DNA of 64,000 nucleotides from an uncultured Thermococci archaeon. GTDB taxonomy: Archaea > CAYQAE01 > CAYVLA01. The translations under genes were made by a program, and so were the position numbers. Under the pieces are notes generated by a model, which saw only the letters and a list, made by a program, of their open reading frames with translations, did no database searches and was not told the origin of the DNA. Where the stretch lies: positions 88,004 to 152,003 of the forward strand of contig CAZJVP010000099.1 in the NCBI GenBank assembly GCA_964549615.1, given 5' to 3'. Every line of letters begins with the position of its first letter. Positions within the stretch are counted from its first letter, which is position 1. Shown piece by piece: positions 1-64,000 of the stretch.

Positions 1-278
1 GCCTCACGGCACAGCATCTCGCCCAAGCCCCTTCTCCTGTACTCAGGGCGGACGAATAGAGTGTGGACGTGATAGTACCTGCCCGATGTCCTCTCGAAGC
101 ACCTCATCCCGATCACCTTGCCCTCCCACCGGGCAACAAGCGTTGTGCTCCGCTGAATCCACCCTTCCATCCCGGGTAGGTACATGTCGTTGCATTTGAG
201 CATCTCGATTGCCTCGGCTAGGGAATCGCTTGATGCGACCTCGATTGTTGGAGAGAAATCTGACAACTCTACACCCAA
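1..278 (-). CDS. GNAT family N-acetyltransferase (3' end outside window)
   Basis: Manual minus-strand translation from TTG at 278 gives ...YHVHTLFVRPEYRRRGLGEMLCRE, containing the acetyl-CoA-binding motif A (R/QxxGxG). Not in the ORF track because it runs off the window edge. Confidence 0.8.
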   Translation of the reverse strand, partial: MGVELSDFSPTIEVASSDSLAEAIEMLKCNDMYLPGMEGWIQRSTTLVARWEGKVIGMRCFERTSGRYYHVHTLFVRPEYRRRGLGEMLCRE

Positions 279-620
279 TTCCGGTGCGGAAATGCCGAGT
301 AAAAGGTTTGTGGCGGATGATCGGATCCGAGCATGTCTTGATCCGCTATTTTGGAATCAGGGACGGATGCCGCATAGCGGGGCGGGCGAAAGTGAAGATC
401 TTGCGCACTTGGCAGGATTATCCGAAGCCACCGTGACCGGCGGAAAAGGCCGCCTGTGGAAACAGTTTGCTCCCTGCGTGTGAAGAACCACCGCCACCAA
501 CCAAGACACCACGAGGATGCCATGAAGGGAACAACTCCGGCCGCGGCTCACCGGCTGCGAGCCACTTGCAAGTATTGCGACAAATGACAAAGATGGACCG
601 CCCAGCCCGGTTCCACCCCC

Positions 621-883
621 GGAGAGGTCGAACCCTCCTTTCACCGACTTCAGACCGCCGGCAGCTTATGGCCCGGGCGTGCACTGGCAGGTGTGCAAAG
701 AGGGCTTTTTGTCATTTTGGGCCTCATGCTTGCAGTCCCCATGGGTGCGGCGTGTCCGGTCCCAGGACCGATGGCAACGGCGTGATTCGCCTGCTTCACA
801 TCGGCAAGGCATGGTTCTACCCGGGCCACCCAGCCCCCGTCCTGAGCCAGGACCCGCGCATCAACTACTACCCCGTCCCGGCC
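621..883 (+). pseudogene. Truncated 5' duplicate of the membrane protein gene at 34546..35763
   Basis: 743..883 matches 34603..34743 with 2 substitutions. Upstream 621..742 is a diverged homologue with one C missing in a C-run (frameshift). Homology stops abruptly at 883. Confidence 0.85.
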
Positions 884-940
884 TTGCAAGGATCAGGCGC
901 GCTCAAAGCCAACTCGACGTGGACCCGATGACCGGCTAGG

Positions 941-1366
941 CTATCCCGGAAGCGCCTCAAGCCTATTGACATCCCTCACAGCATCGAAGCCGCCATCAAA
1001 TGAGAATATGCCGGGCAGCTTCCTATCGCGAACGATGACCACGCTTATGGCATCCGCAAAGCTCAGCTGCCTGTACGTCCTGAAGATGTGATGAGCCGCG
1101 TTGAAGATGTCGTCGTCCACGAAGAGCGTGTCCACATGGGCGGAGTTGAGCATGGCCTCCCCGACCTCGGCCGAGCGGTCAGGCCCAATCTTCCTCCTGA
1201 GATAGGTAACGACCTCCCCGAATATGTGGTTGGTTATGAAAACCCTGCCGAGTGCCCCCTCCGACACGGCCCCGACCCCGACTATGGGCTTCGGCCTCTC
1301 ATGGTGTCGATCCCTCGGATTGAATGCGCCGATCCAGACCCCTGAGTCCACAAGGTACAAGCTCAC
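941..1366 (-). CDS. vapC: PIN-domain VapC toxin
   Basis: LVDSGVWI...EVVTYL...LSFADAIS...FSFDGGFD carries the PIN acidic residues; overlaps the upstream antitoxin by 4 nt. Confidence 0.9.
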   Translation of the reverse strand: MSLYLVDSGVWIGAFNPRDRHHERPKPIVGVGAVSEGALGRVFITNHIFGEVVTYLRRKIGPDRSAEVGEAMLNSAHVDTLFVDDDIFNAAHHIFRTYRQLSFADAISVVIVRDRKLPGIFSFDGGFDAVRDVNRLEALPG

Positions 1367-1605
1367 CCGCTCCCATGGACGACCTCGTCCAGCTCCGCTG
1401 TGGCGTCGGCCTCCCTTTCCGTCGGCAGCGCGCCTATGAGCGCCTTCAGCGGATCCTCCCCGCTGGCCTTCCGCACCCTGATGTAGACCTCGTCACCAAG
1501 GATGGTCCAAACCACCTCATCGCCAGGCCCCACCCCGAACCTTTTCCGGAGCGATGCCGGCACGACCGTCTGGAAACCCTTTGACACCCTTGTCGTGGCA
1601 ACCAC
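1363..1605 (-). CDS. vapB: AbrB/MazE-type antitoxin
   Basis: TRVSKGFQTVVPASLRKRFGVGPGDEVVW is an AbrB-fold signature; coupled to vapC. Confidence 0.88.
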   Translation of the reverse strand: MVATTRVSKGFQTVVPASLRKRFGVGPGDEVVWTILGDEVYIRVRKASGEDPLKALIGALPTEREADATAELDEVVHGSG

Positions 1606-2775
1606 GGAGGCCGTCTCCTTGGGAAACGAGCAGTCTCAAAGCAGTTCAATCTTTCTCATGCCCAGCCGTGCGCTGCAGATTCATGCATGATGCGCCCTGC
1701 TTCCCCAAGGTCGCGCCAAGCTTCCAGGCATTCCCTTGTTCTGGTCGTCGACCAGCCTGGCCTGGATATGGACCCTCCTTGACTGCTGTGTCACCCGGAT
1801 CGAGGCGGGTCCGTAGGCCTCCGGCATGCCGAAGAAGCGACCGTACTGCTCAAGGCTGAAGGAGACCCCTCCACCCTCACTGTGAACTTGCGGTCGTTGG
1901 ATGTGACCAGGACCTGGGAGGCAGATCATCCATCACACTTGCCTCAACAACAAGCCGGACACCAAGGCGATCGCGCAGGGCAACCTGAGCTCCGGTTCCT
2001 CCAGAGCTTGGAACGATCCATCGAGGGGCTGAGCAAGGAGCCGCCGCTTCTCAGAACCTGATCCTTGGCCAAGACCGGCAGGCCTGCCAGGTGCCTTGCG
2101 AATCAGTTCCCCGCACGTCAGGCCAGGCATCGCGGTTTGTTGGATTTGCCATGGTCGAGCGCGGCCCGCACCTTGGCTTCCTGATGTGTCCTCACCCTGC
2201 CGGTTAAATATACTGAGCCCGCTTCAGCCAAGCCATATGGTAGGCCTCGCTCAGAGCCGTCCCGAACTCGCGGTACCCGACACGCGGATGGCCCAACAAC
2301 TAGGACGGCCCCCTGCCCGGCTGGTCGGGAGGCAGGGACCATGCGACCATCATGCCGGACGTATTCCCGGCGGCGGTCTGCACCACCATTGCCGTCGTGG
2401 CCTCCGACCCTAGTAAGACGGGCGGGCAAGTCTTCCCATCGAGGAGGCCCGGACAGGAAAATTGCGCCGGGTGAGTTGCCAGTTGCCACGTGCAGGCTGA
2501 AGATACCCCACCGTCGGGTTCTTCCAGCCTCCAAGAATACTCTTATCCCTGCCAGAGAAAACGGTGATCGAAACACAGGCACGAACAGAGGAAATAAGCC
2601 ACCTAGGACCTGCTTATCGGGCAACCCTTCCCCCGCGCGAGGGCGCCGCCTGAGGCTCTTCAGCTGCCCATCCCAAGGCATCGATACCTCCCATCCCAAC
2701 ATCTGACCATCCTTTATCACCCAGCCTCCGATGGTATGGGATGTCCTCCGTCGGGGCCTTCGGGGCTGACCTGAG

Positions 2776-3858
2776 ATGAGGGATGAAAGCTTTGGTCCGG
2801 CTGGCATGATTGAGGAATGGTCGAACCAGCCCAAGGCGAATCACAGCGCGGATGACGGGCCGTCCATCAGCGTGATCATCCCTTGCAAACCATCTGACGG
2901 GCTTCCGCCAGTAATCGAGTCTGCCTCGAAGCTGGACTACCCGAGCGACCTTTTTGAGATCCTCCTGATCAAAGGAACCAACCCCTCCCTGCAGCGCAAC
3001 TTGGGGGCAAGTCTCGCCAAGGGCGACATACTGGCCTTCACTGACGATAACTGCCAGCTTCCCCCCGACTGGCTGAGACTTGCAGCCAAGCACTTCCGCG
3101 ACGCTAGAGTCTCCATAGTCGGCGGTCCGAACCTGACTCCTCCGTCGGATCCCCGTCTCTCGAGGATCTTCGGCCTGGCTTGCGCGTCCAAACTGGGCAC
3201 CGGCCCGATGCACAGGCGATACCGACGCACTCGGCTGCTCCCGCAGGCGGATGAAAGTGCCTTGGCACTGAGCAACCTCTTCATCCGTCGGAAGCTCTTC
3301 GACAGCGGACTGAGTTTCAGCCCTCTTCTCTTTCCAAACGAGGAGAACCAATTCATGAATGGAGCCTCGCGACAGGGGCACCGCATGGTCTACGATCCTG
3401 ACATCGTGGTCTACCATCCCAGGAAGCGAAGCTGGCGGGCGTTTTCACGCCAGTTCGCTCGCTATGGCGCCGGGAGAGCGAGGCAGACCCGCATGGACCT
3501 CGGAAGCCTGAGGCCCTTCCATCTCTTGCCCGGGGCGCTGGTCCTCGCATCGATGTTCCTACTCGTCGGGGTGTTGCTGTTTCGCCGCTTACTGCCTTGG
3601 GTTCTGCTCCTTGCGGCTGCATACATCGTCCCAATCGTCGCCGAGTCGGTTCGGATCAGTCTCCGTGAGGGCGATCCTAAAGCGGCTTGGCTGCTGATTC
3701 CGTCATTCCTCCTCATCCACTATTCCTACGGCTTTGGATTCGTCATGGGCTTGATCTGCCCGCTCGGCAAGATCCGCGGGGCCGCCCCGACCCGGGACGA
3801 CGTCTCTCGTCTGGAGCCATCAGGCTACACATGGCCTGCTGGACAGAGGATCTCGTAG
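2776..3858 (+). CDS. Glycosyltransferase family 2 with C-terminal TM helices
   Basis: ISVIIP, RNLG...AKGDILAFTDDN (DxD-like), EENQF...YDPDIVVYH and hydrophobic C-terminal helices. Confidence 0.9.
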   Translation: MRDESFGPAGMIEEWSNQPKANHSADDGPSISVIIPCKPSDGLPPVIESASKLDYPSDLFEILLIKGTNPSLQRNLGASLAKGDILAFTDDNCQLPPDWLRLAAKHFRDARVSIVGGPNLTPPSDPRLSRIFGLACASKLGTGPMHRRYRRTRLLPQADESALALSNLFIRRKLFDSGLSFSPLLFPNEENQFMNGASRQGHRMVYDPDIVVYHPRKRSWRAFSRQFARYGAGRARQTRMDLGSLRPFHLLPGALVLASMFLLVGVLLFRRLLPWVLLLAAAYIVPIVAESVRISLREGDPKAAWLLIPSFLLIHYSYGFGFVMGLICPLGKIRGAAPTRDDVSRLEPSGYTWPAGQRIS

Positions 3859-4809
3859 GCAGGTGACCCTGGCGCACAGGATTCCAAGGAGGCACATCGC
3901 GGCTGATCCTAGGGATACGTCCTCTGCCACCTCAAAGATGCTGACATAGTCCACCTGTATCCACTCGTCCTGAACAAGGTCAACGTAGCCCCTGACTAAG
4001 CGGGTCCCGTCCCAGTAGATGCGGTAGTTGTCTATCCAGATTACCAGTCCCATCTCGGTGTCTGGCGGGGAATCCGTGCCGGCAACCACTCGACCGTCCA
4101 CGGTGAACTGCGCCGAGCCGTCCCGCCAGACGATCCCGTACGTGTGCCAGTCACGCATATCCACTCCCTCGACGGGCTGCGTCAGCGTGATGTTGTCGTT
4201 CCTCACCGACATGACGTTAAAGCCGGGGAAAGGGTACTCCGAATGGCGCGATATGCTGATGAACCAGAGGACATTTGAAGGATTGGTCTCGCCCATTAGG
4301 TGGCCGAAGTTTCCGTTCCAGAAGCCCCATCCTCTCGTTCCGCCTCCAGCCTCGCCCGTGAGCGTATTGTCGTCGCTGCACCTGAGCCTTACTTCGAAAC
4401 CTTTGTGAAGCCAGTTCAAACCTCGACCCCCCATGATGTCGTTTATCTCAGCGTCGGAGTACTCCTCGCTCGAAGATGCCGCGCTGACGTTGAGGAAGAG
4501 GTATCCGTTGCAAACCACAATTGTGCCCGTGCCTGGGTGATAGCCCCAGTACCAGTGATTATCCATGTCATCGAAGTCGTCGAAGAATATCAACCCTGAG
4601 GCGGATGTGGCGGGTCTCAGGGCCGGGCCGAGGCTGCACGCAAGTGCGGCACCCGCGATGAACAAGCCGAGAAGAACCATCGCCCTGGGTCTACCGGTGT
4701 AGCCCGATCCCGTGGGGCCCGCCTTAGGAGGCCTAGCCCCCGAGTGCGGAGAAGGGGCCCAGGTTCTCATCCAAGAACCAGCCTCTTCATCAGGTTGCGG
4801 TTTGACCAA
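3820..4809 (-). CDS. Secreted ConA-like/GH16-like beta-sandwich protein with C-terminal hydrophobic tail (true start possibly ATG 4680)
   Basis: Signal-like MVLLGLFIAGAALAC, IFFDDFD and WHTYGIVWRDGSAQFTVDG typical of GH16/LamG. No ExDxxE catalytic motif seen. Confidence 0.7.
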   Translation of the reverse strand: MVKPQPDEEAGSWMRTWAPSPHSGARPPKAGPTGSGYTGRPRAMVLLGLFIAGAALACSLGPALRPATSASGLIFFDDFDDMDNHWYWGYHPGTGTIVVCNGYLFLNVSAASSSEEYSDAEINDIMGGRGLNWLHKGFEVRLRCSDDNTLTGEAGGGTRGWGFWNGNFGHLMGETNPSNVLWFISISRHSEYPFPGFNVMSVRNDNITLTQPVEGVDMRDWHTYGIVWRDGSAQFTVDGRVVAGTDSPPDTEMGLVIWIDNYRIYWDGTRLVRGYVDLVQDEWIQVDYVSIFEVAEDVSLGSAAMCLLGILCARVTCLRDPLSSRPCVA

Positions 4810-4821
4810 CTTTCTCGCCCA

Positions 4822-5799
4822 TCACACCTTGTTGCCTCGGGCGCTCCGAAGATCCAGGGACCTTCGGGCCCGCCGCACAATCTCGCTTGCTCTTACGACG
4901 ATGGTCCAGAAGGCGCATAGCAGTCCCGTGCCTGCGGTGGGCCGACCCAATGCCCTGAGGAGGGCCATTCTGCACCTCAGGCTCAGCCACCTGACGTACA
5001 GCTTCTCGCTTCCGGCATTCCCCGGCGGGTCTGCGTATATCCTGGTGACGGGGACCTCGCCAACCGTTAACCCGATCCTGGCCGCTTGTCCCCACACTTG
5101 GAAGGGCATGGCATAACCCGTCTCAGTGATCTTCAGCTTCCTAAGCGCGTCCGTCCTGTAGGCCTTGAAGCCCGTGGCGGCGTCCGTGACGCGGTATCCA
5201 GTCATTTTCGCCACGAAACGGGCCATCTCCAAGTTTGCCTTGAGCCTGTGCGGCGCCGGCTTCCCCACGTGCGGAGAAAGATCATGATACCGGCTTCCCG
5301 ACACGATATCGTACGAGACCAGTTTCTCCACCAACCTGCGCAGATCTCTCGGGTCATGTTGGCCGTCGGCATCCATGGTCACCACGCCTTTGTACGGTCC
5401 TGCAAGCGCCGCGGCGAAGCCTGTCAGAATAGCAGAACCATACCCCAGGTTGGCGTGGTGGCGAACGCCCATGAGCCTAGGCATTTCGCTGCGGAAGCGG
5501 TCGATCACCGCCCAGGTCCCGTCCGTTGAACCATCGTCCACGACAAGCACGTCTCCCCTCCACTCCTGGGCAACGAGGTCCAGGACCCTCGGGAGGCTTT
5601 CCTCTTCATTGTGGGCCGGGATGACAAGCAATGCATCTTTGTCTGCGATTGCCAGGATTTCCTGCGTGCAGGTCCCGCCCTCGGAGGACGGGCGAGCTCG
5701 CATCTCGCACAAGCGCCTACGACCAACATCTTGCTTCCGCGTGAGTTGAAGAAACTTCCTGTCGAATGATATCCATCCGGGGATCACCCACACGTTCAC
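4822..5799 (-). CDS. GT2 polyprenol-phosphate sugar synthase (DPM1-like)
   Basis: VIPAHNEE, VVDDGSTDGT, NLGYGSA, MDADGQHDP, VSGSRY, DAATGFKAY, EVPV. Confidence 0.9.
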   Translation of the reverse strand: MNVWVIPGWISFDRKFLQLTRKQDVGRRRLCEMRARPSSEGGTCTQEILAIADKDALLVIPAHNEEESLPRVLDLVAQEWRGDVLVVDDGSTDGTWAVIDRFRSEMPRLMGVRHHANLGYGSAILTGFAAALAGPYKGVVTMDADGQHDPRDLRRLVEKLVSYDIVSGSRYHDLSPHVGKPAPHRLKANLEMARFVAKMTGYRVTDAATGFKAYRTDALRKLKITETGYAMPFQVWGQAARIGLTVGEVPVTRIYADPPGNAGSEKLYVRWLSLRCRMALLRALGRPTAGTGLLCAFWTIVVRASEIVRRARRSLDLRSARGNKV

Positions 5800-5812
5800 C
5801 GCCCGGCACGCC

Positions 5813-7453
5813 TCAAGCCGAGGGGCGGTCCACGTTTCTGTAGTGGTAGAGCTGTATGCCGACGTAGCTCCTCTTGTCCTGCAGCGAGAAGGCCTCGTCC
5901 AGATACTTCTTGACCTGGCCTTGGGGGTCAGTGAACTCCTGATGGGAAAGGACCAACCACACCCCGTTCACCGAGGGTTCGTTGCGCACGATCTGGTCCA
6001 CCTGTTCTGCAGTGTAGGCCAACTTCAAGTAGCTTGAGTTTCCGCGATGCCGGTGGTAGTACCAGAACGGAACTACAACGTAGGGCGCGTTGAAGACGAC
6101 GACCTCGTCCGCGGCTAGGTGTTGAGAGACGTACCCTTCCAGCTCCCTCCACTGCTCCTTCTGCTCCTCGGCGTAGTACTTGGCCAGACTCGCTGAGCTG
6201 GAGATCAACAGGGAACACACCACGAGGATACCTGCTAGTCTGCCGAGGGCCAGAGCGGTGTTGCGCGTCCCGCGCGCGACCAGGATGTAGAAAGCTGGGG
6301 ACGCAGCAATGGTGTAGTGTTTCGCATAGATGGGAAAGAGGAGTAGGGAGAAGGTGAAGGGAATGACGATGGACGATCCGAGCCATAGGAGGAGAAGGAC
6401 AACCACGTCTAGGCGTGCCCCGAGGGAGAGCGCCCAGCGGAAGCCGGTCAAGGAGTCGATGGGGCATCGAGGCCGGAAACTGCCGCTCAGCTTGGCAAGC
6501 TCGAAGAGACCCAAGACCATGAGGAATGAGTACGCCATTAGCCTGATCTCGTTCTCTCCGCCGTAGTAGGCTAGGGTCTTGGGAAGATCAACGAAGGTTG
6601 GCTGTCTGAGCCAAGAGATCCCCAATATCAATCCGGGCTCCGCCCGCATGCCCCTGAGTACGTCCAGCTGGCGAAGCACGTTCAGAACCCAAGGAAGGAA
6701 GGCGATGAAGGGCAACCCGAACATCACCACCCAGGGAAGGCGCGCAACCGCGTTCGGCTTTGCAAGCGCGGTCATGGAAAGCCCCTCATCGGCCGGCGGG
6801 AGCCCCCCGTTTGCCGGGGTTCCGATGCGAGCTTGGCGCGCGCGGAGGCGGGCTCTGAGGTAGAGCGAGAAAATGGCCTCTGAGGCGACGATGAAAGACC
6901 CGTAGACATGCGTGTAGAGAAGAAAGACGTTGGTCAGGGAAGCTGCAACCATGTCTCTTGCCCTTCCACTTTCCAGGTATCTGATGAAGAAGTAGTAGGA
7001 CGCGAGACCAAGGAAGACCATCATCGAGTAGCCCCGGGCCTCCTGGGAATAGGAGATGTGAAGGCTTGATGCAGCCATCACCAGGGCCGAGATGAGCCCG
7101 ACGCCGTCTCCGAAGAGGCGTCTACCCACCAGATAGATCATGAGCAGGGATAGAACCCCAAATGCTGCTGAGGGAATTCTCACCGCCAGCTCGCTGTCCC
7201 CGCAGATCGAGATCCAGCAACGCAGCATAACGTAGTGAAGGGGAGGGTTCGTCTCGCGCCCCATTCGGGACCAGAACTCCGCCGAGTTGCTCTCAGACAC
7301 CAAGACGCTCGTCGCCTCGTCCAGCCAAAGGCTCTCAGAGGAGATCTGCACCAACCTGAGGACTGCGCCTCCCGCGAGGATCGCCAGGAGGCAGAAAAGC
7401 ACCCAACCTAGATGGACGTTTTGATCGGATGCCATTCTTCCCATCCGATGCAA
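5813..7453 (-). CDS. GT-C membrane glycosyltransferase (ArnT/PMT, GT39/83-like)
   Basis: SLWLDE, NPPLHY, SQEARGY motifs; multiple TM helices; paralogue of 21971..23611. Confidence 0.88.
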   Translation of the reverse strand: MHRMGRMASDQNVHLGWVLFCLLAILAGGAVLRLVQISSESLWLDEATSVLVSESNSAEFWSRMGRETNPPLHYVMLRCWISICGDSELAVRIPSAAFGVLSLLMIYLVGRRLFGDGVGLISALVMAASSLHISYSQEARGYSMMVFLGLASYYFFIRYLESGRARDMVAASLTNVFLLYTHVYGSFIVASEAIFSLYLRARLRARQARIGTPANGGLPPADEGLSMTALAKPNAVARLPWVVMFGLPFIAFLPWVLNVLRQLDVLRGMRAEPGLILGISWLRQPTFVDLPKTLAYYGGENEIRLMAYSFLMVLGLFELAKLSGSFRPRCPIDSLTGFRWALSLGARLDVVVLLLLWLGSSIVIPFTFSLLLFPIYAKHYTIAASPAFYILVARGTRNTALALGRLAGILVVCSLLISSSASLAKYYAEEQKEQWRELEGYVSQHLAADEVVVFNAPYVVVPFWYYHRHRGNSSYLKLAYTAEQVDQIVRNEPSVNGVWLVLSHQEFTDPQGQVKKYLDEAFSLQDKRSYVGIQLYHYRNVDRPSA

Positions 7454-7510
7454 GGAGTCCGAGAACCAATAAGAACCTGAGCTAGAGTTGAGGTTGAAAC
7501 GCTGCGATGG

Positions 7511-8824
7511 GTGCCCAAGAACAGGTCAGACGGGCACAATGCATCGCAGGCCTGCTGGATGATCGGGTTGTCCCAGAACTATGCTTGCAAGTTCGACGTC
7601 ACGGTGGTCGGAGGAGGTGCTGCTGGATGCGCGGCCGCCCGCTTTCTGGCCGAGGCCGGAAGGACGGTTGCCCTAGTCGAAAGCAAGGGGATCGGCAGCC
7701 AGGCACACACACCCGTCACCTTCACCGAGACCCTCAGGGACTTCGGGCTGGAGGCGGCGGTTCACATATTCTACCGGCGCCTGTCCTATCACAGTCCGAC
7801 AGGTGCGCTTTCCACATTGGAGATGGGCGAGCCAGCATGGGGATGCGTAGATTACCGCAAAGCGTGCAGGCTCCTGTGGCATGCCGCGGAGGAAGCCGGG
7901 GCAGTCCTGATCCAGGCGCGCGCCAAATCGCTCAGGAAGTCGGGCCAAGGCTTGGAGATCCTCCTTGATTCGGAAGCCGCGCTGAGATCCACGGTGGTGA
8001 TCGACGCCACGGGGAAAGCTAGGTTCTCCGGCCACATTCTCGGGCAGCCTGACCCGCGCTACTATAGCCATAGCTTGGGCAGACGCGTTTCCGGTGCGGC
8101 GGTTGCAGACGAGAACAACTTCTACCTCATCGCGCCTGGAGCGGCATCCGGCACCGGAGGGGGATGGTTCTACCCGCTCGGACAGGGGAAGGCCGTACTT
8201 GGCTTTGCTGCGGTGACGAGAAGCCCATTCGCACCGTGGAGCCGGCTTGCGGTCATCTGGAGAAAGGCAGCTCGATCTCTTCGGCCCTACTCCGAGATGC
8301 TGAGGAATGCCCGACCAGGCCATTTCGAGATGGGCTCCATACCGCTTGTTGCCCCGCGCCGTTTCGTCTTCGGGAGGATAGCAGTTGTGGGGGACGCGGC
8401 CGCCCAGGCGACCCCATGGTCGTGCTTTGGTGTCCACGCCGCGCTTCTCAACGCGAAGCTGGTCGCCAGGGCGGTACTGCGAGCCTCCCAGGATGGCGAC
8501 TCCGCGGAAAGGCATCTTCTGGCATACCAGCGTGACTGGAAAACCCAGAATGGACTCGCCTACCGATTGGGCGACCTTTGCGCTGGTTCACTTTGGTGGC
8601 GGGACGAAAGGGAGTGGGCCTTGGATGTGGCACGTTTCGGAGAGTTACCGCCCGAGGCGGCGCTCTCAAGGATACGGGACGGGAGCGTTCCCAGATGCGC
8701 TCCACTAGCACGATCGATAGTATGGCGGATGATCATGACGGGCTACATGATAAAGTGCAGGGCAGCCGAGCTCCTTAGACAAGCACGCTTTGAGCAGGCC
8801 GACCTAGGCGTTGGGGATCCCTGA
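7511..8824 (+). CDS. FAD-dependent oxidoreductase, geranylgeranyl reductase/lycopene cyclase-like
   Basis: VVGGGAAG Rossmann motif, IDATG, GWFYP, VGDAA; TGATG overlap with the UbiA gene. Start may be slightly downstream. Confidence 0.8.
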   Translation: MPKNRSDGHNASQACWMIGLSQNYACKFDVTVVGGGAAGCAAARFLAEAGRTVALVESKGIGSQAHTPVTFTETLRDFGLEAAVHIFYRRLSYHSPTGALSTLEMGEPAWGCVDYRKACRLLWHAAEEAGAVLIQARAKSLRKSGQGLEILLDSEAALRSTVVIDATGKARFSGHILGQPDPRYYSHSLGRRVSGAAVADENNFYLIAPGAASGTGGGWFYPLGQGKAVLGFAAVTRSPFAPWSRLAVIWRKAARSLRPYSEMLRNARPGHFEMGSIPLVAPRRFVFGRIAVVGDAAAQATPWSCFGVHAALLNAKLVARAVLRASQDGDSAERHLLAYQRDWKTQNGLAYRLGDLCAGSLWWRDEREWALDVARFGELPPEAALSRIRDGSVPRCAPLARSIVWRMIMTGYMIKCRAAELLRQARFEQADLGVGDP

Positions 8825-9801
8825 TGGAAGGACCATCCAGCTTCGAGCAACACGACCATATGCAGGGCGCGAAGGACGCGCGGCCGACAGGCCTGATGCC
8901 GGATGGGGACGGACTGACGGCGGCAAACGACGCGAGGTGGCGCAAGCTGCAGGATATGGAGACGCCTAGCAAGCTTCGCCGGCTCCTTGCGGACCGCCCA
9001 GGCGGACGATTCCTCACGAATCTCATCCTGCTCACCCGCGCGTACGACTGGATGGACAAACTCTGGATCATGACCGGTGCAGCCCTGCTTCTCCTAGCCC
9101 GCGAATCAGCAGGGCGAGCCGAGTTCATGGGCCTATCCGTCTTCTTCGCATACCAGGTCTTCGGCCTCTCCTACGGCTATGCTTTGAACGCCTGGACGGA
9201 CCGCCACGAGGACCAAGCGGCAGGCAAGGACAGGGGGACCGCTTACTTCACTCCCAGACAGCTGTGGGCGGCTATCGCCTTGCTTGGGGCGGGCCTGCTG
9301 GCGATCCCTCTCTCCTTCCTCAGGGTCGATCTAGCGGTACTTGCAGGGGTAAACCTCTTCCTTGCAACGTCTTACTCCTGCCCTCCGTTCAGGTTCAAGT
9401 CAAGGGGGCCGCTTGGCCTTCTCGTTGCGGGAGTCGGGCAGCGTTCAATGGGCTTTTTGTTTCTGGTCCTTCTTCTCCCGGGCAACCAGGCCTTGGGTGT
9501 ACTGGCACTCGTCTGGCTTGCTGTAGTCGGCATGATCACGGAGATCAGCCACCAGGCCCTGGACTACAAGCTGGACGTTGAAGCGGGTCTCCGCACGTTG
9601 GCGGCGAGGAATACGGCCGACCGGGTTTCCCAGCTGATCCGGGCCTTGCTGGCGATGCTTGTTCTAGCTGTGCTGCTGCCGCTATTTGTATTCCCGGGGT
9701 TTGAGGGTCTCGCGTACTGCGTTGTGCTGGCGGCTTTCTCGACGTATCCGGTTCACTATTCGATGGATGCTATGAGCTACATTCGTGCGCTAGCGCGATA
9801 A
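8824..9801 (+). CDS. UbiA family prenyltransferase
   Basis: NAWTDRHED (NxxxDxxxD), YSCPPFRFK, HQALDYKLDVEAGLRTLA; multiple TM segments. Confidence 0.88.
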   Translation: MEGPSSFEQHDHMQGAKDARPTGLMPDGDGLTAANDARWRKLQDMETPSKLRRLLADRPGGRFLTNLILLTRAYDWMDKLWIMTGAALLLLARESAGRAEFMGLSVFFAYQVFGLSYGYALNAWTDRHEDQAAGKDRGTAYFTPRQLWAAIALLGAGLLAIPLSFLRVDLAVLAGVNLFLATSYSCPPFRFKSRGPLGLLVAGVGQRSMGFLFLVLLLPGNQALGVLALVWLAVVGMITEISHQALDYKLDVEAGLRTLAARNTADRVSQLIRALLAMLVLAVLLPLFVFPGFEGLAYCVVLAAFSTYPVHYSMDAMSYIRALAR

Positions 9802-9867
9802 AAGCCGCCCACTAGCTTCCTGCCCACCGCCCGGCGCATGCCCCGCGTCCTGCCGGTCTCGCGGAGA

Positions 9868-10944
9868 TCAGCCCATTCTAGCCTCAAGCACCTTCGAGAA
9901 ATCCCGAGCGATCCTGGTCCAAGAGAACCGGGATCTCACGAATCGCCTGCCCCTGCGGGCTCTCCTCGATTCCCCAATGCTCGCAACCTCCACAAGACGC
10001 TGCGCAAAATCCTCCGGTGCGGGAGGGGACTGGTAGGTGTAGGGAGCAAAGTCAGCCAGCTCCCCAACGTTCGTCGAGACAACCTTCTTCCCCATCCAGA
10101 GGTATTCCCTCAGCTTCAGGGAGCTTCTGTACCTGTTTGGCTCCCTGTCGCCGTAGTAAACCGTGCAGGTTCCCGCGGTCAGGATTCTCCTTGCCACCTC
10201 GGATGGAGGCTGCGGCCCCTCAAACGACACGAACGGTGTCAAGCCCATCTCTTGGGCCAGTCCCTTGCACCTGCCAAGCATCGGGCCTCCGCCAACCATG
10301 ACGAACCTCATCCCGGGGTCGAGGCGGATGGCCATCGCGAAAGCTTGTAGAAGCTCGCCCAGGTCAGCCGCAACATCGAAGTGGCACACATTGAGCACGG
10401 GCCCGCTTTCAGCGGCCCCGCGAACGGTCTGCCCGGGGGCAGATTGCCATAGAGATTGATCGAAGATGGCAGGGTCGACTCCCTGCTCCAGCCTATAGAC
10501 GTCATCCCTTTCGATGCCCAGGTCAGCCGTTAGGTATCTCCTCAAGCTTTCGGTGTGGCAGGTGATGAGATCGGCGAAACGAAGAAAGGGTAACTGGGCC
10601 GCCTTTATGCCGAGGGAGAGCAAGCCGGCCCGGTAGGCATGATCCAGGTCGTCGACGTCGATCACCGACATACAGTCACTTCGGTCGCTGCGGGCTGACG
10701 CGATCAGTGCTGGAACCGAAGCGTTGGCGTAGGGTTTGATCGAAACCACTACATCGTATCCTTGGCTGACCTTCGTCAACCATTTCGGCAAAGCTAGAAC
10801 CCTGTCCAACCTCAGGGGCAGGTATTCCCCAGTGGACAGGAAGTCCACCTCATGGCCGATACGTCTGAGTGCGCATGCGACGCCGAAGCCCCGGACCGAG
10901 CTTCCCGTCTGCAGATGCTCGGAGCTCAGGACGAGTATCCTCAA
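9868..10944 (-). CDS. Glycosyltransferase family 4
   Basis: MRILVL start, GVDPAIF, VMVGGGP, SLKLREYLWMGKKVVSTNVGE (GT-B ExxxxGxPV variant). Confidence 0.88.
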   Translation of the reverse strand: MRILVLSSEHLQTGSSVRGFGVACALRRIGHEVDFLSTGEYLPLRLDRVLALPKWLTKVSQGYDVVVSIKPYANASVPALIASARSDRSDCMSVIDVDDLDHAYRAGLLSLGIKAAQLPFLRFADLITCHTESLRRYLTADLGIERDDVYRLEQGVDPAIFDQSLWQSAPGQTVRGAAESGPVLNVCHFDVAADLGELLQAFAMAIRLDPGMRFVMVGGGPMLGRCKGLAQEMGLTPFVSFEGPQPPSEVARRILTAGTCTVYYGDREPNRYRSSLKLREYLWMGKKVVSTNVGELADFAPYTYQSPPAPEDFAQRLVEVASIGESRRARRGRRFVRSRFSWTRIARDFSKVLEARMG

Positions 10945-12611
10945 CCGGGCTCCCCCTTGCCTAGCGGAGTCCGCGTTTCAGGCGCACACGCGATTCCGTC
11001 TTCTGGGACGGAGCCATCGTCCTTGGGGAGCGAATCCGTCCCGGAACCCAAGATGGTAACCGTTCCCGTGAAACCATCCACGACCACGACCTGCCCGGTT
11101 TGTATCAGCTTTGTCGCATCCTTCGCCCCCACCACTGCAGGCAGGCCAATTTCCCTAGCCACGGTCGCTATGTGTGAGAGGCGGCCTCCTATCTCCGTGA
11201 CGATCGCCTTGGCCAGACCGAGGAAAGGAGTCCATCCAGGGTCGAAGGCTGATCCGACCAGCACCTCCCCAAACCTCATCGATTCGGCCTCGGATATGTC
11301 GCTTACAACCCTTGCGTACCCGGTGCCAATGCCAGGGCTGCACCCCATCCCCTTGATCACCCGGATTTCCACTGAGGCCCGACTAGGGCTAGATTCCGAG
11401 GCGGGGACGCAACCGTCCGTCACCACCGAGGGCGGCCGGAGGAGTCTGTTCTTCTCGTACTCGCTTCTTCTAAGCTCAATTGCGTCGCGAATGCTGACTA
11501 CTGTTCCTCCCTCCATGAGGCCTACCAATTCCTGAAACGTGAGGTAGAACACGTCATCCTGCCGGCCCAGATTTCCCTCCGAGACGAGGGCTTCGGATGC
11601 CCACAGCACGCTGCGCCGCAGTTGTGCGTAACCCCACAGCAGCCCTTGCTTGGTCTCCTCCCTCAGCCGGACACTTCTCTCAAGGGTTGCTCCTACCACC
11701 CCGAGAGGAAAACCGAAAGCGGCATGGTCCGAAGTCTGCCTTGGCAACCTTATGGAATCCCTGTTGGCTCTGAGGGTCTCGATTACCGCGTTCAAGGTCT
11801 CGGTTCGTTCCGCCCAGAGGGGCTGTGACAGTTCCAGTTCCTGCACAGGCCTATTGCCATGCGCCATGATGAATCCTGAGACATCCGACTCCAAACCCAA
11901 GTGCGCGGAGGGTCGTCCGCCTCGGGTTGCCAGAGCCAAGAGTTCCGCATACATCGCTCCACCCCTGGTTGACCTTGAACCGGCTCGAAGGTGGACGCTT
12001 GGCTCACCTCCGTGGCGTTTCGAAACCGAACGTGCTATTCCAAACCAGGAAAGCGCCAGCCTGGTCGATCTCAGGTGAATGTGAAAGCACTCCGCGCTCA
12101 TCTGGACCATTGTTCGCAGAGCCTGAGCGCCTTCCTTCATGGAAGCATATGGCGGGGCACGGGCGTCCAGCTCCCGCCTGTACGAGGCTAGGAAGTTCCT
12201 GGCGATAGGGGCGAGCAGCAAGGTTTCCTTGAAAAGCCTTGCCCAGGAGATGGCCTTGCGAGGGAAGCTTGAGGCGATGCGGCGCTCGGCAAGTTCGAAA
12301 CCGAGTGCCTGTCGCAGGGTTTCCGGGGTGATCGCGGGGAGGCCTGCCAGGGCCGACAGCGCGCTGTCCAGATTCACATACGCCCGCCCAGCGTAGAGCC
12401 TCAAGTGCTGGGAACCTTCTCCTTCCGAATTTCGTCCCTGAATCTTAGCCGCGCCATAGGTGAGGCCTGCCTGGAAAACTGAGAATGTCAGGGGGGTCAC
12501 GATTCCCGGCAGGACCTCGCCAATGTTCGCTCGAGTCCAGACCGCCATCTCCTGTCCCTCAATCCGGTGCGAGGGTTCCTCCCCGGTTGGGCTCGGCGAA
12601 GTCCGACACAT
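10941..12611 (-). CDS. PEP-utilising phosphotransferase (rifampin phosphotransferase-like middle domain plus phospho-His swivel domain, no ATP-grasp)
   Basis: WTRANIGEVLPGIVTPLT at the N-terminus; GCSPG...G.ARVV...DPGWTP...TEIGGRLSHIATVAREIGLPAVVG...VDGFTGTV at the C-terminus. Confidence 0.85.
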   Translation of the reverse strand: MCRTSPSPTGEEPSHRIEGQEMAVWTRANIGEVLPGIVTPLTFSVFQAGLTYGAAKIQGRNSEGEGSQHLRLYAGRAYVNLDSALSALAGLPAITPETLRQALGFELAERRIASSFPRKAISWARLFKETLLLAPIARNFLASYRRELDARAPPYASMKEGAQALRTMVQMSAECFHIHLRSTRLALSWFGIARSVSKRHGGEPSVHLRAGSRSTRGGAMYAELLALATRGGRPSAHLGLESDVSGFIMAHGNRPVQELELSQPLWAERTETLNAVIETLRANRDSIRLPRQTSDHAAFGFPLGVVGATLERSVRLREETKQGLLWGYAQLRRSVLWASEALVSEGNLGRQDDVFYLTFQELVGLMEGGTVVSIRDAIELRRSEYEKNRLLRPPSVVTDGCVPASESSPSRASVEIRVIKGMGCSPGIGTGYARVVSDISEAESMRFGEVLVGSAFDPGWTPFLGLAKAIVTEIGGRLSHIATVAREIGLPAVVGAKDATKLIQTGQVVVVDGFTGTVTILGSGTDSLPKDDGSVPEDGIACAPETRTPLGKGEPG

Positions 12612-14067
12612 GGCATATCAAAGACCGAACCCCGGTGGTGGCCAACTTGACCTGGTCGATGGACCTGATGGAGAGCAGGCACCTTGAGAGGAAAACGGGA
12701 TCAAGGTGCAGCATCCACAGGCGGCGACACCAGCCCTCCGGTTGCAGCGGGGACCTAAGGACCGGTCTGGACATGTCGTACGCCTCGTAGTCGGCAGGGT
12801 CAACCGCGAAGAGATTGTCCCTCAGAGCCATGTCGTGAAGAGGTGTCCCAGGGTAGGGGATAAGTATGCTGGCCTGGAGGCTGTCACCTATCCTCGCCTT
12901 GTACCTGAGCAGCCTTCGCACGAATCGGAGCGTGGCTCGCACCTCCTTGACGCCCTCCCAGGGATAGCCGACCATCACCGTTAGAAGGACCCTCAGCCCA
13001 GCATCCTTCGCATTCCGAACCCCGGCCTCCATCGCCGTGAGGGTCTCCATCTTGCAGATTCTGTCCAGGGTGGACTGGCTGCCCGACTCGATTCCGATCT
13101 TCAATAGGCGGAAACCGATCTTCGACAAGAGGTTGCATGTCTCCCTAGTGAGAGAGTCCGCCCTCGAGTTGGACGAAAGCATCACTTCGCCCAGAATGCC
13201 CCTTTTTTCCAGTTCCAACTTGAAGGCCTCTAGCCAGCTGGGGCTCCAGGTCATTCCGCTTTCGTTGTCATCGAATATCTCCTTGGGTTTCTGGCGTTCA
13301 ACTATATGTTGCACCTCATCCGCCACATTGCCGGGGCTGCGAGTCCTGCATTGCTGTCTCCAGAAAAGATGTTGCCAGGAACAGAAGGAACATCTCCCTG
13401 GTGCCCGGCCGTCTCCACCGCACCCTCGGCCAGTCATGATGTATGTTGACGGCCTATTTAGGTACGCTTCCCCGTACAGCTCCCACCTCGTTAGCTCCCT
13501 GTCGATGAAGGGAATCTCGTCGAGATCCCTCCACATGGGCGCAGGGCCGTTGCAGCGGGGCTTGCCGTCCACCAGATGCCAGATCCCGCCCGGAAGGTCG
13601 TCCGTGTGCGATCTGCTTTGTGATTCCAGGTGCCGGGCGAGGTTGAGGATGGAGAGATCATAGTCTCCCCCTGTGACGACGTAGTCGGCCCGCGATCTAA
13701 GGAGGCTTTCCTGGGGCCTGGCGGTTACGTGGTCACCCACAAGGACGACGGGCCCAAACTCACACCTGTAGGTGTCTGCGAGCTTCCACAGGACCGGCAT
13801 AATGGGCGTCTTAGCCTCCATCACGATCATCTCCGGCGAGAATCTATCCAATTCCGTGGCAAACTGCCGTTGGGTCATGCGGGCGTTGATGCCGTCGATG
13901 AGGGTTGACTCGAAGCCAGCACGGTCAAGCAGCGTGACGGCTGAGGCGGGAACGAGGGGGTACAGCCGGACATGGGACGAAGACGAGTACCTGAACTGTC
14001 GGTTCTGGCCCAAGAGCGGGAAGCGACCAGGCCCAGCCAGGGGAGGATACACAAAGGCGATTCTCAA
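12559..14067 (-). CDS. B12-binding radical SAM enzyme with CX9CX2C cluster motif
   Basis: N-terminal B12-binding-like domain (YPP...QNRQF...YPLVPA; VLVGDHVT); GRGC-GGDGRAPGR-CSFC; FDD, GIESGSQ, MVGYPWE, PYPGTPL. Confidence 0.88.
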   Translation of the reverse strand: MRIAFVYPPLAGPGRFPLLGQNRQFRYSSSSHVRLYPLVPASAVTLLDRAGFESTLIDGINARMTQRQFATELDRFSPEMIVMEAKTPIMPVLWKLADTYRCEFGPVVLVGDHVTARPQESLLRSRADYVVTGGDYDLSILNLARHLESQSRSHTDDLPGGIWHLVDGKPRCNGPAPMWRDLDEIPFIDRELTRWELYGEAYLNRPSTYIMTGRGCGGDGRAPGRCSFCSWQHLFWRQQCRTRSPGNVADEVQHIVERQKPKEIFDDNESGMTWSPSWLEAFKLELEKRGILGEVMLSSNSRADSLTRETCNLLSKIGFRLLKIGIESGSQSTLDRICKMETLTAMEAGVRNAKDAGLRVLLTVMVGYPWEGVKEVRATLRFVRRLLRYKARIGDSLQASILIPYPGTPLHDMALRDNLFAVDPADYEAYDMSRPVLRSPLQPEGWCRRLWMLHLDPVFLSRCLLSIRSIDQVKLATTGVRSLICHVSDFAEPNRGGTLAPD

Positions 14068-14219
14068 TGATGTTCCGCCTCGGCGAAGTCCTGTATGAGA
14101 ACCGTGACGGAAAAAGATTCGCGGGATCGCGTTTGATGGCCTCTGGAGCTCCGCAACGTTCCGGGCAGCGAACTCGCACAGGTCCTCAGCCCGAGGGATT
14201 CTCGGATGGAAGCCCGTTG

Positions 14220-14402
14220 CGGAACCGCGTCAAACCTGCAGCCATTCCTCACTCCATCGAGGCCCCTGCTGAATGAGAGGATGCCAGACGGCTTCGGTTC
14301 GGGAACGATGACCGCGCTCACGGCCTCAGCAAAGATCAGCTGTTTGTACCTCCTTAAGATGCGACGCGTGGGGTTGAAGACATCTTCGTGCAAGGAAAGC
14401 CG
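14220..14402 (-). pseudogene. 3' remnant of a vapC paralogous to 941..1366
   Basis: HEDVFNPTRRILRRYKQLIFAEAVSAVIV...GILSFSRGLDGVRN aligns with DDDIFNAAHHIFRTYRQLSFADAISVVIV...GIFSFDGGFDAVRD; catalytic Asp residues lost. Confidence 0.75.
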
Positions 14403-14512
14403 TGCCACTCCCCGGCCGATGACACTACACCCCTTCATCGGGCAGGATAACCCGCTTGGCCCGGGCACTAGAGCGAGCGCCTCGGCGTCATGCCACGCCT
14501 CCAAGCAGCGCC

Positions 14513-14660
14513 AGGCGTACTCCTCAAGCGATACGGTGCGGTACTCCTTCCTCAGATCGTCGATGCAGCGACCCATCTCCACCTCCACTTTCCTGAACAG
14601 GGCACGACATTCAAACAGCTTGGGAGCAGCCAGCGCATAGCGATCCGTCAGGGAAAGCCC
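14513..14660 (-). pseudogene. 3' remnant of a second, different PIN-domain gene
   Basis: GLSLTDRYALAAPKLFECRALFRKVEVEM...DDLRKEY resembles the archaeal PIN C-terminus (LSLxDxxxxAxA...ALFRK); preceded by an in-frame TAA. Confidence 0.55.
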
Positions 14661-14758
14661 TTACCTTGCTTTGGTTCTTCCGGATCCTTGGGGGAGCGAA
14701 AAGGCCCAGGCCAAGCACGGATAGCCTTATATTCCCGAATACCCGAGTATTTTATGCG

Positions 14759-15034
14759 ATCCAGCCCACCATTCAGGTCAAGAACCTCCCTGAAGACCTG
14801 CTGAAGGAGCTCAGGCGGTTGAAGGTCGAGCTGGGCTGCCAGACTTGGGCCGACCTCCTGGCGCGGCTCGTCGAACCGGAGAGAGTCATCTCCTTGAGCA
14901 AGGAAAGGCTGACTGAGATGAAGACCGGGGTTCAGGAATTCCTCAAGCTCGGCACGATCGTCTCCAACAGATGGACCGGGCCGCCGACGGTGCTTGAGGA
15001 AACGAGGAGGACAAGGAACCATGGCGAGGCGTAG
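14759..15034 (+). CDS. Putative RHH-like antitoxin (start codon uncertain)
   Basis: TIQVKNLPEDLLKELRRLKVELGCQTWADLL, directly upstream of and overlapping a PIN gene; no in-frame ATG at the expected start. Confidence 0.6.
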   Translation: MQPTIQVKNLPEDLLKELRRLKVELGCQTWADLLARLVEPERVISLSKERLTEMKTGVQEFLKLGTIVSNRWTGPPTVLEETRRTRNHGEA

Positions 15035-15491
15035 CCGCCCGCTAACCCTGGACTCCAACATCTTCATAGCCGCCCTCAAAGCGGATGAACCGTACAGCCA
15101 GAGATGCCGTGAGATACTGGGAAGGGTGCCGGAAGCATTCATCCTAGCGGAGCCAAGCATAGTCTACACGGAGGTCTGCGGAACCCTAGCAAGGAGGATC
15201 GGACCGCAGGTAGCCGCCCAGGCCGAGACGCATCTCGACATGGCCATCCATCCCAGGCTGCTGGCAAGCTGCGACAGGGCCTTCTGCGCATCGTCCTACC
15301 CTCTATGCGCTCAGTGCGGCATCTACGCCATCCATGCAATGTACCTCAAGGTTGCGATACAGAATGGCGCTGTGCTAGCACCCCTTGACAAATAGGAGTT
15401 CATAGACAGGGTGAGGGCCAGTATCCGAGTTCCCCTACTAGACCCAGACCGCGCGGGGGCGGGGGATTCAAGGGCGCGCGTACGTTCATAG
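15021..15491 (+). pseudogene. vapC: PIN/VapC toxin, probably inactivated
   Basis: LTLDSNIFIAAL...EVCGTLARR; the expected Asp appears as His (YAIHAMY); TAG at 15393 interrupts LDK*EFIDRV, and the frame stays open to 15491. Confidence 0.7.
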
Positions 15492-15604
15492 CCGCTGCAG
15501 CTTACCTTGAAGGCCGGATCGTCGTAAGCGATGATCCTCGCTTCACGAAGATATCGGAAATCGGGGCCCTGACCAAAGGGGAGTTTCCATCGCACCTGGG
15601 TTGA
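15485..15604 (+). pseudogene. 3' remnant of another PIN gene
   Basis: FIAAAAYLEGRIVVSDDPRFTKISEIGALT resembles the PIN C-terminal IAAxA...vSxDxxF motif; no 5' half. Confidence 0.55.
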
Positions 15605-15761
15605 TCTCCAAGCGGGTGCGAAAACGGGTACGACCCGCAACCCCACCGGCCAATGAGTGGGGGGTTACGGCTCAACCCCCCCTCTCTTCCTTGGCCCCGA
15701 CGTGCTTGTCCCGGGCACGACCTTTCAAGGGGATATGAGCGAGCGCTTGCACTCGGAGCAC

Positions 15762-15777
15762 AGCACATTAATATGCT
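15762..15777. promoter_or_regulatory. Palindrome overlapping a TATA-like box upstream of the wHTH-MNT gene (candidate operator)
   Basis: AGCACATTAATATGCT is 14/16 self-complementary, 21 nt upstream of ATG 15799. Confidence 0.45.
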
Positions 15778-15798
15778 AACTAATAGGAAATACGGGCG

Positions 15799-16539
15799 AT
15801 GAGATGGATTCCTGAATGGCTCGGCACCTGCTACGCCAGGCTCTTCGCCGAATTCGGATCTGAATCCTTCTCGTCCGGTGAGGCAGCAAGGATCCTGGGA
15901 AAGGGGGGAAGCTACGTCAGGGTCGTGCTGAGCAAGCTCTCCCGGGAGGGGTATCTCTCGAAGGAGAAGAAGGGCAGCGAGATGACGTACAGGTGCGCGG
16001 GTCCCTACGAGGTCGTCCTGAAGGTCGTCGGATCCATTGACCTGCCGCAGCGGCAGCACATCGCCCTTGCATTACGCCTGGTCTGCGAGTCGCTAAGGGT
16101 CCTGGGCGACGACCTTGTATCCGTGGTGGTCTACGGCTCCGTCGCCAGGGGGGAGGCTCGGAAGAACAGCGACATGGATGTCCTATTGGTCGCGAGGAAC
16201 CTTCCCCGCACCTTCTACGATAGGGCGGCACTCATCTACCCCGTAAAGAGGGGTTGCAGGGACATCCAGACCGATCTCTGGCGGCGGGAAGGGATCCACT
16301 GCTCCATCCAGATCTACCCGGTCCTGCCGGAGGAACTCGACGACTTCAGACCCCTCTTCCTCGACATAGCTACGGATGGAAGGCTGCTATTCGACAGAAG
16401 GCGCTTCATGGAGCAGAAGCTGGCGGGTTGGAGGACGAGGCTGGCAGAGATCGGGGCCAAGAAGGTGAAGCTGCCTGACGGGAGATGGTATTGGGACCTC
16501 GTCCCTAGGAGGTCCGAGTCCAGGGCGGTGGAGCTATGA
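15799..16539 (+). CDS. Winged-helix + minimal nucleotidyltransferase (MNT) antitoxin
   Basis: N-terminal wHTH (EAARILG...VRVVLSKLSREGYL); YGSVARG...SDMDVLLV; C-terminal GAKKVKLPDGRWYWDL; overlaps the HEPN gene. Confidence 0.88.
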   Translation: MRWIPEWLGTCYARLFAEFGSESFSSGEAARILGKGGSYVRVVLSKLSREGYLSKEKKGSEMTYRCAGPYEVVLKVVGSIDLPQRQHIALALRLVCESLRVLGDDLVSVVVYGSVARGEARKNSDMDVLLVARNLPRTFYDRAALIYPVKRGCRDIQTDLWRREGIHCSIQIYPVLPEELDDFRPLFLDIATDGRLLFDRRRFMEQKLAGWRTRLAEIGAKKVKLPDGRWYWDLVPRRSESRAVEL

Positions 16540-16985
16540 TGATGGAGCGGCTCGCCCTCAGCTACCTTAGGAGGGCGGAGTCCCGACTCATCGTCGCCCG
16601 CACGGCCCTAAAGAGACGATCCCACCCTGACGCGGTGCGTTACTCGCAGGAAGCTGTCGAGATGGCCCTGAAGGGCGTCCTCAGGGCAGTGGGCATCGAA
16701 TACCCAAGAAGTCACGAGGTTTCCACCATCCTGTTTGCCGAAAGGCAAAGGCTACCATCGGAGGTGTCGGAGAAGCTCGAGGAACTGGCCAGGATCTCCT
16801 CCGAGCTATACGACGCCAGGGGGCCCGCCATGTACGGTGACGAGGAGTCGGGAACGCCCCCTGAGGAGATCTTTAGCCAGGACGACGCGGCCAGGTTCGT
16901 GCAGGACGCCGAGTCCGTAATAAAGGTCTGCAGATCGGCCTTTGCGGGGCTTGGGACCGAACCGGAGGGGGAACGCCGACCTTAG
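16536..16985 (+). CDS. HEPN domain protein
   Basis: SQEAVEMALKGVL...IEYPRSHEV...RGPAMYGDE. Confidence 0.88.
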   Translation: MMMERLALSYLRRAESRLIVARTALKRRSHPDAVRYSQEAVEMALKGVLRAVGIEYPRSHEVSTILFAERQRLPSEVSEKLEELARISSELYDARGPAMYGDEESGTPPEEIFSQDDAARFVQDAESVIKVCRSAFAGLGTEPEGERRP

Positions 16986-17038
16986 CCGTACGCCCAGCCG
17001 CAAGCGAAGCGAATGGGATGCTGGTGGGCGAGAGGAGG

Positions 17039-17063
17039 ACACCTTGCCACCGTCGCAAGGTGT
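17039..17063. other. 9-bp perfect hairpin downstream of the HEPN gene
   Basis: ACACCTTGC-caccgtc-GCAAGGTGT; no U-tract; function unknown. Confidence 0.3.
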
Positions 17064-17358
17064 TCCGGTTCCCCGCTGGAGGCCGATGAGGCCAGCGCGT
17101 CCTGAGGCTGTTCCAACTCGTTGAGACATATGGCGCGGCGATGGTGTCATGCGGCACAACTCATTCCTGACCGGGCTGCACGACCGCGCATGGGACAGCC
17201 TCCACGCCAGGATGATCCGCCTGTTCTCATCCAAGGAGGTTCTGCCAACAATCCCGAACGAGGCACTCGACCTCTGGGAGACCCGCTTGAGGCCGACTCT
17301 AAGCGGTCAAGGCAAGGTCCAGACCTTCATTGGGGGGTTGACCTTCAGGCCAACTCCG

Positions 17359-19224
17359 TCAGCCCGAAAGCGGCCCGCCGGGCTTGACGCGATCATCGGC
17401 GAAGTTCAGCGAGTACCAAATCTCCATGTTCACCAGATCGGTCAGATGGGAGTCCTTCTTTCTGAAGAGGGCCCGCACGGCCTCGGGCCTGAGAATGCCA
17501 TCGCGCATGAGCTTGCCGTTCGAGACGAGCGTTTCAGCGAATTCGCGCAGCTCGTTGGCGTACCAGCTCGCCACGGGAAGGAAGAACCCGATCTTCGTCC
17601 TCCTCGTGATCTCGGGCGGGAAACCCTTCTCCTCAAGGTAGGTCCTCAGCAGATCTTTGGTTCGCGCAGTACGGAAGATCTCTGCAGGCGAACTGGCAAG
17701 GACCGGCTCGAGCACCGACCTGTCCATCAGGGGGTATGTGGGCACAAGGGAGCTTGCCTGGTGGTAGTGCCATGCGAGTGCGAAGACGCTCGGGAGGCTT
17801 GACCGAACGCCGATCAGCCGTCGGCAGTTGAACGGGCCCAGGATAGCGGCCTCCAAGATCTCGTTGCGAAGAGTGGAATCCACACGCCGCCAGTCTTCGG
17901 CCGAAAGGAAGGAATCGGAGAAGACCCGTCGCGTCCGGCCGAGTGCTATGGAAAGCTCCCGCAGCAGGAAGCGGCCCGGGATGAAGCCCTCGATGAAGAT
18001 CTTCGCCAGCCGACTGATGTGTCGCGATCTCTCCGGGCCGCGGGCGACGCCCACGACATGCTGCCAAACGTTCAGCCGCAGAAATCGCTTCGAGGATGGG
18101 CCGAGATGGCCCAGACGCACAAGCGAGAATACCGCGTCGGCCGCGGCCCAGTCCACCCAGGACGGATAGCCCCCGAAGAGTTCGTCGCCCCCATCGCCGC
18201 AGAACACGACCCTCGCCCCCTCGCCTGCGGCCAAGGCGGCAGCGCAGTATCCTTCCCCGCCCGGGTCACCGCCTTCCTGTGCGACCCGGACCATCTCCCC
18301 AAGCATCCTGCGCAGGTCGTTCCAGTCGATCGACCGGCTCTTGTGGGTTGACCCGATGTGCTCGCTTGCCTTGAGGGCGAAGGGTCTCTCGTCCCAGCCC
18401 CTCTTCGCACCGCCCACGGAGAGCGTCACGATCGGGCAGTTCCATTGCTCTCGTGCAAGTCTGGAGAGCGTGGCACAGACGGTCGAGGTGTCTATTCCGC
18501 CGCTGAGGTAGGCGTATGGAGGCGGTTGCACAGCCTGCATCCTAACCTTGGTCGAGTGGGCGATTGCCTGCCAAATCGTTTCCCACCTCAAACCCTCCTG
18601 CCTCTTCGAAAGATGGACCGCCGCATCCCAGTAGATGGATTGCTCGAAAGCTTGTTGGTCTGCTCTGAGCATGGACCCCGGCCCGACCTTTCGGATCCCC
18701 TCATACATCGTCCTAGAGCCATCCGTCCTGCCCTGGATCAGCACCTCGGCCATGCCCATCCTGTCAAGGGGCGGGCGGGGACCAGCTCGAGCCAAGGCAG
18801 CGAGATCCGTCGAAAACACGATCGCACCCTCAACAGGCCGGTAGTAGAGAGGCCGACTCCCGAAGTGGTCCGTAACGAGATACAGTTCCGATCTGGCGGG
18901 GTCAAAGAGGACGATCGAGAACTCACCGTTCAGCCCCCCGAAGAGGGCGGCGCCTTGCGATGAGAAGCCGCTGGCCAACCCGATGGCCTGATTCCCCGAG
19001 TCGACTGGGTAGATCCTCCCCATCAACGCGACGAGGGGACCTTCCCCTTCATGATGCCATTGCACAGGCTCCCCGGGTCGGTTGAAGGCCCGCAGCTCAA
19101 GGCGATCGGAGACGTATGAATGGTCGGGGCCGGATTGCCCAATGCACATGTAGGTCGACGCCTGGTCGAGAAGTGGGCCGTCGATTCGCCCATGAAAGGC
19201 GTATACGCCGACCAGTCTCGCCAC
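17359..19224 (-). CDS. Asparagine synthase-like protein lacking N-terminal Cys (likely start GTG 19224)
   Basis: LNGEFS...TDHFGSRPLYY, LSGGIDTS PP-loop, GDGGDELFGGY, YPLMD, KDLLR, RTKIGF; N-terminus MARLVGV in place of MCGIxG. Confidence 0.85.
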   Translation of the reverse strand: MARLVGVYAFHGRIDGPLLDQASTYMCIGQSGPDHSYVSDRLELRAFNRPGEPVQWHHEGEGPLVALMGRIYPVDSGNQAIGLASGFSSQGAALFGGLNGEFSIVLFDPARSELYLVTDHFGSRPLYYRPVEGAIVFSTDLAALARAGPRPPLDRMGMAEVLIQGRTDGSRTMYEGIRKVGPGSMLRADQQAFEQSIYWDAAVHLSKRQEGLRWETIWQAIAHSTKVRMQAVQPPPYAYLSGGIDTSTVCATLSRLAREQWNCPIVTLSVGGAKRGWDERPFALKASEHIGSTHKSRSIDWNDLRRMLGEMVRVAQEGGDPGGEGYCAAALAAGEGARVVFCGDGGDELFGGYPSWVDWAAADAVFSLVRLGHLGPSSKRFLRLNVWQHVVGVARGPERSRHISRLAKIFIEGFIPGRFLLRELSIALGRTRRVFSDSFLSAEDWRRVDSTLRNEILEAAILGPFNCRRLIGVRSSLPSVFALAWHYHQASSLVPTYPLMDRSVLEPVLASSPAEIFRTARTKDLLRTYLEEKGFPPEITRRTKIGFFLPVASWYANELREFAETLVSNGKLMRDGILRPEAVRALFRKKDSHLTDLVNMEIWYSLNFADDRVKPGGPLSG

Positions 19225-19260
19225 GTTGCCCGGGTAGGATGGGCCCCATAATAAGATTTG

Positions 19261-19284
19261 CCGTGCATCCGTGCATCCGTGCAT
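19261..19284. repeat. Tandem repeat (CCGTGCAT)x3
   Basis: Three exact 8-bp units in the divergent intergenic region between the asnB-like and GNAT genes. Confidence 0.8.
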
Positions 19285-19496
19285 TGAACCTTGACGCTCT
19301 TCGCTGTCTGGTCTCGGGACGAGCCGGCAAAGCGGTTCGTCGAAGCCCACATCGGTGAGTCGCGTCACATCGTGCTCCCGCTGCAGCGTAGCCACCTCAG
19401 GCCATGAAAGGGGTCGGGGGCGACTTTTGGGTAAACCGTCCGCGGCGCGAAGCATTATATGGAGCTTTGTGGCTGCTTGTTCGAGGAAGACGGAAG

Positions 19497-20597
19497 GTGT
19501 CTGGCCAGGAGTACTGTGCAGTTCCCTACAGCCCGGACTTGCTGCCAGACATCGCGCAGCTGATGGTCTATCTGTGGGGCGGCGATCCGGAGGCCAACAC
19601 GTCCTACTTCCGGTGGAAATACGAGCGTAACCCGCATTCAGACGAGCCCCTTGCCGTGGTAGGCCTGAGGGGGAGCAAAGTTGTGGGGTTCCGCGGGTTC
19701 TTCGCCACCAAGTGGACCGCGGGACGGGACCAGACGGTGAGGGTGCTCTGCCCTAGCGATACATGCGTCCACCCGGACCACCGCAGGAGAGGGCTTTCCG
19801 TATTGATGGGCAGGGCGGCGATGCGACTGTATGAGGGCAGATACCCCATATTCCTCAACACGAGCTGCAGCCACCAATCCCTTCCCGGCTACGTTAGGAT
19901 GGGCTTCCTTCCTCTCGCTCAACGGAACTACCTCGCGAAGGTGCGTCTTTCAGCGTTTTTCTCATCATTGCCGGTCTTGAGCCCTGTCAGTCGGATCCTT
20001 AGAGGGCAGGGGCCGTCCCAGGCCCAAGGGCTAAGACTGCCGCTTGGTGGTGCCTTGGAGTTCCTGGTCACAGATAGAGTTTTGCCCGAAGAGATGGCCG
20101 GAGTCGTCGCCAAGCGGGGACGAAACCCCGCCCGCCTCACCCTCTGCCAGGATGAGGCGTATTTCCGGTGGAGATTCGCCAGCGGGAGAAGGCGCTACTC
20201 CTTCTGCTACCTTATGGAGGGGCAGAAGGTTGCGGGCTACGCAGCTCTAAGGCTCTTCCGGAGGGGACGCGCCACGATCATCGACTACGGAGGAGTAGAT
20301 GAGAACTGCACAAAGACGCTTCTGGGTGCCGCCGTTGCAACGTTGAGGCTCGACGTGCTCTCCATCTGGGACTTCTCCGTGGAAAGTTCGCTCAGGCAGT
20401 ACCTCAGCTCGCTAGGATTTCGGCGGGACTCCCTGACAGCCTTCATAGAGAAGAGATTGTGGGGAGAGGTTTCCCTCCCTCTTCTGGTGCGTCCCGTCGC
20501 GGAGAGCTTCCGAGAGGACGACTGGTACATCGGGGGGCTGGACGTTCGCAGGATCGAGAGCTGGCTCATAAGGGAGATTTGCTCGGATGCCGCGTGA
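19497..20597 (+). CDS. GNAT family acyltransferase (tandem GNAT domains)
   Basis: YFRWKYERNP, DTCVHPDHRRRGL motif A, YFRWRF in the second domain. GTG 19497 follows a TATA-like CATTATAT at about 19453; the longer ORF start would overlap the divergent gene. Confidence 0.82.
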   Translation: MSGQEYCAVPYSPDLLPDIAQLMVYLWGGDPEANTSYFRWKYERNPHSDEPLAVVGLRGSKVVGFRGFFATKWTAGRDQTVRVLCPSDTCVHPDHRRRGLSVLMGRAAMRLYEGRYPIFLNTSCSHQSLPGYVRMGFLPLAQRNYLAKVRLSAFFSSLPVLSPVSRILRGQGPSQAQGLRLPLGGALEFLVTDRVLPEEMAGVVAKRGRNPARLTLCQDEAYFRWRFASGRRRYSFCYLMEGQKVAGYAALRLFRRGRATIIDYGGVDENCTKTLLGAAVATLRLDVLSIWDFSVESSLRQYLSSLGFRRDSLTAFIEKRLWGEVSLPLLVRPVAESFREDDWYIGGLDVRRIESWLIREICSDAA

Positions 20598-20761
20598 CCT
20601 GCGACTGAGTGCCAAGAGAATTGTGCCACGCGCCGCATCGGGCCGCTCTCTATGAACGAATAGGATGAGTGGGACGGCAGAAGGAAAGCAATTGACAGAA
20701 GTGCCCCGTTTCCCATAAGAATCCCCACAGCTAGTGCACTCAGACGAAGGCGGGTGTATCG

Positions 20762-21646
20762 ATGTTCGCTCGGACCGGGAGGCCCAGAAGTCTGAGCACG
20801 CTTTGCCTAGTGGCTCTATCGCCGGTGCCTCTCTTACTGTTCTACGTCCTGCCCCCAGCCTCAACGGTTCCCGTCCAACTCGTAGACAACTGTGACTTCA
20901 GATCCTGGGAGGACGGGAATCCTACGTGATGGGAGGTGGTGATGGAACAGGGCACTACGCTTGCACCCAGCCTCGACAGCGCCCATGGGGGTTTCTCCGT
21001 CCAGATGAACACGACCGACTCCTACGATGTGTATCTGCGCCAAGAGATATGGGTAGATGAGTCGGTTTGCCGCTCGGTGATTCTTGGGTTCGTCTTCAGG
21101 ATCGACGAGATCGACGACATCGACTCCAACGGCCAGCACAGCCTCACGGGACTGGAGATCGGCCTTGAGGGAGGGGATGTGGACTGGGACGGCCAGCCCG
21201 AGTATATGTACCACTACTTCTTCACCGATGAGTGCGTGAGGGCGGAGGACTTCCCGGCATGGCAGTACAATACCACGCCCACGGATGCACCCCACAAGAT
21301 GGCCTTCCTTCACAGGGTCGACTCGGTTGGCGTCTGGAACAGCTTCGAATGCAACATCTCACACCTCTTCCTCGAAAACCTGGGGGGCTTTCCGCGTGGT
21401 GCCATAGACCTCCGCGTCTGGGCGTTTAGGTGGGGGGATGGAAAACCGGATTCCGGGATAAGGGCAACGATCGACTCGGTCGGCATCTGGGTTCCCGAAG
21501 GGACCGCCATAGCCATTCTGGTACTGGGCGCCATGGCCGGCGCATCCCACCGACTGCTTGACAAGGCCTGCGCGGGCCAATCCGCTCAGCCTGCAGATTG
21601 CCATGAAGCTCCGACGACCGCACGCGCCGAGCACGATCTTAAGTAG
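20762..21646 (+). pseudogene. Secreted CBM-like protein with VPE-TM tail, interrupted by an in-frame TGA
   Basis: ATG 20762 gives a signal peptide then QLVDNCDFRSWEDGNPT*WEVV (TGA 20927-20929), in frame with ORF 20936..21646, which contains WVPEGTAIAILVLGAMAGASHR near its end. Confidence 0.7.
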
Positions 21647-21970
21647 GGCGGGAACCGTCCGAGGTGATCAGAAAGAGGCCGTCCCGCAGTTGGCGACGCG
21701 AAGCACGCACGGCGCGCTTCGGATCGCTTCGATCGAGAGCGATGCAACCCTTTTCCAACCCGCTTCGAAGTGGATCCGAGTCAAAGCGGGGCGGGAGTTG
21801 TTGAGGGCGGTACCTGGCTATCTCCTGGCGTACGGGCGGCCTGCGTCTGGCTCTCTCCGGGAGCGACGTCCGGTCCGGGCAAGCCGGATAATTCCCGGTC
21901 CGGAGAGTCCCGGAACAACTTTTCGCGCCGGACCGTCCCAGCCGTCCGGGCATCCAAGGAGGACCGATCG

Positions 21971-23611
21971 ATGACCGTGGGAGAGCTCCGCGCATCCAAG
22001 AGCCCCGCCTCGCACCAGGTCGACAGCCGCGGGCTGGCCATCCTCGGATTGCTGATCATCCTCGTTGTCGGCTCGAGCCTGAGGATCTTTCGGCTCTCGT
22101 CGGAGAGCCTCTGGCTGGATGAGACGACGAGCGTACTCATATCACAGGTTGAGTGGGCCAAGTCTTGGGAATCGATGGCGAGCGATCCCAACCCTCCCCT
22201 ACACTATCTTGCCCTGCGTTGGTGGATCGGGGTCTTCGGCGACAGCGAATCGTCGGTGAGGATGCTGTCCGTCGTCTTCGGGATCGTCTCGATAGCCTTC
22301 ATGTACCTCACGGCGCGGCAGCTCCTCGGCGAGGCCGTGGGACTGCTTGCAAGCCTCATCCTCGCCTTGTCCCAGCTGCACATCACCTACTCCCAGGAGG
22401 CCCGCGCATACGCGATGATGTCCATGCTCGCCCTCGTCTCGACATACTGCCTGCTGAGGTTCCTGCGGCATGACGGGTCGAGAAACCTTCTAGGGGTCTT
22501 CTTCTCGAATGTTTGCATGCTCTACACGCACGTCTTCGCCTCCTTCGTTCTCGCATCCCAAGCACTCTTCGTCGCCTACCTGTGGCTGAGGCAATCAAAC
22601 GCGTCTGCATGCGGGGGCCGCGCTTCGTCGGAGGCCGCGGGAGTGTCGGAATCCAAACCTGGCCCCCCATTCGGCGGCGTTGAGAGGAGGGGCCTCCTTC
22701 GGTGGGTTGTATGTCAGTTCTTCGTCGCATTGGCCTTTGCGCCCTGGGTTGCGAACATGCTGGCAAACCTTGCCAGGATAAGGGGCCTCAGCCCTGAAGG
22801 TGTCCCAGGGATGGGAATATCTTGGCTTGGAAGGCCTAGCGTGGCGGGCCTTGCGAGGACCTTGGAGCACTACAGCGGTGCTGGCGAAGTCGGACTCCTC
22901 CTCTTCTTCTGCCTCTTCGTCCTCGGCGTCTTCTGCGTCGGTAAGCACTCCGGCAGATTCTCTTGGCGCGCGCCCGCAGTCTCCCTCTCCACCTATTCGT
23001 GGACCCTCACGCTTGGAAGCCTCGATGCCGTGGTGCTTCTGCTCTCCTGGCTGGCGTTTCCCACGCTTGTCCCGTTCATCCTTTCCATCGTCCTCTTCCC
23101 CATCTACGACCCACGCTACACCATCGCCGCCTCCCTGAGCTACTACATCCTCGTTGCAAGGGGGATCAGAAACGTCGCGGCTGGCACGAACAGACTGGTC
23201 GGCATGCTCTTGGTCTGCATGCTCTGTGCGTCAAGCGCATGGGGCCTTCGGCCCTACTATGCCCAGACCCAAAAGGAGCAGTGGAGGGAGACGGAGAGAT
23301 ACATATCTGCGAACATGGCCGCCGGCGAGATCATAGTGTTCAATGCCCCCTACGTGCGCGGCGCGTTCTGGTACTACCACCGTCACCACGGAAATACGAC
23401 CTATCTCACAGGGGCGCACACCGTGCAAGAGTTGCACGAGGTGCTGAATCAGAACCCGACGGCGACGGGCATCTGGCTCGTGCTTTCCCACGACCGTTTC
23501 ACCGACCCGCAAGGATCCGTCAAGAAAGAGCTTGACGCAACATATCTCCTGCGGGAGGAAAAGCACTTCGTGGGCATAGCGATCCGTCACTACACTGCAA
23601 GGAACGATTGA
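21971..23611 (+). CDS. GT-C membrane glycosyltransferase (ArnT/PMT-like), paralogue of 5813..7453
   Basis: SLWLDE, NPPLHY, SQEARAY, QKEQWRE, FNAPYV, WLVLSH..FTDPQG shared with 5813..7453. Confidence 0.88.
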   Translation: MTVGELRASKSPASHQVDSRGLAILGLLIILVVGSSLRIFRLSSESLWLDETTSVLISQVEWAKSWESMASDPNPPLHYLALRWWIGVFGDSESSVRMLSVVFGIVSIAFMYLTARQLLGEAVGLLASLILALSQLHITYSQEARAYAMMSMLALVSTYCLLRFLRHDGSRNLLGVFFSNVCMLYTHVFASFVLASQALFVAYLWLRQSNASACGGRASSEAAGVSESKPGPPFGGVERRGLLRWVVCQFFVALAFAPWVANMLANLARIRGLSPEGVPGMGISWLGRPSVAGLARTLEHYSGAGEVGLLLFFCLFVLGVFCVGKHSGRFSWRAPAVSLSTYSWTLTLGSLDAVVLLLSWLAFPTLVPFILSIVLFPIYDPRYTIAASLSYYILVARGIRNVAAGTNRLVGMLLVCMLCASSAWGLRPYYAQTQKEQWRETERYISANMAAGEIIVFNAPYVRGAFWYYHRHHGNTTYLTGAHTVQELHEVLNQNPTATGIWLVLSHDRFTDPQGSVKKELDATYLLREEKHFVGIAIRHYTARND

Positions 23612-23872
23612 GCAGACGTAGTTCGGCAGGAGTTCGAGAGATCGTCAACAGCGCGCAGCAGCTTTCGAAGACCCGGATTGACTGCTTGATGAGCGACCCC
23701 ATGCACACCATGGTGCCTCGGGGTAGACCAGTTGGGGAACCGTCCATGCGCGCTTGTGGGTAAAGCCGCTCGCAGATCCAACCTTGCCAGCTAGGCTTTC
23801 ACCGCTAATCTTTTTCTTCCCAGCGATGGGTCCTGAAGTGAACGAGCGGAGACAGGAAGCCGGGGCGAAAAC

Positions 23873-25159
23873 TTGAAAATCGCCTTCGTTGCACCTTTCG
23901 GACTCAACGTTCTCCCGCCGTACCAGCTATCCGGAGGAATATGGATTTACGAGGTGGCGCGCAGGCTCGGCACCCGGCACGATGTGTGGGTGTACTCCTG
24001 GCGTAACCCCCTCCAAGCCGAACCGCGCAGAGATGACGTTGTACACTATAGGTTCCTCGACTCCGTGCTCGCTAGGCCCACCCGTAAGGTTTTGCACCCG
24101 CTCATGGGGCTGAGGGGTCCGCGAACACCGTATTTTGCATCGGCGCTCGCCAACCCGGGCTATAGCCTCGCAGTCGTACGAGACATCCTTCGCCAGCATT
24201 TCGACGCAATCCTAGCGGATGAAGTCTTCACACTTCCCGTCCTCTTGGGCAGTTTTTCCCGTCGGCCTCGCGTGGCTTTCCGCATGCGCGCCGAGTGGCT
24301 CGCTCAGTTCGACCGCTCCTTCGTCGAGCGGCGGATCAGGTCAAGCGACCTCGTTCTCGGCTGCAGCAGATACGTCACCGAGGCCGTGAGGCGACGATTC
24401 CCAGAATACGCGGACCGATGCCTGACGGTGTACGAGGGCGTAGACCAGGGACGGTTCGCCCCGCTCGGAGCCCGGAATGGTAGAGATCACGATCCAACAA
24501 CCTTGCTCTTCGTGGGAAGGGTTTCGCCCGAGAAGGGGCTTCACACTTTGCTAGATGCCTTCTACAAGGTCCTCAAGGAGTGCCCGGACTGCAAGTTGCA
24601 GGTCGTGGGACAATACACGTCCGCCCCACTTGAGATGATCATCTTGCCGAGCCATGACCCTGGCGTTCGTTCATTGGCTCGCTTCTACCGACCTGAATCC
24701 CAGACAGCCTACCGCGACTACCTCTTGGTTCAAGCCCAAGCCCTCGGGATTCGTGACCGGGTCAGCTTCTCAGGGCCAAGGCCGTACGAGGACATGCCGA
24801 GCTTCTATCGATGTGCGGACGTACTCGTCAACCCATCGTTCGTCGAAACATTCGGGAGGTCCCTGATCGAAGGGATGGCCTGCGGGCTTCCGGTTGTCGC
24901 GACGAGGGTAGGGGGCATGCCGGAGATCGTCGATGAGGGGCGGAATGGCCTCATGGTCGATCCAGGCGATTCGGAGGCTCTATCCCAGGCCATTCTGAAG
25001 CTGGTCTTGAATCCGAGGCAGGCGCGGTCCATGGGTCTAGCAGGCCGCAAGAAGGCCATCGATCGCTTTGCGTGGGACGTGATTGTGCCCAGACTCCTGG
25101 AGATCATAGAAGATCCTCGTCCCAGGACTGCTCGCTCACTGGTCTCGCCAAAGAAGTGA
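23873..25159 (+). CDS. Glycosyltransferase family 4
   Basis: FVGRVSPEKG, ETFGRSLIEGMACGLPVVATRVGGMPEIV, GRNGLMV. Confidence 0.92.
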   Translation: MKIAFVAPFGLNVLPPYQLSGGIWIYEVARRLGTRHDVWVYSWRNPLQAEPRRDDVVHYRFLDSVLARPTRKVLHPLMGLRGPRTPYFASALANPGYSLAVVRDILRQHFDAILADEVFTLPVLLGSFSRRPRVAFRMRAEWLAQFDRSFVERRIRSSDLVLGCSRYVTEAVRRRFPEYADRCLTVYEGVDQGRFAPLGARNGRDHDPTTLLFVGRVSPEKGLHTLLDAFYKVLKECPDCKLQVVGQYTSAPLEMIILPSHDPGVRSLARFYRPESQTAYRDYLLVQAQALGIRDRVSFSGPRPYEDMPSFYRCADVLVNPSFVETFGRSLIEGMACGLPVVATRVGGMPEIVDEGRNGLMVDPGDSEALSQAILKLVLNPRQARSMGLAGRKKAIDRFAWDVIVPRLLEIIEDPRPRTARSLVSPKK

Positions 25160-25396
25160 TCTGAGGGCTACTGCCCACCGATGGGTCCCCGACTGGCTCT
25201 TTAAGGGTCGGGCTGCCGGTCTAGCCGGCGAGCCTCGGATTCTGCCTCCCCTTCCCGGAGGCCGCCAAGCTGCGACGGACCGCTCTGTCTTGCGACAAAT
25301 CCCAAAGAAATAGCGAAATTGCGGTGAATATTTTAAGAAAGTTTTGCTCGATCTCCTCATGAGCGGCGCAAGTCTGCGTCCCGAGGTGTAGAATCA

Positions 25397-26554
25397 ATGA
25401 AGCAGATAGGAAATCTCACAATCGCGCTCCTCATCGTGCAATCCATCACTGCAGCGGTGCTCAGCGTTGACGCCGTGTCCCCGGGTCTTGACGATTTGGA
25501 GGTTTGGGTGGCCCGTGAGGCCATGAATCTGGTCGAACTGTCCCATCTTTGTGACGACCTTGCCGCGCAGATCTCTGGGGGCCGAACGGATGGTACGAAC
25601 CTCGCCGACTTGCTTGCCAGCCTGTCCGACCGGCTTGAGGCAGTCAGGACCGCGCTGGATGGCCTCGAGGCGCAGATACGATCGATGGAGATGCCCGAAT
25701 CGGATGTAACCGCAGGACTGCTCAAGGACATCGAACTTCTCAGGTCACAGAACGCCGCCCTTCGTGAGAAACTCCAGATCCTGAGGAAAGCAGCCTACGC
25801 GGGGCCGCCCCTAGCTGAAGGCGGGAGTACGGACTCTAGGCTCGTGACAAGCGCTTTGGGCAAAGCAGCATACGCCATGCTCGTCGTCTCCCAGGAGATG
25901 CGGGGAAGCTTTTTGGACATCTCGAGCATCATCGGAGCAGGCATCGGGACGCTCGCAAGGCTCAGCGATGCCACGGGTGGCCGGTTGCCAGTGGGCGCCA
26001 CGCCCGGGCTCGTGGTCACCGTCTTCGCCGTCCTCCTTGCCTTCGCGCTGGTGAGCATGGCCATTCAGACCTACTACAGGGAAGCATTCGATCATAGGGC
26101 AGACGACACCCGCATCCCGGGCCTGCTAGTAGCGTCTGCCGTGCCCTGGGGTGATGTCTCCTCACCGACAGGTGGGCCATTCTTGGACATTTCTGCCAAA
26201 GGCGAGGCGACGGGCCGCGCTGGAAAGCTTTCGGACGCAGATGAGGAGTACGCCATCATGCTTCTGAAGCTCGGCTACAGGGAGGAGGCCCTCCGGGTCG
26301 TATCCCCCGGAACGACCACTCGGCATTCGCCCCGCGGCCAAGCACCACCCCGGGATGGGGGTCAGACCGATGGATCGCTCGTCGGGCGCGCAGGGCCCGG
26401 CCCCCTGGGCAGGCAAACGCGGCGCGATCCTGCGAGGCATTTCGGACAGGCAAGGAGGCTGTACAAGAAGGCCTTCAACTCGCTGATAATAGCGGGCAGA
26501 AGGAGCAGGCGGTACAAGATGGGGCCCATCCGACGGGCCGGGAAGAAACCCTAG
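25397..26554 (+). CDS. Membrane-anchored coiled-coil protein with conserved cytoplasmic EYxxxLxxLGY motif
   Basis: Signal peptide, heptad-rich segment, TM LVVTVFAVLLAFALVSM, then DEEYAIMLLKLGYREEA; TATA-like TTTTAAG at about 25331. Confidence 0.75.
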   Translation: MKQIGNLTIALLIVQSITAAVLSVDAVSPGLDDLEVWVAREAMNLVELSHLCDDLAAQISGGRTDGTNLADLLASLSDRLEAVRTALDGLEAQIRSMEMPESDVTAGLLKDIELLRSQNAALREKLQILRKAAYAGPPLAEGGSTDSRLVTSALGKAAYAMLVVSQEMRGSFLDISSIIGAGIGTLARLSDATGGRLPVGATPGLVVTVFAVLLAFALVSMAIQTYYREAFDHRADDTRIPGLLVASAVPWGDVSSPTGGPFLDISAKGEATGRAGKLSDADEEYAIMLLKLGYREEALRVVSPGTTTRHSPRGQAPPRDGGQTDGSLVGRAGPGPLGRQTRRDPARHFGQARRLYKKAFNSLIIAGRRSRRYKMGPIRRAGKKP

Positions 26555-26808
26555 CGTTATTCCCCTAGCGGTCGAAGGGGAGATTCCCGTTGAGCGCTTG
26601 TACCCGTACCCGGCCGAGCACGCGTCGAAGACTTGCCCTGCCCGTCCTAGATGCGGTTCGTGGCCATGGATGCCAAGATCGATGAAGAACCGGGCGTGGT
26701 CCGCAGCCGGGTTGGGCCTCGGGTAGGTGCGGATCATGGGTGAGGAGAAGGAGGTCTTGCCGTTTGATCGGGACGCGACTAAGCTCAGGAAGATCTCAGG
26801 GGACGGGC

Positions 26809-27591
26809 ATGGCCGGAGAACCTTGTGAACTGGAGCGGCACAGGCAGACGAAGGAGACCTTCAGGCACCGATACGAGGTTGCATACGCGTCGGGATCGAC
26901 GTACGCGGGGTTGGCACAAAGATGGCGCGAGGTCGTCGAGTTCCCGCTGGTATCGTCCGCGACCCCCCCGGGGCTTGTCCTTGACGCGGGTTGTGGCGAC
27001 TGCACGTTGACCAGGTTCCTCTGCACCCCCTCAAGACGGATCATCGGACTCGACTTCTCATGCCATGCCCTGCAGGCCGCAAGGAAGTGGTTTCACGGCG
27101 CCAGCGATGAGACGATTCCGGAGCTGATGAGAGGGGATATCGATCGACTACCCTTCAGAGATGGTTGTTTTGACGGAACGGTCTGCGTCGGAACCCTGGA
27201 GTACTTTTCTGACCTGCGAGCGGTCCTCGCTGAGCTGGGAAGGGTCTCCAGAAGGGGCGCACGCTTGGTATTCACCGTGAGAAACAGGAGACGCGTGATA
27301 GGGGCAACCCGCCACGGAGTTGAGAGTCCAGGGAACGTCTCCCCTTTGTTTGCCTTCCACGATGTAAAACAGGTGAAAAAGGCCGTGGAAGAGGCAGGAG
27401 GGCGGAATCCGAGGATCTTGCCGTACTTCGCCATCTCTCCGGCAGGCTTGGCAGGGCTCCTCGCCGCTTTGCCCGGCCCCCTGCAAAGAGCGGGATTCCG
27501 GGTCTTGTGCCTGCTGGAGAGGATGGCGACAGCTACCCGTGCCGGGTTGCTCATCTCGAGGGTGCTCCTCGTCTCCTACACCGTGACCTGA
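26809..27591 (+). CDS. Class I SAM-dependent methyltransferase
   Basis: VLDAGCGD, IGLDFS, GDIDRLPFRDGCFD, LAELGRV..GA. Confidence 0.88.
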   Translation: MAGEPCELERHRQTKETFRHRYEVAYASGSTYAGLAQRWREVVEFPLVSSATPPGLVLDAGCGDCTLTRFLCTPSRRIIGLDFSCHALQAARKWFHGASDETIPELMRGDIDRLPFRDGCFDGTVCVGTLEYFSDLRAVLAELGRVSRRGARLVFTVRNRRRVIGATRHGVESPGNVSPLFAFHDVKQVKKAVEEAGGRNPRILPYFAISPAGLAGLLAALPGPLQRAGFRVLCLLERMATATRAGLLISRVLLVSYTVT

Positions 27592-27665
27592 CCCGCATCG
27601 TCCGCCTGGAACACCCTCGCCGTAGAAGACCGATCCCCGACGAACGCGTAGCCCATCCCGACCGA

Positions 27666-29531
27666 TCACTTTGGCACCGGTCGACCGGGCCTATCGCCGA
27701 ACGTGACGCGGAGCCAGATCTCCAGATTTACGAGCGTCCCGATGAGCTCCCAGTTCCGAGGGATGTCGGAGAAAAGCGAAAGCACGCCGTCCCGATCCAG
27801 AAGCCCAGATGCCATCAGCCTGCCTCCAAGCACCATCTCCTCGGCGAAAGCACGGAGCCCGTTTGCATACCATCGCATTAGAGGTGCGTAGAAACCGCTC
27901 TTGCCCCGCACCACCAGCCGCATAGAAAAGCCCTCTTTTTCCATCAATCTCCTGAGGAAATCCTTCGTACGTGGCCTCTCGTAGAATGCGGCTGGCTCCC
28001 TCTCTAGAACCGGCTCGCACACCCGTCTATCCATGAAGGGGTAGGTTGGGACGACGGACGCAGACCGATGCCAGTTCCACAGCGCCCTGAACCTAGATGG
28101 GTCCGACTTGGTGAAGCTCGTGAACCTGTAGGCGTTGAAAGGGCCTAGCCTGTACGCCCTGTCAAGCTCGCTTCGAAGGACGGCCATGGCTTTCGCCCAT
28201 GCGGAATCTGGCACTAGGCTCGTCGATATCACTGCGCGCGCCTTCCTAGAGGAGCGGTCGAGTCTCTTCCGGGGCAGGAAGGTCGGAAGAACTCCCTGGA
28301 TGAGAATCCTGAGCAGGTGCCGAAAGGCGGCCCGTCGGGGGGTTGTCGAGGGATCGAGATACCTTGCCAAGCAGTGCCTAAGCAGCCTGAGGCCCGAGGC
28401 AGTGACCCGCCCCTGGTATACGAGCGAATATAGCGTATCGGCCGCCAACGCTTCCAAGAGCGACGGGCGGCCCCCAAAGGACCCGTCTGCCCCATCCCCG
28501 CTGAAGACGTGCTTCGTCCCCTGCTCGGAGGCATGCAAGGCAGCGCAGTAGTAGGGCAGCCCTCCGTCTCCTTTTGCGCTTTCCTCGGCCACCCTTATGC
28601 ACTTCTCAAGAAGCCTCGGAAACGCCTCCAACGAGAGCGGCCGACCCGCCTTGTGGACTGAGCCGATTCGCTCGCTCGCAAGACGAGCGTATGGTTCCTC
28701 ATCCCAACCTCTCTCGTCGATGCCCAAGGACAGGGTCACGAGCCGGGGTTCGGTCTCGGTCTCGCGGGCCAGCTCTGATACCAGACAGCTCACCAGACTC
28801 GAGTCGGTCCCCCCGCTGAGGTAGGAGTAGAACGGTGGCTCAAGACCCGTCATCCTTTGAGCTACAGACTCTCGGAGACGTTGCCGGAACTCGTCTTGCG
28901 ATAGGGCTTCTGTTCTTCTGCGCCGAAGTACCTTCTCTGCGTCCCAGTACACGCACTCCGTGAGCCCCTGCTCGTCGATCTGGATGTAGTGACCTGGCCT
29001 CGCCTTCCTCACAGGCCTCAGCAGTGTCCGAGACGAGCCAATCTTGCCATCGACCAGGAGTTCAAGGAGGCCAGTCTCGTCGTAGTCCGGCTCGGTGTCA
29101 AGCTGCGCCAAAGACCGGAAGGAAGAGGAGAACACCAGAGCGCTGTTGACCATCCTGTAGTACAGCGGCCGACCGCCGAAGTGATCTCTAGCCAAGATAG
29201 CGCGTGTCTGTCCAGGATGGTATATGACGGCCAGGAATTCGCCGTTGAGACCCTGGAGGACGCTAGGACCGATCTGGCCGTAGAGCCTGCCAATCCCTGC
29301 GGCACTTCCTCCCTCCAGAGGGGGAAACAGCCTACCCGACAGGGCAACGAACACGTCTGAAGTCGATAACCATTCGAGCCTCTCCGCTAGGCTTTCATAA
29401 CCTCGGATCTCGAAAGGGCCCGAGCAGTAGACATGATCCGGCTCGCCTAGATCGATGTTTCCTGCGACCGCATCGATCAGGGATGTCGGGCTGCCTTCGC
29501 CCCTCGAGTAGCCGCCCACCAGGGTGCTCAT
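27666..29531 (-). CDS. Second asparagine synthase-like protein lacking N-terminal Cys (likely start ATG 29531)
   Basis: MSTLVGGY start; LNGEF, RDHFGGRPLYY, LSGGTDSS, SGDGADGSFGG, YPFMD, KDFLR; paralogue of 17359..19224. Confidence 0.85.
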   Translation of the reverse strand: MSTLVGGYSRGEGSPTSLIDAVAGNIDLGEPDHVYCSGPFEIRGYESLAERLEWLSTSDVFVALSGRLFPPLEGGSAAGIGRLYGQIGPSVLQGLNGEFLAVIYHPGQTRAILARDHFGGRPLYYRMVNSALVFSSSFRSLAQLDTEPDYDETGLLELLVDGKIGSSRTLLRPVRKARPGHYIQIDEQGLTECVYWDAEKVLRRRRTEALSQDEFRQRLRESVAQRMTGLEPPFYSYLSGGTDSSLVSCLVSELARETETEPRLVTLSLGIDERGWDEEPYARLASERIGSVHKAGRPLSLEAFPRLLEKCIRVAEESAKGDGGLPYYCAALHASEQGTKHVFSGDGADGSFGGRPSLLEALAADTLYSLVYQGRVTASGLRLLRHCLARYLDPSTTPRRAAFRHLLRILIQGVLPTFLPRKRLDRSSRKARAVISTSLVPDSAWAKAMAVLRSELDRAYRLGPFNAYRFTSFTKSDPSRFRALWNWHRSASVVPTYPFMDRRVCEPVLEREPAAFYERPRTKDFLRRLMEKEGFSMRLVVRGKSGFYAPLMRWYANGLRAFAEEMVLGGRLMASGLLDRDGVLSLFSDIPRNWELIGTLVNLEIWLRVTFGDRPGRPVPK

Positions 29532-29876
29532 TGGACTAGTCGAGGACCCGGCACGGATAAAGCTTTGGCAATCCCGGTCCCGGCTCGATTGGTCGAGGTT
29601 TCCCGCGGGCAACTCGATCGACGTCTGCCCGGTAAATCCACGTCCCAACCCGACCTAACGTCTAAAGCCAGGGTAGCCAAAGATGACCGTGTGGCAACAG
29701 GCTCGAATGGAAGCAAGCGCCCACGATAGCCACGGCGAAGTCATTTTCCCGGTCGCGAGATGCGATCGTCAAGGAGCGACCGCGAGGACACCAAGAAGAG
29801 TTCTCATAGAAGCCATCCCATGGAATCATCAGGGCCTTCTTTCCGGGGTCAGCTGTCGTAACGTGGGAGATGCGAC

Positions 29877-30176
29877 GTGTCGCACGACCTGAACGTTACC
29901 TTCCTGAACCTGCCATATCCCCGGGGATTTCGGGTACACCGGCAATATGCAGGGGGCTTCGGCACGGTCGAACACCTAGAACCGGGTGGTCAGACCGGCT
30001 CGACGCTGATGCCTCGCATATTCTCGGCCCAGGCAGCTGCAATCGCTGAGGGGATGGAACATCGCACCTTCGTCATCGACGCGCTCTGCACCACGCACGT
30101 GAACCCGGTCGAACTCCCGGTTCCTAGAGATGCGAATGCCCAGCGGGACCGCATCGGACACATGAGATTGCAATGA
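29877..30176 (+). pseudogene. 5' remnant of a B12-binding radical SAM gene
   Basis: VTFLNLPYP...RQYAGGFG...MPRIFSAQAAAI...VIDAL resembles a B12-rSAM N-terminus; ends after about 99 aa with no CxxxCxxC. Confidence 0.55.
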
Positions 30177-30303
30177 ATACCACGGGATCATTCGGAAAGG
30201 TTCCGGTCTTCCCGGCCCTGGATTCCCCAACCTTCTTTATAAAGGCCAGACGGCCCCTCATCATCGGGGCCGCAAGGAGAACCGACCACCGGGGAAGAAT
30301 CGA

Positions 30304-32940
30304 ATGTCAAGAGGTCTTGCAAGCGGACTGCTGATTAGGGAGGCAGCCGTTCCACTTACGTCATCCATCCTCTTGTGTTTGCTGTCGGCCATATCCCTGA
30401 ACCAGGCATCAGCACTGCCTGCAGGTTTCCAGGAGTTCTACCTGCCGCTGCCTGCCGATCTGACCCAGGACGTCTTCCAATCAATCCACGGCTGGAACCA
30501 GCCCAGGGAACTCATGCACTACCTCGTCGCCGTCACGGCGAGCGGCGACAATACCGTCGTCTATTACGACCACTGGGAAGTCGACGGCTTGGAGGGCCCG
30601 GGGGCCGCTGGGTACGATGAGGTCGTCCATCTTAACAAGGGAGAAACCCACGTCTTTGAGAGCGCCAACATACCCTCCGACTTCCGCGGCGCAGCCACGT
30701 ACTACGATGGGGGCGACAGGATCTACGTTGCCGGGGGCCTACTGCAGGTTGTTGTGTCAACATGGGCCGAGGCTCTGGGCACCGTCTTCACGGATGCGTG
30801 GGAGATCTACCCCGTCCAGGCGTGGGGCACCAGCTACGCCGTACCGGTGGGTCAGGATCTTGGGCAGTGGCCGCATAACTACGATGATTTCGATGCTGTA
30901 TACATCCTGGTCATGTCTGCGACCGACGGAAACCAAGTCACCATCGACGGCGCCACGACAACCTTGAGCCGGGGGCAGAGCGTAGCTTACAGCGTCCCGA
31001 AGGCAGGCACCTGGGTGACCTCCACCCACCCAGTCCAGGTCCAGCTCGTGACCGGGCAGCCGGGCAGCGCCTACGAGATGCGGGGATATACCATCACTCC
31101 CTATGAGTACTGGGGTTCAAGCTACTACGCCGCCGTCCCGAGCTGGCCCCCAAGCTCTGACGGTAATCCCCTCACCGCCCACGCCCCCTACACCGATATC
31201 TTCCTCTACAACCCGAACCCCTTCTTGATCACCATAACCTGGCAGGACCTGTCGGGCTGCGGCACCATCTACCTGGAACCGGGTGAAACCAGATCCTTCC
31301 AAGCCTCGACCTGGCACCACGTTCCGACAAACTCCGGCGTCTACCTGAGCTCCTCACACAAGTTCTGGGGCATCGCCTCATGCGACACCGAATCATTCAT
31401 CTGGGACTGGGGATACTCGCTCATACCGGAAGCGCTGCTGGGGACGGACAACTACGTCGGTTGGGCGCCGGGAACCCGCACGCTCAGCGACAACGGCTCC
31501 CCCGTGTACATAATGGCGACGAGCGATCATACGACCATCTTCATTGACTACTCGCCAAACGATGGCATCTTCGACAGGGTGATAAGCGACCTCGACAGGC
31601 TGCACACGATCGAGGTCTACGACCCGGACATGGACAATACGGGCATGCACATCGTCAGCACGGCACCGGTGGCGGTCGTCTGGGGCGAAAGCCCCATATC
31701 GGCAGGCGCGGGGGACCCGTACCTCGACATGGGGTATGCGTGTCTTCCGCTCCCGATCGAATGGGTAGACCTCGCGCTGGAAATCGACAAGTCAGCGGAG
31801 CCGGGCGTAATCCGCCCTGGCGAAGCGGCCAACTTCAGGATCATGATAAGGGTCCCGAGCTACGCGGGCTCTCCCGTGACGGGCATAGGCCTCGTCGACG
31901 CCCTTCCTTCCGGCTGGCTTTACCTTGCAGGCAGCGGATCTCCCACTGATCCAACTGTCACCGGGGATCCCGCCGACGGATGCGTCCTAGCTTGGGACCT
32001 TCAACGGGACCTTTGCCCGGGCCAGTCCCTGACGGTCACGTTCAAAGCCGTCGCCACCCCATCCGCGGACACAACCAAGCCGAACAGGAACGTTGCCACC
32101 GTAACGGGGCGGTCCCTGGGAGTGACGCTGGCGGCAGACGACGACGCTTTCGTCCAGGTCGTTGCCGCCCACAACCCAGCCATCCTCGTTACGAAGACTG
32201 GCCCGAGCACCGCCAGGATCGGAGACACGGTCACCTACACCATCACGGTCCAACACGACCCCTCATCCGACAACTCCCCGGTGCATGATTTGAAGATCAC
32301 CGACAGCTTGACCGAATCGGTCACATTCGTCAGCGGGGACGACGGAGACGGAGTGCTCGATTACCCGGAGATCTGGACGTACATAGCGACCTACACAGTT
32401 CTTCCAACCGACCCCGACCCACTGCTCAACATCGCCACGGCGGAAGGATTAGACCTTGACGGCGATATCGTATCCGACACCGACACCCACAACGGCGCGG
32501 ATCTTGAGTTCGCCCCAGCCATCCTCGTTACGAAGACTGGCCCGAGCACCGCCAGGATCGGAGACACGGTCACCTACACCATCACGGTCCAACACGACCC
32601 CTCATCCGATGGTTCCGACGTAACCAACGTTTCGGTGACGGATGACATCGCTGGGCCGGCTCTTTACCTGAGCGGCGACGACGGCGACGGGATCCTTGAG
32701 CCCGGCGAGGTTTGGGTATTCGCGGTAGAGTATGCGATTCCCGCCGATGCTCCGAACCCATTGCGGAATACGGCCACCTGCTCTGGCATCGACAAGGACG
32801 GTGAAATGGTCTTCGGCCACGACGACCACAGCGTTCTAGTCCAGAGCGGTGTGGATCCGCCTTCGGTACCCGTCTTCCCGGCCGCGGCAATCGCGGTGGC
32901 GATGCTCGGCCTGTGCGTGCTTTCGAGGAGGAAGAGCTGA
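30304..32940 (+). CDS. Large surface protein: IgGFc-binding-like N-region, DUF11/Ig-like repeats, PEF-CTERM-like tail
   Basis: Signal peptide; PVQAWGTSYAVP and STHPVQVQL motifs; LEIDKSA and ILVTKTG...GDTVTYTITV repeats; C-terminal VPVFPAAAIAVAMLGLCVLSRRKS; TATA TTTATAAA at about 30236. Confidence 0.85.
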   Translation: MSRGLASGLLIREAAVPLTSSILLCLLSAISLNQASALPAGFQEFYLPLPADLTQDVFQSIHGWNQPRELMHYLVAVTASGDNTVVYYDHWEVDGLEGPGAAGYDEVVHLNKGETHVFESANIPSDFRGAATYYDGGDRIYVAGGLLQVVVSTWAEALGTVFTDAWEIYPVQAWGTSYAVPVGQDLGQWPHNYDDFDAVYILVMSATDGNQVTIDGATTTLSRGQSVAYSVPKAGTWVTSTHPVQVQLVTGQPGSAYEMRGYTITPYEYWGSSYYAAVPSWPPSSDGNPLTAHAPYTDIFLYNPNPFLITITWQDLSGCGTIYLEPGETRSFQASTWHHVPTNSGVYLSSSHKFWGIASCDTESFIWDWGYSLIPEALLGTDNYVGWAPGTRTLSDNGSPVYIMATSDHTTIFIDYSPNDGIFDRVISDLDRLHTIEVYDPDMDNTGMHIVSTAPVAVVWGESPISAGAGDPYLDMGYACLPLPIEWVDLALEIDKSAEPGVIRPGEAANFRIMIRVPSYAGSPVTGIGLVDALPSGWLYLAGSGSPTDPTVTGDPADGCVLAWDLQRDLCPGQSLTVTFKAVATPSADTTKPNRNVATVTGRSLGVTLAADDDAFVQVVAAHNPAILVTKTGPSTARIGDTVTYTITVQHDPSSDNSPVHDLKITDSLTESVTFVSGDDGDGVLDYPEIWTYIATYTVLPTDPDPLLNIATAEGLDLDGDIVSDTDTHNGADLEFAPAILVTKTGPSTARIGDTVTYTITVQHDPSSDGSDVTNVSVTDDIAGPALYLSGDDGDGILEPGEVWVFAVEYAIPADAPNPLRNTATCSGIDKDGEMVFGHDDHSVLVQSGVDPPSVPVFPAAAIAVAMLGLCVLSRRKS
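32175..32609 (+). repeat. 96-bp exact direct repeat (32175..32270 = 32514..32609) within the Ig-like repeats
   Basis: Identical nucleotide block with 339-bp period; the rest of each domain is diverged. Confidence 0.9.
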
Positions 32941-33110
32941 GAGGGCGTCTTCCCCTCGCGCTAGACCTTCGTTCCGAATGCACCCGGCCTCAGGTAGATG
33001 GCTTTCGACGGCCCGGAAGACGTTGCTGTGAACCAAGGGGCCCGCATTCACAGACGCCAGCGAAAGAGATAAGTAATCGAATGGCAAACTATCAGCTGCG
33101 AGCTAACAAT

Positions 33111-33848
33111 ATGGAGTGGCCTCCCAGATGGCTCGGTACGGCCTACGCCAGGCTTTACGAAAAGTTCGGCGAGGAGACCTTTAGGCTCGCCGACGCTAGG
33201 GAAAGCCTGGGCCCTGCCTCCAACGCGAGGGCGATCCTGCCCAGCCTGGTGAAGGCTGGCTGGGCCCTGAGGACCGATCACGGGCGATACATGCTCCTTG
33301 ACCCCATGCTTGCCGTCTCCACCCTTCAGGAGAAGCCGCTGCAGGAGAGGATCCCGAACACGGACTACCTGCCGGTCGTCGCCAGCTTCGCGTCCTCGGC
33401 CCTTAGAAGGATGGGGAGAGACCTCGTCTCATTGGCGCTCTACGGATCCGTGGCCGCGGGCCGGCCATCGCGGACCAGCGACCTGGACATCCTCCTAGTT
33501 GCAAATGCCTTGCCCTCCCCCTACTCACGTCGGGCCCCTATCGTGGCCGAACTGATCCGGCAGACCGAGAGGGCCCGGATGGAGCTGTGGCGGAGAAAGG
33601 GGCTTTACCCGGATCTCGACGTCATCGCGCTGACCCCGGAAGAGGCCTCCGTCGGCCAGCCCATATACCTAGAGATGCTTGAGTCCTGCATATTCGTGCT
33701 GGACAGGAAAGGATTCCTCAAGGACACGCTGCGGGCATTCGCGGGCGAGCTGGCCCAAAGCGGAGCACGCAAGGTACAGACCCCAGGGGGCCTAACCTAC
33801 TGGATGCTTGAGCCCGGCTCAAAGGCCGGGGAGGCGACCAAGACATGA
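33111..33848 (+). CDS. Winged-helix + MNT antitoxin (paralogue of 15799..16539)
   Basis: WPPRWLGTAYARLYEKFG; YGSVAAG...SDLDILLV; GARKV..PGG..YW. Confidence 0.88.
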   Translation: MEWPPRWLGTAYARLYEKFGEETFRLADARESLGPASNARAILPSLVKAGWALRTDHGRYMLLDPMLAVSTLQEKPLQERIPNTDYLPVVASFASSALRRMGRDLVSLALYGSVAAGRPSRTSDLDILLVANALPSPYSRRAPIVAELIRQTERARMELWRRKGLYPDLDVIALTPEEASVGQPIYLEMLESCIFVLDRKGFLKDTLRAFAGELAQSGARKVQTPGGLTYWMLEPGSKAGEATKT

Positions 33849-34273
33849 AGACAGACCGCCTCGCGAGGTCCTACCTGGACAGGGCCCGGGAGAGGCTTAG
33901 GGCAGCCGAGTCCTCATTCCAGCACGATTCCTACCCGGACGTCGTCAGGTTCACCCAGGAGTGCGTCGAGATGAGCCTTAAGTCCTGCCTGAGGGCGGTG
34001 GGGATTGAACACCCAAAGTCGCACGACGTCGGGGCGTTCCTCCCCTATGCCCGGGATCGCCTGCCGGAATGGTTCAGATCGGAGGCAGACGAGTACCCCA
34101 GGATATCCGCCGAGCTTGCGTCGCTCAGATCGGTTAGCCTCTACGGCATAGAGGCTGACGGGAAAACACCGGGCGAGATGTTTACAAAGCCGGATGCCGA
34201 GAAAGCCCTGGAATGGGCAAGACGGGTCTACTCCTCAGTGGCTAGGCTGATAACCGAGCTCGACCACACCTAA
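33845..34273 (+). CDS. HEPN domain protein
   Basis: TQECVEMSLKSCL...IEHPKSHDV...RSVSLYG; ATGA overlap with MNT. Confidence 0.88.
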   Translation: MKTDRLARSYLDRARERLRAAESSFQHDSYPDVVRFTQECVEMSLKSCLRAVGIEHPKSHDVGAFLPYARDRLPEWFRSEADEYPRISAELASLRSVSLYGIEADGKTPGEMFTKPDAEKALEWARRVYSSVARLITELDHT

Positions 34274-34545
34274 CCATCAATCTCTCGAAAGCGCGTGCCA
34301 TCGGGGGCTTTCAACGCTTGGCGAAATACGAGAGGTGCTGGCCAGTCGCGTACGGCGCAGGCCTCCAACCAGCCGGCTGATAGTCGCCGACCGGCCACCG
34401 CTTTCCAGCGACGCTGCAATCGACACCATCCTTGACGGAACCTGCCTGATCGTGCCGCGAAGCCCATCGCTTTGCGGAGAGGGTCGAACCCTTCTACCCC
34501 GACCTCAACGCACCGTATGCTTTTTTACGGCCCGGGCGCACACTA

Positions 34546-35763
34546 GTGGGCGTGCGGAGAGGGCTTCTTGTCCTTCTAAGCCTCGTCCTCGCACTCCCCC
34601 ACGGGTGCGGCGTGTCCGGTCCCAGGACCGATGGCAACGGCGTGATCCGCCTGCTTCACATCGGCAAGGCATGGTTCTACCCGGGCCACCCAGCCCCCGT
34701 GCTGAGCCAGGACCCGCGCATCAACTACTACCCCGTCCCGGCCCACGCATGGTCGATGGGGCAGGAGGCCTTCCGGTGTCTCCGCATATACCTTCCAAGA
34801 AGCCAGCGCGCGCTCTACGACAACTTCGACGTGGTCATAGAGGACGGCATGGATGCAAGCCACCTGAGGGACGAGTTCCAGAACTGGCTAAAGGAGGGGG
34901 TCTGCAAGGAGGGCATGGGCTTCCTTATGGCCGATGACTCTTCAAGCTTTGCGACCAGCGGCAGCCACACCTCTTGGTACCTGCACCCGATCGGGGACAT
35001 CCTCCCGGTCGACGACAAGCCGGGAATCTTCTACGAGGTGCACGGCTTCCACATAGTCGTTGAGGAGGAGTACCGCGACCATCCCCTAATGCGCAACCTT
35101 CCATGGCACGAGATAAGGATATGGGCGCACAACCGCCCCTGGGAGAGGGAGGGAGCCATAGTCCTGGCCAGGATGTCGCCTGAGCTGTGGTGCAACCGCG
35201 GCAAGCCCGTGATCGTCTACTGGGACTACGGCGAGGGGAGGTCCGTAGCCTACGTGCACAAGTGGCACGGCACGCCCGATTTCTACCGCTGGAAGTGGCA
35301 CATCGATGTGCTGTCGCATCTGATATACTTCCCGGCCCGCGTGCCCATCCCGCAGGAGCTGGAGCTTGTACATGAGATAAGGGCGCTTCTTAACCAGTTC
35401 CACTACAGAAGGACCTACCTGGCCTCGACGATCGATTTTGCTGACAGGTTCGGGGCCAACCTGAGGCATGTGGAGGTGAAGCTTGCCGATCTTGCCGGCG
35501 CCAAGACGGCGCTGGACAGGCAGTATGTGGCCCAGGAATTTGAGGAGTGCCTTTCATGGCTGTCAAGCCTTCTAGCCGAGCTGGAGGCCATGACGGATGA
35601 GGTCCTGGAGGCCAAGGACAGGGCACTGTTCTGGATCTTCGTGGCAGAATGGCTCGTCGTATCGGGCACCTCGATGGTCGCCGGCTTCCTCTTGTGGACC
35701 CTGATGGTGAAACGGAGGCTGTACAAGGAGGTAGTGGTCACCAAGCTGACCGAAAAGCTCTGA
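34546..35763 (+). CDS. Secreted class I GATase-like-fold protein with helical stalk and C-terminal TM anchor (hypothetical)
   Basis: Signal peptide; FDVVIEDG, GMGFLM, IGDILPV, PVIVYWDYGEGRSVAY resemble a DUF1355/GATase-like fold; C-terminal WIFVAEWLVVSGTSMVAGFLLWTLMVKRR. Confidence 0.7.
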   Translation: MGVRRGLLVLLSLVLALPHGCGVSGPRTDGNGVIRLLHIGKAWFYPGHPAPVLSQDPRINYYPVPAHAWSMGQEAFRCLRIYLPRSQRALYDNFDVVIEDGMDASHLRDEFQNWLKEGVCKEGMGFLMADDSSSFATSGSHTSWYLHPIGDILPVDDKPGIFYEVHGFHIVVEEEYRDHPLMRNLPWHEIRIWAHNRPWEREGAIVLARMSPELWCNRGKPVIVYWDYGEGRSVAYVHKWHGTPDFYRWKWHIDVLSHLIYFPARVPIPQELELVHEIRALLNQFHYRRTYLASTIDFADRFGANLRHVEVKLADLAGAKTALDRQYVAQEFEECLSWLSSLLAELEAMTDEVLEAKDRALFWIFVAEWLVVSGTSMVAGFLLWTLMVKRRLYKEVVVTKLTEKL

Positions 35764-36096
35764 TCGGAGCCCAGCCCGACACCGCTGGCTTGTCGCCCAG
35801 CCGGTTCCTCGATCGGCAGCCAGCGATGAGAACTCTGCACTCCGCACCGCACGACACCACCGCCGCAAAGCTTATTTCCAGCTCGCGGGCGCTCGTGACC
35901 TCGGCCATCAAACCCGGTTCGAAGAGAGTCCCCAAGGTCCACGCTACGCCTCGCCGTCCCGCGTATGCTCAGTGAACCTCTACGCCGCCATGACCTCGCG
36001 GAGAACCGCTGCGTAAACCACTTCTTGATGCATGCTGCAAGCCGTGCTGGGACCCTGGATGATTGATCAACCCCAGGGGAATGATTCCAAGCGGGA

Positions 36097-36481
36097 TCAC
36101 CATTTTCTCCATTTGAGCCCCGCTATGCGGCTGAAGTGATCCGCATTCCGGCTCCAAAGCTCCTCGCCATGTGCCATGACAATCGCAGCTATCAGAACAT
36201 CCAGGACGTTGACGGGCTTGCCGTCCTGTTCAAGCACCGCCTGCACCTCTCCGGCCTTTGAGGCCGCTGTCATATCCAGATCGAGGATCCCAACAGATGC
36301 CAGCAGGGAGCTGACCTCCCGCAGCGAGGAATCCGGTCTTTTGGATCGCTGCGCCCCCTAGTAGAGCTCAAAGGCGTTGATCGTCGTCGTCCTAGGAGAC
36401 GATACGAAACGAGCAAGATCCGCTGCCTCGGGACTACCCCCGGAGGAGAGCAACCAGAAAATCCGTGTCAAGAACGGTCAC
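36097..36481 (-). pseudogene. vapC: vapC pseudogene (frameshift plus nonsense codon)
   Basis: MTVLDTDFLVALLR; +1 G in the run at 36437-36441; ELY*GA (TAG 36360-36358); then DVLIAA...SRNADHFSRI. Confidence 0.8.
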
Positions 36482-36708
36482 AGTTGGACGATCTCCAGAC
36501 GTGTTTGCAAGACCGATCGGCGGATCTCCCTAGTGGCCGCTTCGAATTGCTCGTCGTCCCTTAGCCTGCCCGCGAACTCCGCCAACGCCCTCTTCTCCTC
36601 GTACGCCGCAATCCGCTTCACCACGTCCGTGAAGCTCTCCCCCGGCCTCTTGAACCGAGCAAGGGCCTCATAAGCTTCCTCCGAGATGGTCAGCGTCCTG
36701 CGCGCCAC
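36478..36708 (-). CDS. vapB: VapB antitoxin (archaeal DUF217-like)
   Basis: RTLTISEEAYEALARFKRPGESFTDVVKRI; GTGA overlap with vapC. Confidence 0.85.
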   Translation of the reverse strand: MARRTLTISEEAYEALARFKRPGESFTDVVKRIAAYEEKRALAEFAGRLRDDEQFEAATREIRRSVLQTRLEIVQL

Positions 36709-36715
36709 GCCTCTC

Positions 36716-36738
36716 CGCATTCATGCGTGCATTTAAGT
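36716..36738 (-). promoter_or_regulatory. TATA-like box followed by CGCAT-N2-ATGCG inverted repeat (candidate antitoxin operator)
   Basis: Minus strand reads CTTAAAT gca CGCATgaATGCG just upstream of vapB; a similar TGTATTcAATGCA follows the TATA of the paralogue at 38849. Confidence 0.4.
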
Positions 36739-36940
36739 TGCTCGGCCAAACTCGTCGAGGACATCGCTGACGCCCGCCATGACCTCGCTGCGGGGAGGCA
36801 GGGCTCATCTTGAACATCTAGACCCGGGTTGGGTAAGACCGCCACCCAACGGACGTAGCCTGGGAAACTAAGTCGCCCGGAGGTACTGCCGACACGAAAA
36901 GTCTGTCCGCGCCCCACGCCTCACGCCCCGGTCTCGCTGT

Positions 36941-37237
36941 CAAGCGGGAATCGCCACGCTACTACTGAACGAGTGGACGGCCGACCAAGCAGGCTGCACA
37001 CCCTCCCAACTCTACACCATCAAGGCATCATACGGAACCCACCAAGCCCAAGCCGATCTGAACATATCCACGTCCCAGCAGCTCGCTCTCAAGATGGAAG
37101 GTCTGACCATTCCGGAACACGGAGTGTGGCAAGCCATGGCTTCGGGGCTGCTAATCGTCCTGCTTTTCCTCCGGGCCTCGAGCATCGAGAGATTGGGTGT
37201 TTCCGGCGACCACCGAGCCTGTCGCGCCGGGTTGTGA
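36941..37237 (+). pseudogene. Orphan 3' fragment of a surface protein ending in an IPE-TM tail
   Basis: Manual translation: GIATLLLNEW...YTIKASYGTHQAQADLNISTSQQLALKMEGLTIPEHGVWQAMASGLLIVLLFLR; in-frame TAA upstream at 36869; no signal peptide. Confidence 0.6.
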
Positions 37238-37395
37238 GGTGAGAGTCATCTCGGCCGATCTCGCCGCCCAAGGCACGACCATGTTTACGGCTGAGTGCAG
37301 CGCAACCGGGAACGCCGCTTTACTTTTACGGCAGGGCAGACGGCGACTCGGTCTACAAGTACGTCGGGCCTACCTACGAAGGCGCGCGTTGAATT

Positions 37396-37444
37396 TCGCC
37401 TTCCAGCAAGAACCTAACCTGTACAAGTTGGGACCCCGCTCGAC
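37396..37444. repeat. 49-bp dispersed repeat, copy 1
   Basis: 42/49 identical to 38682..38730, core CAAGAACCTAACCTGT. Confidence 0.8.
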
Positions 37445-37545
37445 CCCAGGGCCCCAACGAAGGGTTTTCGGCAGCGACGCCGCGGCGACCGCCTGCAAAC
37501 CGTTTGAGAAGTGCAGGCGACAGAAAATTCAAGAGCGGCCGACCG

Positions 37546-37977
37546 CTACAGTCGCTCCAGCAGCTTGCGCGGGCTGGTCACCTCGACGCCTCCCACCCTC
37601 TCGAAATGTGCAAGCTTCCGGGTCACCAAGGGCATTGCATGGGCCCTTGCCGTAGCACCGATTAACAGGTCACGCACATCCACGGCCTCGCCTTTCCTTT
37701 CCAGGGAAACGCAGATCTCAGACGCTATCCTCGCGCTCCCCTCATCAAATGGCAGGGCGCTGACGTGCGACCGCAACGCCTCGACCGCATCCATGCTTCT
37801 TTCCGGCTCGGCGGAAAGCATGGCCCCGCGGCAGAGCTCGAAGACGGTCACCGTTGTCATGTTGGCGGTCAACCTTCCTGACCTGACCGCCCCGAACAGC
37901 TGTACGGCATCGGGATCGGGCCTTTTCTTGAGGTAGTCGACTATCACGTCCGTGTCGAGTATCGCCCGGATTTCCAT
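37546..37977 (-). CDS. vapC: PIN-domain VapC toxin
   Basis: ILDTDVIVD, TVFEL, DLLIGATA, LVTRKLAHF. Confidence 0.9.
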   Translation of the reverse strand: MEIRAILDTDVIVDYLKKRPDPDAVQLFGAVRSGRLTANMTTVTVFELCRGAMLSAEPERSMDAVEALRSHVSALPFDEGSARIASEICVSLERKGEAVDVRDLLIGATARAHAMPLVTRKLAHFERVGGVEVTSPRKLLERL

Positions 37978-38195
37978 GTCCTCCACAACTCTCTGGCCGC
38001 CTTCATGAACTCCTCCGTTCTCTCGATATGGGTCCAGCACCCGGCCAGATCGTCCAAGTCCACGGATTTCTCCATGACGATTCTTCGTTCGGTCCCGCTG
38101 ACCAGGAGCTCGTCCCCCACCCGCACGCCGGCCCTTTCTCTCACTTCCTTTGGGATTGTGACCTGGTACTTTCTAGTGACCTTGACCTTCTCCAC
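37944..38195 (-). CDS. vapB: AbrB/MazE-type antitoxin
   Basis: VKVTRKYQVTIPKEVRERAGVRVGDEL. Confidence 0.9.
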   Translation of the reverse strand: MEKVKVTRKYQVTIPKEVRERAGVRVGDELLVSGTERRIVMEKSVDLDDLAGCWTHIERTEEFMKAARELWRTWKSGRYSTRT

Positions 38196-38237
38196 TACCT
38201 CACCGTACTACCAGAGGTACTACCGGCACAAAAAGCT
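38194..38237 (-). promoter_or_regulatory. Promoter with 12-nt-spaced GGTAGTAC direct repeats (candidate AbrB operator)
   Basis: GTACTACC at 38205 and 38217 plus ACTACC at 38194, lying between a TATA-like CTTTTTGT and the start codon. Confidence 0.45.
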
Positions 38238-38681
38238 TGTCCACCGGCCACCTGCCTGTATTATCCGAAAATCATTTCGCCCCGCCTGTTCTGACCGTGT
38301 CGGTGGTCAAGCTAACTGACTCAAGGATCTGGTGGATGATGCGACGCAAGGAGAAGGGCAGGATGACCAAAGCAAGGATCGCCGGGGCCTAGCAGGTCAG
38401 CACCGGAGGACTCCAACAACCATAGACCCGCTACGGATCGCCCCGTATGAGCATGAGCACGGTTACCCTGACCAGGCCTTCTGGAATAGGATAAGCTCTG
38501 AGGGATCGTTTGGAACAACCAGCCACATGCTCTGCCACGGACTGGACCCGCAACTCGACCGGCGCAAGGCGAGGTGAAAGCATGACCCAAGAGACGAGGG
38601 GACCGCCCAGTCAAGGGCAACGAGTTATTTCCCGAACAACACACGCCAGCCACCCGCCGCACCGCATGCCGCCCAGGGGCC

Positions 38682-38730
38682 TCGCCTTGCAACAAGAACC
38701 TAACCTGTTCAAGTCAGGGCCGCGCTCGAC
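38682..38730. repeat. 49-bp dispersed repeat, copy 2
   Basis: Direct-orientation homologue of 37396..37444. Confidence 0.8.
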
Positions 38731-38848
38731 GTGCGGCAGATTGTAGAGAACGCGTGGGAAGGCACGAATGAAGAGTCCGCATCGATTGAGAAGTGAAAGA
38801 CGGAGCAAGAACGGAAAAAGTTTTATGTGTATTCAATGCATTTATCCC

Positions 38849-39067
38849 GTGGCCACCAAGACCGTCACAATCACGGTGGAGGCGTACGATGCCCTTCTCA
38901 GGCTCAAACGCCCCGGCGAGAGCTTCTCCCAAGTCGTGCTCCGCATCGCCTCGAAAAAAGGTTCCGCCAAGCTGTCGGACCGCCTGGCAGCCGGGCGGCC
39001 GGACGACGAGCTGGCATCGCGCGTCGAGGAAGCTCACCGCATCCTGAACAGGATCCGCTTGGAGTGA
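38849..39067 (+). CDS. vapB: VapB antitoxin (DUF217-like)
   Basis: [31 protein letters not shown]; BRE/TATA GAAAAAGTTTTAT upstream. Confidence 0.85.
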
Positions 39068-39072
39068 CGCAA

Positions 39073-39468
39073 ATGGCATGTCTGGAGACCACCTTCCTTG
39101 TGGACCTGTTGAGACGCAGCCCCAGCGCCCTTGCCAAGCTTAGGGATCTCGAGGATGCGGGAGAACGGCTTGCGACAACACAGGTGAACCTGGTCGAACT
39201 CTACGTCGGGGCATACCGCTCTCCCGACCCTGAAGCCGCGTTGACGCAACTGGAGGAACTGGTCGGGAGCCTAGATCTTCTGGAGTTTGGCAGGGAGGAA
39301 TGTGCTGTCTGCGGACGCGTGATAGCCGGCCTTCTATCCGCCGGTGAATCCATAGGGGCAATCGACGTGATCGCGGGCTGCCTGGCCCTCGCCCACGGCG
39401 AGACAGTCATCACCAGGAACGTTGAGCACTACAGAAGAATACCGGGCTTGTCGGTCGAATCCTACTAA
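39073..39468 (+). CDS. vapC: PIN-domain VapC toxin
   Basis: CLETTFLVDLLR (first acidic residue is Glu), NLVELY, IDVIAG, ITRNVEHYRRIPGL. Confidence 0.88.
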   Translation: MACLETTFLVDLLRRSPSALAKLRDLEDAGERLATTQVNLVELYVGAYRSPDPEAALTQLEELVGSLDLLEFGREECAVCGRVIAGLLSAGESIGAIDVIAGCLALAHGETVITRNVEHYRRIPGLSVESY

Positions 39469-39663
39469 CTCGCATTCCCGTCGATACAATCTTACGTCTT
39501 CCCTCGCGTCGATGCCTCATGACCCACAGCGAGCCGCACTCCAGCCGGCCTGCGGGGCTTGCCTGCGCAGCAGGGGCCACAAAGGTCGTATTCGCCAACC
39601 GGCCGCCATCAGTCCTTGGGACGGGTGGCCGGGACTTCGCCTCAAGCTTTCTCACAGAGGCCA

Positions 39664-39747
39664 TCATCGGTCGTGTGACCAGTTGATGCTCACGGATCGC
39701 ATTTTCCTCCTAAGTTCGTCGTCTACCTTGACCGTAACCGTACCAAC
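39664..39747 (-). pseudogene. Truncated VapB-like antitoxin fragment
   Basis: GTVTVKVDDELRRKMRSVSINWS then an early stop; matches the RHH-type ..INWS antitoxin N-terminus. Confidence 0.55.
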
Positions 39748-39937
39748 TAGCGCTACAAGAGCAACCCTGTCGCCTCCCACCTCAAAGCGGAGGCGAGCCG
39801 GCAAGAAAACCGAGATCGTTGAGAGTTTGGCCGGGCAGTTCCAACCATAAGCGATCATCTCGCCGGGCGCCTTCGTTGATTCTTGCTTCGTGACCCTTCG
39901 ATTGGCCTTGGATCCGTAGCCCAGTCGGCAGGCGGGA

Positions 39938-41404
39938 TCAACTGCCTGGGCCGTAGATCCAAAAATCCCCTGACTTGTTTAGCAAGGTGTAGTTCTCCCG
40001 CATAGCTTCTGCCGCCTGGGCGGTGAACCTGCCGCTGGGCTGGCCTTCAAGGTCGAATCTGAGCACTATGAGGGAGAAGGCCTTGGCCTCGATGTCGCGG
40101 ATCAGCGTTGACTGATCCCAAAGGCCCTGCTTTGCCAGCTGGGTCATTATCCATGGATCGAGGACGATGCTCTTGCCGTTCACCACCAGAAGGCCGGTGT
40201 CCTCGGATATGATCATCCCGCTGGCGTTGCGTATGTACCCCGAGACCTCAAGACAGGCATCCCGCTCGGCCTCGGGCGGGGGAAGGGGCGGGTTGGCGTA
40301 GGCGACAAGCTGGAAGAGCAGAAGCGTTGCGACTAGCATTGAGGCCGCGCTGCGGGCCTCCATCCCATCCTTTCCGGCCTGCATCTCGGTCTCAAGTCCG
40401 TTCACAAGGAGCCCTGTCAGGATGCAGGAGGCGGCGATCACTTCAAGGAAGTAGTTGACGCTTGACCCCACCTTTCCCGCCGTGAGGGCGATCAGACCCG
40501 AGAGGATGAAGTAGTTCACGATGAGGGAGTTGCGCCGTCTAGACAGGGCGTAGATGGTGTAGGTGGTTGCCAAGACCAGGAATGCGGGGTGGGACCGAGC
40601 GAACTTGAGGTACTGTTGGAGGGCCCGGATGGGGATGAATGTGGTCGCCGTGTACTTGACGATGTGGAGGTAGAACTGGCCCGATGTGGCCGCGTTCAGG
40701 GCAAGGAAGGTCAGCGCACTGCTTGCAAGCAGCGAGGCGATCATGATCGTGGCCCTCCTCCTATCCCTTCCAAGAAGGTACGCGAAGGTGGAGAGGGGGG
40801 CGGCGATGAGCGACTGCCGCGCGTAGAGGGAGAGGAGGAACATGGGCGTGGCGAGGAGGACCCTGTCGGTTCCCTCGTACCTTATTACCAGGGCAAGCCC
40901 CGCGAGGCTGAGAAGCAGACCGAGCATGTCAACCCTGTATAGGACGCTCCAGTAGGCCACCCCGGCCGCCGCGGGGAAGAGAAGGGCGGCGATCGCCCCG
41001 TAGCATTTCCTCCCGGTCTGGGCCGCCGCCATGACGCCGACGAGGAGTGAAACCAGCATTGCAGAAACGACCGATATCGTCCTACCGCCCCAGAAGGAGA
41101 CCCCCGATGCCCGGACCAAGAAGCTGCAGAGCAGGTCGTAGACCGGGGGGTAGTTGTCGACCTTGTACGGGTAATGGTCTATGGCCGGGTATATGGTCCT
41201 TCCCTCGGCCAACTCCCGTGCCCGATCAAGGTGGGCGCCTTCGCCGTAGTCGATCTGGTAGGGGTAGGCTATGCACCTGTAGGCCCCGGCGAGATACAGG
41301 GCAAGGTTGGCGCAGAGGCCCAAGATGACGACCAGCCACACGATCCTTGCCGGACCGAGCTTGATGAGCGAACAGGACTTGAAGCCCCACCAGCCAGGTA
41401 CCAT
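39938..41404 (-). CDS. GT-C-type multi-pass membrane glycosyltransferase-like protein
   Basis: YQIDYGEG loop, NYPPVY, GRTIS, RVDMLG; about 10 TM helices and a soluble C-terminal domain. Confidence 0.75.
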   Translation of the reverse strand: MVPGWWGFKSCSLIKLGPARIVWLVVILGLCANLALYLAGAYRCIAYPYQIDYGEGAHLDRARELAEGRTIYPAIDHYPYKVDNYPPVYDLLCSFLVRASGVSFWGGRTISVVSAMLVSLLVGVMAAAQTGRKCYGAIAALLFPAAAGVAYWSVLYRVDMLGLLLSLAGLALVIRYEGTDRVLLATPMFLLSLYARQSLIAAPLSTFAYLLGRDRRRATIMIASLLASSALTFLALNAATSGQFYLHIVKYTATTFIPIRALQQYLKFARSHPAFLVLATTYTIYALSRRRNSLIVNYFILSGLIALTAGKVGSSVNYFLEVIAASCILTGLLVNGLETEMQAGKDGMEARSAASMLVATLLLFQLVAYANPPLPPPEAERDACLEVSGYIRNASGMIISEDTGLLVVNGKSIVLDPWIMTQLAKQGLWDQSTLIRDIEAKAFSLIVLRFDLEGQPSGRFTAQAAEAMRENYTLLNKSGDFWIYGPGS

Positions 41405-41751
41405 CCTAACCGTCGACCACCAATTCCCTTAAAGGCAATTGTCACATTGGAGCAGGTGCTTTAAACAATCGACCCCTTGGCCTCCACCCGGGCCCACCGG
41501 CTCCACACGCCGTCCGGGCCGGCCCTGGCCGTCGCCGTAGTCCCGCCATTTTCTCACACCCTTCGAAGCCGCGGCATCGCTCGGCACCCCGTCGCACCCA
41601 CGCTACAGTCCTGCTGATCGGTTCAAGCCCGCCCCATGAAGCCGCCGAGACCGCAAAGCACGACGGCTCCCATCTTATGCCAGGGTTGCGGAGAGTGTGA
41701 AAGGGTTGGCATTGCAAGCTTTTTCATCCACAGAGCGAAACGGGGGCCACG

Positions 41752-42976
41752 ATGCCTCGGAATTTCTTCGACCCAGCCGTGGAGAAGGCACCGCCGCGCA
41801 GGATCGAGCAGATCCAACTCAAGAGAGCAAGATGGACGCTTAGGCTTGCACGCCGATCGCCCCTCTACAGGCGCAAGCTGCCGCGCCAAATCCGGCTGAG
41901 GTCCCTGGACGACCTCGTGAAGTTTCCCCTAACGACCAAGGAGGAGCTGGGGGCCTCCTACCCCTTCGGCGCGGTTGCAACCCGGTTGGACAGGATCGCC
42001 TACTTCTGCGCCACATCCGGCACCACGGGAAAGCCGACCGCCGTGCACTTCACCGCCCGTGACCTTGAAAGGATCGCGCCCGCCCAGGCAAGAGGCTTCT
42101 ACGCGGCCGGGATAAGGCGGGGGGGATAGAGCCCAGCTCATCGTCCACCCCGCCATGGGGCTCCTCTTCGAAAACGCCCTGCACAGAATCGGGGCCATGA
42201 CGGCCCTCACCGGGCCGGGAAACCACCTCGGGCAGATCGCCCTCATCAAGGACCTAGGGATGACCGTCGTGGCCGGGGTGCCGTCCTACCTCCTCTACCT
42301 TGGACAGTTTGACCCGCGCAGCGCCGCCTCGGTAAAGAGGGTGGTGACCTTGGGAGAACCCTTGAACGGTGCGATGCGCCCCAAGATCGAGGATCTCTGG
42401 GGCGCGAAGGTGTACGACGACTACGGCTCGGTCGAGTTCGGGGCCGGGTTCCTCGAGTGCGCCCAGCACGACGGCCACCACATCTTCTGGGACCACTTCC
42501 TGATCGAGACCATCGACCCCCAAGGAGAACGAACGGACGGAACCGGAGAACTCGTATTCACCACGCTGATGCGCGAGGGAACCCCGCTGCTGCGATACCG
42601 CACCGGAGACATGGCGAGGGTGGAGTATGACCGACGCGGGTGCGGCCGGACGCATCCCCGAGTTTACGTCGAGGGACGGCTCGGCGAGATGGTCAAGGTG
42701 AAGGGGACGTCGGTATATCCCTCCGCGATACGCGAAGCCCTCACCTCCATCCCGCAGGTGCTCAACTTTCAGGCCATCGTCGCAAGGGAGGGAGGGCTTG
42801 ACGTGCTCACCATCAAAGCGGAGGCTAGAGGGACATGCCGGGAGCTAGCAGGGAGAATCGCCCATGCAGTCAAGGCCGCAATCAACGTCACGCCGCGGGT
42901 CGAGTTTGTCCCAGAGGGAACGCTTCTAGACGAGAGGAAGACCAAGCAGTTCATCGACATGCGCACTGCTGACTAG
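41752..42976 (+). pseudogene. Phenylacetate-CoA ligase/F390 synthetase-family adenylating enzyme split by a +1 frameshift in a G7 tract
   Basis: TSGTTGKP in ORF 41752..42129; YGSVE, PLLRYRTGD and GRLGEMVKVKG in the next frame. Removing one G from 42119-42125 restores GIRRGDRAQL. Confidence 0.8.
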
Positions 42977-43213
42977 GATGGAAACTGCGAAGCCCAACAC
43001 CGATGCATGCCCTCGATGGGTCCGAACCCTGTGCCCCTACGCAATGGCGAGGCTGGGCAGCTTGCCCTCAGGGTCCTGCACATCCCGTCGAATGACACGA
43101 AGATCACACGGCTGCCATCCCGCGTGCCATGGCGCGAGGCCTCGCATCCCAACGCTTCCATAGCGTCGGATCTGGTCTTCGGCCGTGGGCAACGTCAGAG
43201 ATCCCTCCGCCGC

Positions 43214-43546
43214 CTACGCCCCGAGATCGGGGATCACCTGGATGCGCTTATCGCCCCGCTCTGCGGGCAGCTCACCGAACCCGGCCATCCTCACCTCAAA
43301 GGTTAGACCTATCCTGTTCTTCAGCTCGGTACCCACCGCTGCCCTGAGTTCGTCGGCGTAGGCTGTCTGGACGGAGGGACGAATCTCGCAGATCAGCAAC
43401 GGGCGCGACTTGCGTCGGACCTGGATGATGAAGTCTCCGGACAGCCCGGGAAAGGTCTTGATGCAGCGCTCGAGGACTGGCGGACCGAACAGCACCCCCT
43501 TAACCTTCACGGCGTCGTCCAACCGGCTTATGTCGCCCGAAATCAA
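43214..43546 (-). pseudogene. 3' remnant of a second phenylacetate-CoA ligase-like gene
   Basis: SRLDDAVKVKGVLFGP...LKNRIGLTFEV...GELP is the PaaK-type C-terminal domain only. Confidence 0.65.
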
Positions 43547-43603
43547 GGATCGCCATGAGAAGGTGCTTCACCTTTGCCGGATCACACTCGGCCGGAGCCA
43601 TGC

Positions 43604-43798
43604 CTAGAAGCTCCTGGGCGGCCCGATTGGCGGCTGCTCCTCCCTGCCAGCGATCAGGGCCCCCACAAACAGCAAGATGATGGCCCCAGCTGCGAATAGC
43701 CAGACCGCCCTCCGTACAAAGACGTACGAAACGGGCACCATCACTAGGAAGAACAGGAAGAGCACCGCCGTCAAGACGGCCTGCGCGTCCCCCGGCAC
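43604..43798 (-). CDS. Small two-TM membrane protein (hypothetical)
   Basis: 64 aa with two hydrophobic segments separated by RR; GTGAGG SD-like sequence upstream. Confidence 0.45.
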   Translation of the reverse strand: MPGDAQAVLTAVLFLFFLVMVPVSYVFVRRAVWLFAAGAIILLFVGALIAGREEQPPIGPPRSF

Positions 43799-44034
43799 GC
43801 CTCACAAGTATCGGCCAATCCTTATAATCCTTGCTCACCGAGTCATCGAGTAGCGCGAGCCCGGCGATTGGGTGGGCTTTGAAGTGGCACAACAGGTTGG
43901 ACCCTTCGATTGCTGGTCCTGTGGGAACAGCCGATGCGATCGGTGAGCAGCTAGACTTTTAGGAGCGCGGCTGCATTCGGCTTAAGGTGTGTCGGTTGCG
44001 CTCGATGGGCCTTGTGCATCTACATCTGCCCCGA

Positions 44035-45813
44035 ATGATCCGATCCAACCTTGGCCTGATCCTCATTGCCATGATTCTCCCGGCCTTCAGGATCTTCGCC
44101 ATCGCCTACGGCTTGATGATAGCTCCCCCGGGCCAGTTCGTTCCCCTCCTGGGCGATACATGGGGAGCCGCGGCGGTGATCCAACAGATCGACGCGGGCA
44201 GGGTCTTCCCCATGGGCGATCCGACCAACAAGACCAGCGCCCTCCTTGTCTACCCGCCTGGCTACTTCGTAGCTGTTGCAGCCATCTCCAGGACATCTGG
44301 CCTATCCGTCCCCTTCGCGATACAGGCCATGGGTCTCACCATAGACCTGCTCCTTGCCCTGGCTTTCTACCGCTTCGCCAGAACGTTTCTACCAAGGCAG
44401 GCAAGCCGGTACGCCCTGCTCTTCCTTCTGCTGCCGGGATCGCTCGTCTGGGTCAGGATCCTTCCACAACTCCTCAACCCGGATGTAATGTCCTCGGTGG
44501 CCTCCGGCATATTCTCGGGCTCCGCCAAGCTTGCAATGCCGCAAGCCGTGAAGGACCAGATCGCACGGGTGCTCTACTCCGGCCACGGGGCCCTCTACGA
44601 TGCCATGGGAATGGGCTACGAATGGCTGGCTCATTCCCTCGGGCTTATGGCCCTCGTGCTCTTTCTCTCATGGATTCGTTCCGGCGGCAGGGCGAAGCTC
44701 CTTGCCGCGGGCGCAATGCTGGGTCTTCTGAACCTCACCCATCCCTACGCCCTGTTGGGCTGGGATCTCCTGTGCGCCTCAGGCATCGCCGGCGCCGTGC
44801 TCACCAGGAGGTTAAGACAGGCAAAGGGCCTGCTGGCCATTGGGCTCATCGCCCTTGCCATCTCCTCCTTCTACACCGTCCCCGTCGCCTACTCCCTCGT
44901 CGCTGGCGGGTCGGCCCGCGGGGTTATGTCGGCGGTCTCCGGCGACCTCCCATGGGGGATGTATGACTCGAAGGGAAGCGTTAGGTTCCCGGGTCCTCTG
45001 GACCTATTCGAAGTCAGAGGGCTGAGCTTCATATTCGCCGTCCTAGGGCTTGTTCTGCTGTGGAGGCGCAGAACCCTTGGAACCTTCTGGCTGCCCATCG
45101 GATTGCTTGGGCTCGGATTCGTACTCGGACCGCTCCTCGTTTCCCTCGGGGTCAGAAACCAGGTTCTGGCCAGACAGGAAGCAATCCTCTCCATCGCCGC
45201 ACCGATTCCCGCCGCGCTCTTCCTGACCGAATCATTGCGCTGGCTGCGTGGCAGACCACGGCGCGGGTTGCGCACAGTCGCAAGTCTGGCGGCCCTAGCC
45301 ATCATAGTCCTTCTGGTCGTCCCCAAAGCCATAGGATTCGCGGCGTATACCCTCAGATGGATACCCAAGAAAGATGTCGTCGATCCCTCGACCTCCAGCA
45401 TGCTGCGCTGGCTTAAGACGATCCCGTCGGTGACCATCTACGCGGAAAGATCAAGGTCGGTGCTCATAGGGGCCCTCACCCACCACATCGTCCCGATGGG
45501 CTACGTCAGCACCTATACTGCCAAGACCTGGGACCAGATGGTGGCAGGCCTCAGAAACCAGTCACTCTTCTTCTCCAACTCAACGGGCTGGGACACGATG
45601 TCCCGTGCACTTCGTTACGAGGCGGCCGACCTCCTCCTCATCGACACCTCTGACCCTGCCCTTGCCCGGGGCAAGATCCAGATAATCTTCTCCAACTCAA
45701 GACACATCGTGTCGATCCGAAGCTACCAGCTCTACGATCTCTCGGGGCTGGATCTGAGGCTGGCAGGCCGCATCCCCCAGACCGGGCGGCACATCGCCCA
45801 GCGGAGTGCCTGA
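44035..45813 (+). CDS. Multi-pass membrane protein, GT-C/STT3-like topology
   Basis: GDTW loop, YPPGYF, THPY, about 12 TM segments and a soluble C-terminal domain (WLKT...IGALT). Confidence 0.65.
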   Translation: MIRSNLGLILIAMILPAFRIFAIAYGLMIAPPGQFVPLLGDTWGAAAVIQQIDAGRVFPMGDPTNKTSALLVYPPGYFVAVAAISRTSGLSVPFAIQAMGLTIDLLLALAFYRFARTFLPRQASRYALLFLLLPGSLVWVRILPQLLNPDVMSSVASGIFSGSAKLAMPQAVKDQIARVLYSGHGALYDAMGMGYEWLAHSLGLMALVLFLSWIRSGGRAKLLAAGAMLGLLNLTHPYALLGWDLLCASGIAGAVLTRRLRQAKGLLAIGLIALAISSFYTVPVAYSLVAGGSARGVMSAVSGDLPWGMYDSKGSVRFPGPLDLFEVRGLSFIFAVLGLVLLWRRRTLGTFWLPIGLLGLGFVLGPLLVSLGVRNQVLARQEAILSIAAPIPAALFLTESLRWLRGRPRRGLRTVASLAALAIIVLLVVPKAIGFAAYTLRWIPKKDVVDPSTSSMLRWLKTIPSVTIYAERSRSVLIGALTHHIVPMGYVSTYTAKTWDQMVAGLRNQSLFFSNSTGWDTMSRALRYEAADLLLIDTSDPALARGKIQIIFSNSRHIVSIRSYQLYDLSGLDLRLAGRIPQTGRHIAQRSA

Positions 45814-45969
45814 ACGATGGAACGATCAACCGGAGCAGGAGGCCAATAAGCTAGCCTCCCATTCAGGCGGGACGATGCCCACCCAGGGAGGAGAGGCTTT
45901 CGCCGCTAGCGCCAGAGGCGACACCTCCGGAATGCAGCCCGCCTCCTAGGTCGGGCCTCGCAGGAAAGT

Positions 45970-47007
45970 TCAGCCTCGCCTTTTAAGCATGGCAAGGCCC
46001 GCTAGGCCTGCGAGCCCGGCCAGCCCCAAGGCAGACGGCATCTCGGGTATCGGGGTGCCGGCGGGTCTCTCCTCAAACTCAATCTTTGAGGGATCGTTCG
46101 TGCCCAGGCCGAGGGCCGCGGCCTTGGAGATGTGGGGCGGGTTCTGCGGCACGTTGCTGTTATACCTGCGGATGATCTGCGTTCCGATGTAGTCGGTTGC
46201 CACCGGGTCAAGCCCGGCAAGGATGCCCACGTAGTCGGCGTAGGTGCCGACCTCAGGCCCCCCTGTTACCATCGGCTGTATCGCGTCGCAGATCGTCAGG
46301 CAATGCTTGTTGGAGATCGTTGGACAGGTGTTCACATCCGCGATGCCCTGATGAAGCCCGTAACCTCCGCCGTCGTGGACGGCGCCCCGGTCCTGTACCG
46401 TCCCGAGGTGGTTCTTCAGGCCTATGGTGACGTTGGCCCCGCTGTGGGTCTTGAGCTTGGGCACGTTGATGAGCACGTCCGCCTGGTCAAGCACTCTCGC
46501 AATCATGGCCGACTTAAGGCCCACGCCGGGCACGCTCTTTGGGACGTAGCCCGAGCTTGAATCCGTGAGCATTACGGCCTGGGCGCCCTGCGACTGGGCG
46601 GCCGAGGCGATCGCGTTCCAGCTCGGGGTCGCGCCCTCTATGGTGTGGTCGTAGACGGTCACGCTGGTTGCCCCGCCCAGCCTTGCGAGCATGACGACCT
46701 GGGCCACAACCTCGGGGCTCGTGTCGGCGGAGGCCACGCTCCAGCTGCCGTTCACCTTGATCGCCACCTTCCTTCCCGCCACGAACCTCTCAATGCCGCC
46801 GAGCTCCGCAACGCATTCCCCGACCATCTGGGCCACCGAGCCGTTCGTCCTAGCCACGACCGGCGTACGGGTTTGCTCCAATCCCTGGGCCGAGCCCAGT
46901 CGCGCCGAGGCCCGGCTTCCGCCGGCGATGAGGCCTGTGACGAGCGCGCCCGCCGCCGCTCCCCCCGCCAGGATGAAGTCCCGTCTGGAGAGCCCCTGTC
47001 TCGTCAT
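45970..47007 (-). CDS. Tat-exported DUF362-family protein with IPEMP-TM-KRR tail
   Basis: SRRDFI twin-arginine leader; ELGGIERFV.GRKVAIKVN, INVPKLKTH...TIGLKN..G, DPVATD, LGLGT; ends PIPEMPSALGLAGLAGLAGLAMLKRRG. Confidence 0.85.
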   Translation of the reverse strand: MTRQGLSRRDFILAGGAAAGALVTGLIAGGSRASARLGSAQGLEQTRTPVVARTNGSVAQMVGECVAELGGIERFVAGRKVAIKVNGSWSVASADTSPEVVAQVVMLARLGGATSVTVYDHTIEGATPSWNAIASAAQSQGAQAVMLTDSSSGYVPKSVPGVGLKSAMIARVLDQADVLINVPKLKTHSGANVTIGLKNHLGTVQDRGAVHDGGGYGLHQGIADVNTCPTISNKHCLTICDAIQPMVTGGPEVGTYADYVGILAGLDPVATDYIGTQIIRRYNSNVPQNPPHISKAAALGLGTNDPSKIEFEERPAGTPIPEMPSALGLAGLAGLAGLAMLKRRG

Positions 47008-47169
47008 GCGATCGGCTCGCCCTCGCGGGGGATCGCCCCTGATAAAGCTGTCCTGTCTTGCGGATAAAGGATGCGGCTATGGCGCCCTGAGGGCATGGAA
47101 AACCTTCCTGGAACGAACGGCGGGCAAGACAAGGTTTTGATAGCGTTCAAACGGAAGCCCCCTCCGGTC

Positions 47170-47823
47170 CTAGCGCTTGAGCCCCGCCCCTTCCGGCTGG
47201 ACCGACCTTTTGCGTGCACCAAGGCCCCTCTTGACGAGGAGGGCCGCCCCCAGCGCCACGCAGGCTGCAGCCAGGAGCATGCCAGCCACAAGGCCCAAAA
47301 GCCGCAACGTCTCGGACGCGATCGATCCGATGATGCGGAGGGACCTACCGAGGCCCGCCCTAATCTGGCCCGCCCAGTCCAGCAGGCCGGGAGACGACGG
47401 CCCAACCCCTATCCCGCTTCCCTCCTCGCCGGGCTCCCCAAACCCTTCCTCGACCGCCTCCGCCCGCCCGATCGCTAGCTCTATCCTGGTGGTTCCGGCC
47501 TGAAGCTCAACCTGTTTGCGCGCCGAAAGCCCACCCACCCTGGCCTCGACCACCACGGTGTCGCCGGTCTCAAGGAATGGAACGTCCCCTGTATCAAACA
47601 TCCCCCGCCCCCACATGAAGGGGGGCACCTCGGGCCCGTCCACCGGCACGGCCACCCAGAGCGCTTTGTCCAGGTCGGTTATGTTTATGATGGTCCCCGA
47701 GCCAACCGGCCTGTCGTAAAGTGTCACGGTCCCGGCCACGGCGTTGACGTCTAAGTCGGCCCACACACCCCCCATGAGGACAACCGCGGGGATGAGCAGG
47801 ACGACGAAGACTCCGGGCTTCAG
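47170..47823 (-). CDS. Secreted DLDVNAVAG-domain protein with C-terminal TM anchor (probable CTG start)
   Basis: CTG at 47823, behind a GGGGTGA SD, restores signal peptide KPGVFVVLLIPAVVLMGGVWA; domain homologous to the N-terminus of 52427..54808. Confidence 0.75.
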   Translation of the reverse strand: MKPGVFVVLLIPAVVLMGGVWADLDVNAVAGTVTLYDRPVGSGTIINITDLDKALWVAVPVDGPEVPPFMWGRGMFDTGDVPFLETGDTVVVEARVGGLSARKQVELQAGTTRIELAIGRAEAVEEGFGEPGEEGSGIGVGPSSPGLLDWAGQIRAGLGRSLRIIGSIASETLRLLGLVAGMLLAAACVALGAALLVKRGLGARKRSVQPEGAGLKR

Positions 47824-47827
47824 GCTC

Positions 47828-48760
47828 TCACCCCATGACGGTGAAGCTCGCGTCCTGGTCGCACTCTATGAAGTAGGCCGCGTTGGGCTGGAGGCTTGTG
47901 AAGGACGAGTCCGAGCTCCACCACAATCCCTGTTCGGGGAAGTACTGGACCGCCTTGTACTCGCCCGCAGAGCTCCTGCGCCAGATCTTCGATATGGGGT
48001 GGTAGGAGCCGGTCTGTGGGAATGCCTGGGATATCGGCGTCGCCGCGCCCACCCATCCCACGAGGTTTAATCCCTTCTTCAGTTGGATCACCCGGCTTTC
48101 GGAGCTTCTCGCCACCGCCACCTCGCACGGCGCCGAACACTCGATGAAGTAGGCCTCGCCGTGCCTGAGATAGGTGAAACTCGCATCAGCGCTCCACCAG
48201 CCCGCGCCCTCATAGTAGGATGCGGAGACGTAGGAGCCCGACGAGGTCCTCCTCCAGACGCGTCTTACGCCCGGTGCGGACGCGAAGGCCTCGGCAAATG
48301 TTCTGTCGGGACCGGGCCATGAGACGAGATTCAGGCCGCGATCCAAGAGAAGGTTGGTCGTTTCCCCCGACCCGGTGACCATGACCATCACGGGGCGCAC
48401 CAGCGATGTCGCGAGCGTGCCGCCCGTGAGGATCTCGATGGTCCCCTGGAACAGCCCCGAGGGCTGGTCGGCCGGCACCCGGTAGGTTAGATCTATCACC
48501 CTGCTCTCGCCTGGGGCAAGCTGGATCGTGGTGCTGGACGGGGTTATCATGGGGGCTGCTGAACCGTTGACAAGGATCCTCACGCTGGCCGTCTGGTCGC
48601 CCTCGTTCCAAATCCTAAGGTAGGAAGTCTTGCTTCCGCCTTTGGGGATCGTGAAGGACTGATCGGGCCCGGTAAGGGCTAACCCGCTCAGTGAGGCCGC
48701 CAAGCCGCATAGGCAGAAAAGAACGCCCGCCGCCATGATCACCGAAACGGCCCGAGCCAT
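47828..48760 (-). CDS. Secreted protein: Ig-like domain plus two tandem ~80-aa GLNLVxW/AYFIEC repeats
   Basis: Signal peptide from ATG 48760; LRIWNEGD...LAPGESRVI...GLFQGTIEI Ig domain; repeats GLNLVSW..WRR..WWS.D.SFT.L...AYFIEC. Confidence 0.8.
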   Translation of the reverse strand: MARAVSVIMAAGVLFCLCGLAASLSGLALTGPDQSFTIPKGGSKTSYLRIWNEGDQTASVRILVNGSAAPMITPSSTTIQLAPGESRVIDLTYRVPADQPSGLFQGTIEILTGGTLATSLVRPVMVMVTGSGETTNLLLDRGLNLVSWPGPDRTFAEAFASAPGVRRVWRRTSSGSYVSASYYEGAGWWSADASFTYLRHGEAYFIECSAPCEVAVARSSESRVIQLKKGLNLVGWVGAATPISQAFPQTGSYHPISKIWRRSSAGEYKAVQYFPEQGLWWSSDSSFTSLQPNAAYFIECDQDASFTVMG

Positions 48761-48770
48761 CAAGCCACCC

Positions 48771-49676
48771 CTACCTAGCATCGAAGATGAGATTGCCCTC
48801 GTAATCCTGGTCCTTGAAGGTCTCCGGTATCTTGATGAAGATGTAGAGGTCCATCTGGCCAGCACCCTCCAGCCGGTCTATGAAGACCTGGCGGGTAGAG
48901 GAGAGCGTGAGGATGGGACGGCCGCTCTCCGGAACTCCCGGCGACGGGTCGTCATCGACCATGAAGTCGTTCGGTGCAAGCTTGTATGCGGGGTCCTGCT
49001 TCCCGACGAAGGTGGTGCAGCGCACCCCGATCTGGATCTGCGTGTTGCAGGCGTAGGAAGCCCGAAGGCCGGTTGAGGCGACCTTTCCGGGCTGTCCGGA
49101 GACGGTTATCGACTGTGAGCTCAGGCCAAACGAGACGAAGGTCGTGACCGTCACGCTTGTGATGCGGCTTGAGGACTCGGCCTCGTCCTCGACGATCGCC
49201 ACTATGGTCCATGCGCTGGCTCGGGCCGACCTGTCCAACCGTGCCTTGAAGCGCCATGTCGCTTCCGCACCCGTCCTGTCGCTGGGCGCTTTGCAGCCCG
49301 CCTTGTCAAGCTGGGAGCCCGTGAAGCCATCCGAACTTGACCAGCGGAAGGTATAGTGATCGGTCAGCGAGTCCTGGGCGGATTGCGATGATTGGGCCGA
49401 GTACGCCACGATCGTGATCTCGAGTATGTCCGCCGCCGTGTTGTTGTCCCTACACCTCACATCGAGGGTGAATGCCACCCCCGGGTCTATGACGGAGGTT
49501 GTCGCGGACCGATCGTCAAGGATCGAGATCGATATCAGCTCCGGCTTCGCGTTCAGTATGTAGGCGATGATGGGTATCTCGATGCCCGAAGAGAGCGGAA
49601 CGAGCCCCATGATTAGGATCAAGAACAAGGCAAGCCCTGACGGTCCACGACCCATCGCCCGCCGACCCATCCGCAC
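48771..49676 (-). CDS. Secreted two-domain beta-sandwich protein
   Basis: Signal peptide; NAKP...DNNTAADI...WTIVAIVED Ig-like domain; C-terminal KIPETFKDQDYEGNLIFDAR. Confidence 0.75.
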   Translation of the reverse strand: MRMGRRAMGRGPSGLALFLILIMGLVPLSSGIEIPIIAYILNAKPELISISILDDRSATTSVIDPGVAFTLDVRCRDNNTAADILEITIVAYSAQSSQSAQDSLTDHYTFRWSSSDGFTGSQLDKAGCKAPSDRTGAEATWRFKARLDRSARASAWTIVAIVEDEAESSSRITSVTVTTFVSFGLSSQSITVSGQPGKVASTGLRASYACNTQIQIGVRCTTFVGKQDPAYKLAPNDFMVDDDPSPGVPESGRPILTLSSTRQVFIDRLEGAGQMDLYIFIKIPETFKDQDYEGNLIFDAR

Positions 49677-49774
49677 CGCCCTGCGCAGCCTTACTCCAGC
49701 GGATCGGACAAGCTGTATTAACTATTCCAAACGTCAGGGTGCCCACTCAGGGATTGTCGCAACGTTGGTTGAGA

Positions 49775-50539
49775 TTACTGCAGGGTGCCGCGCCTTCGGA
49801 TGAGGAAAAACACCAAGACCGCCGCGGCGAAAGCGGCCGCCACCCCAACGTAGAGCAGGGACGGCTTCTGAGGATTCTCGACCACAAAGACCGTCACCGC
49901 CTCGGCCGTGAGGTTTGAGTCGGAAGCGACCGCCTTGAGCTCATGTTCCCCTTTCGACCACCTGCGCGTCCTCCATACGTAGGTCGCCTTGCTGGAGACG
50001 AGCTTTCCGTCAATGTAGATCTCGAAGTAAACCTCGTCGCCGTCCGGGTCTCCGCCCTCGACCGCAACGGACACGTCGCCCGATAGCTTCTCCCCCTCCT
50101 TTGGGAAGACTATCCTGACCCATGGGGGACGGTTTCCGGCCGGCTTTGCCACGGTTATCGATATCTGCCTCGTCACGCCCGGCACTATCTGTTCGCCTTC
50201 AAGTAAAACGACGATCTCTCCCTCGAAGTAGGCCGGGTAGCTCGGCGCCGCATAGACTATCTCCACCCGCCTATTCTGCAAGGGATCTATGGTAAGGGAG
50301 GTGGTCTCCAGGAAGGTGATCGAGGTGACGTTTCCGTGCAGCTCTATCCTGTATGCCCCGGTCGCATTCCCGTCGTTGTAGATCCTGATGTACGAGGTGA
50401 CGTTCTCGCCCGTCAGGAGCGTGAATGCCTGCGGCGGACCCGAGATCCCGACGCTGGCCGTTTCGCTCGCGACTGCCTGCCCCACCCAGACGACCAGGAA
50501 CAGGGAGACCATCGACTTGGGGCCGAGGAACACTTGCAT
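49775..50539 (-). CDS. Secreted Ig-like + Big-type domain protein with C-terminal TM anchor
   Basis: Signal peptide, IRIYNDGN Ig domain, NRPPWVRIVFP...DPDGD...GEHELKAVASD, TM followed by RRR. Confidence 0.8.
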   Translation of the reverse strand: MQVFLGPKSMVSLFLVVWVGQAVASETASVGISGPPQAFTLLTGENVTSYIRIYNDGNATGAYRIELHGNVTSITFLETTSLTIDPLQNRRVEIVYAAPSYPAYFEGEIVVLLEGEQIVPGVTRQISITVAKPAGNRPPWVRIVFPKEGEKLSGDVSVAVEGGDPDGDEVYFEIYIDGKLVSSKATYVWRTRRWSKGEHELKAVASDSNLTAEAVTVFVVENPQKPSLLYVGVAAAFAAAVLVFFLIRRRGTLQ

Positions 50540-50835
50540 GACGCTGAGACGGGCGGATAAAAATCCTTTCCGGCCGGCCGCCCGGCCATGAAGGGATGCC
50601 CAAAACGCGCAGGCCTATCAGAGGGAAACGAATCCAAACCCAGTGAATCGACTCCACGGCGCGGGCCTTTCAGCCTGAGATACCCTTTATGTTCCCAGCC
50701 GCAAGACGGCATCCTATATGAGGTCCACCGGAATCCGGCTTGCCGCTGAGGCCGCAGCCGGGTTCTCGTCCAAGATTGTCCAAGCGATCAGCGTCCGGTT
50801 TCCCCGGGCCTCGTGAACATGCTCAAGGCGATCCC

Positions 50836-51672
50836 ATGACTTTGTCAAACGCCGAGTCCAGAGCCGTCATTCGCCAGATCCTCGAAACATGCCTCGTGCG
50901 ACGCGCAGCATGCCTCAGCGAGGCTGACCTCGGCCGATCGGCCGCCGTATTCGCCCCACACCCGGATGACGAGACGCTCGGCTGCGGCGGGATGATAGCC
51001 CTCAAGAGACGCGTCGGAGCCGACGTGAGAGTCGTCTTCATGACCGACGGAAGAAGAAGCAACCGGAGGCTGATGCCCGAGGAAGAGATCAGGGCAATTC
51101 GAAGAGACGAGGCCCTGGCTGCAGCGAAGACCCTGGGAGTCGATCCGGACAGGCTTACCTTCCTAGACTTCCAGAACGGCATGCTGGCGCAAGTCTTCCA
51201 AGCCGCGCGGCAGAAGGTCGGCCAGATACTGGAGGAGGAGCCGGAAGAGGTCCTCATCCCCTACCACGGCGAGCCGCGCCTGGCATCGGACGAACACCGT
51301 TTGACCAATCAGATCGTCACCTCCGTTCTTGAGAGCTGCAAGCGGGTCAGGTACGTCTACGAATACCCCATCTGGCTGTGGAACCGTTGGCCATGGGTGC
51401 CCGTCCCACAAGTGAGGCTTAGGCGGCGGATTCGGTTCCTCCTCGCAAGCGCCAGGTGCTGCGTCGCGCTGTTCCAGGACTTCCGGTACTGCGTCGATGC
51501 CCGGTCCGTCCTCGACCTCAAGAAAGCAGCGCTGGACTGCCACAGATCCCAGATGACCAGGATCGTCCCGGACGAGAGGTGGAGGACGCTGCCCGACGTC
51601 GGGAACGGCGAATTCTTGCGATGTTTCCTCGGGGGCTACGAGTTCTTCAGCCGCCACAGGATTCCGCGCTGA
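50836..51672 (+). CDS. PIG-L/LmbE family deacetylase
   Basis: FAPHPDDETLGCGG, VFMTDG, RRDEA, EH, KKAALDCHRSQ. Confidence 0.9.
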   Translation: MTLSNAESRAVIRQILETCLVRRAACLSEADLGRSAAVFAPHPDDETLGCGGMIALKRRVGADVRVVFMTDGRRSNRRLMPEEEIRAIRRDEALAAAKTLGVDPDRLTFLDFQNGMLAQVFQAARQKVGQILEEEPEEVLIPYHGEPRLASDEHRLTNQIVTSVLESCKRVRYVYEYPIWLWNRWPWVPVPQVRLRRRIRFLLASARCCVALFQDFRYCVDARSVLDLKKAALDCHRSQMTRIVPDERWRTLPDVGNGEFLRCFLGGYEFFSRHRIPR

Positions 51673-51741
51673 TGAAGGCCCGTATGCTAGAAAGCAGCCG
51701 CCGCCGGGCCGTCCGACGCAGGCGAATGCCCATGCCGGTCG

Positions 51742-52455
51742 CTAGGACGGCAATGAGGATGCCGCCTCGATCGAGTTCAGGACCCTCTTTGCGTCGCTGT
51801 GGTAGCCCAGCCTTATCAGCATCTTCACATACTCAAGGTCCGACCGCACGACCCTTGGAGGCGCGGCTGGGGGAACCGGGTCCCAGAACGCCCTCTTCCC
51901 GCCGTCCCCTCCAGTGCCCGACTGCCAGGATCCATTTTCCAGCTGCAGGACACGGAGGAGAACCTCCTTGCACTCCGGGTCCCAGAACTTGTTGTACCAG
52001 TAGCGACGGGCAGCAAGCGCGACGCACCCGGCGACCCCGATCACGGCCATTGCTAGCAGAACGAGCCTGCCAGCGTCGAAGGAGACCCGATCGACGGTCC
52101 TCCGGGATGCACCAAGGCTCGTGACGGCTCCAAGGCCAGCCCTGAGGGCGCCGCTGGCCGCGCTCGCCGCCGCCAAGGCATCGTTCTTCAGGGTGCTGAG
52201 AAGCGAAACCATCCTTCCGAATGCTGAGCCCAATGCTTCACCTACTGGGCCCAAAAAAGTGGGAAAGGTGGAAGTTGGACCTTCTTGGACGCCCGCCTCG
52301 GCCGTCTGGGACGTATTGGAATGCTGTTCCGCTGCATCGTGCGCGAGAGTTTGCCCCGGGACAAGAGCCGTGATGAGCCCCAGCACAACCAGTGCACGCA
52401 GGACAGCCGACGGAACCGTCACGCCGCTACTTCTCAGTAAGCTTCCTGAGTGCAT
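51742..52455 (-). CDS. Membrane protein with conserved cytoplasmic EYxxxLxxLGY motif (start 52455 or GTG 52422)
   Basis: Signal peptide, Ala/Gly-rich amphipathic segment, TM LVLLAMAVIGVAGCVALAA, C-terminal DLEYVKMLIRLGYHSDA. Confidence 0.75.
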   Translation of the reverse strand: MHSGSLLRSSGVTVPSAVLRALVVLGLITALVPGQTLAHDAAEQHSNTSQTAEAGVQEGPTSTFPTFLGPVGEALGSAFGRMVSLLSTLKNDALAAASAASGALRAGLGAVTSLGASRRTVDRVSFDAGRLVLLAMAVIGVAGCVALAARRYWYNKFWDPECKEVLLRVLQLENGSWQSGTGGDGGKRAFWDPVPPAAPPRVVRSDLEYVKMLIRLGYHSDAKRVLNSIEAASSLPS

Positions 52456-54808
52456 CGTCCGCCTCCTTAGTGAATCCCAGCCTCCTGAGATTCTCGATGT
52501 ACTCCATGTCCGCCTTTGACAGCCTCGCTGAGTCGCCTGCATATGCCCCTGACGTCTCAGCCCCAACATCGGGACGCGCTGACCGGATCTGGGAAGGCCC
52601 AAGTGTGGAGGAGGAAAATGGGCGCGTATTTTCGGCCGTCCGGGCGGGCGGGGCATAGCCCGCCGATGAAGCTCCCGGCCGTTCGGTTGGAGAATGACCC
52701 GCGACGGCCCGCGGGGCAACGGATCGGGTGACCAGCTCGGCCGAGACCGGCCTGGTGGAAACGACAACCCTACCCCTCATGACTCTCGACGGCTTGCGTC
52801 TGACGAGCATGGTCGGTTGAGCCGGGGCCTGCGGTGGGGTCAGGGACTTCTGCGCAGCGCTGCGCAGTAAGGGTGCGGTCTTTCCCTGGATGCCCCTCAA
52901 TATGTCCTTTGCCGTTCCCGAGGCCTTCCTCTTTCTGCCAGCCCTAATCCACGACGTCTTGGCAACGATCGAGACGACGGATGCCCCGACTATCATCGCT
53001 AGAACCATGATGCCCAGCTTGCTCCGTACCCCCCGGGAGAACAACCTCAGCCCGCCACCGGCCATGCGAGCCACGGTCGCCAAGATTCCGTCGGGCTGGC
53101 TCGTGATGGTCTGGTTCAGCGTTGCGTTTCCTTCAACCAGATAGGCCGGCGCCCTCCTCGACAGCTCATCGATCTGGGAGAGGAGCTGAGCGTTAGCGAT
53201 CCGAAGGTCCTCAACGGCCCTGTTGACATCGGCCAGGGAGGCCTCGGTCAGGGTTTTCTCCTCGTGGAGCCTCTGGACCTCAGCCTGCAATCCTTCTGCC
53301 AGATCCTCAAGCATTCGAAGCTCCTGCTCTCTTGCCGCAATGGTCGCCTCGAGGCGGTCCTTCTCGACGGTTAGGTTGGCGACCAGATCTTGCAGCATTG
53401 ACGAGTTGGACTCAAGCCCCGAGAGCACAGCTTCTATCTCGGCGATCCTTGCCCGGTAGACCGAGATCTGCGCCTCGGAGGCCGTCCTCGTCGCATTCAG
53501 CTCAAGGATCACTGACCCATAGGCCGCCATTACCTCCTCGAGGGTCTTCTGCAGCGACGCAACATTCCCGGACAGGTTGAGCTTCTCTGCCTCAAGCCGG
53601 GCGATCGTCTCCGCGTCTAGGGCTCTCCGCGTCCTTAAGGTCTCAAGCTCTCCGAGCAAAAAGACGGCCCTTTGTTCTGCGTCCCTAAGCTTGCTTTCCA
53701 GGAGCTCCTTCTGACCCATGATCTCCGATACTTGCGCAAGGAGCGACCTCACCTGTTCCTGGAGGCCGACGTTCACGGTTGAGAGCCCGGAGATCTCGGC
53801 CTCCAAGGCATCGATCCGAGCCTGATAGAACTCTACCAAGGCAGTGACGTTCACCGACACCTCGACACATATGTCCCGGCTTGCCGACAGCCCGCCGGGG
53901 TCGGAGACGGTCAGGATGATCCTGTCCTTCCCGCTCGCGGATGGCTGGGCAGCGATCGTCAGGGTCGCGTTCTGGATCGTTCCCTGCACAAGCGTTCCCC
54001 CAGTGGCCGACATGGAAAGCGCACCCAGGGCGTCGTCCGGGTCGTGAACGTATCTGGACAGCTCGACCGTCGCGACCTCGCCCTGCATTAGGGAGATGGT
54101 CGGGATCGGCGCTATGCTGGGAGGATCGTTCACGGGGGTAATGAAGACCCGGATCTGGCCGGACACGGTGAAGCTTGAGTCCTGGACGTACACCGTCACG
54201 ACGTCCTCGAGCACCCCTTCCGGATAGAGGAATGTCAGGACGTGGCCCTGCACAGAGACGTACGGATTCGTCACCTCGATATGCAGGCTGTGAACCGGCG
54301 TGTCAGGGTCCGATAGGTAGGGATCAAGGTCGAGCTGCCACGCCACATCCTCCAGCCCGCGTTGGGGCGGTATGGCAGCAAGGGAGGGAGGTCGGGGCGT
54401 TTGGCCGTTTACGTTCACGATGGTCGTGCCTGCCACTAGGGTTGCCGTTGCCTGGCCGGACGCCCCGACGATTGAAACGACGACTCGGTCCCCGGTGTTG
54501 AACTGCGGCACGTCGCCCGTGTCGAACCTACCTGCCCCCTTCTGGAAGGGCGGGATGTTCGGTCCGTCCACGGCCGTCGTGACGGAGAACCCGGTGGTCG
54601 AATCGTACACCATGATCTGCGTACCGGCCGGCGCGGGGGCGCCATCGATCGTGGCGACGCCGGCAACCGCGTTGACGTCCAGGTCCGCGGGCACGCTTGG
54701 GATGAGGAAGAGGATGATCAGGATGACCAGGCCTGAGACACATGCACGCCGAATCGATCCGAAGTCCTCCCCTCCACGGCCTCGACCGACCGTGCGGTCT
54801 GTGCGCAA
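52427..54808 (-). CDS. Large surface protein: DLDVNAVAG domain, cadherin-like repeats, long coiled coil, TM, cytoplasmic EY-motif
   Basis: TTG 54808 behind a GGAGGGG SD; EDVAW..DPD and PVNDPP cadherin-like motifs; roughly 230-aa heptad region; TM; DMEYIENLRRLGFTKEA. Confidence 0.82.
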   Translation of the reverse strand: MRTDRTVGRGRGGEDFGSIRRACVSGLVILIILFLIPSVPADLDVNAVAGVATIDGAPAPAGTQIMVYDSTTGFSVTTAVDGPNIPPFQKGAGRFDTGDVPQFNTGDRVVVSIVGASGQATATLVAGTTIVNVNGQTPRPPSLAAIPPQRGLEDVAWQLDLDPYLSDPDTPVHSLHIEVTNPYVSVQGHVLTFLYPEGVLEDVVTVYVQDSSFTVSGQIRVFITPVNDPPSIAPIPTISLMQGEVATVELSRYVHDPDDALGALSMSATGGTLVQGTIQNATLTIAAQPSASGKDRIILTVSDPGGLSASRDICVEVSVNVTALVEFYQARIDALEAEISGLSTVNVGLQEQVRSLLAQVSEIMGQKELLESKLRDAEQRAVFLLGELETLRTRRALDAETIARLEAEKLNLSGNVASLQKTLEEVMAAYGSVILELNATRTASEAQISVYRARIAEIEAVLSGLESNSSMLQDLVANLTVEKDRLEATIAAREQELRMLEDLAEGLQAEVQRLHEEKTLTEASLADVNRAVEDLRIANAQLLSQIDELSRRAPAYLVEGNATLNQTITSQPDGILATVARMAGGGLRLFSRGVRSKLGIMVLAMIVGASVVSIVAKTSWIRAGRKRKASGTAKDILRGIQGKTAPLLRSAAQKSLTPPQAPAQPTMLVRRKPSRVMRGRVVVSTRPVSAELVTRSVAPRAVAGHSPTERPGASSAGYAPPARTAENTRPFSSSTLGPSQIRSARPDVGAETSGAYAGDSARLSKADMEYIENLRRLGFTKEADDALRKLTEK

Positions 54809-55065
54809 ACTTGCCCCTCCTTTTCCGCGGAAACGCAAGGCTACGATAGCGCCATTAAATACTTTTTGACGAAGTCGGTCAGAAATGGATGATTCGCAAC
54901 AAGTATTGGCTATTCCGCGAAAACCATAACGGCCTTCAACGCACCCGTGCGACGACCAGGCAGAACTGGGCCCGGATGCCGAAGGACCAAGCCTGGCACC
55001 TAGCATGCAAACACAGAAGGATAATGCTTTAAGCCCGCGGCCCCCCGGCGACCGGCGTGAGTTCG

Positions 55066-55875
55066 ATGAAGACGTCCTGCAACACGGTCCTCTTCGGCGG
55101 CTTCTGCCTCGAGACCGCACTGAGAGACATCGCCTACTGTGGCTTTGACGGCGCGGAGCTCGCCGCGCTGCCCGGGATGGCCTCCCATGTGGGGACGAAC
55201 GCCTCGAAGGGATTCCTCGACCAGGTGAGGGCCCTCGCCTCGGAGAACCGCCTAGCGCTCAGCTCGATAGAGGCGGGAGGCGTCGGCGAGAATTTCGACA
55301 CCGTTCTCGAGACGGCAGCGGGCCTGGGCATACCCATCGTGGCCATAGGTTCGGGCGGAAAAATGAACGACGAATCATCCTTCAGGGAAGTCGTGAAGGT
55401 GGTCTCGGACGCGGTTGCAAGAGCCGAGAAGCACGGCGTGAAGATCGCGGTCAAGGCGCACGTCAATGCAGCGGTCTACAACTCCCAGACTTGCCTCCGC
55501 CTCCTGCGCGAGGTCGACTCCAAGTCCCTCGGGATCAACCTTGATCCCTCCCACATTTTCAGGGCCGGCGAGAGGCCGGAGGAGGCCGTGCTGAAGATCG
55601 GGAAGGGCATCATCCATTCGCACTTCAGGGACGCCCCCAAGGCCGAGATAGGCCCCCCGGGCGCGCCGTTTGAGCAGATACCCGGCACCGGGAAGATCGA
55701 TCTTGCTGCCACCGTGGCGGCTTTCAAGAAGGTCGGCTATGACGGCTACCTCAGCCTCGAGGTGATCGGTGCGAGCGGACCCTTGCGGAGCATGTCGGAG
55801 GCCCAGCTTGTGGCGATCGCCGCAAGGTCCCAGGGCTACATGCTGAGGCTCCTGAAGGAGGCCAACGCTATATAG
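55066..55875 (+). CDS. Sugar phosphate isomerase/epimerase (AP endonuclease 2 TIM barrel)
   Basis: GFDGAEL, GINLDPSH, HSHFRD, PGTGKID, GYDGYLSLE. Confidence 0.88.
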   Translation: MKTSCNTVLFGGFCLETALRDIAYCGFDGAELAALPGMASHVGTNASKGFLDQVRALASENRLALSSIEAGGVGENFDTVLETAAGLGIPIVAIGSGGKMNDESSFREVVKVVSDAVARAEKHGVKIAVKAHVNAAVYNSQTCLRLLREVDSKSLGINLDPSHIFRAGERPEEAVLKIGKGIIHSHFRDAPKAEIGPPGAPFEQIPGTGKIDLAATVAAFKKVGYDGYLSLEVIGASGPLRSMSEAQLVAIAARSQGYMLRLLKEANAI

Positions 55876-56023
55876 GCCCTAGGATTCCCCGCATGATCTT
55901 CAGCCGGAAGCCCCCGGCAGGGCGTCGAAAGGTTCGATCGAAGCGAGAGGGATCCGTAGCGCGAAATTGCCTTCCCTTCCACGGCCGTGCCCAGGGCCCA
56001 GGACCTAGAACGCGCCCGGCCAA

Positions 56024-57064
56024 CTAGGGCGCCGGGACCGGATGGGGGCTCACGATCCGTCCTGTCTCATGCGATCTTATGGCCGCCTCTATGATCTCCT
56101 GAACGGCAAGCCCGTCCTCGCCCGAGCCCTCTATCTCCGACCTCGGGACGCCCGAGGACACCTGCTCCAGAAAGCGGTGTATCCGCGTCTTGAAGGTGTC
56201 AACGAGCTCGCTTCGGATGACGCTCACCTCGGGCGAGCGCTGGTAGCGGTAGAGCGTCAGCTTGTCGTTCTGATCGTCCAGCACGAACCTACCCTGAGTG
56301 CCTGCGAACTCCCACCGCTGCCAACCCGTCCCCAGCCCGGCGGGCAGATCCCTGCTGCTGACGAGATGCCCGACGGCGCCGGATGCGAAGAGCATGTTGA
56401 TCGAGTTTGTTGAGAGCATCACGTCGCCGGCCTGCCTCCGGAAGCTTGGCTGCCCGAGAAAGGCTTGGACCTTCACGACGTCCCCGAAGAAGTGCCTCCC
56501 TATGTCAAGGGGGTGGGGAAGGAACGCCCTCACATGGAAATAGGGATATCCCTTGACCCTCGGAGAATCGGAGGGCTTGAAGCTCGGGGAGTAGCCTATC
56601 CACATGCTGAGCCTGCAGAACACGTCCTCGCCCATTTCCTCCCTGTGGAAGGTTTTGGCGCGCTCGATGAGTGGGACGAACCGGTGGTTCAGGTTTATGC
56701 CGAAGTAGAGCCCCCGCCTCTTGGCCTCGGCAACCATCCTCCTTCCCTCGCGGATGTCGTTGGAGATCGGCTTCTCGCAAAGGACGTGTTTTCCCGCCCT
56801 CAGACACTGCATCACGGGCTCGTAGTGGAGCGAGCCGTTCTCATGGCCGCCGGTGCACACGCCGACCAGGTCCAGCTCCTCCGACTCCAGCATGTCCTCA
56901 ACGCTGTAGTAGGACTTGACCCCGAGTTCGGATGCCGAGGAGTCGGCCTTCTCCTTAACGATGTCGCAGACGCACCTCAGATTCGAAAGCGGATCGGCCT
57001 TGTAGACCCTGGCATGCGCCATGCCGATCCCGCCCATCCCGACGACGCCGACGTTCAGAACCAT
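56024..57064 (-). CDS. Gfo/Idh/MocA family oxidoreductase
   Basis: VGVVGMGGIG, GKHVLCEKP, NHRF, HPLD. Confidence 0.9.
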   Translation of the reverse strand: MVLNVGVVGMGGIGMAHARVYKADPLSNLRCVCDIVKEKADSSASELGVKSYYSVEDMLESEELDLVGVCTGGHENGSLHYEPVMQCLRAGKHVLCEKPISNDIREGRRMVAEAKRRGLYFGINLNHRFVPLIERAKTFHREEMGEDVFCRLSMWIGYSPSFKPSDSPRVKGYPYFHVRAFLPHPLDIGRHFFGDVVKVQAFLGQPSFRRQAGDVMLSTNSINMLFASGAVGHLVSSRDLPAGLGTGWQRWEFAGTQGRFVLDDQNDKLTLYRYQRSPEVSVIRSELVDTFKTRIHRFLEQVSSGVPRSEIEGSGEDGLAVQEIIEAAIRSHETGRIVSPHPVPAP

Positions 57065-57200
57065 GCAGGCTCAGGGCACACCATGCTTGAAAAATCGATG
57101 GTATCGGGATGGACGGTGCCCGCCGAAGCTAGGCTCCAAAGGGCTCCCAGGTCCGGGCGCGACGGGCCGTCGACCTTCCGCACGACGGCCAACATCCGCA

Positions 57201-57995
57201 TCAAAGGGCCCACACAAGACCGATGAGCAGATCCCCCAGAATCAGGGTTATGAAGAACCCTGCAAGCATCGGCACTATGAAAGGCACGTAGGGGAATGCC
57301 CAGACCCTGTCGCTTGGCGGCAGGTTCAGCCTAACCTTCTCGATGATCATCTCCTCCTCCTTCTCGTCCAGTATCCTACGTGAGTACCGCAGGACCTTCA
57401 CCGTCTTGCCGCCAACTTCTTCGAACCTCTCCAGCGGGATGAGGAAGCTCGGCTTGAGATCGGCGACCTTCGCCCTGTAACCGACGAAGAAGGCGGGTAT
57501 CGTCCTTCTATCCACCTTCGGTATACGGCCCCTCAGGTAGTCGTGGATGTTCTTCAGGAGAAGGCCTGCGGGAACGGCCATCGAGACAAGCAGGGAGTTG
57601 ACCAGCCAGGACAGGGAGAACATCGGCAGGATGAGCGGCCCCCTGACGAAGGGGTTCAGATCGTTCAGCGGCGGGAGCAGGGACCCTGGGTCAAGCATTA
57701 TGGGGTAGACGGCCGAGACCCCAATGAACACCTTGCAGTCTGCCCCGCCCATCGAGCCGGCGTAGAATATGGCGAGGGCTATGACGAACGCGACGCCTGC
57801 GGACGCCGAGGCCATGATGATCGGAAGGACGCTGAGCGACGCCGCCGAATCCCAGACCGAGAAGAGCAGCCCACCCATCAAGAGCGCCAGGGGGACCCAG
57901 TTCTCTACCTCCCTCCTTGAAAGGTCGCTCCATGCCGCGTAGCCCAAAAGCAGCGACGTGAACAGTGTCCTGCACAGGAAGATGGACGCGATCAT
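57201..57995 (-). CDS. A24 prepilin/preflagellin peptidase (FlaK/PibD/EppA family)
   Basis: WSDLSRREV and MGGADCK catalytic aspartates; archaeal C-terminal VWAFPYVPFIVPM; own BRE/TATA (GAAAGTTAAAT) at about 58049-58059. Confidence 0.92.
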   Translation of the reverse strand: MIASIFLCRTLFTSLLLGYAAWSDLSRREVENWVPLALLMGGLLFSVWDSAASLSVLPIIMASASAGVAFVIALAIFYAGSMGGADCKVFIGVSAVYPIMLDPGSLLPPLNDLNPFVRGPLILPMFSLSWLVNSLLVSMAVPAGLLLKNIHDYLRGRIPKVDRRTIPAFFVGYRAKVADLKPSFLIPLERFEEVGGKTVKVLRYSRRILDEKEEEMIIEKVRLNLPPSDRVWAFPYVPFIVPMLAGFFITLILGDLLIGLVWAL

Positions 57996-58278
57996 ATCAG
58001 GGGATCTCCGAGCTTGATCGTCTGCGGTTCGAGCGCTCCTTGGGCCGCATTTAACTTTCTTGGATCGGACCGGGCAGAGTCTGAGATACGGCCGGGACCT
58101 ACTTCTCGTCCTGGCGGTTCGTTTACTAGCGCGCTAGGAATCGGTTGGAATGTCGCGCACGGTCCGCTGAACCAAGAGCATCTCCCCTGAAGCTTTCGCG
58201 AAACTCCCACGGCGGCTCGAAGATGGCCGTCCTCCCGCGGCCTGCAGGGTCCTCCGCCCTCGAACCGCGACGCGGCCC

Positions 58279-60546
58279 TCACAGGTCCAGTATGCGCTTG
58301 ACCCTGACCTCCTCCGCGAAGATGCCGTGACACGCCTTCTCTTGGAACTGCGTGACTATGTCCTCGGCCCCAAAGGACTGGGTCAGAAGGTCCATGTTCG
58401 TCTTGAACTTCGAGTAGGCCGTCTCGAAGTCCGTGAGCTCCTGATAGAAGTCGAAGAGCTTCGTGATGTAGAGGCAGAAGAGCGAGACCGCCGCCGGGAT
58501 GACCTTCTGGGGCGGTATGTCCCTCAGCCTCTTGCGGAGCTCGTCGGTCAGTATCTTGCCCTCATCCGCCACAACGAGCCTCGGCACGCTGGCATAGTCG
58601 GCCGCGACCTCGTCCATGCGCTGCTGTATCTTCTCCACGGGCACTCCCATGGAGTCCTTGATCTCATGCACTATGGACTCCGCGAGCCCTACCCCGATCG
58701 CGATGGCCTTCTCCTCCTCGGACATGAAGTCAAACCTTCCGGAGTCGCACAGGCTTCGGAACTTGGCCTCCTGCTTTCGCCTCTCGATGGCTTTCCTTAT
58801 CTCGTAGGGCAGGAACGGAAGCTTCTGTGAGTTCAAGTACTGGATGAACTCCTCGACGTCGCTCTCGGTCGGGTTCGGGAACCGCTCCAGGAACTGCCCG
58901 ACGAGGAAGTTCAGCCTCTTGGCGTTGAGCGCCTGGACCTTCTCCCTTGCCTTCTCCTCCAGCCCCTGGGCCATCTCCTCGGCCCGCGACAGCTCCTCCT
59001 CCACGTCCTGGTTCTTGGCAAGAAGCCTCTCGATCTTGGAGACGGACAGTGCGAGCTGGGACGCGCCATCTACGTCGAGTGACGAAAACGACTTCAGCTT
59101 CGACTTCAGGCTGGCCAGCCTCTCCCCCCTTCGCCTCTCAAGATTCGCCCTGAACCTGCCCATCAGCAACGCGCTTCTGACTTCCTCAAGGTCCTGCGCT
59201 ATGTCCCTCATGCCCTGCTCCCTCTCGGCCTTAAGCAGCTTCTGGAGGGCCTCGGTGGGATCTCCCCCTGCCTCCCTGAGTTCCTGGGCCTCCCTCCTGA
59301 GCGCGTCGATGGCCTGGATCATCGTCCGGTAGACGCCCGTGTTCCGTAGATCCGACCTCATGCCGGAGTTCATGATCTGCCCTTGCCTAGAGCCATAGTG
59401 GGACCCCACGCACACGATGCGGTCATCATTCGATGCGTAGATGAACTCGGCCTCGCCGTTGACGTCCACATCCGCGATGGCGGATCCGACCCCGACGTTG
59501 CCCTGCGTGCCCACGCTCTTCTCCACCTCGCCGCCGGGCCCGAAGATCGAGACTTCATCTCCCTTGCTGAACGCCACTACCTCAAGCCCGCCGTCGTGGT
59601 CCACATCGGTCGGTATTGGCGACCAGAAGCCTTGTCCCTTCACGACCTTCTCCCACATGATGTTTCCTTCAGCGTCCAAGCAGGCCAGCTTCCCGTCGGT
59701 ACCGATCTCCTGGCTCACGTACACCAAGATCTCCATCCTGCCGTCGCCGTCCACATCGGCCAGCGCAGGCGGGGACCGGATCGCCGTCCCGACTACCCTA
59801 CTCCACAGCCCACCTCCGTCGGAGCCAACCATGTAGACGCAGCCGTTGTCCGAACACGCCACTATCTCGATTCGCCCATCCCCATTTGCATCCCCCGCCG
59901 CAACGGAGGCGTTGAAGCTTGGAGCCTCGAAATCCCTCTTCAGCCTCAGCGACCCATCGGGGTTGAAGATCAGGATGTGGCCGGACGCCGACCCCGTTAC
60001 TATCTCCATCTTCCCATCCCCGTCAAGGTCAACCAAGCAGGGAGCCGACTGGACCAAGGCCCGGCTGCGGCTTCCCCTGTGGCTTGACTGCCAGATGAGC
60101 TCGCCCGTCCTTCCGTCCATGGCGTACACGCTGGAGTCCTGGCCGGTCACCACGATCTCCAGGAGACCGTCGCAATCGATGTCCGCGATGGCCGGGGCCG
60201 ACCTTACCGGCCCCTCGCACCTCGTCTCCCATACGACCCTGCCGTCAACGCCGTTCAGGGCGTAGACGTTGGAATCATCCGAGCCAGCCACAACTTCCAT
60301 GACGCCGTCGCCGTTGATGTCGCAGGCAACGGGGGAGGACCTTACAGGGCCATCGGTCTCAAAGCTCCATGCCACAACGCCGTCGCTGCCCCTGAGGGCA
60401 TAGATGTGCTGATCGTCTGACCCGAATACCACCTCAAGCAGCCCGTCGCCGTTGACATCGGCAACGGCGGGGAAGGTGTGAATCCTCCCCCTGGCTTGGA
60501 AGCTCCACCTAGTATTTCGGAGCATGCCCGATGAGAAAAGTTTCAT
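58279..60546 (-). CDS. FG-GAP/PQQ-like beta-propeller + coiled coil + helical C-terminal domain, no signal peptide
   Basis: About 8 repeats of P(A/V)xxD(V/I/L)(N/D)GDGxxE(V/I)V with GS.D..YAL.G..G...W, followed by heptad-rich and helical regions. Confidence 0.82.
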   Translation of the reverse strand: MKLFSSGMLRNTRWSFQARGRIHTFPAVADVNGDGLLEVVFGSDDQHIYALRGSDGVVAWSFETDGPVRSSPVACDINGDGVMEVVAGSDDSNVYALNGVDGRVVWETRCEGPVRSAPAIADIDCDGLLEIVVTGQDSSVYAMDGRTGELIWQSSHRGSRSRALVQSAPCLVDLDGDGKMEIVTGSASGHILIFNPDGSLRLKRDFEAPSFNASVAAGDANGDGRIEIVACSDNGCVYMVGSDGGGLWSRVVGTAIRSPPALADVDGDGRMEILVYVSQEIGTDGKLACLDAEGNIMWEKVVKGQGFWSPIPTDVDHDGGLEVVAFSKGDEVSIFGPGGEVEKSVGTQGNVGVGSAIADVDVNGEAEFIYASNDDRIVCVGSHYGSRQGQIMNSGMRSDLRNTGVYRTMIQAIDALRREAQELREAGGDPTEALQKLLKAEREQGMRDIAQDLEEVRSALLMGRFRANLERRRGERLASLKSKLKSFSSLDVDGASQLALSVSKIERLLAKNQDVEEELSRAEEMAQGLEEKAREKVQALNAKRLNFLVGQFLERFPNPTESDVEEFIQYLNSQKLPFLPYEIRKAIERRKQEAKFRSLCDSGRFDFMSEEEKAIAIGVGLAESIVHEIKDSMGVPVEKIQQRMDEVAADYASVPRLVVADEGKILTDELRKRLRDIPPQKVIPAAVSLFCLYITKLFDFYQELTDFETAYSKFKTNMDLLTQSFGAEDIVTQFQEKACHGIFAEEVRVKRILDL

Positions 60547-60555
60547 CTTTTCACC

Positions 60556-61044
60556 TCACGCATACAACTCGACGGTCACGTTCAACTTCCGATCCTGCGT
60601 CTTGGTGATCGTCACGCGATTGGACCCGGGACCGATGAACACCCGCCTGAGGAGGGGAAGGGCCAATCGCTTCCTCAGCATCGCCCCCTTGGCCGTGTAG
60701 GAGAAATCCATGCCCTGCACCTCCATCTCCACCTTCTTCCGCACATCCACATAGGAGACTATGCTCGGCGGGTTGTTGACGAGCTCCAATCCCCCGCGGT
60801 TGATGCCGAGCTCAATCGACCTCCTGGACCCGGGAGGCTCCTCCTGCACCTTTAAGATCTCGTTGTAGAGGGTCATGATTAGGGCCTCGGCCTCCTTGAT
60901 CCGATTCTGGGAGCTGTACTGGTCCATCACGGGGACAACTATTGAGAGGGCCAGCGAAAGGACCGCAAGGCTGACCATCAAGAGCAGTAGCTGGGCAACG
61001 ACCTGATCAAGACCCCTGCGATCGAGGAAGATCATCGCCCTCAT
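60556..61044 (-). CDS. Archaeal type IV pilin-like protein
   Basis: Class III leader DRRG|LDQVVAQLLLLMVSLAVL. Confidence 0.75.
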   Translation of the reverse strand: MRAMIFLDRRGLDQVVAQLLLLMVSLAVLSLALSIVVPVMDQYSSQNRIKEAEALIMTLYNEILKVQEEPPGSRRSIELGINRGGLELVNNPPSIVSYVDVRKKVEMEVQGMDFSYTAKGAMLRKRLALPLLRRVFIGPGSNRVTITKTQDRKLNVTVELYA

Positions 61045-61841
61045 CTAACCTCCATCCCTATCCTTGCGTAGCGGAAGGCCACGTGCTTCTCCCTCACCCT
61101 GTAGACCATGAAGGGTATCCCGTTCAGCTCGAAGCTGTCGCCTTCCTTCAGAACCTTGATCAGGGTGGTGTCCGCCTCATGGATTGCAACGGTGTCGAAA
61201 ACGTACTGCTCCCCCGGGTCCGAAAGGTACAGTATCCAGCTGTCCGCGGTGTCGCCGTCGCGGTTTATGTCGGTTCCGTAGGCCGATTCCTCCATCTTTG
61301 AGTAGTAGTAGTGCGACGAGCTCGTCCCCACCGTGCCGGGGATCGGACCGGTCTTGATCAGGGTCCAGTTCTCCACCCTGAAGATGGACTCCTTCTCGAA
61401 GCTGAGCTTCACCACGAAGCTCCCCGCCTTGATCTTGGTGTTCTTCGTCACGAGGTCCACGGGCAGGTTGGAGGTTATGGTGACGGTCTTGCGGTCCTTG
61501 GCGACCTCCAGGCTTGAGGTGCTCCCGGGATCGTAGCTCACCCTGGAGTCCCCAACGTAGACGAACTGGTCGGCCACCGGGTCAACGGTGAGGGTTCCCT
61601 TGGGTATTGTGATCGTGAATATGCGCGTCGCGTTCGGCCTCCAGTTCAAAAGCTCCCGGATATTCGTATCCAGAGCCCTCAGCGCGTTCCTGACAAGGGC
61701 CAGATTATTCCTGTCCTTCTCTTTCTCTATCTCGGGCGAGATCAGGGCGTAGGTCAGGATGCTCCCGCTGGTCACCACGAAGGCCAGAAGCAGGGCACCC
61801 GTTGCAACGTATATGGCCCTTCGATCGTCGCGCATCCTCAA
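61041..61841 (-). CDS. Archaeal type IV pilin-like protein
   Basis: Class III leader DDRRA|IYVATGALLLAFVV; internal DINRDGD Ca-binding-like loop. Confidence 0.7.
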   Translation of the reverse strand: MRMRDDRRAIYVATGALLLAFVVTSGSILTYALISPEIEKEKDRNNLALVRNALRALDTNIRELLNWRPNATRIFTITIPKGTLTVDPVADQFVYVGDSRVSYDPGSTSSLEVAKDRKTVTITSNLPVDLVTKNTKIKAGSFVVKLSFEKESIFRVENWTLIKTGPIPGTVGTSSSHYYYSKMEESAYGTDINRDGDTADSWILYLSDPGEQYVFDTVAIHEADTTLIKVLKEGDSFELNGIPFMVYRVREKHVAFRYARIGMEVR

Positions 61842-61845
61842 GTTC

Positions 61846-63741
61846 TCAGCCCCCCTCCTCAGGTTCGGGCGCCGGCAGCACCAACTCCAACATCCCGCTC
61901 CTGTTCTGCTTGTCGTAGACGACGAGGGTCACCCTCTCCCCTCCGGCCACAAGGTAGCCCGTCCGATATTCGAGTTTGTAGCCGCAGAGCAACTCGCCCG
62001 CGATCTGGTCGTAGGCCTCCTGGAGCTTCTCCGGGGTTGGGGCAAGGTAGAACCTTCCATGGGTCTGCTGGCTTATGGCGTTGAGGACCGCAACGTCAAC
62101 CCTGTCCTCCTCCCCCAGTCCGACGCAGTAGATGGGTATCCCCTCCAAGACCGCCAAATCCACCACCTCTTCCCACGTCCTGGTGCTGTAGGGCTGGCCT
62201 GTTGCGTAGTTGAGGTCCTTTCCGTCGGTTAGGGCGACCACGACCCGGTACTTGGACCTCTCCCTAACCCACAGCACCGACTGGTAGAGGGCGTCGTAGA
62301 GGGGAGTTCCGTCCCTAGTGACCAGGCTGTCCACAGTGGCTGCCAGGGCCGCCTTGCCAGCTGGATCGGTCGCCGTGAAATCGGCCCGGAGGACGATCTC
62401 CACAAGGCCGGTGTCGTAGTTGGTGGTGAAGCTGCAGATCGCGGCCTCATCCTCTGGGTACATGCGGTCGATGAAGCTTTTCACAGCGGGCTTCATGAAA
62501 TCCAGCCGGGACTCCTCGCCGGGCTTGGGAAGTTCGTCCTTCCACATGACCCACTCCATGGAGCCGGAGACATCGTTACAGAAGATCACGCTCAGGTCGG
62601 ACTTTCTGTCGGGCGGGCCCACATCGATGGGCCTGCTCACGGGCGTCCTCGTCGCGTTGGGGCTGGCCTGCGCATTGCCGGCGATGTCCGAGGCGACGGC
62701 CCAGAACGTGACGGTGCCGTTGTAGTTCTTGCTGTCCCATATGGTCTCCCTGGACCGCGTAAGATCGACAACTCCCTTAGCCTCCTGCGCGATCACGTAG
62801 CTCCTCGGATCCACCCGGCTCTCCGAGTCGACGGCCGACACCGAGAGCGCGAACCTGCCGCCCTGCAGGAACTCATCCCCGGAGTTGTAGATGTAGAAGT
62901 TGGAGACATCCAGCTCCCTCACCGGCATCCCCTTGTTATCGGACACGTGGATATAGATCTCAACCTTTTCCCCGGTAGTCCTGATCTGAGTGACGGACAC
63001 GATGAGTTCGCCGGTCATGATCTGGGAGATCTTGAGCTCGACCTGGGGCGGCGACCTGTCGATTACGAACCTGACGAAGTCCTCACCCTCGCCGTAGAGG
63101 CTCCTTCCGACCACCCTCAAGATGTGCTGGCCGTCCGCAAGGTACGTTGGGCCGGCGGATGGGTCTATCCGGAAGCCGTCAAGCGTGGTCGAGGAGTTGG
63201 CCACCATGGTGCCGTCAAGGTAGATCCTATGCTCGGTCGTGCTGCTGCTTGTGCGGTAGCTTACGTTGAAGGGCCCGTTGAAGACGGATCCGTCAAGGGG
63301 CTGTACGATCTCCGTCAGCGGCGGCGGATCGATGACCACCCTGCCGTCCCTTATCCCGATGCTGTGTGGCTGGATGTTGTCGATCGAGCCCTTGCTTATC
63401 ACGATCCCCCCGCTCCTGATCTTGTATCTTGACCGAGGCGTCTTGACTATGAGGTAGTTCCCGCTTGGATCAGATTCGATGGTATACTTTGCCGATCCCG
63501 CCAGCTCGGGCAGGGTCAATGGAACCTCGTCGGCCCCAACTCCCCAGGCCTCGGAGACCTTGGACCTTAAGTATGCCGATATTCCGTCAACCAATTCCCT
63601 CTCCTTGGCCAGGGAGTAGTTGTCGGAGGTCTTCTTCACCATGAAGGCTACCGACGAGAAGACAAGGGCCATGACCATGAGCATGAGGAGGTTCCCGGTC
63701 AGGACCTCGATGCTTCGTTTGGACCCAATGAAACCTCCCAT
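61846..63741 (-). CDS. Pilin-like protein with Ig domains and C-terminal vWA domain
   Basis: SKRS|IEVLTGNLLMLMVMALV leader; Big-type domains; MIDAS DVSGS, GTPLYDA, LTDG, IYCVGLG, THGRFY. Confidence 0.8.
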   Translation of the reverse strand: MGGFIGSKRSIEVLTGNLLMLMVMALVFSSVAFMVKKTSDNYSLAKERELVDGISAYLRSKVSEAWGVGADEVPLTLPELAGSAKYTIESDPSGNYLIVKTPRSRYKIRSGGIVISKGSIDNIQPHSIGIRDGRVVIDPPPLTEIVQPLDGSVFNGPFNVSYRTSSSTTEHRIYLDGTMVANSSTTLDGFRIDPSAGPTYLADGQHILRVVGRSLYGEGEDFVRFVIDRSPPQVELKISQIMTGELIVSVTQIRTTGEKVEIYIHVSDNKGMPVRELDVSNFYIYNSGDEFLQGGRFALSVSAVDSESRVDPRSYVIAQEAKGVVDLTRSRETIWDSKNYNGTVTFWAVASDIAGNAQASPNATRTPVSRPIDVGPPDRKSDLSVIFCNDVSGSMEWVMWKDELPKPGEESRLDFMKPAVKSFIDRMYPEDEAAICSFTTNYDTGLVEIVLRADFTATDPAGKAALAATVDSLVTRDGTPLYDALYQSVLWVRERSKYRVVVALTDGKDLNYATGQPYSTRTWEEVVDLAVLEGIPIYCVGLGEEDRVDVAVLNAISQQTHGRFYLAPTPEKLQEAYDQIAGELLCGYKLEYRTGYLVAGGERVTLVVYDKQNRSGMLELVLPAPEPEEGG

Positions 63742-63761
63742 CGCGGCCACGGCGCTCAACC

Positions 63762-64000
63762 TCAGTTCCCGATGTTGTCGATCTTCACCTGGATGCTCGC
63801 GGTCTTTGTGTTGCCGGAGCCGTCGTAGGCCACCGCCTCGATTGTGACCGTCTGGTCCTCGGGCAGGGTGCGGGTGTCGATGGTGAACTCCCAGTTGTTG
63901 CCTCCGACCATCGTTGCCAGGCCCTCGTAGACGCCCCGCACCCAGATCTGGACCTCCTTGAGGCCGGATCCACCAAGGTCGCTTGCCGTGCCCCTGATGG
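63762..64000 (-). CDS. Ig-like (Big) domain protein, C-terminal part (5' end outside window)
   Basis: Manual translation IRGTASDLGGSGLKEVQIWV...WEFTIDTRTL...EAVAYDGSGN...VKIDN*, ending 2 nt before TTG 63759. Confidence 0.8.
   Translation of the reverse strand, partial: IRGTASDLGGSGLKEVQIWVRGVYEGLATMVGGNNWEFTIDTRTLPEDQTVTIEAVAYDGSGNTKTASIQVKIDNIGN

Follow-up and report, generated by a model that had tools for sequence, protein, structure and literature searches.

What does one short motif do in the predicted cytoplasmic parts of three membrane proteins that, outside this motif and a coiled coil, show no significant similarity to one another? The question is raised by a stretch of DNA of 64,000 nucleotides from an uncultured Thermococci archaeon (hereafter the window), in which a preliminary description had noticed the motif in three proteins, here called P1, P2, and P3.

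The motif and its carriers

All three copies of the motif are present. The first (26225-26290 of the window, plus strand, within the P1 reading frame 25397-26554) and the third (52460-52525, minus strand, within the P3 frame 52427-54808) lie exactly where they had been placed, and the second (51790-51855, minus strand, within the P2 frame 51742-52455) is 5 nt away from the position first given. The carriers and their motif-bearing units, which are predicted helix hairpins, are as follows.

25397..26554, plus strand: P1, a single-pass protein of 385 aa (open reading frame and translation, coding-like GC pattern, identical public record P0039)
26216..26311, plus strand: hairpin unit of P1, residues 274-305 (matched by a profile of soluble repeat units, E 1.1e-5)
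26456..26551, plus strand: polybasic C-terminal tail of P1 (alignment and composition)
51742..52455, minus strand: P2, 237 aa (156 aa if the start is at residue 82), with a transmembrane (TM) helix at residues 131-149
51769..51864, minus strand: hairpin unit of P2, residues 198-229 (same profile, E 8.2e-4)
52427..54808, minus strand: P3, a stalk protein of 793 aa with a TTG start

The frames that hold the motif are open and coding-like rather than noncoding, with the local coding pattern (GC1 > GC2 < GC3) in P1, P2, and P3 and a GC3 of 0.71-0.76. In each protein, a hydrophobic segment at the N-terminus is followed later by a single TM helix, with a Gly/Ala-rich stretch visible in the translations just ahead of it, and the motif lies C-terminal to that helix. 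The topology first described, a signal peptide and a single TM helix ahead of the motif, is thus borne out for the helix in all three proteins, but the signal peptide of P2 is doubtful. The first 81 codons of P2 have an atypical GC3 (0.556, against 0.776 for the remaining codons), and in the public record (P0041) the gene begins at residue 82, so that the signal peptide and hence the topology of this protein are uncertain. From hydrophobicity, charge, and sequon counts alone, we infer that the motif-bearing C-terminal parts are cytoplasmic.

The extracellular parts differ among the three proteins, as had been reported. In P1, a hydrophobic N-terminus is followed by a coiled-coil-like ectodomain, a TM helix at residues 205-223, and a C-terminal part of 162 aa. 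Its hairpin is internal, with about 80 residues beyond it, and is nearly invariant in an alignment of three P1-type sequences. The tail is also conserved, the last 40 residues of P1-type proteins having 13-14 K/R and no D/E. An orthologue of P1 was found in one genome of the same genus alone (G001, 49% identity). The hairpin of P2 is 48% identical to that of P1 over 23 residues, and P2 starts 29 nt inside the end of P3, which makes the two genes adjacent and overlapping. Homology searches returned no homologue of P2 anywhere beyond its own record, making it an orphan gene.

The match among the three tails is above chance. In a six-frame translation of the whole 3,213,799-base genome, a strict version of the motif pattern has 4 sites, which are those of P1, P2, P3, and one soluble protein, and a relaxed version has 10.

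A repeat family with soluble members

The motif proved to be one unit of a repeat with a period of 39-40 residues and the consensus LSxxDxEYxxxLxxLGxxExA. The same genome encodes four small soluble proteins that are built from tandem copies of this repeat, four copies each or 2-3 in one group, and that fall into four paralogue groups (A, B, C, and D). Sequence comparison establishes that the tail motif and the soluble repeat are homologous. When a profile built from 14 soluble repeat units alone was searched against 61,611 six-frame open reading frames, it retrieved P1 (E 1.1e-5), P2 (8.2e-4), and P3 (0.56), with no others at E <= 1 besides the soluble source proteins. Conversely, a profile built from the three tails alone found the four soluble repeat proteins and nothing else (3e-13, 1e-7, 1.6e-5, and 0.11). 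Against the soluble profile, the P3 tail encoded in the window scores weakest, with 10.3 bits and a genome-wide E of 0.56.

The repeat resembles the tetratricopeptide-type repeat (TPR) in that its helix-turn-helix units stack in tandem, as in soluble repeat proteins. An AlphaFold2 model of the group A protein has four helix hairpins (pLDDT 80.4, pTM 0.66). Five of nine soluble proteins pass the gathering cut-off of TPR_14 (PF13428; 25.7-29.0 bits against 23.5), and three of the nine pass that of TPR_19 (PF14559). The canonical TPR is a unit of 34 residues that occurs in three or more copies. The period of the soluble repeat is longer, and to our knowledge the N-terminal LSxxDxEY signature is absent from the TPR consensus. 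On the membrane proteins, moreover, the repeat is a single copy per tail, not the tandem array by which a TPR is recognized, and it goes undetected by TPR models. Among Pfam families, P1, P2, and P3 have no TPR match, and their tails match no family at E <= 1; no NCBIfam family matches any of 17 repeat units (three tails and 14 soluble) at E <= 10. Since the soluble tandem proteins pass Pfam and the tails do not, TPR membership holds for the repeat family and is undetectable in the lone tail units. The preliminary description, which recognized no named family for the motif, needs correcting on this point: the motif is one unit of a lineage-specific TPR-like repeat whose tandem form passes TPR_14 and TPR_19. 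SHOCT and UBA, which had been put forward as candidate matches, appear neither among the Pfam matches of P1-P3 (E <= 1) nor among those of the group A protein (E <= 10).

With the group A model, the top rows of a Foldseek search were all TPR proteins (kinesin light chain, PilF, OGT), the best at only E 0.065 and TM 0.21. VIA-align gave a best Z of 7.3 (rmsd 3.4 Å over 71 residues) among mixed helical repeats, a value within the range of generic helical repeats. A profile search of 1.84 billion representatives produced 57 matches, 22 of which are generic TPR or ankyrin proteins, and 17 of the 21 long, multi-stretch matches are canonical TPR proteins in a Pfam scan. The repeat itself was found in one archaeal family only, in 4 of 4 genomes there versus 0 of 27 others. 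It had been allowed at the outset that the motif might turn out to be a well-described generic domain with no conserved neighborhood; by that standard the idea is half refuted, since the class of domain is indeed generic, whereas this subfamily is specific and conserved, as is the place it takes in the proteins.

All four soluble groups retain their gene neighbors across genomes. In two genera, for example, the gene of the group C paralogue clusters co-directionally with those of three KaiC-like ATPases and a PAC2 (proteasome-assembly-chaperone-like) protein. No soluble repeat member has a hydrophobic stretch of TM grade, and these proteins are presumably cytoplasmic.

A stalk protein with a terminal hairpin

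P3 is the chief membrane-bound carrier of the repeat. Its TTG start is preceded by GGAGG and an A/T-rich box, and the protein runs from a signal-like N-terminus through a beta-sandwich and cadherin/Big-like domains to a coiled coil of about 235 aa, which is followed by a TM helix at residues 598-616 and a tail of 177 aa. The features below are all on the minus strand, with folds taken from the predicted model; the last is a paralogue elsewhere in the window.

54392..54688, minus strand: N-terminal beta-sandwich of P3 ("DLDVNAVAG" domain), residues 41-139, pLDDT about 89
53141..53848, minus strand: coiled-coil stalk, residues 321-556, with predicted helices at 321-393 and 399-556, pLDDT 72-91
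52961..53017, minus strand: TM helix, residues 598-616, followed by 6 K/R within 15 residues
52529..52900, minus strand: disordered, putatively cytoplasmic linker, residues 637-760, pLDDT about 30, unconserved
52439..52534, minus strand: C-terminal hairpin unit, residues 759-790, with predicted helices at 765-776 and 780-792, pLDDT 75-86
47170..47865, minus strand: short P3 paralogue without the hairpin, with the same N-terminal beta-sandwich, a TM helix, and a short basic tail

The beta-sandwich is of the transthyretin or carboxypeptidase-regulatory-like type (VIA-align Z 8.5, rmsd 2.8 Å over 80 residues with 1nkg; Z 8.0, rmsd 2.2 Å over 75 residues with 1qmu_A). All 8 N-x-S/T sequons of P3 precede the TM helix, and 6 of them are carried by the coiled-coil stalk (positions 411-565). 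The short paralogue is 42% identical to residues 8-132 of P3.

Evidence for the importance of the hairpin comes from what has and has not been conserved around it. The linker of P3-type proteins varies from 47 to 211 aa in 13 homologues and is rich in P/A/S/R in this genome versus K/E in G002. Within this tail, modeled at a pLDDT of about 30, the hairpin is a confident island. Five P3 sequences, in which the linker is unalignable, all have the same L, S, D, Y, L, G, and F in the hairpin. Moreover, in 13 of 14 P3-family members the hairpin lies 13-18 residues before the C-terminus, and the soluble-only profile matches the C-terminus in 13 of the 14 (5-29 bits); one homologue, P0080, is without it. 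All 4 of the family's 4 genomes have tails of this type (that of G003 is a fragment at a contig edge), and G002 carries P3 alone with the queries used. Very recent common descent as the source of this conservation is opposed by the ectodomains, which are 44-67% identical among P3 homologues. Judging from these alignments, the hairpin is under selection in the tails, since it is kept in orthologues while the surrounding linker is not.

In its sequence and predicted model, P3 has a stalk architecture like that of SlaB, the S-layer stalk and membrane anchor of Sulfolobus acidocaldarius (8qox, chain B). Both have a signal peptide and beta-sandwiches, then a long coiled coil, and a TM helix toward the C-terminus. 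SlaB (8qox_B) was the sole Foldseek match of P3 at E <= 0.001 (E 7e-7, 432 alignment columns, 15% identity). In VIA-align, the two reach Z 8.3 over 206 residues but with an rmsd of 71 Å, so that the match is one of domain order and not of a rigid body. The NCBIfam model for SlaB (NF040788) scored 17 bits (E 0.0021) in the coiled-coil region, short of its cut-off of 700. Stalked anchors of this kind are described from Sulfolobus and Staphylothermus, and the tail of the Pyrobaculum S-layer protein has a highly basic stretch directly after the TM helix (bioRxiv 10.64898/2026.08.21.746120). The portions of that preprint drawn on here describe this one cytoplasmic tail only, and no equivalent of a P3-type tail, with 47-211 residues and a folded hairpin at its end.

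A second comparison suggests, by analogy, how P3 may work. FimV/HubP proteins are polar hubs of Gammaproteobacteria whose C-terminal motif is regarded, in the part of the source used here, as the main client-binding interface (PMC12918733). In its predicted model, P3 shares the design described for them in that part of PMC12918733, with the proposed docking hairpin at the end of a flexible tail, as a likeness of architecture and not of family membership. TIGR03504, the FimV C-terminal family, matched 0 of 17 repeat units at E <= 10 and none of P1-P3 at E <= 0.1; only the soluble protein of group B scored, with 14.6 bits against a cut-off of 30.65. Furthermore, FimV/HubP proteins are bacterial, with an outer part that binds peptidoglycan through LysM and an acidic linker, whereas P3 is archaeal, with a coiled-coil stalk and a linker of the compositions given above. 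We know of no soluble protein family built from the same repeat among the described features of FimV/HubP.

What the hairpin may do

The most economical reading of the motif is a role in docking. We consider it somewhat favored, with a probability of roughly 0.55, that the lone hairpin is a protein-protein docking module on a flexible tether, whose likely partners are the soluble paralogues or other copies of the tail. The two-helix fold of the tail unit is predicted; in the models, the Ser/Thr of "LS" stands just before helix A, the Gly of "LG" in the turn, and "ExA" at the opening of helix B. The repeat unit would then have two settings, in tandem as soluble proteins and as a single copy on the tails of type-I membrane proteins, chiefly the SlaB-like P3. 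There, the hairpin would sit at the very C-terminus behind a long, disordered, and fast-evolving linker, a tether that could let the cell hold, position, or sense a surface stalk from inside. Binding by the hairpin, the identity of its partner, and its role in the cell are what we infer; the likeliest partners would be the soluble repeat paralogues, by stacking of a hairpin on a solenoid, or further copies of the tail. Most of the conserved positions in the hairpin are those expected to hold it together and indicate no particular binding surface, and among the neighboring genes inspected, none adjoining P1, P2, or P3 is a partner gene.

A predicted complex offers weak support for docking of the P3 tail on the group A protein. 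With residues 745-793 of P3, the prediction reached 0.56 (runs 0.57, 0.53, and 0.56), the best of 3 controls reached 0.00, contacts agreed 100% between runs, and the partner pLDDT was at least 68. Of solved complexes, 58 of 80 attain the mark used for such predictions, as do 2 of 110 mismatched pairs, and passes at 0.60 or below comprise 7 of the 80 solved complexes and both of the mismatches that passed. Because the tail is homologous to the partner's own repeats, the model may stack it on the solenoid by likeness alone.

Several other readings are less probable. We think it rather unlikely that the hairpin is a self-association module, in which the hairpins of the 2-4 chains of a stalk, or of neighboring stalks such as P2 and P3, would assemble beneath the membrane as a bundle of four to eight helices that locks the oligomer or clusters stalks and needs no soluble partner. 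In its favor, a two-helix hairpin on its own could not bury all of the hydrophobic positions that are conserved in it, the long predicted coiled coils of P3 and P1 would bring tails together, and P2 and P3 are adjacent, with their 29-nt overlap. However, a long, disordered linker of variable length (47-211 residues) would be a strange choice for a structural lock, the unit of P1 is not terminal, and P2 is without an orthologue, so that the P2-P3 pair cannot be a conserved function. Alternatively, the hairpin could be a recognition tag for biogenesis or turnover, serving quality control or regulated removal rather than anchoring and being read by a cytoplasmic chaperone, a targeting or glycosylation-coupling factor, or a protease adaptor. 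The near-fixed distance from the extreme C-terminus in 13 of 14 P3-type proteins is of a kind that tags often have, the group C paralogue is clustered with ATPase and PAC2 genes in two genera, and sugar-modifying enzymes flank P3. We regard this as unlikely, as known C-terminal tags are short and unstructured, yet the hairpin is a confidently predicted two-helix fold and the unit of P1 is internal. In addition, because all four groups keep their neighbors, the conserved setting of group C may be no more than a sign that the genomes are closely related.

The preliminary description had gone further, uniting P1, P2, and P3 in one envelope-spanning system whose motif recruits a cytoskeletal, motor, or assembly factor. 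The three do have the motif and the topology in common, P2 adjoins P3, and the window is rich in genes for surface structures and glycosylation, including an archaeal prepilin peptidase and VWA and FG-GAP proteins. Yet P2 is an orphan, P1 lies 26 kb away with an orthologue found in the same genus only, no significant similarity relates the three beyond motif and coiled coil, and no neighborhood links P1 to P2 and P3. The P3 neighbors conserved in another genus, a sugar-phosphate-isomerase-like TIM barrel and a PIG-L deacetylase, do not include P1 or P2. Nothing points to a cytoskeletal or motor partner, no such gene being linked, and we consider a single system of this kind very improbable. 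What survives of that proposal is a selected module on the predicted cytoplasmic side for which docking is the simplest account. Least credible of all is a purely generic resemblance of helical or TPR-like kind, a chance convergence of amphipathic helices with no specific function. While the unit spans a mere 32 or so residues, conservation falls on positions typical of helix capping and core, and the profile also brings up canonical TPR proteins and even ankyrin proteins with weak E-values, the reciprocal profiles are specific within the genome. Furthermore, the motif is invariant in P3 homologues whose ectodomains have diverged and whose linkers have decayed, and the repeat follows the family boundary (4/4 versus 0/27).

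If docking is the right reading, it may extend to a trans-membrane linkage of a kind not previously described, a speculative idea that we think rather unlikely as a whole. The tails of SlaB-like stalks would plug their hairpins into a submembrane scaffold of soluble proteins made of the same repeat, one group of which would be held at the membrane by an amphipathic helix. Were this true, the cell would have an internal means to position, count, or mechanically couple its surface layer, and a small, deep-branching lineage would have an archaeal counterpart of bacterial polar hubs or eukaryotic receptor-adaptor links. The group in question is D, with its 2-3 repeat copies, which ends in a basic amphipathic helix that could sit on the membrane. 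In all 14 sequences of group D, the terminal segment has a helical hydrophobic moment of 0.60-1.15, versus 0.42-0.54 in the group A-C proteins of G000, and these terminal moments make a membrane-proximal setting for group D plausible.

The three tails and their reading frames

The preliminary description reported a shared motif in three membrane proteins of the window, and the three stretches were found, one of them slightly displaced, within three open reading frames:

26225-26290, + strand: motif 1, within P1
51790-51855, - strand: motif 2, within P2, 5 nt from the position first reported
52460-52525, - strand: motif 3, within P3
25397-26554: open reading frame of P1, 385 aa
51742-52455: open reading frame of P2, 237 aa
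52427-54808: open reading frame of P3, the large stalk protein, 793 aa when read from a TTG start, ahead of which stand GGAGG and an A/T-rich box

All three frames show the composition of local coding sequence, GC3 being 0.71-0.76 as against 0.70-0.83 in adjoining enzyme genes. Among sequencing runs, the stretch was matched by one DNA run, labelled hot springs metagenome, which may be the source of the assembly, and by no RNA run. In each protein a hydrophobic N-terminus is followed by a single later transmembrane (TM) helix, and the motif is found on the C-terminal side of that helix, as had been claimed. P2 begins within P3, its start codon lying 29 nt before the P3 end (52427-52455, - strand), and its ribosome-binding site, AAGGAGG, is supplied by Lys-Glu-Ala codons of the P3 hairpin.

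The topology of the three tails can be read with differing confidence. Because all eight N-x-S/T sequons of P3 precede the TM helix, six K/R residues follow it within 15 residues, and the N-terminus is signal-like, we place the P3 tail inside the cell. By analogy, the P1 tail would also be cytoplasmic. The topology of P2 is doubtful. GC3 is 0.556 over codons 1-81 and 0.776 thereafter, and the publicly annotated gene begins only at residue 82; in favor of the long form are a good ribosome-binding site and an N-terminus resembling a signal peptide.

Conservation is strongest at the motif. A search with the P3 ectodomain recovered a family of similar stalk proteins, and the unit ends 13 of the 14 P3-type sequences (P3, 12 homologues and one fragment), lying 13-18 residues from the C-terminus after a linker that spans 47-211 residues. 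Only the public P3 homologue P0080 departs from this, with a long arginine-rich tail in place of linker and hairpin. P3-type tails occur in every one of the family's four genomes, that of G003 being a contig-edge fragment with TM helix, linker and motif. A five-sequence alignment of P3 shows no variation at the motif's L, S, D, Y, L, G and F, while the linker cannot be aligned, which supports a cytoplasmic module under selection. P1 has a same-genus orthologue and two public relatives, among which two islands are conserved, the unit itself and a C-terminal polybasic tail. This tail (26456-26551, + strand) follows the hairpin, includes a short hydrophobic core and is retained in three sequences; the last 40 residues of the protein comprise 13-14 K/R but nothing acidic. 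Homologue searches with P2 found none, the best result being a weak likeness to the P1 orthologue (E 1.3e-4). The further claim that P1, P2 and P3 form a single three-protein system found no support.

A SlaB-like stalk with a predicted folded inner end

The model of P3, built from a 5-row alignment (mean pLDDT 61.8), predicts the following order of parts:

residues 45-140: N-terminal beta-sandwich, confident
two further beta domains, at lower confidence
residues 321-393 and 399-556: helices
TM helix
tail, pLDDT about 30
residues 765-792: hairpin, pLDDT 75-86

In a Foldseek search with this model, the sole match at E <= 0.001 was Sulfolobus SlaB (8qox_B, E 7e-7). The N-terminal domain resembles transthyretin-like or carboxypeptidase-regulatory-like sandwiches (Z 8.0-8.5, rmsd 2.2-2.8 A). 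On the strength of this match and this sandwich, we consider P3 to be SlaB-like in build; by sequence it falls outside the SlaB family, with 17 bits where the cut-off is 700. P3 has its outer build in common with SlaB and the Staphylothermus stalk, both of which are stalked S-layer anchors. P1 and the P3 coiled coil are 31% identical across 117 residues, and P1 looks like the membrane-proximal half of a P3-type stalk.

To our knowledge, how the archaeal surface layer or its stalks connect to the interior, whether in division, shape or appendage placement, is largely unknown. P3 presents a conserved, folded and tethered hairpin at the inner end of a SlaB-like stalk. This appears to be an independent archaeal instance of the FimV/HubP design; the FimV domain model itself gave no match. 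In the passages of an S-layer preprint consulted for comparison, a single cytoplasmic tail is mentioned, that of the Pyrobaculum S-layer protein, and it is a highly basic stretch right after the TM helix (bioRxiv 10.64898/2026.08.21.746120).

The window also encodes a short paralogue (47170-47865) that combines the N-terminal domain of P3 with a TM helix and is devoid of the hairpin. Together with three secreted or membrane proteins encoded upstream of it, it occupies 47170-50614 (- strand); one of the three has a Trp/Arg-rich module that occurs twice, and gave a weak match to DUF5719. In G002, a genome of another genus in the family, the same gene order (L020 1-1481, contig C36) stands ahead of a full-length, hairpin-bearing P3-type gene. 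Since the two orders match, the short window protein occupies the slot that the other genus fills with the long hairpin-bearing form.

The motif as one unit of a TPR-like repeat

Our results identify the motif as one unit of a lineage-specific TPR-like repeat, a single copy of which surface stalk proteins carry at their inner end. The strict motif pattern occurs at four places in the six-frame translation of the 3.2-Mb genome, namely the three tails and one soluble protein, and by this count its recurrence in P1-P3 is not due to chance. The fourth protein, encoded on contig C104, is built from the unit repeated four times in tandem. A profile search of the genome recovered four soluble proteins made of it, which represent paralogue groups A to D and carry four copies in groups A-C and two or three in group D. 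When a profile was built from the soluble proteins only and run against 61,611 open reading frames, it retrieved P1 (E 1.1e-5), P2 (8.2e-4) and P3 (0.56), with no others outside the model at E <= 1. Conversely, a tails-only profile retrieved precisely the four soluble proteins of the same genome. At the level of sequence profiles, then, the link between tails and soluble repeats holds with either class omitted from the model. Of the tails, that of P3 in the window links most weakly to the soluble-only profile, against which P3 homologues from other sources reach 19-29 bits. The motif is therefore not the unnamed orphan it had been taken for, since the unit is kin to the TPR-like repeat of groups A-D. 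SHOCT and UBA, which had been suggested as possible identities, were not seen among the Pfam matches, and a narrow literature search found no description of the motif.

The unit has the consensus LSxxDxEYxxxLxxLGxxExA and a period of 39-40 residues. An AlphaFold2 model of the group A protein (7-row alignment, pLDDT 80.4, pTM 0.66) consists of four helix-turn-helix hairpins. In both this model and that of P3, the Ser/Thr of 'LS' stands immediately ahead of helix A, the Gly lies in a three-residue turn, and helix B begins with 'ExA'. From these models, we infer that the conserved positions are mostly fold-determining caps and core residues.

By Pfam, the tandem form ranks as a weak TPR. Among nine soluble proteins from two genomes, TPR_14 scored above cut-off in five and TPR_19 in three, and a Pfam match was absent in three; the lone tail units matched no Pfam or NCBIfam model. 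Structural comparison of the group A model pointed to the same kind of fold through weak matches: the Foldseek top rows were all TPR proteins (best E 0.065, TM 0.21), and VIA-align gave a best Z of 7.3 amid mixed helical repeats. When the group A alignment was compared with PDB sequences, the only matches were 9k7u, a designed helical repeat (E 0.0014), and GerE (E 0.065). A GerE/LuxR-type likeness of 'LTxxEREV' was dropped as too weak. For the group A protein, the ESM Atlas was uninformative, the clusters it scored at 0.89-0.91 being bacterial and unrelated.

A search of 1.84 billion cluster representatives with the unit profile produced 57 matches at E <= 0.001. Fetched sequences and Pfam scans assigned 27 of these to soluble repeat proteins or their fragments, and eight were P1-, P2- or P3-type tails, the window's own records included. 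The remaining 22 were generic repeat proteins that align to the latter half of the profile alone (17 TPR, four ankyrin, and P0047, a public record that is ankyrin-like by eye). Scans of a set of genome contigs with P3 and with the group A alignment brought up no relative. The genome collection searched includes only five species-level genomes for the phylum, four of them in the window's family (2.4-4.0 Mb). The unit was present in all four, with 14-18 matches apiece, and in none of 27 other archaeal genomes, including the sole genome of the sister family. The unit marks out a compact new repeat subfamily, so far limited to one family of a phylum that has five genomes in this collection.

Candidate partners and neighboring genes

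A lone two-helix unit with many conserved hydrophobic positions would be unlikely to exist alone and should pack against something, for which the nearest candidates would be proteins built from the same unit. Of the soluble repeats, the closest to the tails is the first one in groups A, B and D, which also shares the aromatic residue that follows the Gly. When the P3 tail was folded in complex with the group A protein, the score was 0.56 and the best of three controls gave 0.00. This weakly supports docking of the tail on the group A protein; the likeness of the tail to its partner's own repeats may explain the score. Alternatively, the tails could associate with themselves, or the hairpin could act as a tag for biogenesis or turnover. 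With same-repeat candidate partners at hand, the question becomes one of simple binding experiments.

Group D (L004 559-1278, + strand; P0019-P0033) has a basic, amphipathic helix-like terminal segment, with a helical hydrophobic moment of 0.60-1.15 (14 of 14 sequences) vs 0.42-0.54 in groups A-C. This segment may be membrane-targeting and would suit a membrane surface. All four soluble genes keep their neighbors between the window's genome and G002, so synteny points to no single partner. In both genomes the group C gene (L002 4898-9129, - strand; L032 811-5682, + strand) has three KaiC-like ATPase genes on one side and a PAC2 family gene on the other, all in the same orientation; one of the KaiC-like set has a DUF7504 match and, in G002, a thioredoxin-like one as well.

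Elsewhere in the window, 58279-60546 (- strand) encodes a 755-aa protein, put forward in the preliminary description as a candidate partner of the motif, in which an FG-GAP/PQQ-like beta-propeller, with no evident signal peptide ahead of it, is followed by about 350 helical residues, and 34546-35763 (+ strand) encodes a GATase1_like (PF07090) protein.
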